Below are positions 1-64,000 of a DNA stretch of 64,000 nt, piece after piece. The first letter of the stretch is position 1. The number at the start of each line of letters is the position of its first letter. The position numbers and the translations under genes are program-made. Source of the DNA: Schizochytrium sp. TIO01 (taxonomy: Eukaryota; Protista; Bigyra: Labyrinthulomycetes); contig SMSO01000014.1 of the NCBI GenBank assembly GCA_004764695.1, positions 3,219,648 through 3,283,647 on the forward strand. Reading direction: 5' to 3'. Below the pieces are notes generated by a model that made no database searches, was not told where the DNA came from, and saw only the letters and a list, made by a program, of their open reading frames with translations.

Positions 1-1631
1 GCTAGATCAAGTACATGATGGTAAACAATTTCATTTTGCTCAATTCCTTCCATGGCAAGGCCAAGACCTTGTACTTTGCCTTCTTGAATAGCGAGGTTGA
101 TGGATTCCTTTACGTGGCGCATTTCCCCGGCAAGGCCACGATTTCCACCAAAATTATGGAGGTAGGTCCACACCAGCCTTGCGTCTTCGAGCACAGGAGC
201 AAGGCGTTTCCATTGAGGACGTTTCTCGCCATGAAGGTCAAGATATAAAACTCGATCACGAGGGACTGCATCAAGAAACTCCTTAGCTTTCTCTAGAGGC
301 CAGTCCGCACCGCCATGCGCAAGGAACCACATTTGAACAACAAATATAGCTGTCGGGTCGAGGCGGTGTACAGGATCAAAAACAGCATGGAAGGCTGTTC
401 CAACAGCCATTCCCGGCTCCATTTCATTATATAAATCGCAAGAATAGTATCGCGTTGGGATGCGGGCAAGCTCCGCCTCGAACTCCCGAAGTTGAACATC
501 AAGAAAACGAGCGGAGAGTTCTGACGCAAGCGGGTCTTCTGGATGCAGTCGAGCTAAGTTAGTGTATCGTGGGTGGTGAAAGCCTGACCACGAAGAACCC
601 TGTTCAGTTACTGCAAGTTCTGCAACCTGCTGAGGAACATAAAGATTGAAAGCAGGTAGGATTGGAGAGATCCCTAGATCGCCCATTCGCCAAAGAATTT
701 TGTGTTGCAGTTTCAAATGAGCCTGCATAAGCTCGCTCATCATTGGTGTTCCAACTCGTTGAATATTACCCATACGTTGCCAAGATAAGTACATAGATCC
801 CGTAAAGAATGCCTCTCGATCAAAAGTCCCAGGGGAGAGCAACTTGGTATAAACACGGTCCCAAAGTGCTTCTTGTCCGGAATGAGCGAGGGCCAAATTA
901 ACTCCATGCAAAGCCATCCAGTCAAGCTCATCTTCCCAGCGTGCCCAGCCCCAAGTGGCCATGCTATAACTCCAAGTGACCTGGTTGAGATAATAACGAT
1001 GATTTACACGAGCTTTAAAACGACCTTTTCTCAACTTTACATTGTGCAAGCATGAGAACCCTTGCGGAAACGTCTCCTTGCGAGATGCCCAAGACAAGAG
1101 ATCGATGCCACAATCATTACGATACAGGTCCCCGAGGCCATACGATAGCGCACTCAAGCTACTTCCACGGATGTGAATATGGTTTGACTTTCTGGCAAAC
1201 TCATACCAGTCCAATTTGTCTTGTTGATGGCTTTTGTATGCATCAAGGAGTTCAAATTGTACCTTACCAATGTCCAACTCGGGTAGCCTACGTTGAGCAA
1301 GATCATACAGTCCTTGAACATCATTAATATGTTGTCCACTTTGCACCCCCCTATAATGAGAAATTAAACTCTCAAAAGATGGTACCCAGCGATCTGATTG
1401 TACCCACAACTTTGACGACTTTGTAATTGGTAAGTCTGCAGAATCGGTTGCCATCCGAAATAGAGATCTTGCACAAAGCAAGATTGATGCTAGCAAAAGA
1501 ATTAAATATAAGCCTTTTCTTGCAGACCATTCACAATGTTTACGCCGGGCACACTCCCGAAGGATTTGTTTCACATTTCGATCAACGGTGACAACAGCTC
1601 TTCGATACGAAAGCAGTAGCTTCTTTTTCAT
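1..1631 (-). CDS. NAGLU: Alpha-N-acetylglucosaminidase (glycoside hydrolase family 89), 3' end runs off the window
   Basis: Manual translation of the minus strand (absent from the ORF track because it is open at the window edge) gives an uninterrupted frame from ATG 1631: MKKKLLL...GLYLILLLASILLC (signal/anchor), RYYLNQVTWSYS, WGWARWEDELDWMALHGVNLALAHSGQEALW, WQRMGNI, LQHKILWRMGDLGISPILPAF, YSCDLYNEM, FLDAVPRDRVLYLDL, LHNFGGN, GLAMEGIEQNEIVY. These are diagnostic GH89 motifs and include both catalytic Glu (NEM, EGIEQN). Confidence 0.95.
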   Translation of the reverse strand, partial: MKKKLLLSYRRAVVTVDRNVKQILRECARRKHCEWSARKGLYLILLLASILLCARSLFRMATDSADLPITKSSKLWVQSDRWVPSFESLISHYRGVQSGQHINDVQGLYDLAQRRLPELDIGKVQFELLDAYKSHQQDKLDWYEFARKSNHIHIRGSSLSALSYGLGDLYRNDCGIDLLSWASRKETFPQGFSCLHNVKLRKGRFKARVNHRYYLNQVTWSYSMATWGWARWEDELDWMALHGVNLALAHSGQEALWDRVYTKLLSPGTFDREAFFTGSMYLSWQRMGNIQRVGTPMMSELMQAHLKLQHKILWRMGDLGISPILPAFNLYVPQQVAELAVTEQGSSWSGFHHPRYTNLARLHPEDPLASELSARFLDVQLREFEAELARIPTRYYSCDLYNEMEPGMAVGTAFHAVFDPVHRLDPTAIFVVQMWFLAHGGADWPLEKAKEFLDAVPRDRVLYLDLHGEKRPQWKRLAPVLEDARLVWTYLHNFGGNRGLAGEMRHVKESINLAIQEGKVQGLGLAMEGIEQNEIVYHHVLDL

Positions 1632-2098
1632 ATTCAGATGTTTTGTTCTTAATACCCGCTCTTACTAAATTTAATCCTTTCAAACAAAGTTTCTTTGTGA
1701 TTAATTTAACAAATTGAAGCTCGGAACGTATTATTACACAACGTGCTCCCCTTACCCACTCTTTGATACGCGTGGGTACTCTTCAACTGTTTTTCCACTT
1801 CGAAATCGCAGCGGAATCTTCGCTTGTTTGTCTGGGTGAAGTATTTGTGCACAAACCTGTCCTGCTCTCCACTGAAAGTCTTACTAAAGGCAGCACGACC
1901 CAAGCGCTCCTCAGTCAGAAGAGTGGACTTTGCCAGCGCTCGGGTCAGCCAGACCGTACGCTGCGAGGGTGTTTACAAATCTTGGTTCCAAGCTCTAGCA
2001 CAATGCTCTATAAGTGGTCTAAAACTATAAAAAAAGCATTCTTCTCAAGTTTTATACACACACAATAAAAAAAGGTCTATTTAAAGGAAAGAAAGGGT

Positions 2099-2107
2099 AA
2101 AAAAAAA
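2099..2107 (-). terminator. RNA polymerase III oligo-T terminator of tRNA-Ser
   Basis: T9 run on the minus strand 13 nt downstream of the tRNA 3' end. Confidence 0.7.
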
Positions 2108-2120
2108 CATTGGTGGTTTT

Positions 2121-2235
2121 CGAGATGAGCAGGGTTCGAACCTGCGCGGCCGAAGCCATTGGATTACCGGTAGTCCTATTCCCTAAAGAATGGCTACTTC
2201 AAGTCCAACCCGTTAGACCACTCCGGCATCATCCC
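2121..2235 (-). tRNA. tRNA-Ser(UGA) with 33-nt canonical intron
   Basis: Reverse complement folds as GGGATGA acceptor / D-arm CCGGAGTGGTCTAACGG / TTGGA-CT-TGA-A-[33 nt intron]-A-TCCAA / long variable arm TGGCTTCGGCCG / GCAGG-TTCGAAC-CCTGC / TCATCTC-G. Intron after position 37 is the eukaryotic type. Confidence 0.93.
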
Positions 2236-3530
2236 AATGCGAAGATGCTATCGAAGAGTGAAACCAGGTTAATAAACCACAAAATTCGAGAAGCTGTCAA
2301 AAGCTAAAGCTCTGTTAGAGTATTTCAAAAGGATTGGGTTGGTGGCGCTGTTAGGTAAGACAGCAGACTGATAGGAACGAGGGAAGGCCTTGAGTTTTGT
2401 TACTTTAAAGTAAGCGCCGGCCTCGAACTACTGACACAGTTAAAGCACAGACTTCTTTTGGACTTGGCATCCTAAATATAACAGTACGTTTTGCGAGTTA
2501 TTTTGGCTAAACGATTCTAAGAGCGTTTGCTCCTCTATGCTGCGGTGCAGCAATCTTCTATGTCTTTGATGGTATAGTTTGGAAGATTTTGCGAGACAAG
2601 CTTCACGAACTACAAATGAGAATGGTCGAGTCGCAATCTAAATTCCTTTCTCCATTCTGCATATAATGAGCGCTTTAGACTTGGGTTTTAATTGTGAAGA
2701 GTGTTTGTAGGGAAGACCCTCAGCTCCTACAACGTGTTTTAGAAATTGCTTTCCAAAAGAGGGTTTAGATTTTGCAATTGTCCTTAATTTACTTTGTTAC
2801 TCTACTCTGACTACATTGAAAATGGCTGCTAAGTACTTTTATGATCTAAGCTAACGGAGGGGGTGTGGTTCTAGGAGTTTATCAAAGTCCTTTCATATTG
2901 TTGATGACTTCTTCGAACCAAGGATGGATGTAACTTCGAGGAGTTAACAAAATTAGTCGCACTAATTTGTCTAATAGAAGAAGTGTATCTTCGGGAAACA
3001 AGGGGCAATATATAGAGTCTATACCATTCCTGCTTTAACTGTGCTAAAGAAGATACTTATCAATTGAATATTGTGTGTGAGAGTCTTTATTCAAACTAGA
3101 GTTTGTTTTGCCAACTTCAAATATCATATAATATTCAATGCTATGCAATCATCGAAGCCACTCTAAAAATGTTCTTCTGCAGATGACTTGTTCATTGAAA
3201 TAAAATTTATTGCTAAGAGTTTGTACGTGTAAAGAGCATGCATAGTGAGACTTCAAGATTCATCTTAGCCCAAACCAACAAAGTATGCGTGTTAAATTTC
3301 GCGATGGACATCGCATGTCCTTATATTATAATTAGAAGAGCATCCCAGTTCATAAATTCTTTAGATATTTATTACAGAACGAACTTCAATGAGAAGAATG
3401 TTGTGGTTCATGAGCTCGCTCCTTTTTCTTTTGTTGGTAAATGAAATTTTTTGTGAGCGTGGGAGATCTCTGGATTTCTTTTTTTTATTATGTACTGAAA
3501 GCACGACGAAGCTGAAATAAACGAATAAAC

Positions 3531-6500
3531 TTATAAGGGAGGGAGACTTGGCCCGAGTGCAGAAGATCTGCGCTCTGGAATGTGTGATCGACGCCGACTG
3601 ACCGTAGTGTCTTGCTCTTGTCTATTATCGCGAAGTACACGAGCTGAGTGCTTGAATGAATTCGCTGTTGATGAACTTCGAGGGCTTGCTACTGAGGTTG
3701 GAGTAGAATGACCCTTCGAAGTAGAAGATTGCAAAGATGCAAGCCGAGGAATTCGCGATTTTGGAGCCACTTCCAAGGGGTCTCGAGGAATTGTGGCCTG
3801 CGGACGACTAGCCAAAGGTTCAAGAGCTTTAGGGCGTACCAATTTAGAGGATTGTGTACGGTTTTTTCGACTGTGACCATCACTTAGATAAGTGCGTACG
3901 CGAGATCGGGATGGAGAGGACTGGGCACGTGCCGGTTTACCTCTCGGAGCTGCACCACTCGTGTCAAGCAAGGTATTCTTCGATTGAAGAGGAACATTAT
4001 TGCCAGAGTCATGATGGGACTCAGTATTGCTTGCAGCGCTAGCTGTATGATTTTCCGAAGGTTGCACTTGTTCATCTCCACCCATGTGTAATAGTTGTAA
4101 ACGGAAGTCACGCGTTGCGATCTTTTCCTTTCGACGAGATTTTTTGTCTTCTGGGCAAAGATTGTCTGTATCCAAAGGTTCACTAATATGAGAGCTAGGC
4201 GTGCATTTGTCTTTAGTTTCTTCAAGATGATCTTCTTTCTCCGCTGTTTCTTCTGGTGAAGGGACTGTAGTGTTTGAGCTGACAGCGGGAGGGGCATTTT
4301 CTTTTTGGGCATCATTGGTGATAACCCGAGGTCTCTGTTTGTTACTATTTGACGACGCACTTTTCTGCAACATGCTTTGTATTCGAATACGCTCGCGCGG
4401 GACTTCCTCAAGGCGGTCACCATCATCGAAATCAATAGTGTAAAGGTCTAAGGATGATGAATAAGAAAAAATGGTGCCAGGAAAGAACCGTTTCCAATGC
4501 GCCGCTTTCGCAAGTACCTTTGCTCCACAAGGAAATGGCTCCTCTATCGCATGCGTAACCCCGGCGGCTTTCTCTAAATCCTCATCATTTGCGCTGTGGG
4601 ACGTTCCTGCTGGAGGTGCATATGGAGAGTCTTGAGAATTGTTGGCCTCGGCATCCGAAGCGTCGTCCTCCCGCCCGGCAAGCTCGGCATCGAGCTCTGC
4701 TCTCCAAGATTCTGACCAGTCCTCCTTTTGCGCTAGAAACTCTTCTTGGTAAGATATGCGCTCTTTACGCGGGGGAAGACTCGCGAGATCTAAGGAAGGA
4801 ACTCGCTGAAGAGTAGCTTTTGAGCCGCTCTGCGATAGCTCTCGACACCGTTCGTTGTAATTTTCGATGCCATCACTATCAATTGTCCATGTTGATTGTT
4901 GATTTGGCTTGACTTTACATAAGGCTGTGTTCGTGGTATTTCCATCCACAAGGCTATCGGAATCGTTTACTTCAGCTTCGTCAATACCCTGGATAACATC
5001 AGGTCCCGACTGTGCGTTTCGACGGCTGCTCGGAAACTCGGTGTCCTCATCTAGGTTGACCTTCTCCGCCTCTGGAAAGACGGTGCCTTGGCCCGCTTCA
5101 TGGGAAGCCAGTTCGCGCATCTGAGAACTAGGAAAATCCTTAGATTTCCCGTGATTATTCGAAGAAGTAGCAGATTGCGAATGTGCTACGTTTGCCTCGC
5201 CCGTTTTGTAAACAAGCGCATGCTCATCATATTCGAAAAAGACGCCTTTGCCATCCACAAGTCGGCGTATCGGTCTTCCATCATTCAGTTCTTCCCCCTC
5301 ATCTCCACGAGGGCTTCGTTCAAACAATTGCAAGTTTTCAGAAGATTCAAGACCAAGCTCCTGGGAGATTGCTGATCGCACATCTTGAACAAACGCCCTC
5401 TCTGGGACAAATACGCGAAACGCCACCTCTGTAGAGTCTCGTTTGAAAACGCGCATAAGTACTGAGCCTGGAGGGATTGGCTTGCCTTTCCCAAGATGAA
5501 TAACACTATGATCACAGAAACCAGCAGCCTCCAAGGTCACAGACGTATCTTTGATTTGCGGACCCTTTGCTGAACCCCGAATATGGAAAGCATCTATGTC
5601 AAGTTCTTCTTTGTCTTCGAGAGCACGAAGAAGTCTTTCCTTCACCTCAAGCAAGGAAAGGTCGCGCTGAATACGGATAGAGTGATTATATTGGACAGGT
5701 TCCCCACGCGCATTTAACCTTGGATCATTAAAAGTGATTTCCATGAAACTCATTGCTTCAGTGTAGGCCTCTACCAGCGCATTTGCGTCCAATACGGTGG
5801 ACCTGGTGATGAGGATTCCATCACCATGGCGAAACAATTCAGAAATAGAGAACTCATTAACATCCTTCAAAACCTCGATAGTCGCGCTATCCTTCACGTC
5901 TCTGTGCCTCTGAGAGAGTATGGATTTAGCTCGAAGCAGCTCAAGCTCATTAGTAGGTATACCAAGCTTACACGCAATGAATTGGCGAGCTTCTCGAATG
6001 CTAGCTGCATGAGGCAAAATTACAGGGAGAAAGCTTGTCTGAAAGTTGAAAGCAGAGTCCGTTGCGTCTACAGTACTACCAGTCCACGAAGCTCGGAGTG
6101 GCAAGGGTTCGCATACGGCTTCGTTCCAAGCAAATAAGCAAACTTGTACAACGTCTTCCTGAGCTTCTCTGCTGACCTCAGCATGCCAAGAAGAAGACTC
6201 GAGCCACGGAGGACAGAACTCCAAGAGTAGCGTGGCTTGTCCAACAAATCCGAGCGTTTCTAATGATCGATCTTCGGATACGTCGATGGCACTGCCAATG
6301 CGATTCATATTTTCCCTGACACGACGAAGTCTACAACGAATGAGTGGAATATTCTCTTTTACAGCATGGGGTACAAGTTGACGATACGCAAGGTTTTTTA
6401 CATCAGCCGGAGTGGCTTTCCGAGAATGAACGGTAATGGTCGTAGACTCAGGCATGCTAGGGAAGAGCTCATGCTGGGAGTTAAGAGCCGGGCCTGCAAC

Positions 6501-7964
6501 CACACGAATTCGAACGAGTTGGCGGTCCATAGTTCGTACCTGACGTAAAAAGCTTCTGTATTCGTTGCGCTCTTGTACCCATTCAATAAGATCCTCTTTT
6601 GGAATCAATGATTTTGCATATCGATCTGCTTGACTTGCAGAAGTATAGAAAAGCATATATGCACCACCCTCAGCTAAACACCCACCTTTGTGACACATAC
6701 GCATGACTTGCTCCTCGTCAAGTTCTGTGACGGTTGTATCATTAAACTCATGCCAGATACTCTCTCCTGTGCGAACGATCGCGTAGTAATGCCCTGAATT
6801 TGCACTACCTTGATGAACAATAATTGCGGAAAGTTTGTATTGGGTAGGTGAGGCATCTTCGTTATCATCGTCTAGGCCAATATTTGACTGGGCTGGGTCC
6901 TGTCGTATGTTTTGGCACGCCATTAAATCCTCATCAAGAGAGTCAGAAATAGAGTCTTCCACATTGCTTGCACCCGGGTTTTCATCGTCGCTATTTCTTT
7001 CAGAGCATTCAGTGGTTTGTTTGTAGTTGTCAAGGCCAACAAGGTGCGCAACATCCAAATGCAAGGGAATTTCCACAGTATCATCTATTTTGTTGCGCCG
7101 ACCTGTTTCCCAATCAAAGTCAAAGCGCTTTAAATGTAAGACAAGTGTGGAAGGTAGTGTAACAAGGCGATGACCCTTGACAGCATCTGCTTTGGCATTA
7201 CAGTGTTCACAAAAATACTGATTGTCTCCGTCCAGGCGCTCAACCTCAACAAATGTGTGAAGAGCATCTTTCACATTGACAACATCTTGGACTACTAAGC
7301 TAAGATCCTGGAATTCCTCACGGCGTGCACGTCGATGTGAGCATTGTAAACAGGTGATATAATCCACGAGAGACCCTTTAAATGAGTTAACAAAACTTTT
7401 ACCGTCTTTGAATTGTTCAAGGGAGTCAAACAGAACACGAGCCAGTTCTTGCACATCTTGCTGCTCGAAGGCATCCGCATCGCTCCATCCAAAACTTTTC
7501 GTGAGTGCTGTGGTACTCACAGCAGCTTCCTCAGCAAGTTGTAGTCTTGCAAAAAGCTGTTGTAGCTGCAGCGGTATGCATTTTTCAGGATCTGACACAT
7601 CATCGGGAGTGGGCGTCCAGTCATACACCTTCTCGCGGAACGCCCTAGTATAAAATAGCGTTTGCAGTAGAGAATTAAGATAACATGTCGCACCCTGGTT
7701 ATGAAGTCCAATTATTTCAGTAGATAGCCGATCGCAAGGGTCGAGCGCAAATCTCCCTTCTTTGCTGAGAAACATTTCCAGTAATTGCTTGTTCTGTTCA
7801 TGCTTGCTAAAGTCGTAGTCCTCTGCAAAACCAAGGCCATTGTCGTTTTCTAAGTCTGCGCTATCAAAGGAAGACGATGCTGAGAGATCAGTCCGCGAGG
7901 AATCTTGACCACTTTCGTCTGATCTAGACGAAAGTTTTCCCGTGGGTTTTCCAAGCCTGGGCAT
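3531..7964 (-). CDS. Ubiquitin-specific protease (peptidase C19, USP47/USP40-like) with C-terminal Tudor-like domain
   Basis: Cys box GLHNQGATCYLNSLLQTLF, QQDVQEL, Zn-finger CxxC pairs, His box HQGSANSGHYYA and WHEFNDTTV. Probable Ubl-like middle region, Tudor-like GAKVLAK...FFPGTI...YTIDFDDGD and a disordered tail. First ATG is at 7964; the track uses an upstream TTG at 8048. Confidence 0.9.
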   Translation of the reverse strand: MPRLGKPTGKLSSRSDESGQDSSRTDLSASSSFDSADLENDNGLGFAEDYDFSKHEQNKQLLEMFLSKEGRFALDPCDRLSTEIIGLHNQGATCYLNSLLQTLFYTRAFREKVYDWTPTPDDVSDPEKCIPLQLQQLFARLQLAEEAAVSTTALTKSFGWSDADAFEQQDVQELARVLFDSLEQFKDGKSFVNSFKGSLVDYITCLQCSHRRARREEFQDLSLVVQDVVNVKDALHTFVEVERLDGDNQYFCEHCNAKADAVKGHRLVTLPSTLVLHLKRFDFDWETGRRNKIDDTVEIPLHLDVAHLVGLDNYKQTTECSERNSDDENPGASNVEDSISDSLDEDLMACQNIRQDPAQSNIGLDDDNEDASPTQYKLSAIIVHQGSANSGHYYAIVRTGESIWHEFNDTTVTELDEEQVMRMCHKGGCLAEGGAYMLFYTSASQADRYAKSLIPKEDLIEWVQERNEYRSFLRQVRTMDRQLVRIRVVAGPALNSQHELFPSMPESTTITVHSRKATPADVKNLAYRQLVPHAVKENIPLIRCRLRRVRENMNRIGSAIDVSEDRSLETLGFVGQATLLLEFCPPWLESSSWHAEVSREAQEDVVQVCLFAWNEAVCEPLPLRASWTGSTVDATDSAFNFQTSFLPVILPHAASIREARQFIACKLGIPTNELELLRAKSILSQRHRDVKDSATIEVLKDVNEFSISELFRHGDGILITRSTVLDANALVEAYTEAMSFMEITFNDPRLNARGEPVQYNHSIRIQRDLSLLEVKERLLRALEDKEELDIDAFHIRGSAKGPQIKDTSVTLEAAGFCDHSVIHLGKGKPIPPGSVLMRVFKRDSTEVAFRVFVPERAFVQDVRSAISQELGLESSENLQLFERSPRGDEGEELNDGRPIRRLVDGKGVFFEYDEHALVYKTGEANVAHSQSATSSNNHGKSKDFPSSQMRELASHEAGQGTVFPEAEKVNLDEDTEFPSSRRNAQSGPDVIQGIDEAEVNDSDSLVDGNTTNTALCKVKPNQQSTWTIDSDGIENYNERCRELSQSGSKATLQRVPSLDLASLPPRKERISYQEEFLAQKEDWSESWRAELDAELAGREDDASDAEANNSQDSPYAPPAGTSHSANDEDLEKAAGVTHAIEEPFPCGAKVLAKAAHWKRFFPGTIFSYSSSLDLYTIDFDDGDRLEEVPRERIRIQSMLQKSASSNSNKQRPRVITNDAQKENAPPAVSSNTTVPSPEETAEKEDHLEETKDKCTPSSHISEPLDTDNLCPEDKKSRRKEKIATRDFRLQLLHMGGDEQVQPSENHTASAASNTESHHDSGNNVPLQSKNTLLDTSGAAPRGKPARAQSSPSRSRVRTYLSDGHSRKNRTQSSKLVRPKALEPLASRPQATIPRDPLEVAPKSRIPRLASLQSSTSKGHSTPTSVASPRSSSTANSFKHSARVLRDNRQEQDTTVSRRRSHIPERRSSALGPSLPPL

Positions 7965-9593
7965 TCTGAATCTCGTCGTTAAAGGAATCGGGCTGGATTC
8001 GAACAGCAAGAGAACTTTGCTGTGGCTCTGCTCTGGTAGGAAAGTCAATGGGCTTTCTAAACTTGCGCTCCACCAAAGTCTTTGAAATTTGAGTTAATAA
8101 TGTTGAATACCTCAGCTGTGCCGGGTTATTCTTGGCTGCTATTATAGCGCAACCCAGAGCTCTGTGGTTCAATCGCTTCGCAAGTCCTCCCCGAGGAATA
8201 CGCTGTTGTCGAACGAAGACCCCAAACCCACTTGCGGTCTTGTTACTCTTGCTGGCTGATACAGCGTCTTCGATGGAACTACTTTTCCTAATATGCTTTA
8301 GATTGCAAAGTTCATGTATTGACTTACTTGATCTAGGTAGGAAGAATAGCCTCAGCTTATTATTATTAGCAACAAGTGTTACAGCCCAATTGGACTTGGC
8401 TGTGCTCTGATGCTTTCTTTTACAGTATGCGACCGTTCAATGACAGTTACAGTATCTTGCATTGTAAGCGGGGCTGCCTTTTTGCCAATTCTTTCGGGGG
8501 TTCATAAAATACAAAGTTCTCAAAAGTACGCACTACAACAGCATAGCACCACAAGAGTGTTGCATCGAGGAGCATGATTCCAGCTTTAGGGAACAGGTAA
8601 TTCGGGGATAACGTCCCTCCTTGGTTTGCGTCGGTGCCCCCCCTAGCACCTCAGAATGATTGTTCGTGCTCCGTTTTTTTAGCCATCGTTCAATTCCACA
8701 ATAGGACTGACTACGCTAGTAATAGCACTTACAAAAATAATGTACATTTTTAATGTTTCTCTTTTAAATCAATAGAATTTTACCGTTCAGTAAAAGAAAC
8801 TCTTCTTTGGACCGTTACGAATTCTTCTCAACCAGGTAGGTAGGCCCAAAGAGGTCCTCTTCTACCGTCCAGCCCGGTTGTTTGAGTTGAGTACTCCTGT
8901 CCAGACTACGCATGAGTATTATTTCTATGAAAAAAGGGACTTGGACTTCTGCTCATAGGAGTGAATCCCAAAATAGAGGGCGGAATTAATTAGAAGGCTT
9001 TGAAAGTGCATTTACATGGTAATCTGTTTTCCCCGCCTGAAGTACATTATAAAACCGTGTATGTAGACATCGTAGAAATTATTACAGTAGATTACTTTGG
9101 AAGTGCAGACAACGCAAGGCCAAAACAGTAGTGCTGCGTAAAGCTGCTGGGACAACGCGGCAACTTGGGGCACAAGGCAAGCAACACACTCGTGCAATTA
9201 TCTTGCTTGGGCAGCAGAGGTCGTCCAACTAAGACAGGCTGCGCTAAACGCCTTGCTGGGGAATAATTGGAGTATAGATTGACAACTTAACCCGCCTGTG
9301 GAGGGAGGATAGAGCGCATTGACAGTGCGTCAGGGATCTGAATAACATAGGTTATAAACGCCCCGTCTTGCGAATACATTGGCACCTGGCTTGGGTCTGA
9401 TCAAGCAAGCGCCAATCAAACACGTTATCCCAGGGTATGTCAGTGATAAATTGACGAAGGGTATCAATCTTGGGGGCCCAGCGCGTGGGATCTTGGTGCT
9501 AGTCTGCTCGAAAAGAGGTTTCAAGGGCCGGCAAACGCTCAAAAGACTTTCAGCCGTGTTCACGCGCATTTAGAATCACCAAAATAATTGGAG

Positions 9594-12548
9594 ATGGGTG
9601 CGGGGGCGTCAGCGGGACCTAATAGCCCTGACAATCTAACAGAGCCAGAATCGGTGCTTGCATTGACGCGTCTAGGAACTCGACAAGGGGATCATCATTG
9701 TGGCGACGGCTATTACATCGAGGCTCCAAAATGTATCGATGAAGGTTTGCATGTGGAGGTTTCAAAGTTCGATGCCGCTGTCGTTGCTTTACCACGGGGC
9801 GGCGTTCTTGTCAACTATGGCAAGGGCACAATTCAATTTGGCCTACCGCCAGAAACTATTAAAGACTCCCTGATGTGGGGCTTAAACGTACCGACGACAT
9901 TTGTTATTCTGGGAGAAGAAATGTTCGATCGGCAGCTAGGAATCAACATTGCCGAATTCGAATTTCCAGCATATTTTAACTTTTTTGTATTCAACAAACG
10001 AGTCACACTAATTACAACCCAAAACGTGGAGAACCGTGTCAGGAGAATATTTCAAGAGACACTGCTCGGGCCTAAGCCAAAGAGTTATGACCTAAGTCAA
10101 GATTTTGCAAGTGATTTACCAGGTGGAGATCTGAACAAGAATAATCAAGCTACCCATTGGCCAAATTTCACGTTAGAAGGTTTGGCACTTGACAAACAGA
10201 GAGAAACAATCACCGTGGATGCTCTTCTCAATTTTGAAAATATAGATAAACGGTACAGTGCTTTCAACGGAGGTGGGGGCACAGGGTTGCACGACACTGG
10301 AAGCGCCACGGGACTAGTAAAGACTGCTCGCATTCCTCGCTTGAACGATCTGGGGAAGGTGATGTTAGATGAAGAGAGCAACACCTATGTAAAGTATAAT
10401 CCAATGCTACGTAAGTATGTTGTGCGCGAAGGGAAGCGCACAATTGCACAAGTAGACCATAATTTCCTAAAGCCGAGAATCAAGGCACAACGAAGTATTC
10501 AGCACGAGCCGTTTGATGTTCCTCTCTTTGGAGTGACGATGCTTGGCGCATCCCATGGATTTGACCCCAAGGGCACAACTACTGGATTCGTAGTTTGGGT
10601 GAATCGTCGAGGCATTATGGTAGACCCCCCTCCGGATAGCGCAGAGGTACTACGGGATCTTGCAATTTCCTCTCGCTTGATTGATGGAATGATTTTAACC
10701 CACTGTCATGCAGATCATGACGCAGGAGCATTTCAAAAAATTCTACACGAAACATCGATCAAAATATACACGACACAGACAATCATGGACTCTTTCATTC
10801 GCAAATACTCTGCAATTTCCAATTTGGACGCAAACTTTTTGCGCGGCTTGTTTGTTTTTGAGCGCGTGAAGATAGGCGAAACCAAGATCATTCACAATGC
10901 AGAATGGAGTTTTCATTATAGTTTGCATGTAATCCCAACGATAGGTTTTGAGGTAAAGTTCATGGGGGAGGGTCTCGTGTACTCAGGGGATACTTGCACG
11001 AATTTTCGATTATTCGAAAAGATGCGCAAGGAGAAAAAAATCGGGATTGGCCGGTATGAGGATTTGGTTAAGCACTCACCTGTATCACGGCAACGGCCAG
11101 CACGCAAGCTAGCTGATGGAAGCGTGATTCCAGCATATAGACCGTTCATTTTACATGAGGCAGGAGTTCCACCAATTCATACCCCGTTGGAAACCTTGGC
11201 TAGACTATCTTCGGAAGTGAGAGATCGCCTCTTCGTGGTGCATGTTGATGAGAAGCAGTTGAATGAAGGAAAGTTTGCTAAAAAACTTCGAACAATCCCT
11301 CAATGGTCGACTTTGCGCATTGATGTAGCATCTTATGTACCAGAGTCAGATGAAACAACAAATTCACTGGCAGCTCTGTTAAGCACTGTTTCTTCTTTCC
11401 GAATGATACGAACAGCGGCAAATCTTAGTGCCTTACTAGAAATCTGTCGAGTTAATTTCTACAATAAAGGCACAGTCATATTGAAAACAGGCGAAACGTG
11501 GAACCGTGCGTATATTGTGCGTGCTGGTGTGGCATTAGAGCTTGCATCCCATGATGGAAGGTCTGTATCAATGGCAGAGGCTTCTGTTACACGCACTTCG
11601 ATGGAAACTGGAAACTATGATTCACGGAGGAAGATGATAGAATCATCCTCCAAGAAAATAGGTTTGGCTGGTGACAAAATCATAGAAGAAGTTAACGCGG
11701 AAGATGGGGATGAGGAACCAAACACCACTTTGGAGACGGGATCGATGAAGCGTCAAGACAGCAGCATTGCACGCAACAATGATACTCGAAGTGTCAGCGA
11801 TTCCAACGTAGGCAATTTGGTTCCCTCGAATGGGAGGTCTCACGATGCGCATCGTGCTGCTACACACAAACCTACAAAGTATATTGTTGGCGATATGTTT
11901 GGTGAACAAAGCGTGCTTGTCGAAAAGAAGCAGGATGGAGACAATTTGAAGCGATTCGACATGATGCGAAAAGTGCAACACGATATAGTAGCTTTAACTG
12001 ATTTATATACTGTAGAGCTGCCTCGTGAGGAACTCTTGCCTTTTTTTGAGACATCAGAAATCGGACAAACAATTCTCGAAAGCCTAAACACAGTTGCACG
12101 TTTCCGGGCTATGGAAACATGGGCGCTTCTGCGCCTAAACAATACATTGGAGAAATCCTTGAACCGTGTGCAACAGCAGGAGTTTCAAAAGCTTCTCTCA
12201 GCTCCGAGAAAATTATCTCGTTATGAGGTCATATTCTCTGGTGGGATTCGTCAGGAGTTCATGTATCTGGTCTCATCAGGTATTATTAACCTATTTTGTA
12301 AAATTGACTCTGAGAATGTTGAATCAGGTCTTAACACGAGCCGTGAGGAAGTAGATAACATGGATTTTCATCCCGGCGCATTGATTGGTGATGTGAATCG
12401 TCTCACTGAGAACTCCGTTGCACATCATGTCTTAACAGCAAAGACAACTGCTATTGTATATGAGATTCCACGTATGTCCATGGTTAATTTTTTAAATCGC
12501 TTCCCAGGCGTCAAGCTTCAATGCATCGATCGTAAGTACATTGTGTGA
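9594..12548 (+). CDS. Metallo-beta-lactamase-fold cyclic-nucleotide phosphodiesterase with two cNMP-binding domains (Dictyostelium PdeD/PdeE-like architecture)
   Basis: THCHADHD metal-binding motif, LHVIPT, YSGDT, HEAGVPPIHT and VVH. Two CNB-like segments (AYIVRAG...GDMFGEQS; MYLVSSG...GALIGD). N-terminus MGAGAS fits the myristoylation consensus from ATG 9594. Confidence 0.85.
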   Translation: MGAGASAGPNSPDNLTEPESVLALTRLGTRQGDHHCGDGYYIEAPKCIDEGLHVEVSKFDAAVVALPRGGVLVNYGKGTIQFGLPPETIKDSLMWGLNVPTTFVILGEEMFDRQLGINIAEFEFPAYFNFFVFNKRVTLITTQNVENRVRRIFQETLLGPKPKSYDLSQDFASDLPGGDLNKNNQATHWPNFTLEGLALDKQRETITVDALLNFENIDKRYSAFNGGGGTGLHDTGSATGLVKTARIPRLNDLGKVMLDEESNTYVKYNPMLRKYVVREGKRTIAQVDHNFLKPRIKAQRSIQHEPFDVPLFGVTMLGASHGFDPKGTTTGFVVWVNRRGIMVDPPPDSAEVLRDLAISSRLIDGMILTHCHADHDAGAFQKILHETSIKIYTTQTIMDSFIRKYSAISNLDANFLRGLFVFERVKIGETKIIHNAEWSFHYSLHVIPTIGFEVKFMGEGLVYSGDTCTNFRLFEKMRKEKKIGIGRYEDLVKHSPVSRQRPARKLADGSVIPAYRPFILHEAGVPPIHTPLETLARLSSEVRDRLFVVHVDEKQLNEGKFAKKLRTIPQWSTLRIDVASYVPESDETTNSLAALLSTVSSFRMIRTAANLSALLEICRVNFYNKGTVILKTGETWNRAYIVRAGVALELASHDGRSVSMAEASVTRTSMETGNYDSRRKMIESSSKKIGLAGDKIIEEVNAEDGDEEPNTTLETGSMKRQDSSIARNNDTRSVSDSNVGNLVPSNGRSHDAHRAATHKPTKYIVGDMFGEQSVLVEKKQDGDNLKRFDMMRKVQHDIVALTDLYTVELPREELLPFFETSEIGQTILESLNTVARFRAMETWALLRLNNTLEKSLNRVQQQEFQKLLSAPRKLSRYEVIFSGGIRQEFMYLVSSGIINLFCKIDSENVESGLNTSREEVDNMDFHPGALIGDVNRLTENSVAHHVLTAKTTAIVYEIPRMSMVNFLNRFPGVKLQCIDRKYIV

Positions 12549-15500
12549 AATCCTGCCGCTAGAAGAACTATTGCAATAATCATATGTTTAAAGCTACGTG
12601 AATCAACACGAAAGGTTTCACATTTTGTTGTCAGTCTCAAGATTTAGTAACATAAATTGTTTACCCATGCTCATCATCTTGAATTATATGCATGCCCTAA
12701 ACACAACATTATAGCACATTTTCGAATTCGTAGTATAAGAGTGAAGTATCTCATAGTAAAGCTTCAAAGAATTGACAAACAGGCATGGTCTACTATGGGG
12801 TATTCGGCTGACTGTGGTTGATTGGAGCCAACCCAACCCACTTACTTCAATGAAGAAAATAAAATGATAACTCTTTATTTTTGAGCATCAAGGAAATCAT
12901 CTGATAATGATCACAATAAGTCTAAAACATTAAAATTTAGAAAAGGTCCCAAACCACGCATATATATTTGTTGGGGACTGCCTTTAGAACCTACCCACTA
13001 ATACCATTACTATGGGTCCAAAGCTTCAGTCCTTTCATCAAACCTCTGTATAGTTTGCAAAGAACCATAAAGAAAGCAAGAGTTTAGCGATAAGCTAGGC
13101 ATAGTTTCTCATGGTAAAACTAATGGCAAATGAACGATTGCTATCCGAGATACCATTCTGCTAGGGAGAAATAGATCAAAGATCCGCGCAAATGACTTCA
13201 AGCATTAAAAGAGCGCAACGCATAAAAGCTCAGCGTTAAAGAGCGTAGTTCTGCCTTGGTCAAGATGTTGATGTTTGGTTTAAAGCTTTTAACACTTTCC
13301 GCAGTGTGCTAACACTTACTATTTGCTTATATTAGAAAAACACCGAAGGTCTGTTCGCGTGAAAAAATCAAGTGTTCAGCCGCAATCACTAACACATGTT
13401 TTAGAGAAAGGGATATTGCAGACAGCCGCGTTCGAACAAAGTGATTGCAGAGAGGAAGTTTCTTTGCGTCCCCAAACGCAGATATTCTCCGACTACAAAG
13501 TATAGAAAGTTCGTTTGTCAGGCCATGAAGTGCTTCTATTAGAGTTAGAGCAGAAGAGGTATTGCAGAAGACCTGGTCTCTCCGCAAATACAGCAACTCT
13601 CTCGATGGCGGTTCTAATTGAGCGTTTGCACGAGGCTCCTCCTCCTTGAGCTGATCGTGCTAAATTGTCTATCAAAGCATTTTTCGTAGTACAAGTGGTA
13701 TCACCTTTGTCGCCTCGAAAGCTAGCAAGTGCTTCAGATTAACATATTTGACTGTGTCGTTTCTCCTCTACCACCTCCCACGCGTCGGCAAGGACTGAAG
13801 TCAACTCTTTTCTATTCCTATTCTTCAAGTTCAACTTGGTCTAGAGTCTCCCTAGCCTCAGCCCAATCTTGCTTCATTAAGTTTCACTACTACTATAACC
13901 AACTCACTCATGCAATCATCTGCCCCCGTGCAGTGAGAAGGTGTCCTTGCCTCGCTTCTTTATAGTGAATGAATGGTATATCGATCTCGAGACACCGCCA
14001 TGTTCCTCGCTTTCACGAACCTGACTACGGGGTTCTTATGCTGCCCATAAGGGGAGACAAGCAGAGCACGAACTCGAAAAGAAAACTCTGTATCTCTTTA
14101 ACACACACTCCCCCTAGTACTCTAATTAATTTCTATTGAGTGTTGATGTCTTCTTGTGTCTTCTTAGTACTTGCTACAGCAGTACTATCGGGTTCACTTC
14201 TTCACTTTTTCGTTCTCTCCTGTTGGCGAATAGCGGGAAAGACACTCTGACAGTGATGGGAAGATGAGGGTCTTTTCAGTTCTGCTTTGCGGCACTTACG
14301 TGGAGAGTTTAGCTCTTACTAGGTCAGATGTGATAACTCATCGGAACAGCCTCGCTACAGTGTCAGCGGGCTCATCCCCATAGTAAGGCCCTCATTTGAT
14401 GCATGGGCTATCAACTGGGCAAGTTCTTTATTTGTTTGCGTTAGCATCTACTTTGATAAGGTGTGACTGACTAGTACAAGGTTCAAGTTGAAGACTTGGC
14501 AAGGATTGCCAGCTAGGCGGTTGCCGTTCAGGTTGTGGTAACCTAGCTAGGAACCTACATTCTTTTAACTCTAAAGCTAGATGCTAAATTGATGATGATG
14601 GCGTCTTACGATACTCGGTGTAGGATGAGCGGCGGGGAGCCTCGCCGTGAATTCGAAGAGACTCAGTATAGCGAAGCTCCGAAGAAGTATTTGAAGTACT
14701 GTGAGTAGCACCGGTATGCCTTAAAAAGTCCTTCGCGATTCATGAGCTCTGCCTCATCAACCGCTGCAGTTTGCACGCAAACGAAGTGCCGCAGTGGCAC
14801 TTGAAAACCTCAACGCCTGTCTTTTGCAGAAGATTGTCCTGCCTTTCAAAGTTCTTATTTATCGATATTAATGTTATAATTACACTTAATTATTAAAAAA
14901 ATAAAAATAAAAAAAATAATAACAATTATTAACGCTTTAGTAATAAGAATAAAACATAAAATTACCAAGGTTGTTGAAAACCAAAAATAAACAGGAAATG
15001 GCTCAGTTCAGGAAAAACACACCACCACGATTGCTGCCGCGAGAGTACTTCTACAATCGTCGCAATTCACATCAAAGATAGTGTGGTCACACGACTGCCC
15101 TTTCTTATCTCTACTGCTCTGCTGTTTCGTAAAGCTGGCTGATTTTTTGCGCTCGAAGCTTCGCAGCGCTTCAAGAATGTTGATTTCCAATCACGATGGT
15201 GGTGCCAAGGGTGCTACAACCTGACTCAGTGGGATGAGGTGGTCGTGATGGTAGGCTTTGGCAGCCGCGGCGGTGCCAATTTGCTTTGCTAGTTGGAACG
15301 AGGCAGAGTCCGGCCCAGGCATGGGAGCGTGCAACGCTTTGTTGCTGACTAGGCATGCTCATTTCAGTATCAGCCATCCATTGGCGTCCATTTGATTTGA
15401 TTTGATTTGATTTATTTATTTATTTATTTTAGAATCAAACAAACCGATGGCCCTCCTGGCCTTTCATCGCGGCCATCATGGACAACCTTCACCTTGGCAA

Positions 15501-17613
15501 GCAACTGTGTGCGGGCAGGCACAGCGGTCTCGCCAAGTTTTAAGTTTTTCAATCTACAGCTTTTCAGAAAAGCCACCTCTTCTCGTGCCAGCGAGCGTAC
15601 TTCGAGCTTTCACCAAGTACCTAGGTGGGCACATCGGTTCCTAAGTTATCTCTCATGAATCACCGCCATCTTCACGATGCCTGCCTGCCTGCCTGCCTGT
15701 CCAAGTTGAAGGATATGCTTCCTCAGCCCGTCGTTTCAGGCTGGCCGCTCTGCTACCGTTTCCCCTAGCTGCGCCCCAGTCCCGCTGCTCCTACTAGGGG
15801 TAGGTTTTCGCTATTCGTGGCGAGGAGGAGCTGTGTTTGTGAATCTTCAGCGCTGCCTCAAAGAATGAATGAATCATGAGTAACCGCAGCCAACAAAGAA
15901 GAAGGTACATTGAGTTGCTAGCGCTATGAGTCGGCTAGGCGGCAGCTAGGCAGGGCGCTCCTCGCAGCTCTTGGCTACCTACTCCTAGCTTAGCAGGGCC
16001 TACTGCGGGTAGCTACGGTGCCGGGAGCCGCCCCAAGCCAAGCATAGGACAATTTTCCGGCAAGCAAGCACAAGCTGCGATAGTTCTGCTGGCAACGCCG
16101 CCGGGGGTGTTCTTCGCGTGGCACTCTCGAGGCGTGCGTGCGTTGGCGCTGAGACTGGGCGGCGTCTTCCTTCTTCTTCGCCGTGGTGTCCTTGCGCTGA
16201 CCGTGACTTTTCACGGTCAGCCCTCGCGAAGGAAACAGCAAACTTGGCTGGCTGGCCCTCAAGTTTGCGATACCGACCGGGTTCTTTCACAGGAGCAGCG
16301 GACCTAGGCTCTGCTTAGGCGTTACGGTAGCGGCGCGCCGGCACAGTTCGCCTTGGTGCTGCTAGTGCTATGCGGAGCGTCAAGATTTCAAAGTCTCTGC
16401 TTGGCTTTTGCAATCATGAGGAAGGAACCTACTGCTTCCATCGTGCAGGAACGGAAAGCACATCTGAATGCGAAATCATACTCGGGATGCTTGCTTGCTG
16501 CAGGCCGTCTATGTCTGGTTTGCCTGCCTGCCTGCCCTCCCCTTGAAATCGTAAGTTATCGTAACAGATGCGTCCTGGTGAGGCAATCATAATGCACCTC
16601 GTTTATCGCCAGCCTTCAATTATGTTACTAAGATCTTGATTGATTGATTGATTGATTGATTGACCTATCTTTCACTCAACCAGCAACTCCAACCTCTTCA
16701 TAGGAGACATGTGTATCACACTCACTACCTGCTGTCATTGCCCTTCTGATTTTCTGATCGAAAGAAAGGAATACATTGTATTGGTATGAAGGGCATTCTT
16801 CTTCTTTTTCCGGTTCAACAAAAAAGCAAAACACCAATCTAGAATCTTTCTTTTACTTTTTTCTTTTACTTTTTTCTTTTATTTTTAAATATTAACAAAA
16901 TGAATAAAAATAAAATGAATAAATAATATTTTCATAAAGAGAGGGACACTAAAACTTTATATATATAAAAAAGAGTAAATAAATAAAATATAACATAATG
17001 TTAAATTGAAGTACAAAAAATAAAATAAACTAAAACTAAAAATAAAATCTCACGGAAAGAGAAAAGAGTGGTCGCTCAATTGCATAGGCACGCGATACAT
17101 AGCGAGCCGGCCAGCGCTCGCTCGTTCGCTCGCTCGCTTATTTGCTTGGAGTTACACATCTGCAATGATACTGCTGTTTTGGACAGTTGGACTCGCTGTT
17201 TGTCCGCTCACGAGCATACTCAGCGCTCCATCCTCTCGCACGTTCGTTCGTTCGTTCGTTCGTTCGTCAACAGAGCGGGGCTCGACTGTCTGCGGTACGT
17301 TGGTCCTCCCTCCGCAGAGCGAGTGCGAGTTTCGAGCTTGACGGCGAATTCGATCTCCTTCAGCAGTCTCCCAGCAGCAAGCAGGCAGGTTCTTCTCCCT
17401 CCCAATCTTCTTCGAGCTTGATGATGGATGCTCTCGCGAAAGAGCTCTTGGCATCACGACCATCGCGTTGCGCTGCGAACCTCGACTCGACTCGACCCGA
17501 CTCGACTCACCCACGCACGAGTGCCGAAGCTCTAAGAATTCGCGCGGTGCTTCCCTGTTATCCATCCACCAAAGCTGTTATTGGATATAACAGCGTGGCA
17601 TTTCGGCGATCAC

Positions 17614-17976
17614 ATTGATTGATTGATTGATTGATTGATTGATCGATTCGGCGATCACATTGATTGATTGATCGATTGATTGATCGATTGATTGATCGAT
17701 TGATTGATCGATTGATTGAGATTGATTGATTGAGATTGATTGATTGATCGATTGATTGAGATTGATTGATTGATCGATTGATTGAGATTGATTGATTGAT
17801 TGATTGATTGATCGATCGATTGATTGATTGATTGATTGATCGATTGATTGAGATTGATTGATTGATCGATTGATTGAGATTGAGATTGATTGATTGATTG
17901 ATCGATCGATCGATCGATTGATTGATCGATTGATTGAGATTGATTGATTGATCAATTTATTGAGATTGATTGATTG
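17614..17976. repeat. Compound (GATT/GATC/GAGATT)n microsatellite, ~360 bp
   Basis: Directly visible. It also includes a duplicated TTCGGCGATCACATTGATTG unit at ~17602 and ~17647. Confidence 0.97.
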
Positions 17977-18233
17977 CTTCATTCGTCGCTCTAAATGCGC
18001 TCGCTCACCGGGCTCCTCAAGAACTGCCGGCTCGAGCTGGCGCCGACTTGTCAGTCTGTCGCCTGCTCGCAGGCGAGGGTGTAGGAGGAGAGCGTGCCGC
18101 TCCAATTGGCTCCCTGCTGCCGCCTCCCACGCCGCGAGCTTACAGCTTAGGTCTTGCTTGAACTCGCTCGCTCGATCGTTCGCTGCCAGAAATGCGAACT
18201 TGAAACTTGAAGTTGAAGAGGTAAGAGATTCAT

Positions 18234-18268
<35 letters not shown>

Positions 18269-21200
18269 CTAAGGCTGTCGCTTATTACGTGCATCTTACA
18301 AGCACGCAGTAAATGTGGCAGAACGAAGGCAAACAACGACTCCTCGCTGTCAGTCAGGAGATTGTGGCGTTTACCACTCACTCACTCACTCACTCACTCA
18401 CTACCCGTTCCAGCGCCTAAATCCAAGTGCCGCTCCGCTGCTGGAGAAATAAACAAAATAAACTGGTCTGTCTTTCCAGGACACGACGGCAACTTGATGA
18501 AGACTGTAAGTCCAAGCGAAGAAATCAACCCTCGAAAGTCAAAATGCCATTGTGAAGTCTTGCCGAGCACCACCGTTCCATTTCCTCTTTATCTACCTAC
18601 CTCAAGTCGTTGGGTTTTCAAGATTTGCAGGTGAAAAAACATTAAAATAAAATTTTAAAATAATACATTGATACATATATTAATCCTTATATATTTTAAA
18701 AAAGAAGGAATGAATAAAAAGAATGAAGAGTATTCTAAAAAAGTTAAAATTGTTTTTATTTTGAACATTGTTTTTAATTTAAAAAGAAGTAAAATGGATG
18801 CTCTTCTGGTTCCTTCTTATAGCATTTAGTGAGCGCCTTGTGCAAGTTTAATAAATAAAAAACGTTTTTGAAAGCAACTTATTATTATAAATTTCTGTTT
18901 CTTGATTACACAATAGTGAAGACATGTCTTGTCTCCTCTGCGCGATTACTGCAGTCAGTTGGCACATGACGCCAACTAGAAAAAGAGGTTTGCGCGAAAG
19001 AAAAGGCGTCGCACATCAAGCACGACTGCAGCAGTAAGCATGGCGCTAACACCCATATACCCCTTACACTAAGAGAGAAAAGAAGTCTGCGTGGGGGCCG
19101 TTGGAAGTACGCAAGTTGACACTTTGCTTTGTTTTCCTTCACGCGTAACCACCATGAGCTCGTACTGTGGCGCACACTATGGATAACACGAAGGAACGGA
19201 TAGCTAGCTAGCTTCTCGCTGCTTCTTTTTCTCACTTGCCGCTGGCCTTGTGTTGGAAGGGAGAGAACCACAAAGGAGTTTGAAGGCTGATTTCTGAGGG
19301 GTTTTAGGAAAAGGGCGCCCAACTTTGAATGAACTTCGGACAGAGCTCGTCTTGCTTGGCCTCTTCTGGCTCGCTCGAGACCTCGATTTGCATGCTTTGA
19401 TTGACTGATTGATTGATTGATTAATTAATTCGCCGGAAGCAAAGCTTGCATTTGCCAGAAAGACCGGCAAGAAGGTAGCAGCAGCCAGCTGGTTCTCAAG
19501 ACACGAGGTGCTCTAGTTGGCTAAATTCACTACAAGGAAGCCTATAGTCGTATTGGCAAGGACCTGGCGAGAGAACCGTGGCAAACCAGCCAGCATAGCG
19601 AGCGAGCGAGCGAGCTAGCGCACTCCAACTCGCCGCTGCCACAGCCGCTGCCGTCTTGAGGCCCTCGAGCTTCACCGTTCGGCCCCGCGATAATCCAGCC
19701 AGCCATGGAAGGAAGGAAGAAGCCCTGAGGAAATAGGTTCGCGAGTTATCGTTTGCTTGCTTGCTTGCTTGCAAAGATATCTTCAAGCTGCTCCCAGAGC
19801 TAGCTCGCTAGCTCTTCAGATTTCAAGCCCGATTTCAACTGCTGCTGAGCGGGAGCTGGCTGGCTGCTCGGAAAACGGCAACAGGACAGTCGTTTAGGAG
19901 GCAGCCAAGGCGATTGGAAACTCCATCTGGCAGCTTGCTTGCTTGCTTGCTAGCTTTGGCAGCGTCCAGTCATCGCCACGTCCTCCAATTCCTTCCTGGG
20001 CTGCCACCAGTTGTAATGTATGGAAACCCAAGATTCGTAGGAGGCCCAGCGAGAACTTCAAGAATGCAGCGAGCGCCCTTTCCTTTCTTCCCGGGTCGCT
20101 GCTGCATAAGAATGATTCATGCTGATCGTCTCAATGCCAGAGTCAGTCGAGCTGAAGTTGGGCGATATTGGTGGTTTTTAGGGAACCTGTGATCTCCAAA
20201 CAGCCCTCAAACGATAGAGATCACCGGGAGATGTTGAAGGTCTTCATATCAAGCCGCCAGCGCCTCTTCAAGGCCCGGCAGGAAGCCCGAGAGCACCATT
20301 CTTTTAGGTTTGATGCTGAAAGAAAGAAAGTCCCATTGAAAGGGTCCGGAGCACGAGTGGATTCGGCAGTTCTGACCTTGAGGTCCTGTGCATAGCGCAA
20401 TACAGAGAACCGCCCAATAACAGCAACGGTGAACGGAAAGTAGTAGGTAGTAAGTAGTAGGTATGCAGCAGGAGTTCGGATCAGGATTGGCTTCCTTCTG
20501 CCAACAACCGTGCTAGCGAATACTTCTCAACTCCAATCCAAGTCAGGAAACGGGGCTCTCTCTTGGTCCTCCATCGCTCCCTTTTACCAAAAGCTTACTT
20601 CGGTCGGGCAGCTCGTGCAGAATTAAGCTCGTACTTCTGATTCCAGGCACCCAACGGCCCAATTCCGCTCGATACCTCATCGTTATTGTCTACGACTTGC
20701 TGCTTCTGAGATCTTGGTTTGCAGAGCTCTGCGATCGTGCTCATAAGTGAATGAATAACTACATACATAACTGAGCGAATCAAAGCATAGTTTAGCCTTA
20801 TCTGTCATCGATGAAATGCTGCCATGTGGAGAACAGGCCGCTGTAATCTTGTGTTGGCAAATACGCGGAGACACAGAGAAGGCGCCTTGAAGCCAGTAGG
20901 GCGAAGAAGCGAAACGGATCAGCAAGCGTCCTCTCTGCTCCTTGTACACTGCTCATTCCACACTGCACTACGCGCACAGAGGGTGAGCACGATGGTTTCT
21001 GCATAACGACGACGATGAGGACGACGACGACGACGACGACGAGGAGGAGGAGGAGGAGGAAAAGATAGATCTCCGCCATTATCGTTATTTGGCCAAGACA
21101 GGCAACTTAAACCTTACGCACGATGGAGCCAGCTTCGCTTCGTGCAATGGATGGTGTGTTCCATGCAGTCATCCTTCAAGCCGCCTCCGATCTTGATTTC

Positions 21201-23589
21201 CAAACTCTGATCCTCAGGAGCATGATCGATCTCCGATCTTCTCCTTTCATTTTCATCAAAGCTGTTGCGACACCAATGCCTTCAAGAGCAGAGCGCAAGT
21301 GAGGTGGGCTGAGTCATTGATTCCTAACCACCACCGTGACATCGATTTTATGTCCGCTCAGCGCTTTCTCTGCCGGTCTTGCTTGCTCGCTAACTAGCTA
21401 ACTAACTAACTGCCTGCCTGTCTGGGAGCGCATCGTCATGATCACCAACCATAGCAGCCGCCTCCCACACAGCGGCATCCTCAAGACTGTTAGTTCTCAA
21501 AGGCCGCTTCGCTTCGAAACCAACACATTCATTCAATCACTCATTCAACCACCATTATCTGCCAACTCTTGGCACTTGGCACGCACACTGCGCGCGCCGA
21601 GGGAGATAATAGCGCACACGTATCCTATCTCTGCTGTAGCCAAGCTTAGCTCAGATGAGCATATTGGATGAATGAATAGGTACTCCAGACCTCGATTTGG
21701 GAACCGAAAGAGCGGGAAGAAAAGGCGGATTTTCCCAAAAATTTCACTTCATTTTTTTTTTAAATATAAATAAATAAATGAACATGTTAATTATTTTTAA
21801 TTACAAAGCCTTGGGTCAAGTTATCATTTTTCGTTATAGTACTATTAAGAGATTGCGTTAGTATAACCCAAACTTAAAGCTTTTGTTTCCCTTTTGTTTT
21901 GCCTTCTAAAAACTTTATTCAAAAATAAATAAATTTATTTCAAACGTTTTATTTCAACATGATAAAATGAATTAAAAAATGCACACGAGAAAGTGTATCA
22001 GAGCATGTTGTTAGTGATGTGACTACAGGTGGGATAGTTGCGTGAGAAAGAGATCAGCAGAGAGATAGGTATTTTAGCACACCTTTCTCGACTTCATTAC
22101 ACTTTAGTGCGGGCGGTTCTGTCCTCCTTCCTGAGCACGCGATCACAGCTCATTTGCTCATTTGAGATGACAACAGAGCCTTGCGAGCGAGCAAAGCTAA
22201 GAAAGCACACGGAGTTCGACGCCGTGGTGGACCCACTGGTGCGGATGCATTATACTTCGTGGTTCTCGATCAGTGCAGCATCAGGAAGGGACGTCGTGCT
22301 GATATGGTTTCCGCCCGCTCTCAGAAAGAGGCCGCCTCCATTTCTGATTAATGCCTATCTATGGGTTAGTATGGACGCTTTCATAAAGCGCTGAGGTACC
22401 TCTTTATTTACCTACCTATTAGCGATCAGCTTAGCAAAGATGCGGTTCCTCTCCAAAGGAACCAAAGGCGCCTTGTACTGGTACTCAGACAGCACACAGG
22501 GCTCAAGCTTTAATTTAAAGTCGAGTAGTCCAAGGTCAAAGTTGCAGACAGTGTAAGATGCTGCTACAAAATCAGACTGTTTGTTTGTTTCAAAATCGGG
22601 GTTTCGCTTTTCGGGGGAATGGATCGCGGCATCATTACGATTCGCTATTCGTGCCTAGCGTTCCTCAATGAACCTCTCTTCCCTGTGTGCGCAGTGTCGA
22701 ACTTTGAAGAACGATCATGGCAATTTCACTGCGCTGACTTTTGCTTAAATTGGCGCTCAAAAGCTACCATAAGGGCCAGCCAATGGATAAAACTCATGGG
22801 CTTTATGTTAGGCAATCGGTAGGTGCCAGCCTGCCTGAAGTTCTCTCTCGCTAGTAAAGCATCAGATTTTAATTGCATACAACATATGACGGCAGCGGTC
22901 CCGTGGAGACTTGTAAGAAGGAAGCTTTGGTGGATTCCGCCTCATAGGAGGTACTACAAAACTCGCTTGGGTGCGCGCACGCAGGCACCGTCCCTACAGG
23001 CGGCTTGACAAAGCAATGGCGATGGATACGGGCGAGAACGATGAAGGCTGATGTGAGCAGAGAGGCAGAGAACTGCTTGTGAACGAGGGTGACTTCAATT
23101 TCACTCAGCCACGGCGGCCGACCACACCGAAGCGTTGCCGTGATATTTCTTCGAGATTTTCTGGAGAAGCCGCATGAGTCGGAGCGGACAAAATGAGTTA
23201 TTCTCTTGCACGCAGATTGCAGTTTTTGAAGCTTCGTCTTCGCATCACGTTACTTGATATCATATTGAACAGAATTAGGAACCGAGCAAAACAAGGAAAT
23301 CTGTGTTCAATACATGAGAAAAGAGAGCACTCGTATTAGCAATGTTCGGTAGACGTTTACTATGGAAACCAAGAGTAAAAAAAAAAAGTCGTAGCTTGAG
23401 GAGTTCGGTTTCTCACTACAAGTTCAAACTGCGCTGATTGTGCAGTTGTAGTAATTTGAGTTTGTCCGGTCTTTTCTCAATTTTATAAACGTTCACTTTT
23501 GAGTTGTGAAGAAAGGACAAGCGATTCAACACGACAACGGAACGGGTTCGATCAATCGAGTTGAGGTCTTCAACGTTTTCGTAGTACCT

Positions 23590-23960
23590 ACCTAATACTA
23601 AGATCATGAAGGCAACCAATATTGTTCTCACCTGCAATGTGTTAAGCATGTAATGAAGTACAGCCAGCTTCTAGGATGAATCTGAAAGTCTTATAATTTC
23701 GTCTATCGCATGGCTGTGAAGTCAATCGGTTCGTTCCTGTTTGCAATAGTGGATAAGCACAGCACAGAACTTCCTCTTCATGTCGAGACTCTATGATGTT
23801 GGGTGTGAAAGAAAGGTCACTCACCGCGTGCCGCACCCCCTTTTTCCCATACAACTTCGAATTCACAATAGTACATACGTAAGAGGTGCACGATTCTTGC
23901 AGGGAAGGAATCCTTTTAGCTTCATTGACCAACAGCCCTTGAGGCGGAAAGAGAGGCACA
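23590..23960 (-). pseudogene. Possible decayed retroelement RNase H remnant
   Basis: Minus-strand frame reads SLHA*HIAGENNIGCLHDLSIR, resembling the Ty3/DIRS RNase H motif LxAxHIxGxxNxxADxLSR. Only this motif is recognisable. Confidence 0.3.
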
Positions 23961-26243
23961 GATACCAGCGATTATCATAAACATGACAACGGCGGTGTTC
24001 CAGCTGTTAACGATACCCTTGGGTTCGAGCGCAGAACTACGTAGTTATCTCCTTCTGGTACAAGCACCTCAAAGATATGACCAGAACGGGTTCTTCACTA
24101 TTGCATTAGTAAGGGCCGAGTTCTCATGTTGGCGTTTTAAAACTACTTCTTTGTCAGAAAGTAAAGAAAAGAAAAACCCTTTTTTCAAAATTCTTTACTT
24201 CACCAAAACATTTTAAATTTTCATAGGTTCTAAAAACAAAGAAAGCAAAAGCTTTAAAGAAATAGTTCTTTTAAATAAAATATAAATAAAATTAATATAA
24301 AAGATTTAAAATAATAATAAAAGGTTTCTTGTCTTCAGCGCTGGGTCCCTCAATTATATCATATTCTACGTCAACGAACTGTTGTAGTCATCCTCCTCAG
24401 GTTCTCCCCGAGACTACTTTTCCTAGTACTACAATTAGCGCGTCTAATAGTCGTCCATCTGGCGTGCCATTTTTTCTCGATGACGCGAGCCCTCACCTGG
24501 TTAGTCAAATGATTAGCCCTGGTTAGTGAAATCAGTAGAGGTGCTGTTCTCTCAGTACAACGGCGGAGACAGGAGTTCCTGCACAATCAAGACCTGCGGT
24601 GCATTTTTTTCAAGCGCCGAAGAGAACCGCAAGAACCCGTTCTGTTCTGCTCAACACGATTCTTGCCGATTCTTGTCGATGCGTGAAACTTTTCTGCGGA
24701 CTCCATGAGATAGTTGGCAACCTTGATGACTGATTATCTGCTCTGGCTCCGGCTGAGACCCATCGTGCCATGGTTGTCGAGCTCTTCTGCGCAGCAACGG
24801 AGTAGTGCAGTGCACTGCGTCATGAATAGCGCTGCGATTCGTCGGCGAAGAACCAGAGAATATACAATCTAGCTAGCCATCCTCAATCTGAAGAACCCAT
24901 TTTGAGGTGCGCTTTGCTGCTCTCTGCAGGTCAGTTGAGCGGTCAATACTCTACACTTTCATGCAAGCAAAGACAATCGAACTATCCATCGTCAGCACTC
25001 AGTCAGTCAAAGATGAGAGATTAATTGCCGCCTTTTCAGGTCTTCAAATTGCAGTTCTTCAAGACCAGGACCAGCAAGTTCAAGATATCTTGATAGACAG
25101 AAAGAGGGAGCTCCCTCTTTCTGTTTAACAAACGCAACTATCTACCTAAGTAAGTAAGTAGGTAAGTAAGTAAGGGAACGGAGAAGAAGAAAGAAAGATA
25201 GATGGACTATCGTCATAATAACCTGGCGGCCAGACTTGAAAAAGCACGCAGGCTTTGCTTGCTTTGCTTGCTTTGCTTGCTTTGCTTTGATTCTCCTTAG
25301 GCCTGTCAATCCTTGGTCCGGCGGGCGGGCCGCTTGCTGGCGAGCCTGGGAGCCCGTTCTTTGGAGGCAGAGGCGGCCTGCGAGGCGAAGAAGCGGAGCA
25401 AGGACCAGCTGGGCGCCCAGAGTCGTCGCTTCAACCTTCATCGTTCCGCAGTGGTCTGAGGTGCGAAAGAGAAATTGAAGTCGTGGGATGTTCCCACTAA
25501 AGCGAGCTTTGAAACCTTTTGTTTTCGCTCTTTCTCTTATCTATTCTAATTCTCATTTAATTTTAAAAAAATATGTATGTATCTATATTCAAAGCAAAAA
25601 GAAAAGCAATCATCACAGAGAAAGGAAAGAAAAGATAAGAATAGAAAAGAAAAACTCCTCCGTCTTACTTCATACGGTGTATAACCTGCTTGAAAACTCT
25701 CTATCCAGCAGAACAGATTGAAAAAGGAAACAGAAAAAGAAAAAGGCAAAAGAAACACGCGCGATTCTCATTGATGAGTAGAGAGAGCATTCATTTATTC
25801 TCCCTTGGGGCAGGCCGCCGCTGTACGTACTTACTGCATAGTTCTGTGTTCTGGTGGAAGCCGCTGACACCGTGGCTCAGCGGGCAGCACGAGCGGAGAT
25901 CAGGCAGCTATAGCTAGCTGTCTGTTGTGGGCTGCCACCTCATGCGACGACGGAAGCCCGGCAGGGTGGGCTGAAGCTACGGCGGCGTGGGTTCTGCACC
26001 CCTGCTCGTATGGGCTAAACACCAGCGGCGTGAATGATTTCAAAGTTCGCTTGGCGCTCATCTTCTTATCTGTCTATTTTTTCTTTTCTGATTTCTGTTT
26101 TCTGTTTTCTGTTTTCTTTTTAATTGGTCGTTTACGGAGAGACTTTGAAAACAAAGGGGAAAAGAAAGACGGAAAAGGCCAAGTGTTTGAACCATGTTTA
26201 CAATACTGCGGAAGCATGGGAATGTTGAAAACTCTCAAAAAGA

Positions 26244-26370
26244 AAAGTAAAGTAAAGTAAAGTAAAGTAAAGTAAAGTAAAGTAAAGTAAAGTAAAGTAA
26301 AGTAAAGTAAAGTAAAGTAAAGAAAAGAAAAGAAAAGTAAAGCAAAGCAAAGCAAAGCAAAGCAAGCAAG
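26244..26370. repeat. (AAAGT)n / (AAAAG)n / (AAAGC)n pentanucleotide microsatellite
   Basis: Directly visible, about 15 perfect AAAGT units followed by variants. Confidence 0.97.
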
Positions 26371-28966
26371 AAAGAAAGAAAATGGTGGTTCTTTCAATAT
26401 GCAAGAAAGGCCAGGTTCTTTCCCTCATCGTTCATCGCTGTAGATAAATAAATACATGAGTAAGTGCGTGAAAGTAAGAATAAACAAGCAACAAATAGAA
26501 GAAGAAATAGACAAACAAACTACTAAACAAATGCGCCTGTGCTCTGAATGAAAGGAGGAGTACGGGCAACTTGAGTGTGCGAGCGGGAGGATGGATGCAA
26601 AGGCGTGCTTCTTTCTGCCTATCTATCTCAAAGCCAATTGCAAGAATCCAACTTCGTCAGCTCTCCCGTGGACGATCGCAACCACGCCACGCCGAAGTGG
26701 TTCAACTTGAGACCCGTCGGGCGGCGCCGTGACGCCTGCCTCCTGCCTATCTGCCGCCGGCTCTGACTGACACAAATAGAATAGCGCACGCCTCGGCGCG
26801 ATTGAATGAACGGGTGGCGGTTCCCTCAGGCAAAGCTAAAGGGTCGCGCCGTTGCGCGGAGATCAAAGGCGTCTTACGTATGCATGCATGCATGCAGCGG
26901 AACTGGCCATAGTGATCCTCATCAGCGTAGACAGACAGACAGACAGACAGACAGTATCGTCTTGAGAATGAGCGAGAACAGAAGACTGATCCAAACGAAT
27001 TTCAAGATTTTCATGAGAACCGAAGAAGAAGACAGTTTTAAATAAATCCTTCGCCATTCGCCCTTCAGGCCTGAAGACAGGCACGCATAGAGAGAGAGAG
27101 AAAGAGACAGACAGGCAGACACGCGGAAAGAGACAGACAGAGAGCGAGAAGGGGGAACGCGTTCCGGCGCGGTCTTTGTTTACCAGCAACATGGGGGCAA
27201 TCTCGTTCCTGCCGGTTCAGGGTCCCGTGAAGTCGCATGGTGCGCTTGCGGCGGATGTCTATAGACAATAGGGGCGAAAGGGCGAAGAAAGGAAGGACAA
27301 TTGGGAAAGGGGAAAAGGGGGGAGAAGAAAGAAGAAAGTCTTTTCTTGTTTTCTTTTTTGGCAGGAGATGAACTCGCCTGCTTGCTTGCTTGCTTGCTTG
27401 CTTGCTCTTGCTGCTGTTCGATTGGGTCGGTTGTGATGAAGCATGGAAGGAAGAGTGAAAGGGAGGACTTGGGAGTTGGGAAGTATGCGAACAGGTTTTT
27501 CAAGGAGAGGATAGAGCTCGAAGGAACGGGGCAGTCAAAGCAGTACGTATGGCGTCCTTGATCTGCCTTTTTTCGAACAGAACTGCTCTTTCTTTTTTCT
27601 TTTTTCTTTTTTCAAGTTTCTAATTTTAGTTTTATTTTTTAAGTTTAGAGTAAAATATCACAGTAAATAAAATCATGTTTGAAATAAACAAGTAATAAAG
27701 GACAACTTGAAGAAGAAGGGGAGATAATATGGGGGAGAAGGAGGGAAATGGACGGCGCACGAGGTCGATGGGCGTGAGTGAGTGAGTAAATAGAAATGAA
27801 AAAAATGAAAAAAAGAAAATAAAGAAAAGAGGGTGAAATTGAAGGAGAAAAAGCGCAGCAGAAGGGCTGACTTCGGGTCGCTAATCGGCTAATCGTCGCT
27901 CGCTTAGCTCGCCCGCTCGTTCCTACGATGACTCAGCCCCCTCGGCTCAGGCACGGGCGAAGAAGCAGAGCGTCCCCTGGCTGAAGACCTGCTCGCACGC
28001 TCACCCTTCGAGCGAGCACGGCCTTGGCCATGGGAGAACCAGCCACGAGAGCGTGCGAGGAAGGAATAAAGGAATGAGTGAAGGAATGAATGGCAAGAAG
28101 GAAGGAAGAGAAAAGAGAAAAGAAAACGAGAAAAGAGAGAACGAAGAGGAAAGAAAAGAAAAGAAAAGAAGAGCAAAGAAGGACTGAAAAAAAGAAAAGG
28201 AAAAGAGGGCGGGCAAAAAACAGAGAGACGCCAGAAGTAGGAAAGGTAAATCGCAGCAATACGGAGCGAGCCAAAAGAGGCGCGGAAGAAAAAGCTTTTT
28301 GAAAAGAGTATTGGCGATAAGAGCTGTTTTTACTTTCATGGCTCCCTCCCCTCAAAGTCGAAACAGCCGCGTTAAAAATAAATAATGTTCAAATGAATAT
28401 ACATATGTATGTACATATAAAAGAAAAAGAAAAAGAAAAATATTTTGTTTTATCTCTCCAATTGAGCACATAAAATATTAAAAAAATAACCTGACCAAAA
28501 GAGAGGGGGAAAACTTTGAAAAAGAGAAAGGAAAAAGTAAAGCAAGAGAGGAAAGAAAAGACGAAAAGGCCGTCGATGAGAGGGCCAGAAAATATTTTAA
28601 AAGGAGTTTGAAGGGAATAAGCAGGCAGTTTATGTACGGACACACGTGAAAAGAAGCGGCGGCCAAAATTCAAGTGAAAGCAAACCTCAAACTTCAAGCA
28701 ACCGAGCCAAAGCACAGCCAGACAGACCACCTTAGCTGCCCAGCTGTTGATCTACCTGCCGCCGGTCGGTGGAGTGTGGAGGCCCCTCGGTCGTGCGGCA
28801 GCGTTGCCAAAGAAGCAGCAACAGCAGCAGCTAGCGTCCTCGTCGCGGGTGGTCCCGACGTCGCGCTCATTCATTTGAATTTGATTCATTCGCCGAGTGA
28901 ATTTCTGCATTCCTCTTAGAAGTAGACTTAGTCTCGATAGACAGTAGTTCACATTTGCATTTCAAG

Positions 28967-29617
28967 ATGTCTTTCGCTGGACGTTCTGCCTTTGGCGTTG
29001 GCGCCATGATCTCCCGCTCTCTGCGCGAGCGCCCTATTGCCACCAACTTTGTGCTGAGTGGTCTTCTTGGCCTCGCCAGCGACTGCATTTGCCAGTTCGG
29101 TGTTGAGCGCAAGACCTGGGAGACCCTCGACTACAACCGCCTCTGGGGCATGGGCTCTTTCGCTGCGACTTATTCCATGGTCAAGCTCCGTGTCTACCCT
29201 CTCTACGGCATGGTCATGCCTACATTCCTGAAGGCCACAGCCTTCCGCCAAGGAATTGCCAGCAGTCTCCTCGATGGCCTCGTGCACAGCCCGATCCTCT
29301 ACTTGCCCTACTACTACGTCTACACTGGTCTCTGGCAGGGCAACATGCCTAGCCAGAGCATTGAGACCTACAAGGAGCAGTTTGTCCCCGTCATGAAGTC
29401 TTTGATTTCAATTTGGGTCCCCGTTCAGGCCGTCAACTTTGCCCTTGTGCCGCCTACCCACCGCATCCTTTTCGTCTGCGTCTGCAACCTCGTCTGGAAC
29501 GGCGTCCTGGACTACCAGAGCCACAGCCTTGCTCACCACACCGAGGACATCATCTCCCACCACGAGGTGATCACCCACCACGAGACCGCGCCCACCGCCG
29601 GCGCTGTGATCGCCTAA
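28967..29617 (+). CDS. Mpv17/PMP22 family membrane protein
   Basis: RERPIATNFVLSGLLGLASDCICQ, DYNRL, LLDGLVHSP, WVPVQAVNFALVPPTHRILFV...WNGVL are family motifs. Strong C/T-ending codon bias. First ATG is at 28967. Confidence 0.92.
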   Translation: MSFAGRSAFGVGAMISRSLRERPIATNFVLSGLLGLASDCICQFGVERKTWETLDYNRLWGMGSFAATYSMVKLRVYPLYGMVMPTFLKATAFRQGIASSLLDGLVHSPILYLPYYYVYTGLWQGNMPSQSIETYKEQFVPVMKSLISIWVPVQAVNFALVPPTHRILFVCVCNLVWNGVLDYQSHSLAHHTEDIISHHEVITHHETAPTAGAVIA

Positions 29618-31983
29618 ATCCTCGTTTCGTCATGGCTAGCAAGTGTTTTTTCCCTGTGTCTCTTTAGCCTCCGGGCCGTAATTTCCATACCATAGTGCTC
29701 ATTCAGTCGTTTGGAGCGATATCTGTAAGCGTGACTCAGTCCTTTATTGCGACCTGAGCTGAGCGAGTGATGCCGAGTTGGTCATCTTGAAAACAAACCA
29801 ACTCGCCACTCGTGCCTCTGATTTGCCCTTTGAAAACCAAATTAATTGTTCCTGATGAAACCTCCACACGTTTCCAGGCGATTGATGGCGATTCTTTTAT
29901 AATTCTAATACCATAATCATTCATACACTTTTTCAACTGCTTCAATTCTCTCCCTTTGTATTTATCACATTGCCCATTCGTGGTGCTGTTTGAAGGTGAC
30001 CTCCTCATAATATCTGATCGCCATTCTTTATTCGTAAAACTTATTCTCTTAGTAACTCATGTAATTGCGAGTGCGGTCTGCTTTCCCCTCTTGCTTAGAC
30101 TTCTTCTTGCGGCAGATTCAACTTCCTCCCATGTCTTAGGAGATTCACGGCACTGGGCGCACACCCTTCGTTGAGCCCATCCCCATGGTCATGTTTGAAG
30201 AGTGTACAATAGAAGTAGTTTTCTCTTGACTCCAAATATTCCGAAGAGGAATCTGTAATGTGGTTCCACTTCGTGTTGTGGAGAAGATCTACCATGGGCT
30301 CTTTCCATGAGAAGGCCCTGAGATAAGTCTTGCAATATTTGATGCCTACTTACTCTCCATGTTCATTAGATTTCTGCATAGGCCTTCATTCCTTCCTTCC
30401 TTTCTTGCTTTCTTTCCGCGTTCACCTGTGATGATTTTTTTTCTCTTGCCTGGCCTAGTGCAACGATCGAGCGGAGCAGGGCCTGTCGCGACTACACTCT
30501 GCGAGCAGACACGAAGGTTTCGCATACGGAAGAAGGCATTTATAGTTTCTTCTTCCTGTCCGAATCGTCTCATTTGGTCGAAGCTTGCGTGGGTGAAGCC
30601 CAACGAAGGGCGCAAGTTTTTTTTTCCTTTTGCGCACTCTAAAATTTCATATGCAATATGAGCGGCAAGAGTCACCACTCTTCACTTACAGACAAATACG
30701 GGATGGAGCACGTCAAGCACTAAAACCCTAATGAGCCTTGGCCATATTCACTGCTAGAGGAGATAATACGGAGCAGCATTTGCAAACAGTTACCCTCTTT
30801 AACGATGTGCAGTTGGTGGATATTGCTATAGGTGCGACAGAAGAAGGAGTAACGTCGGCAACTCCTTTTGCTATATCTGGCGGCGATGATGGTTATCATC
30901 CTGTATGCTGATAGTTTCGCGCTTCGCATTTTCTCAAGGAAAGGATTGGCTCCGATGATATTCAACGGGCCAAGTATACGACCAGGTACACATAGGCGAC
31001 GTGATGTGATCTCAAGAGCTGTGAGAGAAAGCATCCCCTATATGTTGAAAGTTGATCTCCTTTTTTTTTTTCACATTACTACCTCGAAATCAGAAAGGCA
31101 TTCTAAGAGACATTCGTGATTCGGTACGCCTTTCACCTCTCATCAACGACAGTGTTTTTGAAAAGAGGTTCACGAGATAGGTGGCGCTTCTACAATTTCA
31201 GAAAACTACATAACCTTTTTTACCTGCCAAACTTCAAGGTCAAAGGTCAAGTCCTCGTCTCAAGAAATTTGCAAAACAAGGTATCATGCTTAAAAACCTC
31301 CCGCGTTGTACTTTTCGGCGGTAGTGCGATAGATACCATAGGGTAGTGATTTTGATATATTTCGCTGGGAATATAGCGCTTATTTAACAATTTGATCTGA
31401 AGAAGCTGATGACTCGAGCAGGTTCATAGGATACCACATAGATGACGCAATCAATGTCGAACAACGCCGAAGAAAAGCACCGCCGCTATAATTCATCAGA
31501 GATTTCTCTTGAAGTCCTAGGCGCTAAGAATGGTACTACGCATTCATTTCATGTGGTAACTTAAGAAAAAAATCCATTGGAGGATGCCTTTGTGCGTAGG
31601 TCAAGCCTCAACAGCAAAGGAGAATACTCATACAGCTGTTTTCATCTCAAAGATACTAATTAATTGGATAATCCAAAGAAGGCGGTTGTCACCACGAGAC
31701 AAGCTTGAGCGTAACGAGATCGTGCAACGCATGCTTGCGATTTAAACTTCAAGTATGATTGGATTCCAAGTAGAAAGCATCCAGGCGGTTGTGGAAACCT
31801 TTGGGTTTTGTTATAGTTATATCATAGCCTTATAAATAGCCACAGTTGCTGAAACGTGTTTCCAAATAGTGTATTGGTGGACGGAACTAAGGTCTATAGA
31901 TTGTTTATGATGCCTTGGATGACCAATCGTCATCACTTGAATTGGATTGTGCGTTATTGAATCACAGAACAGTCGAAGTTCAA

Positions 31984-32361
31984 TTAGTGTTTACGAAGTC
32001 CTAATTTCTCTTTTGTGTGGTCTTTTGTGATTGCCCAAAACACAATCATAGCCTCAATGTGTTGCAGCTCGCTTATAATGGATTGGATATTAATATTTGT
32101 TGGCATTCTTCCGTCGTTGTCATTATGATGGAGATCAGATAATGTGTAAAACATGATATTGAGGATTTCCCAAAATTCTGCGGCTGTTAAATCCTGGAGA
32201 ATAATTTGTGAAAACTGATTTGGAAAGTATGGTTTGGGTAAAAAGCTTCTCAATGCATTAAGGTACAATTTTTGTGAGCATGTAAGGTGAACGTCCTGTT
32301 TCCTTTCAGCATACCAGTTCCAGATTTCATGAGAGAAGACAATGTCATTGACAATTAGCAT
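31984..32361 (-). CDS. Hypothetical protein (125 aa), first ORF of the island
   Basis: ATG in A-rich context (AAAAACAAATG), divergent from the metalloprotease with a 92-bp gap. No recognisable motif. Confidence 0.5.
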   Translation of the reverse strand: MLIVNDIVFSHEIWNWYAERKQDVHLTCSQKLYLNALRSFLPKPYFPNQFSQIILQDLTAAEFWEILNIMFYTLSDLHHNDNDGRMPTNINIQSIISELQHIEAMIVFWAITKDHTKEKLGLRKH

Positions 32362-32453
32362 TTGTTTTTAGCTGGTTGAAATTGTTTGCACCTATGTTAT
32401 TTTGCGCTGGCAATATATAGTAAAAGCAATGAGATTACTTATTATTAGATAGA

Positions 32454-35445
32454 ATGATCCGGTGTTTGCTTTTGGTTTTGATTGTTGGATTTGTTGATGC
32501 GAGCACTTATAGCAATGGTGTGACTACAGATACAATTCGAGCGGTCAGAATTATACCCAACAGCAGCTACTCTTCATTGGTTCCGAGTGATGAGATCATG
32601 GCCGATATAGGCAGCGATTTGAGTACGTTCTATTACTCAAGTTCTGGTGGTAGTTTTGATGTTCACTTATCGGTTGATGAGACTACCTATGTGATGGAAT
32701 CTTTTAGCATTGATGAATCAGATAATTGTTACATCAATGGAGTAGAGGTGACTTCGAGTAGCATGCTTGTTTATGAAGAAGCGTTTGCTCTCGCGGAAGA
32801 TAGTGCAAATGCGTCTACATATGACTCTGTTGCTCTGTTCACCCCTTATTGTAACCTGGGGTATGTTGGAGTTGCTTATGTTGTTGGTTCTCGGTTACAT
32901 ATGAACGTTGCTGCAAGTTCAGTGAATTCAACCGCTTATCTCATGGGAGTTTTAGCGCATGAGTTTGGTCACAATCTTGGTTTGCTGCATGCTCATGCTA
33001 TTGATGGAGAATATGGTAATGAATATGATGAGATGGGTTCAAAGGCTGTTAGCTCAATTTAGTACCTACTACAAGTACTTTTGGAGGTGGATTCCGGAAG
33101 AGAGTATTTTGCAAATGTCACATGGTTTGTATTGCGAAGCAGACGAGTCTTGTGTAAGTGATGATACAACTGTGTGGCTCTATGCTCACGATACAGGAGA
33201 GGGGTTTAATTCATCTCTGTACTACTGTATTTTTTATCGGTTGGAGTATCCAAATACATACATGACGTTGGAATTCCGATCACTCTATGAGAGTGATCTT
33301 CCAGGCGTGATGATGGAATGGGTAACAAGGCGTTATGAAGATATTGCAGGTCCTAGTTACTTGATCGATCCAACTGGCTTGCCCAGATTGGTGACTGATA
33401 CAACTGGAGCTGCTTTTGTCCCTGTAAATTCTACCTATGTGTATGATTATCGCGAGGGAGGAAATGCAGTTGCGGTGACTGTCTTAGAACTTGATGAGGA
33501 TACTCAGCGCGTGAAAGTCAGAGTAAGGCATATGAATAAAAGTGCCAATGATGCAGATGAATTTGAGAATGAACTGCAAAATTTGGCTTCTATTTCTTGT
33601 GGCGACACAGTGAATTTTACAGAAGCGGTGGGGCGTACATTGTTTCATTTGGAAACTCCCAACCCTTCAAAGGTTTCTTTGAATGTAACTTGTGGTGGCT
33701 ACCTAGACGCTTACATTTTTGGAGGCAAACCATTTCATCTATTCAGTGATAGTCAAGGAGAATTTAACCTTGCCACATTTAATTCGACTAGCTTGTATGA
33801 TTGGAATCGGGCATTTGATGTTTCCGGTGTTGAACACTGTTCTGCGGATGCTTGCAATGTTGCTTTAACGGTTTCTCCATTTCTACGTTATGCGGGCGAG
33901 ATGATCTTTTATGCTGTTCCTGGAGTCTCAAGTGGACCCGCTGGGACTGTTTATGTGAATGACCAATATGAAGTGTACCTTAAATCAGTGTACATGGGGT
34001 ACTATGGGATTTATTATTATTGCTGGGTCTTTTACACCAGCTTGGCATGCGGTTCGTTTTACGGATTGATCGGTTCGAACACACTCATTTATCTATCCGA
34101 ACTTACGGAGGACGATATTGCTTTTACTAATCCTATTACCACCAGCTCTTCGCGAAGTTGGACGTCCGCGTGCAGTTCTGAAAGCCGGGCTGCAGATTTA
34201 CAAAATGCTTATGCATACCTTACCCGATACTTTACTGAAAATTTTGAGGTACGCACCTTTGCAAATGACAGTACCTATCTTCTCATTATGGGCGGCATAG
34301 ATGGTGCTACTGCGGAAGTTGTTTGTGATGTGATTTACTGTGGTAGTAATATGTTCATGAATGAATCGAGTGGTCTTTGCGAACCATGTGGTCAAGGTAT
34401 GATGTCGGAACCGAACAGCACTAGCTGTGTTGTGGATTGTTCTTATCTAATGCTGGAATCTCCATACGTGAGTTCAACTGGAGTGATGAAAACGACGGGT
34501 AAATATGTAGATTTAAAGGATTCTTGGGAGTTATATTCTAATGGTGGACGGGATACGAGTTATTTACTATACTTCCTTAATACTCAGGGGTGGGTTCTTG
34601 GGACTGGTTCTGTTGCTTCTGCAGCCTATTCTTATGAGGTGAGTGCGAGCAATTACCGACATCCAGTGCTCGGTGAATCTGGAGTTGAATCTGGATATTC
34701 CTTGACATGTATGTGTGCAGATTTCCCTTATTGTGGAGAATGTGATGGTCTTGGCGATGGTGCAATGGTAAGTCCTCTCGGTGGTACCTCTTGTTTTGTT
34801 CCGTACGAATTTATCTACGTAACATCTAGTGAAAATCATAGTATAGCAGGGAATTATAGCTTCAGCACTATGACAGATGGTTATCCAGTTTTTAGCTCTG
34901 CGAATTATACTCTGACTCGTGATTACTCTGTTGAGTGGTCGTTCGTTGCTCTTGTTAACTCTTCGATTGTGGCCACGAAGTCGGAAAGTATTAGCGTTTT
35001 TTGGCCAACGAATATTAGCAGTACAACGGCGTGGTCAACTGGTTATCTTTCTATTGCTCCACAAGAGAACTCTCTTGTCATGCAGGACATCTATTCTTCA
35101 ACATTTTTTGCTATAACTCCTGCACCAACATCGTCACCTACTATGCCGACGCCTTTACCAACATCGTCACCTACAGTTTCACCCACGGCTCCAACTCCTG
35201 CACCAACAATGAGACCTACGCTTGGAAATCCTTCTTCAGCACCTACGATTTCAGATGATACTAGTCTTTCTTACTTAAAGGAACTGTTTGAACAAATTGG
35301 TTCAAATCATATTTATCTAGGTCTCACAGTCGGTGCACTTTCTTTGCTCTGTTTTATGGTGATTTATCGTTTTGTTTATTATAATAGGTCTCATCAGATT
35401 GCAACACAGTATAATTTCGCGAATCAAATTGATGACTTTTCATAA
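32454..35445 (+). pseudogene. M11 (gametolysin)-like metzincin type-I membrane metalloprotease, split by one frameshift near 33050
   Basis: ORF1 has a signal peptide, HEFGHNLGLLH zinc motif and Met-turn YGNEYDEMG. ORF2 continues AQFSTYYKYFWRWIP (typical post-Met-turn FxxxxKxxxxWI), then a Cys-rich CxxC module, a PTxxPT mucin stalk, a TM helix (IYLGLTVGALSLLCFMVIY) and a short tail. Could be a real lesion or a sequencing indel. Confidence 0.8.
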
Positions 35446-35469
35446 ATGTTTTATTTTTAATTGAGGTTT

Positions 35470-37617
35470 TCATTTTGGAGTTGTTCTTTCCCTCTCCAAC
35501 GCAAGTCGAAGTCTAGCAATCTCTCGACTAGAGCTTAGTGCGAAGTCTTCCTCACTCATTTCTGACTTGCCAACGGACATGCCGAAGTCGATGATGACAG
35601 GCCTTTGAGTTTCCTTGTTGTATAGGATATTACGGGTCGCCACATCACCATGCAGTACACCATGGGAGTGAATGTCATCGAGAGCATCCACTGCCTTTTC
35701 CACAAAGTCATCGGTGATGTCTTCAGGTCTTAAAGGTTCGCCAGAATACTTTGTTCCGAGGCCGTAAAGAAATCTTTCATCGAAAACGCCACAATCGATG
35801 AACACTGGGATGTGTATTCCTTGCAGCGGTTCTAATTGCTTGTAAATTTCAGCTTCATTGTCAAGTTCGTGCATCTGATCTGCTTGCTTAACAAGGTCCA
35901 ATACCTTCACCACGTTGTCGCTCTTATCATCTCCTGCTTCGTGGAAGTTCAAACGAAATACTGCCCCTGTGCGACCGGGTGAAAGCGCGGTGCACCCAGC
36001 CTTGCGTAGCTTGACTAGTTCGACCGCTTCACCATCCTTTGTATATTTTGCACCATACTTATTTAGTGTCGAAGAAGGTGGTCGTCCATTTGGTGACGAA
36101 GTCCGTGGTGATACATTTTTCGGCCTCTTTGGGTCCTGTACGCTATCACATTCACGTGGTAGATCTTTCCTACTAATCGAATCATCCGATTTGCAGGGAA
36201 CCATCATAGAATTTCCATAACCTCGGAAATCCATAACTTGTTCATCAGCAGCGAGAAGAATAGCGAGTGCAACGAGCTGCAACGTACTGATTTTCTTATT
36301 TTCAGTATCACCCTCTTGATCCCATAAAATAGCTTCCGTGATAAGCAGATGTCCCCGCCCGTCTCTAATGAAAACATGAGTGTGTATATAGTTCGTGTAA
36401 ATACCAACCAAAACCTCATTCAAAACCATGTAGTTGTAAAGTTGACGAATGACCGAATGGTCTTCATGCCGCTGTGAACCACAGAGAGGATTTAGGCATT
36501 CTTTATTACAATAATCATTAGCGAGTTTAGCAGTGGTGGGAAACCCAGGACCTTTGAATTCGCCCATGATCAACGGTTTGCGGTTACCGTCTTCTGACTT
36601 ACAATTGATAGCAAAGTCTGCGCGACCTACTAGTCCTCCAGTCACAAGGTTTCCATACAAAGAGAGATCTTTAGGAATGGAATTGTTTTCAGTGGACGTC
36701 TGATTGAGTGCATGTGTTAGACATAGGATGGCATTTGTAAACGCTTTATCGACTGAACTTTCATTGTTAAGTTTTGCGTAGAGACCATAATTTGCAAATG
36801 TATTGCCAAAGTCGACTGTAGTCTCGACGTTATTCAGGATATTAATGTAGCCATGGTCTTCACAATAATCCCAGAAATTTGATGGAGAAAAATTATCCGC
36901 CTGCAAGGGTGATACAGGGTATGATATTAAGTTCGCAAGACTTGTCTTGTTTGCGGTTAATTCACCCTCCTGTTCCCAGTTTGGTAGATGTACTTTGGTG
37001 GCATCCATCATCTTCTTCGGTTCCGGAGATGACTGTAACCGTTCTCTTAGCGTTGAGATGTCTTCATCGGTAGAGGTTATAAGATCATGCACTTTTGCAA
37101 GGCGTTGTTCTTTGGCAACAATGTCTTGCTTGGTCACTTCTAACGACTTTTCCTTTTGGAGAATTTTTTTGGACAAATTCACGCAAAGGGCAAGAGTATC
37201 GTCCTGTATATCATCGGGCGAGTACCCGTACCTCCTCTGGAACGATTTTGACTTGATCTCACCACGACAGAAAGCATCGAGAAAGTCGTAGTCGTCCTCA
37301 TTTCCTAGCTTTTCTTTAAGTTTTTTCTCGATTTGCTCGATTTCTTGCGAAAGCTTGGCTTTTTCATCCTTGAGGTCCTCAAGTGCTCGATCCATACGCT
37401 TGTACTCCTCAATCTTTTCTGCATTCAAAGTTAAAGACCGTTGCAAGAGGGATTCATCATCTCTTGGGAGTGTGCTTACGCGCCTGAAAGTGGTGCGTCT
37501 GTTTGGATTGTTTGTGAACATCTGAATTGATGAGGGGCGAGATTCACGTCTACTAGCGGCACTCCTTGCGAAATTGGAGGCTGCATTTTTTAACCCCTTG
37601 ATAGTAGCACCTATCAT
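35470..37617 (-). CDS. Coiled-coil header + PD-(D/E)xK restriction-endonuclease-like domain + minimal protein kinase (Crinkler/CR-effector-like), copy 1
   Basis: REase-like: NESSV, GRADF, IMGEFKGP, VIRQLYNYMVLN..GIYTNY. Kinase: SPGRTGAVF, VVKVLD, NEAEIYKQL..LQGIHIP, LHGDVATRNILY, IIDFG. Confidence 0.85.
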   Translation of the reverse strand: MIGATIKGLKNAASNFARSAASRRESRPSSIQMFTNNPNRRTTFRRVSTLPRDDESLLQRSLTLNAEKIEEYKRMDRALEDLKDEKAKLSQEIEQIEKKLKEKLGNEDDYDFLDAFCRGEIKSKSFQRRYGYSPDDIQDDTLALCVNLSKKILQKEKSLEVTKQDIVAKEQRLAKVHDLITSTDEDISTLRERLQSSPEPKKMMDATKVHLPNWEQEGELTANKTSLANLISYPVSPLQADNFSPSNFWDYCEDHGYINILNNVETTVDFGNTFANYGLYAKLNNESSVDKAFTNAILCLTHALNQTSTENNSIPKDLSLYGNLVTGGLVGRADFAINCKSEDGNRKPLIMGEFKGPGFPTTAKLANDYCNKECLNPLCGSQRHEDHSVIRQLYNYMVLNEVLVGIYTNYIHTHVFIRDGRGHLLITEAILWDQEGDTENKKISTLQLVALAILLAADEQVMDFRGYGNSMMVPCKSDDSISRKDLPRECDSVQDPKRPKNVSPRTSSPNGRPPSSTLNKYGAKYTKDGEAVELVKLRKAGCTALSPGRTGAVFRLNFHEAGDDKSDNVVKVLDLVKQADQMHELDNEAEIYKQLEPLQGIHIPVFIDCGVFDERFLYGLGTKYSGEPLRPEDITDDFVEKAVDALDDIHSHGVLHGDVATRNILYNKETQRPVIIDFGMSVGKSEMSEEDFALSSSREIARLRLALERERTTPK

Positions 37618-38075
37618 GGTGTTCGAACGATTTTTGAGGTGTTCGAACGATTGGGTTTTGCTGCTCTTGAGAACTAGGTTTGGATGCTTCCTCTATTGTT
37701 TATACTTGATTTACTAATGAATGGTACTAGTAGATATTCTTACTTATTTATTTGTTTCTTACACACAAACCCATGTCTTCTTCTACACTGCACGAGGGAT
37801 AAATTATAAAACAACCTCTGAATATCATTACGATCTATATAGGTGAAATAATATGCTAAGTATTCTTTTTTTAAAATTACTAGCTAGTATTTTGCGAAAC
37901 CCATAATAATCCGCGAATTAAAGTCTGCAGTGCTCGTTTGCATAACTTTGATGCCGTGGCTGGTGGCGTGGCCGCAGCGTCCACGAATCTATTTCTCTCC
38001 TCGCACGCGCCGTATGCCGTGTGCGCGCACGCACACGCGCTCATTCTACCCATCTCTCCCTCCACTGTTCGATCA

Positions 38076-38550
38076 CGCAAGTCAAACGTTGTGATGATTC
38101 GATGCAAGTGGGTAAGATCGATGCCCCCGCTCGCCAAGGCCAAGGACAACTTTCCATGCATCGTTTGACTGCGTAAGTCGAAAGTTGTGCAGGTTGTGCT
38201 GGCTCGTGCCGGTAGGTAGGAGAAGAGAAGATCGGTCATCGACCTTGATCAAGCGTAAGTCGCGAGTTGTGCAGGCAGTGCTAAGCAGGAGAGGAGAATT
38301 GAAGATCGGCCCTCTCAGTAGCCCTTGATCGATCGTTTGATTGAGTTGTGCAGGCAGTGTTGTTTGAGACTTGAAGAACGATCCTCTGACTCGCCAGTGG
38401 TAGAGGTTTGACTACTTATCTTTCGATCGCCTAAGTCGAGAGTTGTGCAGTTTGTGGGATGAGAGAAGATCGATAGATAGATACCCTCCCTCGCTCACTA
38501 ACTCTCAGTAGACCTTGATCATTAGATCGCGTAAGTCAAAAGTTGTGCAG
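38076..38550. repeat. Degenerate iterated array, core CGTAAGTCRNRAGTTGTGCAG about every 80-100 bp (6 units)
   Basis: Cores at 38076, 38172, 38254, 38343 (partial), 38430 and 38530. Sub-motifs GAGAAGATCG and CTCTCAGTAGACCTTGATC recur between them. A more eroded equivalent lies at ~49820-50197. Confidence 0.8.
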
Positions 38551-38629
38551 AGGGGTAAAGAAGAAAGGGAGACATCATGGGACGAGTTGATGAACCAAAA
38601 TTTGACATTCAGAAACTAACTTTGACAAG

Positions 38630-39395
38630 ATGGATCAGTCGGTTCAAGATTCGATTTATCGAATTTACCTAGTAAAAGCGATAAAGCGCCTGATTTGATT
38701 TATAACATTGTTACTTTCATTGAAGGTGTAGAACCAGTATATACGCCAGACGGATTGCCGACACACAATTTCTTAAAATGTGCTTTGGAATTTGCTCTAC
38801 AGTACAAACCCCGCTACATTGATTGTGTCAACGAACTTGTGGATCTGGAGGGCTTTACCTTTTGGTTATCTGAACAGAACGCATCAGAGCTTTCTACTCG
38901 CGGAGTGATTCTTTTGAAACTGGTTCTGGTAATCAAAAGATAAAAACATTGAAAGTCTGGGGAAGTTGAGGACGGAGATGTCTAAACTGTTCATGGAGGT
39001 TGATTTTCCTTCTGGGATAATTAAGAATGTACAACTGCGTGAGGTTCCTAATTATGTTGCGGAGCGCTTCTTGCGCAATGTATTTCCATCAACTACGGAC
39101 TACCGACGCCATTATTTATACCACGAATAAACCTTTCTACCGATTCAAAAGAACCTTCTGTCAGAGGGGACATCACATACTCTAAGTCGGTGTCAAAAGT
39201 CGGCAAACGATACGGTCTTTCAAGGGTCCCGGTGGATCTGGCAAGACCCGTCTAGGTGTTGAGCTGGCAAAACATGGAGTGAACTATGTCGATGAAGATA
39301 AAAAGAAAGCTTTATCTGCGTTTATTCAGATGAATAAACACCTTTGTTTAGACTCCTCGTACTTTCGTCAAGAATATAAATTCGGGGCTCGATGA
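38630..39395 (+). pseudogene. Fragmented hypothetical ORF
   Basis: Protein-like segments in shifting frames (MDQSVQDSIYRIYLVKAIK / YNIVTFIEG...FWLSEQNASEL / MSKLFMEVDF...YRRHYLYHE / LAKHGVNYVDEDKKKALSAFIQMN) separated by frameshifts and stops. Confidence 0.45.
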
Positions 39396-39624
39396 ACAAT
39401 GTCCGTCCTGGTTGTTTGGGCGTATGCTCTCTATTTTCGGACTCCATGGATGGTGCGTTTTCTCCTGCGTATCGCTTTTTGACTAAACTTGCTTTCCTTT
39501 CCCACGTTCCTTTCTTTTTTTCTTTTTCCCCTTCAGTTCCTGTTGCTTGTCAATCTTAAAAAAAAATAAAATAAAAATGTTTGTTGCTTTTTCATGGTCA
39601 AATGAACATTCTTTTTCTTTTTTA

Positions 39625-39804
39625 TTCCTAATCATTAGAATGATTATTTTTTGACTTTTTCATGTTCATTTTTTTTTTAATTCTCAATCAAATAACATTT
39701 TTTTTTTTAAATACCCAATCATTAGAATGAAAATAGCATTCTTTTTTTATTTATTCCCAATCATTAGAATGAGAATAGCATTCTTTTTTTAAATTCCCAA
39801 TCAT
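39625..39804. repeat. ~42-bp tandem repeat containing the inverted repeat TCATT-AG-AATGA
   Basis: CC(C/T)AATCATTAGAATGA at ~39627, ~39714 and ~39756, with partial copies at ~39681 and ~39796, each followed by T-runs. Lies just downstream of the RuvC stop. Confidence 0.85.
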
Positions 39805-39813
39805 GTTTTTGTT

Positions 39814-40425
39814 TTAATTGAGAATGTCTTGCTCTGCCAGAGCATATTTTGCAAAAGGGTTGACTTCCTTCACAAGTACGATGGTGGGTAATATTGTTTG
39901 CGCATAGAACATGATATATGCCATGGCGTCACCGAGGTGGTCTTTTTGAACTGCTTTTCTGAAGGCTGGTAAAGTGTGTAAAAGTTTTGAAGTGATTTCC
40001 ACGACCTGTACGCGCCTTTCAACTTTAGATTGTGACATTTTAAAATATGCATGCATGGAGCGTGGTGAGATCAATTGGACAAAAGATGATCCTTTCCTTG
40101 CCCCAAATCTCTGCTTTAGGAAAACATGAAGAAGCTGTTCAATGTCTTTGTGAGTACTTGTGATGGGCTGCGCTTCGATGATGACTTGATCTACTTTTTG
40201 AAACCATGGTCGGAGCAGCTCCACAAAATGGTGAACGAGATGTGCGCCTTTGCGATCCTTTTCTTCGAAAGGGCATTCTTTGGGTTTTTTACATGTAAGA
40301 TTGCGAAGGTCTTGCATGTGCGCATAGACGGGCGTGATTTCAAACGTTTCATTGTCAATGTCTGCAAACGCACAGGCAAGATGGCTGAATCCCACATCTA
40401 TTCCAACGACTCGAGTAAGGTTCAT
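39814..40425 (-). CDS. Holliday junction resolvase, poxvirus A22/RuvC-like
   Basis: VVGIDVGFSHLA, VIIEAQP, LISPRSMH and KDHLGDA give the RuvC D-E-D-D active site with the viral A22-type ExQP signature. Confidence 0.88.
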   Translation of the reverse strand: MNLTRVVGIDVGFSHLACAFADIDNETFEITPVYAHMQDLRNLTCKKPKECPFEEKDRKGAHLVHHFVELLRPWFQKVDQVIIEAQPITSTHKDIEQLLHVFLKQRFGARKGSSFVQLISPRSMHAYFKMSQSKVERRVQVVEITSKLLHTLPAFRKAVQKDHLGDAMAYIMFYAQTILPTIVLVKEVNPFAKYALAEQDILN

Positions 40426-40762
40426 GTTTACTATTTTTTATTTTTATTTTTTTATAAAAATGATAATTTCGTTTATGTTATATTACTACAACGGTAGCCG
40501 AGGGCGTTTTTGTGGCTTTTTCCTTTTTAAGAAAGATGTGTGCGAGGATGAATAAAATCAGTATAAAGAACAATAGAATCGCCAAACCACCTCTGTCTAA
40601 GCCTAAAGATATTGCATTCTCCCTGAATGTGGAGTTCGTAATGTTCGACATGTAAATGTGATAAACAAACTACTAGGATTAGCGTTGATAATCTATTTAT
40701 TGCAAAATCTTCAATAACTAAACCCTTAATAGTGTGAGATTATAAAATAAAAAAGCTATATC

Positions 40763-41779
40763 ATGAGATTGAGGAGTAGTCGCGTTTATGTAGTAGATGA
40801 AACTTTAAAAAAACAATCTAAAAGAAATGAAGTAGTAGTGCATGTCAATAATGCTAAGACTAGAGAACATGTATTAGATGAAACTTTAAAAAAACAATCT
40901 AAAAGAAATGAAGTAGTAGTGCATGGCAATAATGAACATGTAGTAGATGAAACTTTAAAAAAACAATCTAAAAGAAAGAAAAGAAATAAAGTGGTAGATC
41001 CTGTTATTCGTGTATGTGGCAACGCTAAGACTATTTATAAATGTTCTCTGAGTGGTAGGGAATATTGGGTGGATAAGAACCGAGCTGGAGAAAACAGAAG
41101 AATGTATTGTGGGCATGGACGAAAACCTAACCGGTGTGTAGATTGCGATGGCACGTATATTTGTATCCACAAGAGGCGCCGTACTTACTGCTTTATTTGT
41201 GAGCCTGATTCCAAAAACCTTTGCGAACGTAAGTGTGGGCGTCTTTTATCGAATCGTAGACTTTTCCGTAGGATTCGCATTTGTTGGACGTGTGAAAAGA
41301 GAGAGGAGCGTCATATGAGACTAGAAAATGAGTGGAACGAGCGTTTTCATTCTTGGGGATTTCACCCTTCGAGCCATGATCGCATCATCAAAGATAGTGC
41401 ATGTAAGGTAGTAAACCGTCGGCGTGCTGACTTTGTTTTTTCAGATAATGACTTACCCTATTATATTGTGGTCGAATGCGATGAAGAAAGTCACAGTGGT
41501 TATGACATAGCATGTGAAATGAAAAGATTGCAGGAAATTCATGATCAGTTAATTGGTAATGGAAGAAGTGTGAAGCCTTTGGTGATTATCCGTTTCAACC
41601 CGAACTCTCGACATGAAAGCCTGGAAAAGGAAGTTAAAGGAGCCCTAGAAGATGCACTCAAAGGGCAAGTGGACTACTCTGATGCGCGTGGAGTCAATTT
41701 ATTTAAAGTGATAGGTTATGGACAAACGCGGCAAGAAAAATACAGAGAGGAGCGTCTTACCTATCGCTTAAAAATTTGA
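40763..41779 (+). CDS. Zn-ribbon repeat + PD-(D/E)xK-like endonuclease (giant-virus type)
   Basis: N-terminal MRLRSSR and three tandem V(V/L)DETLKKQSKR repeats, then CGHGRKPNRCVDCDGTYICIHKRRRTYCFIC, then RRADFVF..IVVECDEESH..Y..CEMKRL..IIRFNP. Confidence 0.78.
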   Translation: MRLRSSRVYVVDETLKKQSKRNEVVVHVNNAKTREHVLDETLKKQSKRNEVVVHGNNEHVVDETLKKQSKRKKRNKVVDPVIRVCGNAKTIYKCSLSGREYWVDKNRAGENRRMYCGHGRKPNRCVDCDGTYICIHKRRRTYCFICEPDSKNLCERKCGRLLSNRRLFRRIRICWTCEKREERHMRLENEWNERFHSWGFHPSSHDRIIKDSACKVVNRRRADFVFSDNDLPYYIVVECDEESHSGYDIACEMKRLQEIHDQLIGNGRSVKPLVIIRFNPNSRHESLEKEVKGALEDALKGQVDYSDARGVNLFKVIGYGQTRQEKYREERLTYRLKI

Positions 41780-42493
41780 CTCGATTCCACCAAAGCATAT
41801 CCACACTAAAAGCAACTTGGAGGTCAGTGACAAAAGGTTGTACCATCCATCCATAGTAAGCACTTCCTCGTCAGTTAACATGCGTTCTTCCCTCACCACA
41901 TAGATATACTGTACTAACGCAAAGCATGAAAACATGAAGAATTCAATGAAAAAAATAGCAATGACAAAGTGTGGTACGTCATGGTTGATTTCTGCAAAGA
42001 AAGACCAACTGATAATAACCCATGCGAAAAGGTAAGGAATGCAACCGAGCCAGAATGGTTTGATCATCAATCTCGATTTATCACCTGTAAAAGGGAGGAT
42101 GTCTTCTAGATACCCAAAGACCATTGTTGTCATCATGAGACCGGCAATGCCTGTGAGAGTGAAAATGTCATCTATTCTGCATAAGATTGCAATAATGACG
42201 GCCATGATCGATGCAGTGATGGAGTACTCTAAAAAGCGCATGGAGCCGATGTTTCCAATGCGAATAAGATATGCGTAGAAGCAGTGAAACGCGGCCGTAA
42301 TTCCTGAAAAGAGGGCAAGTCCGCTGAAGACTGAAGGCGTCCACCATGTGGTATCTATGTCACCTAATGTTAAGACCACTCTCCCTTTGTTTGGATCCAC
42401 TGAGAGAACAACCATAGCAATGGTAGACGCAAGGTGCAAAAGTGCACAAACAATGTTGAACTGCCATGTTGAACAATAGGAAATGATACTCAT
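41768..42493 (-). CDS. Heliorhodopsin
   Basis: Seven hydrophobic helices. His20 (ALLHL), His70 (AAFHC), RFLEYSITASIM (R86, counterion E89), MVFGYLE, PFWLG..W, VPHFV..F.F..FALVQ and YNLLSLTSK226LLLVW (retinal Lys) match the heliorhodopsin signature. Confidence 0.93.
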   Translation of the reverse strand: MSIISYCSTWQFNIVCALLHLASTIAMVVLSVDPNKGRVVLTLGDIDTTWWTPSVFSGLALFSGITAAFHCFYAYLIRIGNIGSMRFLEYSITASIMAVIIAILCRIDDIFTLTGIAGLMMTTMVFGYLEDILPFTGDKSRLMIKPFWLGCIPYLFAWVIISWSFFAEINHDVPHFVIAIFFIEFFMFSCFALVQYIYVVREERMLTDEEVLTMDGWYNLLSLTSKLLLVWICFGGIESNF

Positions 42494-42554
42494 AGACTAG
42501 TCATTATATGTATAAAGTGAATCTGAATTATAATAATAGTAGCTGGCTTACATC

Positions 42555-45500
42555 ATGTCGGACGCGGTTTACGAGGATGTGCTTAGGCGGGCAGTTCGTC
42601 TAAGAGATGAAAACCCACAGTTCAAGCGTCAACTCAATCGAATCATTCTCCACATAACCAACAGTATGTCGTATGCAGAGGTTCTTGAACAGAATGCGAA
42701 ACTAGATGAATTTGATCATCAGGTTGAAGATGGTACGAATGAAGGTAGTAAAACCGTGCAGGATGCTGAAAATACGCTACCTGAGTCTCCACAATTGCTT
42801 GCTCAAACATCAGGGGACGGGAAAAAGAGAGGACGGTCGATTGTCAAAAAGGAGGATAAAGAGTTGAACGCTTCGCTCACAAGAGAATCAGAGCAATACT
42901 TGAAGGAATTGTTAACCACAAAGGGTTTTCATAAGCTAAAATCTTTCGGTCCAGCTATGTTGGAGTGTTTTGGATTCGATGATGGCAACTATTTGGGTTA
43001 TTCTTCGGCGGATGCGAGGGTCTATGAGATTGTTCATATCCTCGAGGATATCATCAATAAAACAAGTCCTGATCAAGAACATGTTTCGATTCATATTGAA
43101 ACTAATATTACTTATCACGTTACAACTCAAAGATTTCATAACTTGGACGACACTGTCAATTTTATTTACAACATTCTTGTAGAAGATCCGGATGAGGCTA
43201 GATACTATTCGTTACCAATTGTTCTAGATAATTTTGAAGATGATTCAAGTGAGGAAGATGATCAAGAAGAAGATGACCTCCATGCAAATCTTTTAATTTT
43301 AGATTTAAAAGAGCATTCTGTCATTCATTTTGAACCACACGGGAGGGGAACACGGCTGTATGATGTTGAAGTGTTCACAGCAAGGATGAGGGAATTAGTT
43401 GAAAGGTCATTTAGGAAGTTCAATAAACAAGAGAAAACAAAGTACTTTCTGTTGGATGTGGGGTCAGGGTCTGAAGCAGAAGAGAATTCAGAGAAAGATG
43501 GGATTCCCTGGAGATTTCTTACAAACTTAAGTCAATCATTCGGCCGTATCGGTCCTCAATCAAGTTCAGGGCGTTGGTACCGCCAGAATGTTAACTTACG
43601 CGTTACGAAAAGAACATCTGATCTTGAGACTCTTTGGACGCAAAGACTCACAGACGGATTCTGTTTCGCGTGGTGTTTGCTAGTTACCTATGTGGTCTTG
43701 GCTCCAGTTGATTATACTGATGCTAAATCCAAAGTAGGATTCAAAGGAGAATTTGGGGAGGCCTCTGCTGATGGAACCACTTTGCGTGACAGGTTTGACA
43801 TCACTGCCGAAAGTTTTGATCCTACTCTTCTTTTCGATCGATTTGTGAATTTCCACAATTGCTCAGGCGAATTTATGGGACAGACCATGCTGCGCTTTGC
43901 AAGTTTTATCGCTAAATGTGATAAAACTCTCATTCGGGAACTGGCTATCTTTGGCGATCAGATAGAAATTGACGAGGGTGACTCGAGGACATTATCTGAA
44001 GAACTCATCCCCGTGCGACTAACTTCACTAATGAGTCCTTACTTTGAGCATGTTGAAATTTTATCGACGAGAATTTCCATGACTCCTGGAAATATTGTCA
44101 TCCCTCCAAATGTAATCAATCTATTGTCTCATCATGCAGACAGTGGCGATTCAAGCAATTCTCCAGGGTCCTTGTCTGGTTATGCACAAATGGTCATCGT
44201 AATCGTTCAACGGGACAACGCTTTATTGTATTTGATGCTTTCACCGCGAAAGAGGCAGTACTGTATTCAATTCACTTCCGATAGTCTCTTACAGCGCATT
44301 CCTATCGATGAAAGTCTTGATCGAGAAATTGAAAACTATGGTAAGGGTACATGGAAGAAACAATTATTAAATACGAAACAATTGGTTCCGACGAGTTCAA
44401 TGGTTGATGGCTTTGCGCTGAATTATGAATCCTCGACATTAAGCACTCTTGAACGTCAGTTTCTTACCATACTATTGCAAGTTTGGTTGTTTTGTGTTGT
44501 TCACATTTTGAATCCTCAAGTCGATGGGGGGGACTTATTCGAAATGGTCAAGTTGAAAGATGCAATTTTAGATGATTCTGATTTTGCGGTAGTCAAGTTT
44601 AAATTGATTCGAAAAGATGCTCAAAATAGGCGCTTAAATTGGACAAAGCTAGCCTTGCTCAATAGGTTCAGACTTTACCTTTTGGACGGTCTTGAGCTGG
44701 AATATTGGCAGTCCATAAAGCGTTACTCAATCGATATCATTCCTGAATCTTATAAAGAAGCGATCGATGAATCCTTGAATAGTAGCGAATTTATAGAGGA
44801 GCTTGATGGAGAAATCATCCCAACAATCCTATCTCAGTTGGACACTGAAGATCCTGAAGACATGCAATGGTTAAGCTCAATGACTAAACTAAGGGATTTG
44901 GGGATTATGTACAAATTATGTGAAGGTTATTCAGAAGTTAATGAGAATAATGCCGATGAAGTGCTCGCTCTGTTTGATCAGATTCTGAATTATAAGTACA
45001 TGAAAGTGCAGGAGGTCATTCCCAAATTACTCAACAATCTAGATAACGAGGCAATTCGATCAATGGACGAATCATCAGTGTCGTCTAGTGTTTACTTTAA
45101 AGTTGTGGTCCATTATCTAAAGGTTTTCATGCCCGGTGCTCCTTTGGATACCATCACTGGCTTGATCTTGTGCGCTTCACTTTTGAAACATATTCCTCAT
45201 TTTTGGATGATTGTTGCAAAATCCTACATGGAATGCATTGACATGGTATCCACTAATGATTTTACCAATGGCTTCGAGCAATTGTGTATTGCGAGTCAAA
45301 TGACCATTTCTTTGAAAATGTTCCCCCGTAAGACTTTCATCATGAAAAAGGTGAATTTCAGAACCTTTAGAAAAATGTTTGACGAATCTATTCAACAGAA
45401 GGAGGTGATACAATTTCAAGAAATCTTCCAGTCATTGGAAGCGGATTTGGAACCGTTATCATGGGTGATGAAACAAGTACCACCTGAGCAATTTCCTGAT

Positions 45501-47141
45501 GTGATCTTGGCAATTTTTGACAATGATAGCATTCCTCCATCTAGCAAGTCTACTTTATTCGGTCTTAGAGGTATAACATCTAGCATGGTTTACGATGCCA
45601 TTCTTAAGCAGGCAGATAAGGTTGCGGATTTTTCAAGGAAGTTCTTCAACTTGGAATATGGTACTCACTTCTTCAGAGACAACGAAAGGTCAGCTAAATT
45701 TTTCTTGTTGGAACTCATAGATGCTTATCCTAACATGTATCTTCCATACTTTACTACACATGATATGTTTAGGAGTATCATGACTGCTGAATCGCTCTCT
45801 TTTAATGAAAAGCTAATGGATATAGAGAGGATCAGTAATATCATCGACATATTTTACACATACAAGGAAATTTTGAATTCAGCCAACTCATCAATTGATG
45901 ATCTTATTTCTAAATTAGACGGTAGCACTTTTGATAGGTTGATCCTCCTGCATGGACTAAGAAAATTTAAAACGTATGATGACGGCGATCGTGCAGATCT
46001 AATACACAATCTACCAAACTTATTAAAGGGTGATTATTTTATGTTGTCTTTGCAGCGCGAATTGGCTCGTCGACTAAATCTTCTAAGGAACGAACCTTTT
46101 CTCGGTACCGAGATTGCTTCAACGGATCATCACTCATATCGCTATGATGTTCTTCCGCACTTTCACTCTTTGCCTGAGCAGAAGAATATGCACAAAAGAA
46201 TATCGCACCTGTACTTAAGAGAACAAACAGAACATTCATACACAGCTCCTCACAAAGATCCTGATTCACGAAGTAGAGGATCAGTAGGAGAAAGGGGATT
46301 TCAATCAAAGGAAGGAGTAGAAGAAGAGGAAGGGTCAGAAGAAGGGTTGGAAAAGACAGTGCAGGGTAAAGCATATAGAGATGAATACAGAAAAGTAAAC
46401 AATAAACAAAAAGGTACAAACAAAGGCCCTGTGTTAGACTTAGACGTGATTGTTGAGCAGAACTATCCGCCATCTTTATTCAAAAGGATTCAGAAGGATA
46501 TTTATCGATGGAATTTGATACTTCGTGTAGCTGATGGAGAAGATTTTTTAAATAATAATGAGTCTCTTGTTGAAAGCGATTTGGATGAATCATCAGATGA
46601 AGAAGAACAACCGTTTGACCACGCCATTGCAAATCGTAGTACTTTATTTTTGAGTGAAAATGAGGGGCATCATTCTGCAGAATCTCAAGAAGAAGAGGAT
46701 TCTGAAGAAGAAGAAGAGGATTCTGAAGAAGAATCTGAAGAAGAAGAGGATTCTGAAGAAGAAGAGGATTCACAAGAAGAAGAGGATTCACAAGAAGAAT
46801 CTGAAGAAGAAGAGGATTCTGAAGAAGAAGAGGATTCACAAGAAGAAGAGGATTCTGAAGAAGAAGAGGATTCTGAAGAAGAATCTGAAGAAGAAGAAGA
46901 TTCACAAGAAGAAGAATCTGAAGAAGAGGAGGATTCACAAGAAGAAGAATCTGAAGAAGAAGAGGATTCACAAGAAGAAGAATCTGAAGAAGAGGAGGAT
47001 TCACAAGAAGAAGAATCTGAAGAAGAAGAGGATTCACAAGAAGAAGAATCTGAAGAAGAGGAGGATTCACAAGAAGAAGAATCTGAAGAAGAAGAGGATT
47101 CACAAGAAGAAGAATCTGAAGAGGATTCCCACGAAGAATAA
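42555..47141 (+). CDS. Large hypothetical protein (1528 aa) with N-terminal cysteine-protease-like motif set and acidic repeat tail
   Basis: HANLLILD..IHFEPHG..GPQ..DGFCFAWC places His, Glu, Gln and Cys in clan-CE order. The C-terminal ~150 aa is E/D/S/Q repeats. Confidence 0.8.
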   Translation: MSDAVYEDVLRRAVRLRDENPQFKRQLNRIILHITNSMSYAEVLEQNAKLDEFDHQVEDGTNEGSKTVQDAENTLPESPQLLAQTSGDGKKRGRSIVKKEDKELNASLTRESEQYLKELLTTKGFHKLKSFGPAMLECFGFDDGNYLGYSSADARVYEIVHILEDIINKTSPDQEHVSIHIETNITYHVTTQRFHNLDDTVNFIYNILVEDPDEARYYSLPIVLDNFEDDSSEEDDQEEDDLHANLLILDLKEHSVIHFEPHGRGTRLYDVEVFTARMRELVERSFRKFNKQEKTKYFLLDVGSGSEAEENSEKDGIPWRFLTNLSQSFGRIGPQSSSGRWYRQNVNLRVTKRTSDLETLWTQRLTDGFCFAWCLLVTYVVLAPVDYTDAKSKVGFKGEFGEASADGTTLRDRFDITAESFDPTLLFDRFVNFHNCSGEFMGQTMLRFASFIAKCDKTLIRELAIFGDQIEIDEGDSRTLSEELIPVRLTSLMSPYFEHVEILSTRISMTPGNIVIPPNVINLLSHHADSGDSSNSPGSLSGYAQMVIVIVQRDNALLYLMLSPRKRQYCIQFTSDSLLQRIPIDESLDREIENYGKGTWKKQLLNTKQLVPTSSMVDGFALNYESSTLSTLERQFLTILLQVWLFCVVHILNPQVDGGDLFEMVKLKDAILDDSDFAVVKFKLIRKDAQNRRLNWTKLALLNRFRLYLLDGLELEYWQSIKRYSIDIIPESYKEAIDESLNSSEFIEELDGEIIPTILSQLDTEDPEDMQWLSSMTKLRDLGIMYKLCEGYSEVNENNADEVLALFDQILNYKYMKVQEVIPKLLNNLDNEAIRSMDESSVSSSVYFKVVVHYLKVFMPGAPLDTITGLILCASLLKHIPHFWMIVAKSYMECIDMVSTNDFTNGFEQLCIASQMTISLKMFPRKTFIMKKVNFRTFRKMFDESIQQKEVIQFQEIFQSLEADLEPLSWVMKQVPPEQFPDVILAIFDNDSIPPSSKSTLFGLRGITSSMVYDAILKQADKVADFSRKFFNLEYGTHFFRDNERSAKFFLLELIDAYPNMYLPYFTTHDMFRSIMTAESLSFNEKLMDIERISNIIDIFYTYKEILNSANSSIDDLISKLDGSTFDRLILLHGLRKFKTYDDGDRADLIHNLPNLLKGDYFMLSLQRELARRLNLLRNEPFLGTEIASTDHHSYRYDVLPHFHSLPEQKNMHKRISHLYLREQTEHSYTAPHKDPDSRSRGSVGERGFQSKEGVEEEEGSEEGLEKTVQGKAYRDEYRKVNNKQKGTNKGPVLDLDVIVEQNYPPSLFKRIQKDIYRWNLILRVADGEDFLNNNESLVESDLDESSDEEEQPFDHAIANRSTLFLSENEGHHSAESQEEEDSEEEEEDSEEESEEEEDSEEEEDSQEEEDSQEESEEEEDSEEEEDSQEEEDSEEEEDSEEESEEEEDSQEEESEEEEDSQEEESEEEEDSQEEESEEEEDSQEEESEEEEDSQEEESEEEEDSQEEESEEEEDSQEEESEEDSHEE
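46680..47138 (+). repeat. Coding tandem repeat (21-33 bp units, GAAGAAGAGGATTC...) encoding EEEEDSQEEES
   Basis: Directly visible. A regular 33-bp unit appears in the 3' half. Confidence 0.95.
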
Positions 47142-47215
47142 TTTAAAGAAGAGAATCATAGTATAATTTCGTAAATGATAACTTTTCCTTTTTTAAAGAA
47201 GAAATACAACAACTG

Positions 47216-50197
47216 TAAATGTTTTAGTTTTTTACTCCTCTTACTTTGCCCAACGAATGTCGAAGTTCATTAATCTCTTGATCGGCAGCTCTTGCGAAGT
47301 ATTCATCACTCATTTCCATCTTGCGAACGGCTATGCCGAAGTCAACTATGACAGGCCTTTGAGTTTCCTTATTGTATAGGACATTGCGGGCATCCACATC
47401 ACCGTGCAATACACCTTGGGAATGAATTTCATCGAGAGCAATCACTGCCTTTTCCACAAAGTCATCAGTGATGTCTTCAGGTGTTAAAGGTTCGCCAGAA
47501 TATTTTGTCCCAAGACCGTACAGAACATCGCATTCAAAAAGGCCATAATCGATAAATTCAGGGATGTGTTCGCCTTGTAGCGATTTTAACTGTTTGTAAA
47601 TTTCAGCTTCATTTTCAAGCTCTGGTATCTGTTCTTCTTGCTTAAAGCAATCCAGTATCTTCAAAACGCTGTCGATCTTCTCACCTGTTGGTAGGGGGAT
47701 ACCAATCCGAAGTGTCCTACCCGTGCGACCGGGTGGGAGTTCAGTGTACCCATCAAGTTTTAATAAAGGTAAATGAATCGACGCCCCATCTTTGCGGAAA
47801 TGTTTAGGGTCCTCGGAATTTTGATTTTCGTGCTTCTCTATCTTCGCGTCATTACTGGCTTTACACACTGCAGGTAGAACGACGCGTTCTGGAGTCTGCC
47901 CCGGGCCGCCTAAACAGGGAACCAAGATGCTATTTTCAATTTCACTGAAGTTCATCTCGCTTGTATCCGCTGCGAGCAAGATAGCAAGTGCGATAAGTTG
48001 CATCGAACTGAGTTTGCCGCGAGCGATATCACCAACATCTTCAGCCCGAACAGACTTTGTGATCATTAGATTTCCTTCACAGTCCCTGATAAGAACACAA
48101 GTCACTTTGTAGTTCGAGTAGACGCCAACCAGTAGACCATTCAAAAACATGTAGTTGTATAGTTGACGAACAACTGAATGCTTTTTATGACGGTCTGAAT
48201 CACATCCAGGACAGTCATGATCACAATAAGTCTCACTGAGGTTGTCGTAGGAGTACTTCTCACCAGGACCTTTCAACTCACCTACGATCAACGGAATATG
48301 GGTACCATCTACTGTCTTAGCAGCAAAAGAAAAGTCTGCTTTACCCTCTATTCCTTTCGGGTCAGCCGTATAGATGGAGACCTCATAAGGGACTTTTTCG
48401 TTGGATTCTTCGGTCATGGCTTCTGTTACAAGAAACATAACCTGATCAAATGCTGTCGTGACAGTTGCTTCGTTTGAGAATGTTTTTTTATTACTCATCC
48501 TTTCAAAGACATCTTCGAAGTTGACGGTAGATTGCAGTTCATTCAGAATATCAATGTACCCTTTCTCGTTACTGTAGTGCACGAAAGACTCCACTAACAA
48601 AGGTCTGACCTTCGCAGGCGAAGCGGGGTAATTTTCGAGGTTCGAGATATCTGTCTTGCTTGTTCGTATTTTGGGTGAATCCTGAACATTTGGTAGACGA
48701 TGACTGGTGACCGACAGAAAATTTTGCGGTTCCGTACGAGAAATCAAATCACTTAACCTCCTCACTTCAGCTTGGTGATCATCGATTATGTCCTGCGTTT
48801 TTGCAAGGCGTTGTTCTTTGGCAAGAATTTGTTGCTCTTTCACTTCTAACGACTTTTCTTTTTCGATAATTTTTTTGGACAAATTCACGCAAAGGGCAAG
48901 AGTAGCGTCCTGTATATCATCGGGCGAGTACCCGTACCTCTCCTGGAACGATTTTGACTTGATCTCACCACGACAGAAAGCATCGAGAAAGTCGTAGTCG
49001 TCCTCATTTCCTAGCTTTTCTTTAATTTTCTTCTCGATTTGCTTGATTTCTTGCAAAAGTTCGTCTTTTTCAGCCTCGAGGTCCTCAATTTTTCGATCCA
49101 TACGCTTGTACTCCTCAGCCTTTTCTGCATGCAAAGTTCTAGCGTCGGCCAAGAGGGAAGCTAATTCCTGATTCAAGACTACGTGTTTCATAGGAGTGGG
49201 TCTGTCTGAATCGGTTGTGAACATCTGAATTGATGAGAGGCGGGGTTCTCGTCTTCTAGCGGCACTCCTTGTCTGGTTGGTGATCTTGGAGGCTGCATTT
49301 TTTAATCCCTTGATAGTAGCACCTATCATGGTGTTCGAACGATTTTTGAGGTGTTCGAACGATTGGGTTTTGCTGCTCTTGAGAACTAGGTTTGGATGCT
49401 TCCTCTATTGTTTATACTTGATTTACTAATGAATGGTACTAGTAGATATTCTTACTTATTTATTTGTTTCTTACACACCCTCAAATCAAACCCATGTCTT
49501 CTTCTAATGACTCATACACTGCACGAGGGATAAACTATAAAACAAGCTCTGAATATCATTACGATCTATATAGGTGCAATAGTATGCTAAGTATTCTTTA
49601 AAAAAAAATTACTACTCAAGAATAAAATGTAGTTATCTTTCATAGTGCTAGTATTTTGCGAAACCCATAATCCGCGAATTAAAGTCTGCTTTGTTGCATA
49701 ACTTTGATGCCGTGGCTGGTGGCGTGGCCGTGGCGTCTACGAATCTATTTCTCTCCTCGCACGCGCCGTATGCCGTGTGTGCGCACGCACACGCGCTCAT
49801 TCCACCCATCTCTCCCTCCACGCAAGTCAAACGTTGTGATGAATCGATGCAAGTGGGTAAGATCGATACCCTCGCTCGCCAAGGCCAAGGACAACTTTCC
49901 ATGCATCGTTTGATTGCGTAAGTCGAAGGTTGTGCTGGCTCGTGCCGGTAGGTAGGAGAAGAGAAGATCGGTCCTCTCAGTAGACCTTGATCAAGCGATT
50001 TGTGCAGGCAGTGCTAGGCAGGAGAGGACAATTGAAGATCGGTCGTTTGATTGAGCAGTGTTGTGTAAAAGAACGATTTTCGCCAGTGGTAGAGGTTTGA
50101 CTACTCATCTTTTGATCACCTAAGTTGAGAGTAGTTGTGCAGTTATAGAAAGATGGATACCCTCGCTCACCAAGGACAACCTTTGATCAATCGTTTG
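47216..50197 (-). repeat. Duplicated ~3 kb REase-kinase cassette, copy 2
   Basis: 49320-49477 matches 37608-37765 essentially base for base. 48801-49040 closely matches 37096-37335. Upstream GC-rich and iterated motifs are shared. Confidence 0.92.
47224..49329 (-). CDS. Coiled-coil header + PD-(D/E)xK REase-like domain + minimal protein kinase (Crinkler/CR-effector-like), copy 2
   Basis: NEATV, GKADF, IVGELKGP, VVRQLYNYMFLN..GVYSNY; PPGRTGRTL, VLKILD, NEAEIYKQL, LHGDVDARNVLY, IVDFG. Paralogue of 35470-37617. Confidence 0.85.
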   Translation of the reverse strand: MIGATIKGLKNAASKITNQTRSAARRREPRLSSIQMFTTDSDRPTPMKHVVLNQELASLLADARTLHAEKAEEYKRMDRKIEDLEAEKDELLQEIKQIEKKIKEKLGNEDDYDFLDAFCRGEIKSKSFQERYGYSPDDIQDATLALCVNLSKKIIEKEKSLEVKEQQILAKEQRLAKTQDIIDDHQAEVRRLSDLISRTEPQNFLSVTSHRLPNVQDSPKIRTSKTDISNLENYPASPAKVRPLLVESFVHYSNEKGYIDILNELQSTVNFEDVFERMSNKKTFSNEATVTTAFDQVMFLVTEAMTEESNEKVPYEVSIYTADPKGIEGKADFSFAAKTVDGTHIPLIVGELKGPGEKYSYDNLSETYCDHDCPGCDSDRHKKHSVVRQLYNYMFLNGLLVGVYSNYKVTCVLIRDCEGNLMITKSVRAEDVGDIARGKLSSMQLIALAILLAADTSEMNFSEIENSILVPCLGGPGQTPERVVLPAVCKASNDAKIEKHENQNSEDPKHFRKDGASIHLPLLKLDGYTELPPGRTGRTLRIGIPLPTGEKIDSVLKILDCFKQEEQIPELENEAEIYKQLKSLQGEHIPEFIDYGLFECDVLYGLGTKYSGEPLTPEDITDDFVEKAVIALDEIHSQGVLHGDVDARNVLYNKETQRPVIVDFGIAVRKMEMSDEYFARAADQEINELRHSLGKVRGVKN

Positions 50198-50216
50198 TTT
50201 TATTTCAAAAGCTGTA

Positions 50217-51176
50217 CTATTCAGAGTTTATATTCATGAGTCCTCTACCAAACGCACACTGATTCGGTGCTTCTTTTTGAAGCTTATATCTATACTTTAC
50301 ATAATAATCAATGTCATTCCAACACTCAGGCTCCACTGTGCTCATAAGTAGGTACTCTTGAATGTCAGAAGCCCAGGGCGGGATGTCCAAAACATGTGAG
50401 ACAATAAAGGCTCTCTGTGTGATATCTTTCATTTTAATTTTATCCCTTAGCCATCTGTCAAATCCGTGCTTGTCACCAGTCTTTAGTATGCCATATGCAA
50501 AATTTCTCAGACCTGATACGGAATCAAAATGCCCCTTTTCACACATTAAATTAGCTCTCCAAGGTCCAACATATCTGATACAAGTGAGACACTCATCTAC
50601 AATCGTTTCTTCGTTCTCAAGATCATCAAGTTCCTTAAGCAGATCGCGCTTCGGTGCAATCCATTCTTTATAGATGTTTTCCAAAGCGAGAACGTCTGCA
50701 TCAGCTCGGTGCGCATTCTCAATAGGTTTGCCAAACATGACCTCATGAACATCCCCCAATCTAAATGATTTCATATTGGGGTAATTTTTCCTTAACCAAG
50801 GTAAAGAGTCCCAAAATTTAATTTGTTGAGGAACAACACCATTCAACTCTTTGAGGAGAATTAATTGATCAAAATATGTGTTATTGTGAGCAATCATTTC
50901 CACATAATCGAAATCCTCGACGTGGAACTCTTTAAACATTTTAGCAACAACCTGTTCGATGGTGGGTGCATCTTTGATGTCTTGGTCATGAATGTTGTGA
51001 ATCAATGAAGAATTAGGAGGAATTCCTCCCTTAAAACCGGGATTGACGAATGATATAAAAATGGGTCCATCTACAATTTTTGCGCATATTTGTAGAATTT
51101 TATGATTTTTACTAAACATTGGCATGTTCCGAAAACCGGTCGTTTCCAAATCGTATATAATATGAAGAACTTTCAT
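50217..51176 (-). CDS. DEDDh 3'-5' exonuclease (DNA Pol III epsilon-like) with C-terminal helix-hairpin-helix-like segment
   Basis: ExoI IIYDLETTG, ExoII IAHNNTYFD, ExoIII AHRADADV, and CIRYVGPWRA. Likely start is ATG 51176 (MKVLHIIYDLE), not the GTG at 51437. Confidence 0.9.
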   Translation of the reverse strand: MKVLHIIYDLETTGFRNMPMFSKNHKILQICAKIVDGPIFISFVNPGFKGGIPPNSSLIHNIHDQDIKDAPTIEQVVAKMFKEFHVEDFDYVEMIAHNNTYFDQLILLKELNGVVPQQIKFWDSLPWLRKNYPNMKSFRLGDVHEVMFGKPIENAHRADADVLALENIYKEWIAPKRDLLKELDDLENEETIVDECLTCIRYVGPWRANLMCEKGHFDSVSGLRNFAYGILKTGDKHGFDRWLRDKIKMKDITQRAFIVSHVLDIPPWASDIQEYLLMSTVEPECWNDIDYYVKYRYKLQKEAPNQCAFGRGLMNINSE

Positions 51177-51774
51177 GTTTTTAATAGCGGCCGCTTGTCG
51201 TCTCGAGTTTGCATTAGATTTTTTTTTTTGTTCTGTTGAGCGGGGGAGGGTTCTTGGATTAAGCTCTCCAAATGTATGTTTCAACCGCTTATTGTCTCGT
51301 TTCACAGCACTAATCTGTATCCTTGGACCTGCTTTAGGATCAGATGTCTCTGTGACGACATCCGATGGGACAACTGAAGAATCAGGTGTAGAGGTGGTCG
51401 GCAATGAAATAGTTTCATGCAATCTAAACACTGACACTGGTAATATGCTGTGTGCGAATAGAGGTTATGATACTATCACCCAATATCACAACGTTAGGCA
51501 GTTAATGATGTGTGAGTATCACTACTGTGTAACCTTCACAGACGATGAAGATGTGTTGACTTGCTCCGGCTATGTGTATAAATCTAACGCTGTAGGCAGC
51601 TCCAAACTTTATAACCCATTGACTCCATGGGTTTCTGATTCCGATTCTAGCACTCGATCCGATGGTACTGTTGTTGAATTAGGTACTCCATTGAATGGTT
51701 ATAACATACTAGTCGATCTTTTTGAAAATGCAGTGCATAGTGACTTTTCTACAGAAGTGAGCGCTGAAAGGTGA
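51175..51774 (+). pseudogene. Secreted-type Cys-containing ORF apparently truncated at the island's right junction
   Basis: Hydrophobic FTALICILGPALG followed by a Cys-spaced extracellular-like sequence. Its last codons run into the interspersed repeat starting at ~51763. Start is uncertain. Confidence 0.45.
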
Positions 51775-52180
51775 TACTGATTCGCGTGAGGTTGACTGTA
51801 AAGATGAAGGCAAGAAGCTTGATGAAGGTTATAAGAAGGTTGATTTTAAGTGTTAGCGAACTACTGTCCTGGGGAATGAATTCCAGGACAGATGGATTCA
51901 TGTAGTAATTAGGGAGATTAAGACATTCTTGAATGTGGTTAGAGATAATCAATGGGGTCAGGTTATCCAACCTTCTCCAACCATCGATTCAAGCTAAACC
52001 AAGCTTGGGTGTCGGTAATGTGTATTCACACTTCTAGTTCTTGGCTTCAGCAGCCACATGAGTCTGGCTGCCTATTCTTGTTCTAATGTAAACCTTATTA
52101 CTATTGGGTTTTACAAAGGGACACCAAGAACTCTAGCAATGTCTTGTCCACTAGTTCCTTCGATTGGAGATCTCAGCATT
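51763..52180 (+). repeat. Interspersed ~420-bp repeat, copy A
   Basis: Reverse-complement match to 58591-58985 and direct, more diverged match to ~59064-59412. Internal hairpin CTGTCCTGG...CCAGGACAG at 51864-51891. Confidence 0.88.
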
Positions 52181-53766
52181 AGGATTTTACTTTTAGTTAG
52201 CATTCTGCTAGCCACAAAGACATAGAGGAGCAGCTTTATAATCAGAAGGCGAAAACTGCCATAATCTGCTTTGTTCATGATTAGAGAGGTCAAACTCCTT
52301 TATTTGTTCAACTAGTATTTCATCCTTTGGTTATCAGCGCCATAATGAGGATACACCAGCCCTACTGTTAACCTCAGAATCCTAATTGCCTCGGTAACTT
52401 GTAAGCATATCCTACTTTATATGAGTTCCTCTATTTCGCTAGCGATTTTGACACGATATTATACCCATAAACTTCTGACTGGTGGCTTTCGTCATATCAA
52501 AGGATGATATTTGATTTAAAGAGAATCTAATCATGTTTCGCAAAAGGGGAATGTTTCATACTACTCAGTATCTAATATTGTAAGCTGCTGAACTCGTGAT
52601 TGTCTACTAAAAGAATCAATAGTACATTGTAAGCTGCAAAGTGACGGAGTCGAAAAACAAGAGTAGGAATTTGAAGGCAGGGTGGTAACACTTTCGATCT
52701 GTATGGGTTACAATTTTTATCAATATGTCTAACTGAATTGTGGCCTGAGGCTCATTAAATTGTAGACCCGACTGAAGACTTATATTTATCGTCCGCTTGC
52801 TACGGCCGGAACTTGATTCGAGAGTGGTTGCTCCTCAAACTGCGTGAAACTAATTTGATGTTGTTTTCTGCAGACATAAATTTGTTTTTTCCACCCTGAG
52901 AAGAGTTGGTTGTCTGCTATAATTCCGAACTCTACTCAAATACTGTTGAAAAGAAGTTATTTAATTTTGATAATTGAAGATCCTTAAAGTCAGGACAGTG
53001 TGCTAGACATAGGAACACTTTGCTTCTTTACATGTTCTCATATCTGAGCAATATAGCTTTGTTTTTCCGGGCACCATGCGTTGCCAAAGTGAAAATAGTC
53101 TGCGTATGATGATTCTTCCAAGGTTTATTTGACTTTCTAATCAACATCAAATAAGTATGTTATGAGCTCAAAACAAACAGTTTTCTTACTATTACGCAAT
53201 GGAAGCTTGCTCACATCCTTTTTTAAAGATTTGAAGATATAAATGTTTTCTTGTTTCTTCTGGCATGACAAGCAGAGGAGCTTTGATTAGATAAATACTG
53301 TAAATACCAGATGTTGCTTAATGCATGAATCATTGACACGTCGCATTATCAAGCTGAAAGACCTTTCCACTCCTTTTAGGTAAGCCTTAGGCACATCAAT
53401 AACACATCTTGACTTTCGCAAACTTCAAAATAAAAAGTACTTCAATATACTTCTTTGCAATCGGTGCATATAATGCAACTTTGATGTGCAAGTGTACTCT
53501 TGAGAACGATGTTTCTGCGCTCAACACTTGCCTGAGTTCACTTGTACTAAAATGCTAAAATAGCTCGCTGGGATCGGGAATCAATAGCGAAAACAAGCTG
53601 GTTTATAAGTAGGACAGGGAGTGATAGCTGACCTGGACTTCTTACTCATTGAACAGGGGCAATTGTGAGGACTTTTTGGGAACGAGGCATTGAAGATAGT
53701 GAGAAAGAGAAACAGATTTACACATGATAAGCTTAATGGGCGACGGTTGCTATTTTGTCAACGAAT

Positions 53767-54400
53767 CTATGAAGTTGTGTCCATAAACTCCTCGCCGTTA
53801 GTTAATGCCGTCTGTTCTGCCTCTGATTCTGCGAGTGGTGCACGGACATCAACCTGATCATGTGTTGCAGTGGCATGGTTAAATTGCCAGTGAAAGAACT
53901 GCTGGGAATGGATGATTTCTGTAACTTGCGGCTCTTTCAGCTTAGTACGGAATCCCTTATCCTGCAAAAGGTCTAAGAAGTAAAGGCAGTGTGGATACAC
54001 GATAAACTTGGCATACTCCGGCTCCTTCCAATACCTCAAGTAGGAGAGATACGCTAGAAAATTTTCATCCTCAAGTACGAGCGTTTGGGCTAAATAGTTA
54101 AGGTATGTTGGATTTGCAAGACACTGTACAAACTCAAGTTCAACCTCAAACCTCAAACGTTCCTTTTCTTTAATTTCAACAGATTCCTCTTCCTCCATTT
54201 TGGCGTCTGCAGCAACTGCACCGGTCGCTATCACCGCTAGCCTGTGCAATATTTCCGCTAGCATTTGCTATATCGGAGCCTTCAGCTGTATCCATGACAA
54301 CATCTTCTGATGCATTCGCAGAGGCGTCACCAGGACCATCTTGATCGTGACTGTGCTGCGCAGAAGCCCCTTGGTTCGTCGAATCTAACTCGTCCGCCAT
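53767..54400 (-). CDS. MED31: Mediator complex subunit 31 (SOH1); N-terminal extension out of frame near 54225, alternative start ATG 54198
   Basis: RFEVELEFVQCLANPTYLNYLAQ...FLAYLSYLRYWKEPEYAKFIVYPHCLYFLDLLQ is the canonical Med31 domain. Confidence 0.92.
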
Positions 54401-55056
54401 GACGAAAAGTCGTTCGTTGGCAATCTATTTAATCTGCAGCTACAAATCTAAGAGCAGCCAGGCAAGCACGTGCTTGCCAAAATCAAATAAGTTTAGCTCT
54501 TCGATTGCGCCTATACAGTCAAGGCAACGACCTAGCCTCCCTTTTGCACGAACCTATTTGCAAAGAGCCAAAGTCCACGCCAATAATGTGTAGCGTGTTT
54601 GCCAATTGAACAAGCTTTGGCTTGCTTGCTTTGCACGCAATACTATATAGTTAGAATACTAGAAGTGCCAATAAGAGTTAGATTGCTCTCCGTCTCGTTA
54701 GTGTTATAGACTTAGTATTCTAGCTATAAGGCTAGAACTAGGGTGAGGAGCGCATGTGGCTCGAATAATACAAGTTTGGAATCCCGTTTATTTGTGCTAA
54801 GGTAAACCTGTTCAATAAATTTAAGAATGAGGGCCATTCATGTAAGGGCTAGGAGTATCGGACTGTAAAAGTTGAATTAGAAAAAGAATGACAAGCGTTA
54901 GTGCATTGGGGTTGCGGAACAAGTTCCTCAAGGTCCATAGAATGAAATTTTAACGAGAAAGAAAGTTTGTCTATTATCTTGAATAAATTAGTGATCTCGT
55001 ACTGAGAACAAATCAAGCTATCGTAGAAAGCTCAAAATAGGGGCACATCTGTGATT

Positions 55057-56487
55057 TTATGATGGTGATGAAGAGCCCAATATCTTAACCAGAATGTCAT
55101 CTTTATTTTCTTGAGCTTCATCTGTTGTCTGGGTTTGACTTGCGATCCTGAGCTGGCGAGCTTTTGCACGAGACGCCCTAGACTGGTCTTTGCTTGAGAG
55201 ATCATTGCATTCTTCAGACTTTGGGGGAGTAAGGCTGATAATCGCACGATCGAGTCCCCGCGCAAAATTGAGCACCTCCGCATGTTCGGGAGCTTGCTCT
55301 TGAAGCATGTCTTGGTATTTTTCGAGAGGCAAAGGCCATTGAATGGTTTTGTTTGTTTTTAATTCACACTGGCGGCGTATCCCCTTTTGGTGTTGATGGA
55401 CTTTATCAAGCCAAGCTTGGTTGAGGATTGGCAAAGAAAGATCTCTAACGTCAGGTGTCACCATAATTTTGCGACGTTTTATATTTTTGTTTAAGACAAC
55501 CAAGTCAGTTTGCCAGCAGGAGGTGTGCGCAGCGATGAGAGTTTCAAGTTGGTCCGAAGGCCTGAGAAGAACTACATTCAGGAAATCCTGTTGCGTAGAA
55601 TTCAATTTGAGAAGAAGGTAACGGTCAGAGTCTTTAATCATACAAAGAATCGCCGGGTTTGAGGCACTCTTATTTGAAGTAAGCATATCTTTCCACTCTT
55701 GGATTATGCGCATGGTGCTTGCAGTCGCAAACATAGGATCTGCCGTTAAGTACAGGGGTCCATGCGAGCTTACAAGATATGATCGTTCTGCCAATAGTTT
55801 GCTGATGTCAACCAAACCTTGCGGAACAAGGCATAATCCTTCTTTGCTGAGGCACAACACATCAGCCGGTCCAGAAGCACGAATCTGGGCCCCAGGTAAG
55901 CCAGTGCATCCTATAGTGGCGTCTGCACTTGCAGTCTTGGGGTCCGAGTCTGGCGGCTGAATTAATCCTCTCCAAGCAGCGCCTTCTGGCTCTGCTATAT
56001 TGATCACAATAATTTGCTGTCTATATTTTCTTGACAACAGGTCAATGGCCTCACGAATAGGGTTATTATTTTCAAAATCATGAGTTGTCAGTTCAAGCTC
56101 ATCAACAGCAATATAGAGTGTAAGATTTCTAGCCAGGGACTTCACATTTGATGGCTGCTTTTCAGCAGCTTCGATCACAGCACCAACGCAAGCGCTTACC
56201 CAGGGTGAAAGTGAAGTCACATGAATTATAACACACTTGGGGTCATCAATACCTAAAACAAGAAATCGGTAAAGGTCCCTGACTGCTTGGCGGCCAGCTT
56301 TCCAAGCCTGAGCATCTGAGAGGCGATTAGGACTGCAGCTGGTCCAAGGTTGAATCCGGTGAGCAATACGTTGGCGGCCAAGATCGCAAGAAGCATCTTT
56401 ACTCTTCTCAGTGACCGCCAAAATATCTGCAGCATAGTTGTCTTCGCATCTCGCTACGTTTGTGAGGAAGGACGCATATTTTGGCAT
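55057..56487 (-). CDS. Hypothetical protein (476 aa)
   Basis: Long ORF with ATG in AACAACATG context and globular composition. No motif recognised. Confidence 0.7.
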   Translation of the reverse strand: MPKYASFLTNVARCEDNYAADILAVTEKSKDASCDLGRQRIAHRIQPWTSCSPNRLSDAQAWKAGRQAVRDLYRFLVLGIDDPKCVIIHVTSLSPWVSACVGAVIEAAEKQPSNVKSLARNLTLYIAVDELELTTHDFENNNPIREAIDLLSRKYRQQIIVINIAEPEGAAWRGLIQPPDSDPKTASADATIGCTGLPGAQIRASGPADVLCLSKEGLCLVPQGLVDISKLLAERSYLVSSHGPLYLTADPMFATASTMRIIQEWKDMLTSNKSASNPAILCMIKDSDRYLLLKLNSTQQDFLNVVLLRPSDQLETLIAAHTSCWQTDLVVLNKNIKRRKIMVTPDVRDLSLPILNQAWLDKVHQHQKGIRRQCELKTNKTIQWPLPLEKYQDMLQEQAPEHAEVLNFARGLDRAIISLTPPKSEECNDLSSKDQSRASRAKARQLRIASQTQTTDEAQENKDDILVKILGSSSPS

Positions 56488-58590
56488 GTTGTTTGTAGTG
56501 GCTGAGTTCGTTCTTGACTGATGACTTAATCTGAAGTTATATCAGGGTCGAACTGCTCACTTGCCTCGTAAGTATCCTTTCTACTGGTTATCGAGAGACC
56601 CCAGCTTCACTTCTTAGCCTCTTCAGTTTTGCGTCGCTGTATCAAATCACAACTGTTCTGGCCTGACCAGAGGTGGCCTTGGTCGTTGCTCTGTTGGTGT
56701 TTCTCAACTTTGTGCAACTAACGACCTGAGTCTGCAGAACGCAAATTAAATTGCGCAACTCATTTTAAAGATATTATTTAGACCTATTTATATTATTAAA
56801 TGGTTTATACTATCAAAATGGATAACACTAGCGCTTTTGCATATATTCATTTTTACATTTTCGTTATACTGCTCATTAAAGCCTTGAAACGTGAAACAAA
56901 GGCTGGGAAGAATTCAGAACGGATACTCATGAAGGATCGAGCAAGCAATTTTGCAGATAGCGATAGCATAGTTAAACTCCACCTCTAAAGATACCAGTAA
57001 TGTTGTATTTGGTGAAAAGTGATGGCGAAACTGACAACAGTTGACTAGAGGTCGCTCCAAATAAAAACGAAGGTGAGTGTCAGCTGATTACGATCGACCA
57101 CTTTACGTCTCGTTCGAAAAATAGAATATATATATATTTTTATATTTTTTCTGTAAATAAAATATGGGATTTGGAAGCTTGAAAAGGTTGCCGTACACTC
57201 CAAGCAACAAGACCCATATGCCTGCAAGAGTGACAAGCGGATTACAAGCGACCAATATACTATCTCATGACATCACCACAGAACTATTGTCACCCGCCAA
57301 AATTCGCTTCCTGGGTGACAAAGAGAATACCAATGCCGAGTATCATAATCCTTCGATGTAAATTTCTGCAAGGGTGAACAATAGCCTTCATCATCTTCAC
57401 GTAGTTCATCAAGGTTTCTGTCTCTTTTTCTTTTCTGTTTTTCAGGCGCAGGTGCTGTGATAAAAGCTCAGAGTTATTTAATAGGGCAATACAGCCTGCA
57501 GCTTGTGGGAGAAACCATAGGTGTTTCTGCCGTGACCAGGGAATGCCTCTTCAAGGTACAATTTAGATACCAAGTATCTTAGGATTCTCTTCCCACATTC
57601 GCAATAGCATGACAGTGCTTATCACTTATGTTTCAGAGCTCTAAAGATGTACACTGTTCTCTGGTACCGTAATGAAAACTACTATGAACACTGAACAGAT
57701 CCGTATGTGATAGCATAGACTCTTTTCTTTTTCCTTTTTAAAGTTCCCGTACTTCTCGTATCTGTTGATCTGAATGTTTTGATCTTTGCTCTTCAATTTG
57801 TTTGTCTGGCCCCAATTGGCAATACTAGTATCATTCAAGTTCCATTTTTGGGCCTCTCAGAGGTCACCACTTCGTGCTTTGACCCCCATTTAAAATGAAA
57901 CATTTGTTATCAAGGTTACATAGTGTTTTTTTGAGAATGAAAGTTAAAGTACTTTGAAACGAGAGTTCATTTCCTTGCCCTCCAGGGCATAATAGCCATA
58001 AATGTTTTCATTCATATGTGGGAGCAACCATCTACCTCAATTTAGCTTACTGTGGAATATCCTTTCGTCTTTTGTCTTGGGGTGTTTGTTCACTGACACT
58101 AGGCTCCAAGTTACGTTTGCAGCTTCAGAGAGAACATTTCTGTGATAATCAAGCAATACATGTAGGACATTATATTATTTTTCTACCCATGACAAGCACT
58201 TTGAATATGCTGGCTGTTCACATTGGAAGTTGCTACCGAGGAAACTGGCATAATTTTAATCTACTTGTAAATCATGAAAGATGTGGGTATGCTTTACCAA
58301 CATTTGACGTGTCATGGTGATCAAGTATGTTTTTGACCAATCAATCCTATTTTGGCATAAGGTGTCTTCTATTATATTTTTATGCATGTTTGACGAATAC
58401 CTATGGTAGTAAGAGAGCTAGCCAGCACTTTGAACTGCCGGGCAACTTATCGGAAAGCTCAGAATACCTCAGCTATACACGAATTGATCAAGAATATGCA
58501 AATCTTCCACTCTCATGACAAAAACGAAGAGCAACCTTACACGCCTGATAAATATTAGTTTGAAACTAATACAGGTTAATATCTTTGCAG

Positions 58591-58985
58591 ATGCTGAGAT
58601 CTCCAGTCGAAGGAACTAGTGGACAAGATATTGCTAGAGTTCTTAGTGTCCCTTTATGAAACCCCAGTAGAATAAGGTTTACAATAGAGCAAAAATAAGC
58701 AGCCAGATTCATGTGGCTGCCGGAGCCAAGAACTAGAAGCGTAAATACACAGTACCTACATCCAAGCATGGTGTAAGTTAAATCGATGGTTGTCGAGGTT
58801 AAATTAACCGAACCCCATCGATTATCTCTAACAACTTTCAAGAATGTCTTAATCTCCTTAATTACTACATGAATCCATCTGTCCTGGAAAAGAAATTCCA
58901 GGACAGCGGTTCGTTAACTCTTGAATCAAGCTCCTTACCTTCATCTTTACAGTCAACCTCAAGCTAATCAGAATCATCTTTCAGC
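58591..58985 (-). repeat. Interspersed ~400-bp repeat, copy B (inverted relative to A)
   Basis: For example, CCTTCATCTTTACAGTCAACCTC is the reverse complement of GAGGTTGACTGTAAAGATGAAGG at ~51788. Hairpin CTGTCCTGGAA...TTCCAGGACAG at 58879-58906. Confidence 0.88.
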
Positions 58986-59063
58986 AGCAGATGCTAGCTT
59001 CGGCCAAGCTATCGACCTACATATGAGGTCAGTTCGAGAGATAAATCTAGTCAGCTAGAGTTT

Positions 59064-59412
59064 TGAGGAAGGCTTCGAGAAGGCTGGTTTCAAGAGTTCG
59101 CAAGTTGCTGTCTTTGGGATTTGAATTCTAGGGCATACTTATTCATGTAGTAATTAGGAGACTGAAGCAGTCTTGCATTGTATTAGGCAGAATTAACGGG
59201 GCTGAGTTATCTCATCTCTTCAACCATCAATTCAAGTAACACCATACTTGATCCTAGGCGTAGTACCGATTCTTGACTTCTTAACCGTACAAGTCTGGTT
59301 GTCTAGTTCTACTCTATTGCAAGCCCAATATTCCTAAGGTCTTTACACAGGAACGCCAAGATCTGTAGCATGCATGCACTCTCCGCTAGTTTATTCGATT
59401 GGGAATTTCAGC
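59064..59412 (+). repeat. Interspersed repeat, diverged copy C
   Basis: ATTCATGTAGTAATTAGG, CAACCATCAATTCAAG and TTCGATTGGGAATTTCAGCA align in order with copy A. Confidence 0.7.
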
Positions 59413-60703
59413 AAGGATGTAGTTGGGATCGATGTCAAATATATTTAAGTTGTTCTTTACGTATCAAAAGTGGTTGATGCGACCGCCGAGATGACCCAAC
59501 AAGGGATCATGTAGACAAGATACTAGTAGATTTCTGGAAACACTATTCCTAGCCATAAACTATTCAACGTTGTACATGTTAAGAATTGGACTTTCAAAAA
59601 ACAAAGAAGTGAGGCTAGGGAAACTCAAGAGTGAAAGTGCAATAAATAACAGAACGAATATTTCAGGGCAGAGTCGAATCAATAGATGAGGAAATGCCAT
59701 TATTCAATCGTTTGGGTTCTGTCTAATATACATAAACTCTGTCTTAGTTTTTTAGCCTTCATATTAGTGAGGCATTCAATTCCAAGGACAGAAGGCCCTA
59801 ACTCTAGAGATCAAAGGTTTTCCATGCGGTCTTAAGTTTTTATGAAGGTTTTTCAATTCTATTTAATTCAAATGGCTTGTGTGATAGTTTAAAATCTAAT
59901 ATGAGTTCCTCCGCATTGTAACTTCTCTTCTTCTAGGTGAACAGTTTGCCAACTTTGAAAGTAAAAATTACAAAACCTCTTGAAGACCAATATCAAGCCT
60001 TTGCAGCTTATGCTCATCTTGCCAGTTAGTCATGCTCTAGCGGACTAAAGAGGATTTTTACAATACCACATACAACAACCTAATGCATGTTTAAGCGCTT
60101 TTGGACTTACAAGACTTCCTGTAGTATCATGTTCACAAAATTAGTAATTTTATGATCTCTTTAGGCAGTTAAAATTGGAAGTGGCCTTTGGCTGTGTTTA
60201 CTTGAATGCAATTTGTAAAACCCCAAGCTAGCGGCACTTGATCATGTAAAAGTCCTGTGACGATTGAGCTCATCTCATTTTTGATATCTTGTGTGCGAGA
60301 GGCCTAAATGCTCGTCAGTCTTCGTGCTTCAAACATCCTCGCAGCTAAATCAACTTGCTTATTTCTTATTTTGTTTCTACCGTTAGTCATGCTTGAGATT
60401 GGTGAGATAATAGCCTTGGTTTGACCTCTTGGAGCTTGGTACACTATTTAACATGGATATGTATGACACAATCACTTCAAATTCGTTGAACTCAGACTGC
60501 GTGGCTGTGAGAAAATGCTAAAGGTTAAAGGCAAATAAGCAAAATTAAATCTGTAGAGTCTCCACTAGTTTTCACACAAACGTCAATTCGACGTTCTCAC
60601 GTGCATTTCGGGTATCACTGGAAAAAAATCCTTGAGGAAAAGTTAAGAATATGATTGATCAATATGTTTCGAGATGAAAAAAATGGTGGAAGCTAACCTT
60701 GTT

Positions 60704-62722
60704 TCACTGATACGATGACTTACGAACTTGATTAGAGTTGAAGTACATCTGGGAAGAACTATTTCCCCGTTGTTTAGCATTCTCATCGGTCATTGGGACG
60801 CTCAAAAATTGGGAATGAGGGGTGTCGTCAGACAACCCCTCCACCTGGGAGAATTGGCTTTGTAAAATCAAGGTGTTGGTATTTAAGGAGGAAGCCCGCG
60901 GGGCGAGGTTGGCCACATAATTAGAGCGGACTTCTCGCTCTCCGTGCAGATTGCCCATGGACTCCTTTTGCAGAGGAGATCCCATGCGCCGATCAGGTAC
61001 TGCACGGTTTTGCTGCAGCGATGGCTGTTGTTGCTGCTGCTGAATAAAGTGTACCGAATTAGGTTGATTACCCTGGAACTGTTGTTGAAGCTGGAATGAC
61101 TGGTGTTGTTGCTGGAGGTGAGAGGAAAACTGGGTCATCATAGATGGAACTATTTGGTGTTGTGGTTGCTGTTGCTGTTGAAGCTGCATCAGCATGCGTA
61201 AAATCTCTGAGGCAGATGCTTCTTGCTGCTGCATTTGAGTTGCTCGCGCCTGCTGCAGGTGTGCCTGATGATAGAACCTGTTGATAACGTCAAGAGGAAT
61301 TCCTGGAACATTAAGACCGTTTTGGGCTGCTAGAAGGTCTTGTGAAGAGGTATTTTGGCCGTCGCCAACGCGAGACTGAGTAACGTGCGATGGTAATTGC
61401 AGTGCAGGAGACGGCATGGGAGAAGATGAAGACACTCGTGCTCGCTTGTTTGAGACTAATGTCTCTAGCGCAGATTGAGCAGAGATTGAGCTATCAGATT
61501 GCGAATCATGGCCAGACGAAATGTTACGTTTTAAGGTATGCCCGGATGACCTGGGAACAGAGGTCTGCATACCAGAGGGTAGAATTGTTGGCATTTGAGG
61601 AAACGAAGGGTGTGCTGCCTGGCTAGGAGCAAGGGGGCGTGCGGTCGGCGGCAATCGTTGAGAATGAATATCCATGGAGTACCTTGCATCATGAGAGGGT
61701 TCTGTGCGGATAGAAGAAGTTGCTGTTGACGCCTGTGAGTAAGCTGAATGGCGACGCGCCGAGGGTTTCGTTAACTTTGCCGCCTTTGGCTTAGGTTGCT
61801 TCGTCACCTTTGTAGCAGATTGAAGACCTGTAGTGATCTGGCTCCCCTTTGATTGGTTGGCAGGTGTTGCAGAGTGAACAGAGGAAACTGAGGAGGATGA
61901 GGACACAGACCTCTTTGGCATTGATTTTGAGGTTTCCGTGTCACTACCCCCTACAGAAGATGCGTCGGCATTATCCCCTGTTGATCGACCGGAACCGCGT
62001 TGGCGGCGACGGCTGCAAAAAACTTTAAAAGGTGTAGACTCAGTGTAGCCAACACAACGCACGAGGCCTTCTCCTCCAGGCAGTTCTTGAAAGATATAGG
62101 CGCGAAGGACATGAAAGAAGTTACAGGTATGAACACTTGAAGGCCAGCCATAGTGCCAGCCTTGGCGACTTCTGTTAAACTGAAATCCGAAGGCAGTGCG
62201 GTCACCGGGGATCCAAGGAAGGCTTGGATTACCCCGTCCTCGCTCCTTACTGGTCTTGATTGCTGCAAGTTTCATGACTTCTCCGATTTTGACTTCTTGT
62301 GCTTCATTTGCCAAGCCAAATATCGCCCATGCATGATATTTTGCAGGCATAGTAGTTGGCTCAGTGTTAACATAGATATCGACGACAGTACCGCAGAAGC
62401 CATGTGCAACATGGCCTCGGCCAGTGTCGCAGCTAGGGAAGCATCGAAGATTTTTCTGGCCGGTGTCCTTGTTGTTGCGTTGGTATTTCTTTGCCAATTT
62501 GGTAATAAATCCACAGTTGACTTGTGCAGACATACTCTGGTTTGACCAGAGGGCACTAGAATTGCCCTTTGTGAGAAAGCTTTGGTTGAGGTTAGAGATG
62601 TTGAAGCTGGATGTGGGCCACACGAGCCGATCAGTCAGTGGTTGGGGTGGTTGATAAGCTTCAAACCCTGCTGCAGTAAGAAGTTGACTTGGCGTATCCA
62701 CGAGAATGCCGATATTCCGCAT
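60704..62722 (-). CDS. Putative transcription factor with Cys/His-containing N-terminal domain, basic patch, Ser-rich and Gln-rich regions
   Basis: YQRNNK..GQKNLRCFPSC..GH...GFCG...WHYGW...H.LRAYIF...STPFKVFCSRRRQR, followed by low-complexity S-rich and polyQ segments. Confidence 0.7.
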   Translation of the reverse strand: MRNIGILVDTPSQLLTAAGFEAYQPPQPLTDRLVWPTSSFNISNLNQSFLTKGNSSALWSNQSMSAQVNCGFITKLAKKYQRNNKDTGQKNLRCFPSCDTGRGHVAHGFCGTVVDIYVNTEPTTMPAKYHAWAIFGLANEAQEVKIGEVMKLAAIKTSKERGRGNPSLPWIPGDRTAFGFQFNRSRQGWHYGWPSSVHTCNFFHVLRAYIFQELPGGEGLVRCVGYTESTPFKVFCSRRRQRGSGRSTGDNADASSVGGSDTETSKSMPKRSVSSSSSVSSVHSATPANQSKGSQITTGLQSATKVTKQPKPKAAKLTKPSARRHSAYSQASTATSSIRTEPSHDARYSMDIHSQRLPPTARPLAPSQAAHPSFPQMPTILPSGMQTSVPRSSGHTLKRNISSGHDSQSDSSISAQSALETLVSNKRARVSSSSPMPSPALQLPSHVTQSRVGDGQNTSSQDLLAAQNGLNVPGIPLDVINRFYHQAHLQQARATQMQQQEASASEILRMLMQLQQQQQPQHQIVPSMMTQFSSHLQQQHQSFQLQQQFQGNQPNSVHFIQQQQQQPSLQQNRAVPDRRMGSPLQKESMGNLHGEREVRSNYVANLAPRASSLNTNTLILQSQFSQVEGLSDDTPHSQFLSVPMTDENAKQRGNSSSQMYFNSNQVRKSSYQ

Positions 62723-64000
62723 GAAAGAAGCGGCCCGAGGCCTGTAAGTCTATGCTTTCTTTCTTTCGCTTGCTAACAGGTATGCCTGGCAATATCAACT
62801 CTTCTCTTGCTCTTGCCAATTGGCAAAAAGTGCTGATTAATCTATCGTGTATGAAGAAAGAAAACAAGGTGCACGTTTGTTTGAGAAATTCTTTGGTGTG
62901 GCGATCGATGCGAGGTTTGGGGTTTGCTGTTGTGGAAATTCGAAAGTCAATGAAGCAGCGAAATTGATGAGAGTTTGACTGGAGTATGAAATGAACTCTT
63001 CTTTGTCCTAAACGTAATTTAGCAGGACAGTATTGGGCTGAGCGTGTGCTCAGTTTGCTCAAGTCACAATGCGGGGCGCGCTCCACGTTAGAAGGTTCAC
63101 AGAAAATGTCCCGTGTGACCGTGATATGATTTCTGCGTGTAGTTACACGTGTATAAAGAAGAGGAAAAAAAGTTAGTCAGGCCTGCACAGCCGCAAATGT
63201 TAGCTTATTGTCTCCCCGATGAAGGCCCCGTTATAACGTAATGTCCCGTGAGACACTGACCCGTTTACCTGCACGAGCTCTGCAAAGTAGATTCCAGGGA
63301 CGGACCTGACTACGGATGCTTTCGTGGCTCGTGCACTGGAATCCCGGTCGCGTGGATGGTTTCCTCTTAAACTACTTGTCTTCGATCTCTGTGTGAATGA
63401 TGAGATAGATTTGTAATTATATAAATTCCCTCACTCCACGAAAAGCAGCAAGTTGAATGTTGTAGCAATTTTCGTCACAGGGAGGTCAGCGCAAGACTTC
63501 TACGTTCGTTGTTGAGTTGTTCTGTCGGCACGCGCGCCCCGTGGCGAAGTGGCAAGGGTTCCTCTCTCCAAGTTAGAGGTTTGGCGTCTCCTTTGTGAAG
63601 GTCTACACTATACAAAAGCCTTTGGGTTCTTTCCCTTCCTTTAATGTTGCTATGCTAGCTAGCTAAGCGGCAGTTCTTCTGCAATAACTATTGCAAAGTT
63701 CGTCCAGGGGTCGCAGAGATTGCTGGCAATGGTTGGGAGCAGGCGATCAAGTATTGATTGAAGCCGCTGCTGCTCCACTAGACGAATTAAATTGCTGGCA
63801 CGATTTCCTATCTATATATGATTGAGGATTGAAAATGTCACTCAATTATTTGCAAAAATCAGAGAATGAATTTGAAAAGCAAATAAGAAGAACCTCAACA
63901 GATCCGAATCACAAAAGCCCAAACAGATCCTGGAGAGCCTCTGTTAGCTTCGCGCCTCTGCCACCGCCAACACTGCCTGTGCAGCCGCTCAGCTGGTGGC

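What the first reader, a model, noticed from the sequence alone, without database searches (positions are those of the whole stretch)
31984..51762. ~20 kb endogenous giant-virus/mirusvirus-like island inside a protist chromosome
Seen: an abrupt switch from host genes and microsatellite DNA to tightly packed, AT-richer intronless ORFs, including overlapping convergent stops. Established: A22-type Holliday junction resolvases, heliorhodopsins, DEDDh exonucleases and CxHG..C Zn-ribbon endonucleases are recurrent genes of Nucleocytoviricota and Mirusviricota, and mirusvirus-like genomes are known from thraustochytrids as episomal and integrated elements. Inference: this is an integrated, partly decaying viral fragment (frameshifted M11 gene, fragmented ORF at 38.6-39.4 kb, truncated ORF at the right edge) in which several genes remain intact.
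Basis: partly seen in the sequence, partly recalled or inferred. Interest (0 to 1): 0.88.

Follow-up and report, generated by a model that had tools for sequence, protein, structure and literature searches.

The report
Multi-copy giant-virus fragment in protist chromosome
A 20-kilobase block of tightly packed genes, several of them related to large DNA viruses, sits between ordinary genes of a single-celled eukaryote (probably a marine thraustochytrid) and is likely one of several chromosomal copies of a broken piece of a probable mirusvirus that differs from the two already described in Aurantiochytrium.

Summary
The island is real: 31995-51762, 80% covered by long ORFs against 32% on both flanks. 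It encodes a RuvC-fold resolvase, a heliorhodopsin and a DEDDh exonuclease, three published mirusvirus core functions. Their relatives are uncultured environmental proteins at about 40-55% identity, and the one neighbourhood I could read also carries a Snf7-like gene. It is not a copy of AurliV-1 or AurliV-2.

Contig depth is 3.3-6.9 times the flank in three DNA runs, with structural variants at about single-copy depth. (2) The left edge cuts through a viral-type gene that continues in other copies. (3) The two kinases are restriction-endonuclease-fold plus kinase fusions in a duplicated cassette, not viral markers. (4) The M11 frameshift is absent from all four runs laid.

No capsid, polymerase or integrase family was hit, and I found no terminal repeat or target duplication. 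Best reading: a non-autonomous endogenous viral fragment, probably mirusvirus, spread by host recombination. An episome explaining the extra depth is not excluded, and the right junction has no read test. Known kind, new member; interest 0.45.

The parts
28967..29617 (+). Host Mpv17/PMP22 gene, left flank
   Evidence: Pfam PF04117 E 1e-17; single-copy reference depth
31994..31995 (.). Left junction, inside ORF1
   Evidence: Flank contigs of X3 and X8 run 29000-32024 at flank depth; other contigs in X3, X5 and X8 carry different sequence before 31995; depth rises here (tables 2, 7, 8)
31984..32361 (-). ORF1, 125 aa, 5' part of a viral-type gene cut by the left junction
   Evidence: 30% identical over 115 aa to the N-terminus of a 346-aa protein next to the RuvC gene in L004
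32454..35445 (+). Zinc metalloprotease (M11/M12-like, HExxHxxGxxH) with long predicted extracellular part, Pro/Thr stalk and C-terminal hydrophobic segment; two frames in the window (32454-33062, 32959-35445); origin not determined
   Evidence: Pfam Reprolysin/M11; all 4 laid runs differ from the window by an 8-base indel at 33044
35470..38550 (-). Cassette A: REase-fold + protein kinase gene (35470-37617, 715 aa) and its upstream non-coding region
   Evidence: Pkinase; middle domain Z 11.6 to BpuSI nuclease domain; 82% DNA identity to cassette B over 1441 columns
38626..39556 (+). Broken ORF in several frames with a P-loop (GxxGxGKT) fragment; absent from some copies
   Evidence: Stop-to-stop frames; weak AAA_18 E 0.012; X5 contig 38862-39557 at 3.4x depth has only 1 gap letter against the window; joint 38443-39812 in X3 and X15
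39814..40425 (-). RuvC/A22-type Holliday junction resolvase, 203 aa, intact
40763..41779 (+). Cys-rich (EsV-1-7-like) putative endonuclease, 338 aa
   Evidence: Atlas 0.96, 213 shared features, clusters 97-100% viral among labelled members; weak DUF2726
41768..42493 (-). Heliorhodopsin, 241 aa, intact, with TM7 SxxxK lysine
   Evidence: Pfam PF18761 E 1e-31; solved heliorhodopsins E 1e-29
42555..47141 (+). 1528-aa protein of unknown family with a Glu/Asp/Ser repeat tail (46679-47122)
   Evidence: no hit
47224..50200 (-). Cassette B: second REase-like + kinase gene (47224-49329, 701 aa) and upstream non-coding region
   Evidence: 52% protein identity to kinase A; repeats D7-D18
50217..51176 (-). 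DEDDh 3'-5' exonuclease, 319 aa, intact
   Evidence: Pfam RNase_T E 4e-16; relatives; D9, E11, D103, H156, D161 conserved
51175..51762 (+). Ser/Thr/Cys-rich ORF whose frame runs into a host repeat (right edge)
   Evidence: no family
51763..52179 (+). About 420-bp dispersed repeat abutting the right edge; further copies at 58591-58985 (-, 82%) and 59063-59418 (+, 68%)
53767..54264 (-). Host MED31 gene, right flank
   Evidence: Pfam PF05669 E 5e-38

Best explanation
The block at 31995-51762 is likely a non-autonomous endogenous fragment of a large DNA virus, most likely a mirusvirus other than AurliV-1 and AurliV-2, and is likely one of about 3 to 7 chromosomal copies of differing extent. Inferred mechanism: (1) viral DNA integrated in an ancestor of these strains; (2) REase+kinase cassettes were gained or duplicated within it and one ORF decayed; (3) host recombination or segmental duplication, possibly helped by dispersed repeats like the one at the right edge, copied pieces to new sites. 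This copy landed between Mpv17 and MED31 with both ends cut through genes. It cannot make particles or move by itself as far as its gene content shows. Shown: gene content, repeated depth, structural variants, left cut through ORF1. Inferred: donor taxon, chromosomal location of the other copies, order of events, host taxon.
For: Viral origin: RuvC fold with top viral-library matches in Pandoravirus, Medusavirus and Pithovirus. The endonuclease resembles large-virus clusters. The 8 RuvC, 17 heliorhodopsin and 52 exonuclease relatives are almost all unnamed environmental proteins. Relatives of all three list the same longest-contig length, 15,950 bp, and resolvase and exonuclease relatives also share 312,973 bp, which suggests but does not show linkage. 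Prokaryote genomes gave no resolvase relative (0 of 108 candidates) and only N-terminal exonuclease matches at 40% or less. Mirusvirus: resolvase, 3' repair exonuclease and heliorhodopsin are core clusters (PMC10132985). L004 carries a 51% resolvase, the ORF1 homologue and a Snf7-like gene; Snf7 is reported absent from nucleocytoviruses (PMC12768974). Copies: 17 of 17 single-contig depths used are 3.3-6.9x flank and change stepwise along the island; alternative joints sit at 0.6-1.6x flank, a kinase variant at 1.7-4.2x. The broken P-loop ORF is shared at 3.4x depth in X5, so decay likely preceded copying. Integration: 14 of 24 listed runs (7 studies, 6 without the likely source) hold 0.88 or more of the words of 39-46 kb. 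Flank contigs in 2 of 3 DNA runs laid reach 30 bases into the island. No terminal repeat or target duplication.
Against: The left-junction overlap is 30 bases, one short of the tool's 31-base bar, and shows only that the flank joins the repeat. The right junction has no read test. Contig depth is a rough measure; the tool warns it is not a copy number. The AurliV-1 episome keeps a stable 9:1 ratio across cultures (PMC12606086), so similar ratios across runs do not exclude an episome. No labelled mirusvirus sequence could be placed in a tree. The best resolvase fold matches are nucleocytoviruses, including Medusavirus, sister to skiaviruses, which also carry A22 and heliorhodopsin. The Atlas labels the endonuclease's relatives Nucleocytoviricota. 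The Snf7 call rests on one contig and an Atlas score of 0.93 with no Pfam hit. About half of the island (protease, kinases, 1528-aa ORF, right ORF) has no demonstrated viral relative.
Confidence: 0.6

Rival explanations
1. One integrated copy plus an undescribed episomal or persistently infecting virus, present at about 3-6 genomes per host genome, which supplies the extra depth.
For: Thraustochytrids carry circular mirus- and skiavirus genomes at stable ratios. Other copies continue beyond the left junction, and at many sites in 32128-34041 all contig depth carries one non-window allele.
Against: Depth is stepped rather than flat; several joints sit near 1x flank; the broken P-loop ORF is in the high-depth contigs. 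None of 8 island N-termini occurs in the AurliV-1/V-2 tables.
Confidence: 0.2
2. The same kind of endogenous fragment, but from a nucleocytovirus (skiavirus/ariadnavirus, medusavirus or pandoravirus relative) rather than a mirusvirus.
For: Top resolvase fold matches are Pandoravirus (TM 0.74) and Medusavirus (0.69); endonuclease clusters are labelled Nucleocytoviricota; skiaviruses infect thraustochytrids and carry A22 and heliorhodopsin.
Against: Those fold matches are only about 20% identical. No hit is named SmDNAV, though most carry no name. L004 has a Snf7-like gene. Databases mislabel mirusvirus sequences as Nucleocytoviricota (10.1101/2025.04.19.649669). Heliorhodopsin is in 64% of mirusvirus against 5% of nucleocytovirus genomes.
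Confidence: 0.2
3. A self-mobile giant element that uses virus-derived nucleases (resolvase, endonuclease, REase-kinase) to copy itself.
For: Multi-copy; near-identical copies over 41.9-46.5 kb (0-2 differences per listed contig); four predicted nuclease domains; REase+kinase proteins are linked to mobile DNA in the literature (PMC5289972).
Against: Both ends cut through genes; no terminal repeat or target duplication, longest end match 7 nt; no transposase, integrase or polymerase family hit.
Confidence: 0.07
4. Chimeric assembly of a free virus with a host contig.
For: Repeats at the right edge and high depth invite misassembly; window alleles at many sites are absent from 4 of 4 runs; the right junction is untested.
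Against: Flank contigs in X3 and X8 (two studies) run 30 bases into the island at flank depth.
Confidence: 0.05

Closest known systems
AurliV-2 (LE-Chr15), chromosomal mirusvirus integrant of Aurantiochytrium limacinum, and the AurliV-1 episome (10.1101/2023.06.15.545109; PMC12606086)
   Same: Probably the same host group (inferred); about 41% GC in a roughly 45% genome; AurliV-2 encodes a resolvase and a DEDDh exonuclease of the same family, AurliV-1 a resolvase and a heliorhodopsin.
   Different: 20 kb against about 270-300 kb; between ordinary host genes, with no rRNA found in the window; multi-copy; no virion or polymerase family hit; different resolvase and heliorhodopsin sequences (0 of 8 N-termini found).
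Partial, duplicated giant-virus insertions of Acanthamoeba Neff (PMC12210455)
   Same: Multiple partial copies, no mobility genes, adjoining host repeats, post-insertion duplication proposed.
   Different: Those are mostly subtelomeric, strain-specific and silenced. This block is held by runs of 7 studies, copies are near-identical over several kb, and an 89% resolvase relative is in a transcriptome collection.
Skiavirales/Ariadnavirales (SmDNAV relatives; 10.64898/2026.07.28.741200, 10.64898/2026.08.29.747986)
   Same: Thraustochytrid hosts; A22 resolvase core gene; heliorhodopsin and a divergent kinase in SmDNAV; kinase exchange among virus and host reported.
   Different: Reported as circular episomes or lytic viruses; Snf7 not mentioned in either main text; no named SmDNAV protein among the hits.
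CR/Crinkler-type REase + protein kinase C-terminal architecture (PMC5289972, reviewing Zhang et al. 2016)
   Same: The two island kinases have a restriction-endonuclease-fold domain followed by a kinase domain.
   Different: N-terminus is a probable coiled coil (weak SMC-type match); no CR header family was hit; here in a duplicated cassette inside a virus-derived block.

Membership tests
Mirusviricota (donor) | HK97-type major capsid protein, portal, terminase | not testable with these tools
   No mirusvirus models are offered and the donor genome is not available; no virion family passed E 0.001, as expected of a fragment
Mirusviricota (donor) | Core clusters: Holliday junction resolvase, 3' repair exonuclease, heliorhodopsin | tested here: met
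   All three functions present; listed as core; none is exclusive to the phylum
Mirusviricota (donor) | Snf7 gene, reported absent from nucleocytoviruses | tested here: inconclusive
   Not in the island; Snf7-like gene 1.5 kb from the 51% resolvase in L004 (Atlas 0.93; no Pfam Snf7 hit)
Mirusviricota (donor) | Tree placement among labelled mirusvirus genes | tested here: inconclusive
   Quick exonuclease tree, 60 rows: the window groups with unlabelled environmental proteins (SH-aLRT 91, unstarred), the Hondaea protein falls outside in an unresolved position; no labelled mirusvirus row
AurliV-1 or AurliV-2 copy | Same proteins as the published ORF tables | tested here: not met
   0 of 8 island N-termini found; their resolvases and heliorhodopsin differ
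Skiavirales/Ariadnavirales (donor) | Double jelly-roll capsid, A32, VLTF3 | tested here: inconclusive
   No such family hit in the island; a fragment need not carry them
Endogenous viral element | Viral-type genes joined to host DNA, junctions supported by independent data | tested here: inconclusive
   Left: 30 bases of overlap in X3 and X8. Right: no read test
Endogenous viral element | Gene-dense, intron-poor block within gene-sparse host DNA | tested here: met
   80% against 32%
Endogenous viral element | Signs of decay | tested here: met
   ORF1 cut at the junction; broken P-loop ORF shared by high-depth contigs; M11 frameshift not seen in the runs
Polinton/Maverick or DNA transposon | Terminal inverted repeats, target-site duplication, integrase or transposase | tested here: not met
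   Longest match between ends 7 nt; no such family
CR-type REase+kinase protein (two island kinases) | REase-fold domain followed by kinase domain | tested here: met
   Kinase A residues 255-480: Z 11.6, rmsd 3.5, 150 aligned to BpuSI; Foldseek E only 0.015; kinase motifs conserved
CR-type REase+kinase protein (two island kinases) | CR N-terminal header domain | tested here: inconclusive
   No Pfam header family hit; N-terminus not folded

The most novel reading that the evidence does not exclude
The block is the footprint of a third mirusvirus lineage in thraustochytrids, from the marine, intron-poor Demutovirales or a cryptic order. A recent survey found no integrated Demutovirales in eukaryote genomes. 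It has been amplified to several near-identical chromosomal copies and kept across strains, with intact heliorhodopsin, resolvase and exonuclease genes and host-type REase-kinase cargo. That would give an uncultured mirusvirus lineage a culturable host group and show a viral block spreading as a unit.
Probability: 0.2. Interest if true: 0.75.

Novelty: new member of a known kind. Interest (0 to 1): 0.45.

Why it matters
Mirusvirus host range is largely unknown, and every described episome and integrant belongs to Soporavirales. A repeated fragment from a different lineage, held by runs of at least six independent studies, would point to a host for an uncultured virus group. It also supplies intact viral heliorhodopsin and resolvase genes in what is probably an easily cultured protist. 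If the donor is another soporavirus or a skiavirus, it is an ordinary addition to a well-documented pattern.

Tried and rejected
No whole genome is held, so copies could not be mapped.

Viral-contig scans gave no close relative: heliorhodopsin 0 of 1 and 0 of 41 candidates; resolvase 0 of 1, then 3 of 64 at 23% identity; exonuclease 28 of 126 at 26-34% over the N-terminal domain only; 1528-aa segment 0 of 50; L004 Snf7-like gene 0 of 6. The resolvase had no phage match and no PDB sequence match. L004's record is not held for further reading, and its sample name is not in the searched mirusvirus supplements (one file cut, one unreadable).

No RNA holder listed. Run X15 is only guessed to be RNA; its uncovered parts were not used as evidence.

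Rfam: 0 matches in the window. Earlier findings: nothing on this genome; one search gave 8 notes on other genomes, none bearing on this one.

Rejected: bacterial origin of the exonuclease; AT-richness and lack of microsatellites as edge markers; copy of AurliV-1/2; transposon-type ends. PDB sequence hits of the endonuclease to glutamate receptors (E 0.014 or worse) were treated as chance. The careful exonuclease tree did not finish; the quick tree is reported.

Not in print as far as searched: searches found no description of this block. Supplements of the bioRxiv papers (Collier 2023 virus-scan tables, Latimer 2026) could not be seen and may list it.
Full report
OBSERVATION. Between a host Mpv17 gene (28967-29617) and MED31 (53767-54264) lies a block in which ATG ORFs of 150 aa or more cover 80% of the DNA. 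The figure is 32% on either flank and at most 3% in 50 shuffles. GC is 40.8%, against 45.4% to the left and 42.6% to the right; right-hand intergenic DNA is 38-39%, so composition marks only the left side. Microsatellites occur only at 15-32 kb. One convergent pair overlaps by 12 nt.

GENES WITH VIRAL-TYPE RELATIVES. The 203-aa ORF at 39814-40425 folds confidently (pLDDT 86.8). It matches Holliday junction resolvases in the viral library (Pandoravirus TM 0.74, Medusavirus 0.69, about 20% identity) and in the PDB (RuvC, fowlpox resolvase). Its 8 relatives are one transcriptome protein at 89% and seven unnamed environmental proteins at 41-55%. The heliorhodopsin has 17 relatives, up to 54%, and keeps the TM7 lysine. 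The exonuclease has 52 relatives: one 99% copy, most of the rest at 37-50% over nearly the full length, a Hondaea protein at 36%, and a partial Mimivirus hit. Bacterial genomes match only its first 170-190 residues. Relatives of all three list a longest contig of 15,950 bp, and resolvase and exonuclease relatives also 312,973 bp; I infer linkage but did not see those contigs. The Cys-rich ORF resembles large-virus clusters with the EsV-1-7 motif. The one close neighbourhood I could read, L004 (1 of 7 metagenome loci; the others are 23-34% identical), is gene-dense. It has a 51% resolvase next to a 346-aa homologue of island ORF1, a RING-variant gene and a Snf7-like gene.

WHICH VIRUS. Resolvase, 3' repair exonuclease and heliorhodopsin are among 35 mirusvirus core clusters; heliorhodopsin is in 64% of mirusvirus and 5% of nucleocytovirus genomes (PMC10132985, passages). 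Snf7 is reported absent from nucleocytoviruses, and the resolvase absent from Okeanovirales and Styxvirales (PMC12768974, passages; supplements searched). Against this, skiaviruses of thraustochytrids also carry A22 and heliorhodopsin (10.64898/2026.07.28.741200, parts 1-4 of 6 and passages; 10.64898/2026.08.29.747986, passages and section 6), and the nearest named folds are nucleocytoviral. I put a mirusvirus donor at about two in three. The block is not AurliV-1 or AurliV-2: 0 of 8 island N-termini occur in their ORF tables, and their resolvases and heliorhodopsin differ (PMC12606086, passages and supplement searches). A quick exonuclease tree of 60 rows groups the window with the environmental proteins (SH-aLRT 91, not starred) and leaves the Hondaea protein outside, unresolved.

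HOST. A thraustochytrid is inferred, not tested. Twelve of the 14 best-holding runs are 58-69 Mb, and flank GC is about 45%. Both match published Aurantiochytrium values (10.1101/2023.06.15.545109, parts 1-3 of 4).

COPY NUMBER AND JUNCTIONS. Fourteen of 24 listed runs, from 7 studies and 8 organism labels, hold 0.88-0.92 of the words of 39-46 kb; one study may be the window's source. I laid 4 of the 24 on 29000-48900. In the three DNA runs, the 17 island contigs I took from the shown part of table 8 have 3.3-6.9 times the depth of the flank contig, stepped along the island; 1547 rows were not shown, and the tool warns that depth is not a copy number. Alternative joints occur at 0.6-1.6 times flank depth: 32258-38526 (only 26 letters on the short side), 38443-39812 and 38743-38905. 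A replaced kinase segment occurs at 1.7-4.2 times. Flank contigs of X3 and X8 run to 32024, 30 bases past 31995, one short of the tool's bridging bar; X5's listed flank piece ends at 31071. Other contigs in all three DNA runs carry different sequence before 31995. Read by eye, it continues the ORF1 frame, in keeping with a gene whose homologue is 346 aa being cut near codon 122. On the right, the last ORF runs into a 420-bp repeat found three times in the window; this edge has no read test. The ends share no match longer than 7 nt.

DECAY. The P-loop ORF at 38.6-39.6 kb is broken in the window, and an X5 contig at 3.4x depth differs from it by only one letter and one gap, so several copies share the breaks. 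That favours copying after decay. The protease frameshift is different: all contig depth in 4 of 4 runs carries an 8-base indel at 33044, and at many sites in 32128-34041 the window allele is not seen in the DNA runs. It is either private to this copy, and dropped from contigs as a minority, or an assembly error.

KINASE CASSETTES. The two kinases are 52% identical, and a stretch covering their 5' ends and upstream DNA is 82% identical over 1441 columns. A 19-nt motif occurs 7 times upstream of the two genes (0.14 expected). The middle domain of kinase A folds at pLDDT 87.4 and matches restriction endonuclease domains (Z 11.6, rmsd 3.5, 150 residues; Foldseek E 0.015). The family is large (690 representatives); the ten looked up carry no taxon. 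REase+kinase is a common C-terminal architecture of CR proteins (PMC5289972, passages). I read these as cargo rather than viral markers; their origin is not determined.

EXPRESSION. An 89% resolvase relative and a kinase relative are in a transcriptome collection. X15, only guessed to be RNA, holds contigs across the protease/kinase end, 38639-39552 and parts of the 1528-aa gene. This is weak, and it does not show which copy is transcribed.

HOW IT MOST LIKELY WORKS. A non-autonomous viral fragment, integrated once, remodelled, then spread in pieces by host recombination (confidence 0.6). Rivals: an episome behind the extra depth (0.2; AurliV-1 shows that episome ratios can be stable), a nucleocytovirus donor (0.2, compatible with the rest), a self-mobile element (0.07), a chimeric assembly (0.05).

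COMPARISON AND NOVELTY. Integrated mirusvirus DNA in thraustochytrids is known (PMC10827195, passages). Multiple partial copies of giant-virus insertions without mobility genes are known from Acanthamoeba (PMC12210455, passages). This is a new member of that kind. What is new is a donor distinct from the described Aurantiochytrium viruses, an interstitial site, and retention across studies. A survey found no integrated Demutovirales (10.1101/2025.04.19.649669, passages), so placing the donor there would matter; I give that reading 0.2. Searches found no description of this block, but preprint supplements were not visible. Interest 0.45.

Noticed in passing
window 51763-52179, 58591-58985, 59063-59418: Three copies (82% and 68% alike) of a roughly 420-bp non-coding dispersed repeat; two form an inverted pair around MED31 and a 476-aa gene.
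   Followed up: partly
window 38075-38547 and 49820-49934: A 19-nt motif occurs 7 times upstream of the two kinase genes (0.14 expected by chance); a candidate promoter or binding-site array.
   Followed up: partly
window 43101-43961: The 1528-aa ORF has His, Asp/Glu, Gln and Cys motifs recalling CE-clan cysteine proteases (recalled, not from a call); no database hit.
   Followed up: partly
window 39690-39804: A 42-bp AT-rich tandem repeat (2.8 copies) just downstream of the resolvase stop.
   Followed up: no
window 40788-41003: Three internal repeats of about 66 nt at the 5' end of the endonuclease gene; run X8 has a contig that skips 40737-40958.
   Followed up: no
window 9594-12548: Host 984-aa gene with metallo-beta-lactamase and cyclic-nucleotide-binding domains; weak match to the anti-Pycsar Apyc1 family (E 0.019).
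   Followed up: no
window 3531-7964: Host ubiquitin-specific protease (1477 aa) with a weak Tudor-like domain.
   Followed up: no
window 15390-28207: A microsatellite-rich, gene-poor stretch, including a 360-bp ATTG array at 17614-17976.
   Followed up: no
L004 4556-4936: A small helix-hairpin-helix/BAF-like gene near the resolvase and Snf7-like genes in the related environmental contig (weak Pfam).
   Followed up: no

Follow-up and report, generated by a model that had tools for sequence, protein, structure and literature searches.

An intact heliorhodopsin with a helix F glutamate in a decaying, probably mirusvirus-derived block of a protist chromosome

Introduction

Most heliorhodopsins, viral V2HeR2 included, are non-transporting (Mizutori 2025). 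The coccolithovirus protein V2HeR3 (Hososhima 2022, PMC9448325) does transport, and mutation of its helix F residue E191 to Gln abolishes the current. Although E191 has been called the hallmark of transporting heliorhodopsins, the same paper describes it as 'essential but not sufficient': EhHeR and McHeR carry the glutamate and do not transport, and W195 together with E/Q205 was concluded to be needed besides E191 (PMC9448325). This rule was drawn from ten tested proteins and, in addition, McHeR; no W195 mutant is reported in the passages of that paper used here, and the gate residues of VPS401HeR, EhHeR and McHeR are given below after its text rather than its Fig. 4C. The Micromonas gene for McHeR may itself derive from a mirusvirus (PMC10132985).

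Heliorhodopsin genes were found in 64% of mirusvirus genomes vs 5% of nucleocytovirus genomes, and a resolvase and a 3' exonuclease are likewise mirusvirus core genes (PMC10132985). Papers often assume, by analogy with V2HeR3, that the mirusvirus core heliorhodopsin transports protons (PMC10132985 among them), and the listings and passages covered by our literature searches contained no functional test of a mirusvirus heliorhodopsin. Endogenised copies have precedents. The CHeCMEs of Cymbomonas tetramitiformis (PMC10675990) are endogenised fragments of putative mirusvirus origin that carry an intron-less heliorhodopsin and, sporadically, exonuclease and cysteine-peptidase genes. In the thraustochytrid Aurantiochytrium limacinum, mirusvirus DNA is present as CE1/AurliV-1 and LE-Chr15/AurliV-2, one element being integrated, with the heliorhodopsin on the episome CE1 (bioRxiv 2023.06.15.545109; PMC12606086).

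Here we describe a heliorhodopsin gene from Schizochytrium sp. TIO01, found in a stretch of 64,000 nucleotides that we refer to as the window. Its product resembles V2HeR3 in being a viral heliorhodopsin with a helix F gate glutamate, a carboxylate 11 residues before the retinal lysine (K-11) and a glutamate counter-ion in helix C, but it differs in having Phe for W195, Tyr for E205 and Asp for E215 (PMC9448325), Gly at the position of E236 (K+10), and a longer F-G loop. Moreover, V2HeR3 comes from a different virus group, whereas our gene resides in a host chromosome. By their description, EhHeR and McHeR are similar in combining a gate glutamate with an incomplete transporter set and in being host-encoded; unlike them, the window gene still lies within a block of viral genes. 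TaHeR and 48C12 share with it the fold (TM-score 0.74-0.79), a Phe at the W195 position and the retinal pocket, but where the window protein has its gate glutamate they carry Ile or Leu, and their residue at position 205 is Gln. With respect to its surroundings, the locus is a single, small, capsid-less block of roughly 10 kb amid host genes, in contrast to the 51 CHeCME scaffolds, which often bear HK97 capsid genes and belong to a different host group, and to the A. limacinum elements, which are near-complete genomes of 270-300 kb. To these precedents it adds an insertion of small size that is decaying and, it appears, polymorphic, and whose donor is unmatched to a described element. Our preferred reading, to which we assign a probability of about 0.6, is that an intact heliorhodopsin, a non-transporting light sensor, persists as a host passenger in a decaying, likely mirusvirus block of a protist chromosome.

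The window encodes an intact heliorhodopsin

The gene occupies positions 41768-42493 of the minus strand as a single open frame of 241 codons plus stop, with no intron, and an ORF check found the plus strand across the same interval closed to translation. Its product matched Pfam PF18761 (Heliorhodopsin) with E 1.1e-31 and 110.5 bits (cut-off 26.7), and scored 96.6 bits with NCBIfam HeR, a prokaryotic model, slightly below the cut-off of 100. All six matches in a PDB sequence search were heliorhodopsins, as were the best 10 Foldseek matches in the PDB for an AlphaFold model computed from a 17-sequence alignment (mean pLDDT 91.7), which displays seven long helices. Compared with the feature list of PMC13739731, the protein possesses the seven helices, the A/B beta-hairpin, a His in each of helices A and B, a Glu counter-ion in helix C, a Ser at K-4 (S222) and the retinal Lys in helix G (K226, codon 41816-41818). 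The retinal-pocket residues H20, H70, R86, E89, S222 and K226 are all present, and retinal binding and the inverted topology are predicted by homology.

The original prediction of an intact 241-residue heliorhodopsin was thus borne out by the open frame, the Pfam score and the structural matches, and H20, H70, R86, E89, E184, D215 and K226 each lie where it had placed them. It had also put Glu184 in the middle of helix F, in agreement with the model, in which this helix spans H175-200, and had remarked that Asp215 at K-11 replaces a usual Glu; this position holds Glu in 166 and Asp in 12 of the 188 collected heliorhodopsins that have the Lys.

Gate residues and the question of transport

The gate was mapped by way of TaHeR (6is6, whose chain numbering is native + 6) and an alignment with 48C12. 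From the conserved Pro onward, helix F aligns without gaps with both proteins, so that E184 (codon 41942-41944) corresponds to TaHeR I199, F188 (41930-41932) to F203, Y198 (41900-41902) to Q213 and 48C12 Q216, and D215 (41849-41851) to E227 and 48C12 E230, all codons being on the minus strand. These are the residues to which V2HeR3 E191, W195, E205 and E215 map in TaHeR, as do E205 and E215 in 48C12 (PMC9448325). The V2HeR3 mutagenesis primers in supplementary file 3 of that paper, which place a Trp at +4 and a Glu at +14 from E191, agree with this spacing. Equivalence of E184 with E191, on which the original prediction depended, therefore holds, and by homology E184 would face the protein interior.

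The prediction had gone on to propose that E184 may be a gate and the protein a candidate light-gated proton channel; that the glutamate makes such a channel likely finds no support. Since PMC9448325 requires W195 and E/Q205 in addition to the glutamate, which EhHeR and McHeR carry without transporting, the relevant observation is that the window protein has the Glu at E191 but neither the Trp at W195 (F188) nor a Glu or Gln at E205 (Y198). F188 and Y198 were absent from the prediction and bear directly on its interpretation. At the position of E215, Asp215 is still a carboxylate; the passages of PMC9448325 used here report no E215D test. An acidic F-G loop, also singled out earlier, is present with a net charge of -3, but it differs from the proton-accepting group of V2HeR3, which consists of E205 and E215 and of which E215 alone has a counterpart here, D215.

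We compared these positions across the family. Searches collected 197 heliorhodopsin sequences, and a tree was computed from 58 of the first 98 after removal of fragments shorter than 200 aa and loci more than 80% identical; the tree does not contain distant relatives such as V2HeR3. The window protein fell into a clade of 15 (support 100/98) with environmental sequences. Motifs could be scored in 193 of the 197 rows, and a second set of counts used the 188 rows with the Lys. As close relatives we took the 22 sequences of at least 36% identity that reach the Lys, with L013 counted once (it equals P0012) and the truncated L014 outside the set. Among these, position 184 is Glu in 18 and Gln in 4; position 188 is Phe in all 22; and position 198 is Tyr in 17, Phe in 3, Asn in 1 and Leu in 1, with Glu or Gln in none. 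Asp at K-11 occurs in six. The window protein alone has an F-G loop at net -3, indicating that the acidic loop is no family trait, and we rejected the loop as a proton acceptor on account of this lack of conservation. Over the 193 scorable rows, 36 have Glu at the gate and only two (L018 and P0100, one family outside the clade) combine it with Trp. To judge from these alignments, the gate glutamate is inherited rather than unique to the window protein, and is replaceable by Gln, the residue that silences V2HeR3; Gln thus occurs naturally in the clade although E191Q kills the V2HeR3 current. All 22 relatives nevertheless keep a polar residue at position 184, whereas prokaryotic heliorhodopsins are hydrophobic in this half of the protein; among the reasons to expect a function at that position, we regard this as the strongest. 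A degenerate pattern of the V2HeR3 helix F motif found 0 viral contigs, and P0001 had no match in phage records and, as a single query, none in viral contigs.

These counts bear on the strongest rival to our reading, namely that the protein is a light-gated proton transporter. In this view E184, holding a proton in the dark, would gate an inward proton path, and D215 would be the sole acceptor of the Schiff-base proton; transport would have arisen in the clade separately from the coccolithoviruses, using Phe and Tyr at the positions of their Trp and Glu. Its appeal lies in E184 aligning with the hallmark residue, retained by 18 of the 22 relatives; in E205 not being fully conserved among transporters; in VPS401HeR, only 35-41% identical to the others, also transporting; and in a viral origin, which fits the membrane-depolarising role proposed for such proteins (PMC9448325). 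We nonetheless consider it doubtful, as F188 and Y198 occupy the two other positions, both tested non-viral carriers of the E191 glutamate were negative (PMC9448325), four relatives have Gln at the gate, the acidic loop is unconserved, and both of the sequences that pair Glu with Trp belong to another clade. The broader proposition that the widespread mirusvirus-type clade (E-x3-F, Tyr, Glu/Asp) conducts protons via a gate evolved independently of V2HeR3 is in our estimation unlikely; if true, a copy in a culturable, genetically tractable protist would make light's role in mirusvirus infection testable.

Under the preferred reading of a non-transporting sensor, retinal would be bound to K226 with E89 as counter-ion. 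Upon illumination, the Schiff-base proton would move to a network on the cytoplasmic side, centred on D215 and the histidines, and come back by the same route; a proton that leaves and returns on this side is known from TaHeR and 48C12. Located one helical turn past F188 towards the extracellular side, E184 would constitute a buried polar site that tunes the photocycle, opening no path because F188 keeps a hydrophobic seal, a role in which Gln would serve in 4 of the 22 relatives. The protein may have served the virus in the light-dependent timing of infection. Since the window protein has the gate glutamate alone, it can show whether an E191-type Glu suffices or whether the actual switch consists of W195 and E/Q205. 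We see its use as a test case of the mirusvirus-type clade and a fair patch-clamp target.

Separately, a heliorhodopsin-like protein at L018:131-1069 (family of P0100, P0181 and P0182) has Glu, Trp and Gln at the V2HeR3 helix F positions, the sole family among the 193 rows to do so. The histidines of its helices A and B are replaced and its K-11 residue is Thr; on sequence grounds this family is a better transport candidate than the window protein.

Viral neighbours of the gene and signs of decay

Viral genes, roughly 10 kb of them, were found between 38.5 and 51.8 kb of the window, in a block flanked by host genes (ubiquitin hydrolase, Mpv17, a split metallopeptidase and Med31). The left edge of the first repeat unit described below is spanned (34500-36101) by an 11,387-nt contig from the DNA run X1. 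With host genes on both sides and this contig crossing the left edge, placement of the gene in a host chromosome, as claimed originally, stands. The metallopeptidase gene, of M11/M12 type (32454-35445), occupies two overlapping frames of 202 and 828 aa, the split being a frameshift or an assembly error.

To the left of the heliorhodopsin are a broken gene that runs over several frames and has a P-loop motif (38578-39480, plus strand), a RuvC-like Holliday junction resolvase of 203 aa (39814-40425, minus strand; phrog_159, E 2.6e-8), and a 338-aa ORF with Cys/His clusters (40763-41779, plus strand), whose stop overlaps that of the heliorhodopsin. The 338-aa ORF matched DUF2726 weakly (E 0.014) and is likely a viral endonuclease, to judge by a motif recognised by eye. 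To the right, and divergent from the heliorhodopsin, is a 1528-aa ORF with an acidic repeat tail (42555-47141, plus strand). Profile searches returned no family match for it; paired His and Cys motifs around residues 260 and 370, again seen by eye, suggest a cysteine protease. Its acidic tandem tail differs in size in run X19. The block continues with a DEDDh exonuclease of 319 aa (50217-51176, minus strand) and the 5' remnant of a membrane-protein gene (51331-51774, plus strand), cut off by the interspersed repeat of about 420 bp (51763-52179, no strand assigned) that ends the block. This repeat has an inverted copy at 58591-58985; related inverted copies lie within 58591-59418, and many run contigs end at repeat borders.

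Two kinase-gene units, one before and one inside the viral block, bracket most of it. Unit 1 (35470-38550, minus strand) consists of a 715-aa kinase-domain gene and a repeat-rich upstream region with plus-strand splice donors; unit 2 (47224-50190, minus strand) has a 701-aa kinase-domain gene and the same upstream region, the two units sharing 82% identity across 1.4 kb. The unit may be a mobile element that carried or rearranged the block. Its nuclease-plus-kinase layout presumably resembles that of Crinkler-type genes. Further diverged copies of the unit are present in sequencing runs.

The GC content of the block is 38.8-39.2%, compared with 42.7-45.0% outside (left flank 45%), while the heliorhodopsin GC3 of 0.48 is not distinct from that of host genes. 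An Rfam scan of 30000-60000 found no match. Four other viral ORFs near the heliorhodopsin are likewise intact, so that its own intactness is not special. The preferred reading accordingly holds that the gene would have entered the chromosome together with its neighbours, would still be intact mainly because the insertion is young, and would be carried passively in the host.

Origin of the block

The viral origin that had been claimed for the gene gains support from its viral neighbours (resolvase and exonuclease) and from the environmental contig L014, in which the window arrangement recurs: L014 carries the exonuclease (minus strand) and the membrane-protein gene (plus strand), 47% and 39% identical to their window counterparts and divergent from each other as in the window, with a heliorhodopsin of the clade 1.3 kb away. 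For four heliorhodopsin/exonuclease pairs, the longest contigs were of equal size (15950, 25201, 6501 and 169466), which suggests linkage of the two genes. The heliorhodopsins of L013 and L015 each have as neighbour an ORF that is 39% identical between the two contigs. In Atlas this ORF was placed close to prohead serine proteases and to hypothetical proteins of viruses (0.94-0.95), the first row being an unrelated family. The ORF had no Pfam, PHROG or PDB match, and its single-sequence fold reached a pLDDT of 30; we treat it as a putative capsid maturation (prohead) protease, a lead. Beside the heliorhodopsin of L015 there is also a TnpB/Cas12f-like ORF (L015:1571-2323; PF07282, E 4.3e-5, slightly below the cut-off).

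Heliorhodopsin, resolvase and 3' exonuclease, which belong to the mirusvirus core accessory genes and are not exclusive to mirusviruses, are all present in the block. This gene set, together with the prohead-protease-like ORF beside the heliorhodopsin of L013 and L015, fits a donor from Mirusviricota, and we consider a mirusvirus donor quite probable. Scans of the window ORFs for HK97-fold capsid, terminase, portal and maturation protease genes found none, although divergent genes could escape them, and a two-sequence profile of the L013/L015 protease gave no match among the window ORFs; missing virion genes are expected for a small mirusvirus fragment. Neither the exonuclease nor the L013 ORF had a close match among viral contigs, alignment matches of the exonuclease reaching only 23-34%. 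The exonuclease relatives P0031, P0039 and P0048 are on contigs of 169-313 kb. The sole named eukaryotic homolog of the window exonuclease is from Hondaea fermentalgiana.

The donor might instead have been an SmDNAV-type nucleocytovirus ('Skiavirales'/'Ariadnavirales') or some other giant virus infecting the same host, an alternative that bears on origin alone and leaves the question of function untouched. SmDNAV encodes a heliorhodopsin (BCU09291) and, under the next accession number, a kinase; kinases move between SmDNAV-type viruses, mirusviruses and thraustochytrid hosts; and resolvases are common to mirusviruses and nucleocytoviruses (PMC10132985). Weighing against such a donor, the closest relatives of the window gene adjoin the prohead-protease-like gene, which as a lead would represent a Duplodnaviria trait, SmDNAV-type viruses have lost most replication genes, and no named nucleocytovirus protein is among the close matches of the window proteins. 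An origin of this kind is thus unlikely, and a mirusvirus remains our preferred donor.

Presence in sequencing runs and RNA cover

Of the 24 listed runs, 14 hold at least half of the words of 39500-44000, in seven studies, one of which is possibly the source of this DNA. Contigs were mapped for six of the 24 runs: X15, X17, X19 and X20, which we took to be putative RNA since none of the runs is recorded as RNA, and the DNA runs X1 and X5. An RNA status of X15 and X17 is supported by GT..AG joints that neither DNA run contains and, in X15, by a poly-A end. Contigs cover the heliorhodopsin in X15 (41261-42536), X17 (41573-42462) and X20 (41261-42204). That of X15 includes the whole ORF, with a synonymous change at codon 83, also present in X17 and X1, as its sole difference. 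The X17 contig carries a 5-nt insertion at codon 212, a frameshift before K226; this was seen in one contig of one run and is absent from X1 and from X5, which is under the same organism label.

The gene-covering contigs of X15, X17 and X20 all enter via a joint of 38306 to 41261. We rejected this joint as an intron: its ends are non-canonical on either strand and it is present in the DNA run X1. For the same reasons we regard it as a rearranged second copy, which sets the gene directly downstream, in plus-strand sense, of a region from which plus-strand RNA originates that is spliced and polyadenylated. Plus-strand splice donors lie in the repeat region at 38254 and 38530, and X17 contains plus-strand GT..AG introns at 41402-41487 and 41402-41497 (start about 41402), inside the gene-side cover. 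In X19 the joint is absent and there is almost no cover over the gene, the absence of contigs being a weak indicator. Taken together, the simplest reading is that the RNA over the heliorhodopsin is antisense read-through, as these observations suggest; the contigs carry no strand information, and the X15 contig end at 42536, slightly upstream of the ATG, also fits a heliorhodopsin start site. Spliced, polyadenylated plus-strand contigs were also seen over 38200-39594. Beginning within the repeat region, they extend across the broken P-loop gene and have the appearance of non-coding RNA transcribed from viral debris.

The final claim of the original prediction, that the virus delivered a light-responsive proton conductance to the host, is further weakened because the RNA looks antisense and because labyrinthulomycetes have light-gated anion channels of their own. 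Domestication of the gene as the host's own photoreceptor, transporting or not, would fit the spread of the block over 14 runs and seven studies and the cover of the whole ORF in X15 with one synonymous difference; thraustochytrids, to which the host likely belongs, moreover make beta-carotene and have a carotenoid oxygenase gene, so that retinal could be at hand. We judge domestication improbable: small strain differences are block-wide and the neighbours equally intact, so that the gene is not singled out; the RNA bears the signs of antisense read-through and one copy is frameshifted; and, as lesser points, the putative RNA run X19, without the joint, has almost no cover, and records of the protein come from Logan assemblies alone, while MMETSP and EukProt contain one of the window's host genes. 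The passenger reading, in which the copy is simply carried along, remains preferred.

Several further contigs bear on the architecture of the locus. The resolvase and endonuclease regions, 39812-40703 and 41158-41507, have diverged second copies (~92% identical) in X17, X19 and X5, which indicates related viral fragments elsewhere in those genomes. A joint of 34378 to 51791 in X19 was rejected as an empty site because 51791 falls within the interspersed repeat. The depth of X5 over the block is about half that of the left flank, which could mean that one allele carries it, although contig depth does not equal copy number. At position 35448, directly after the stop of the metallopeptidase-like gene, an X5 contig leaves the window sequence, possibly representing an allele without the insertion.
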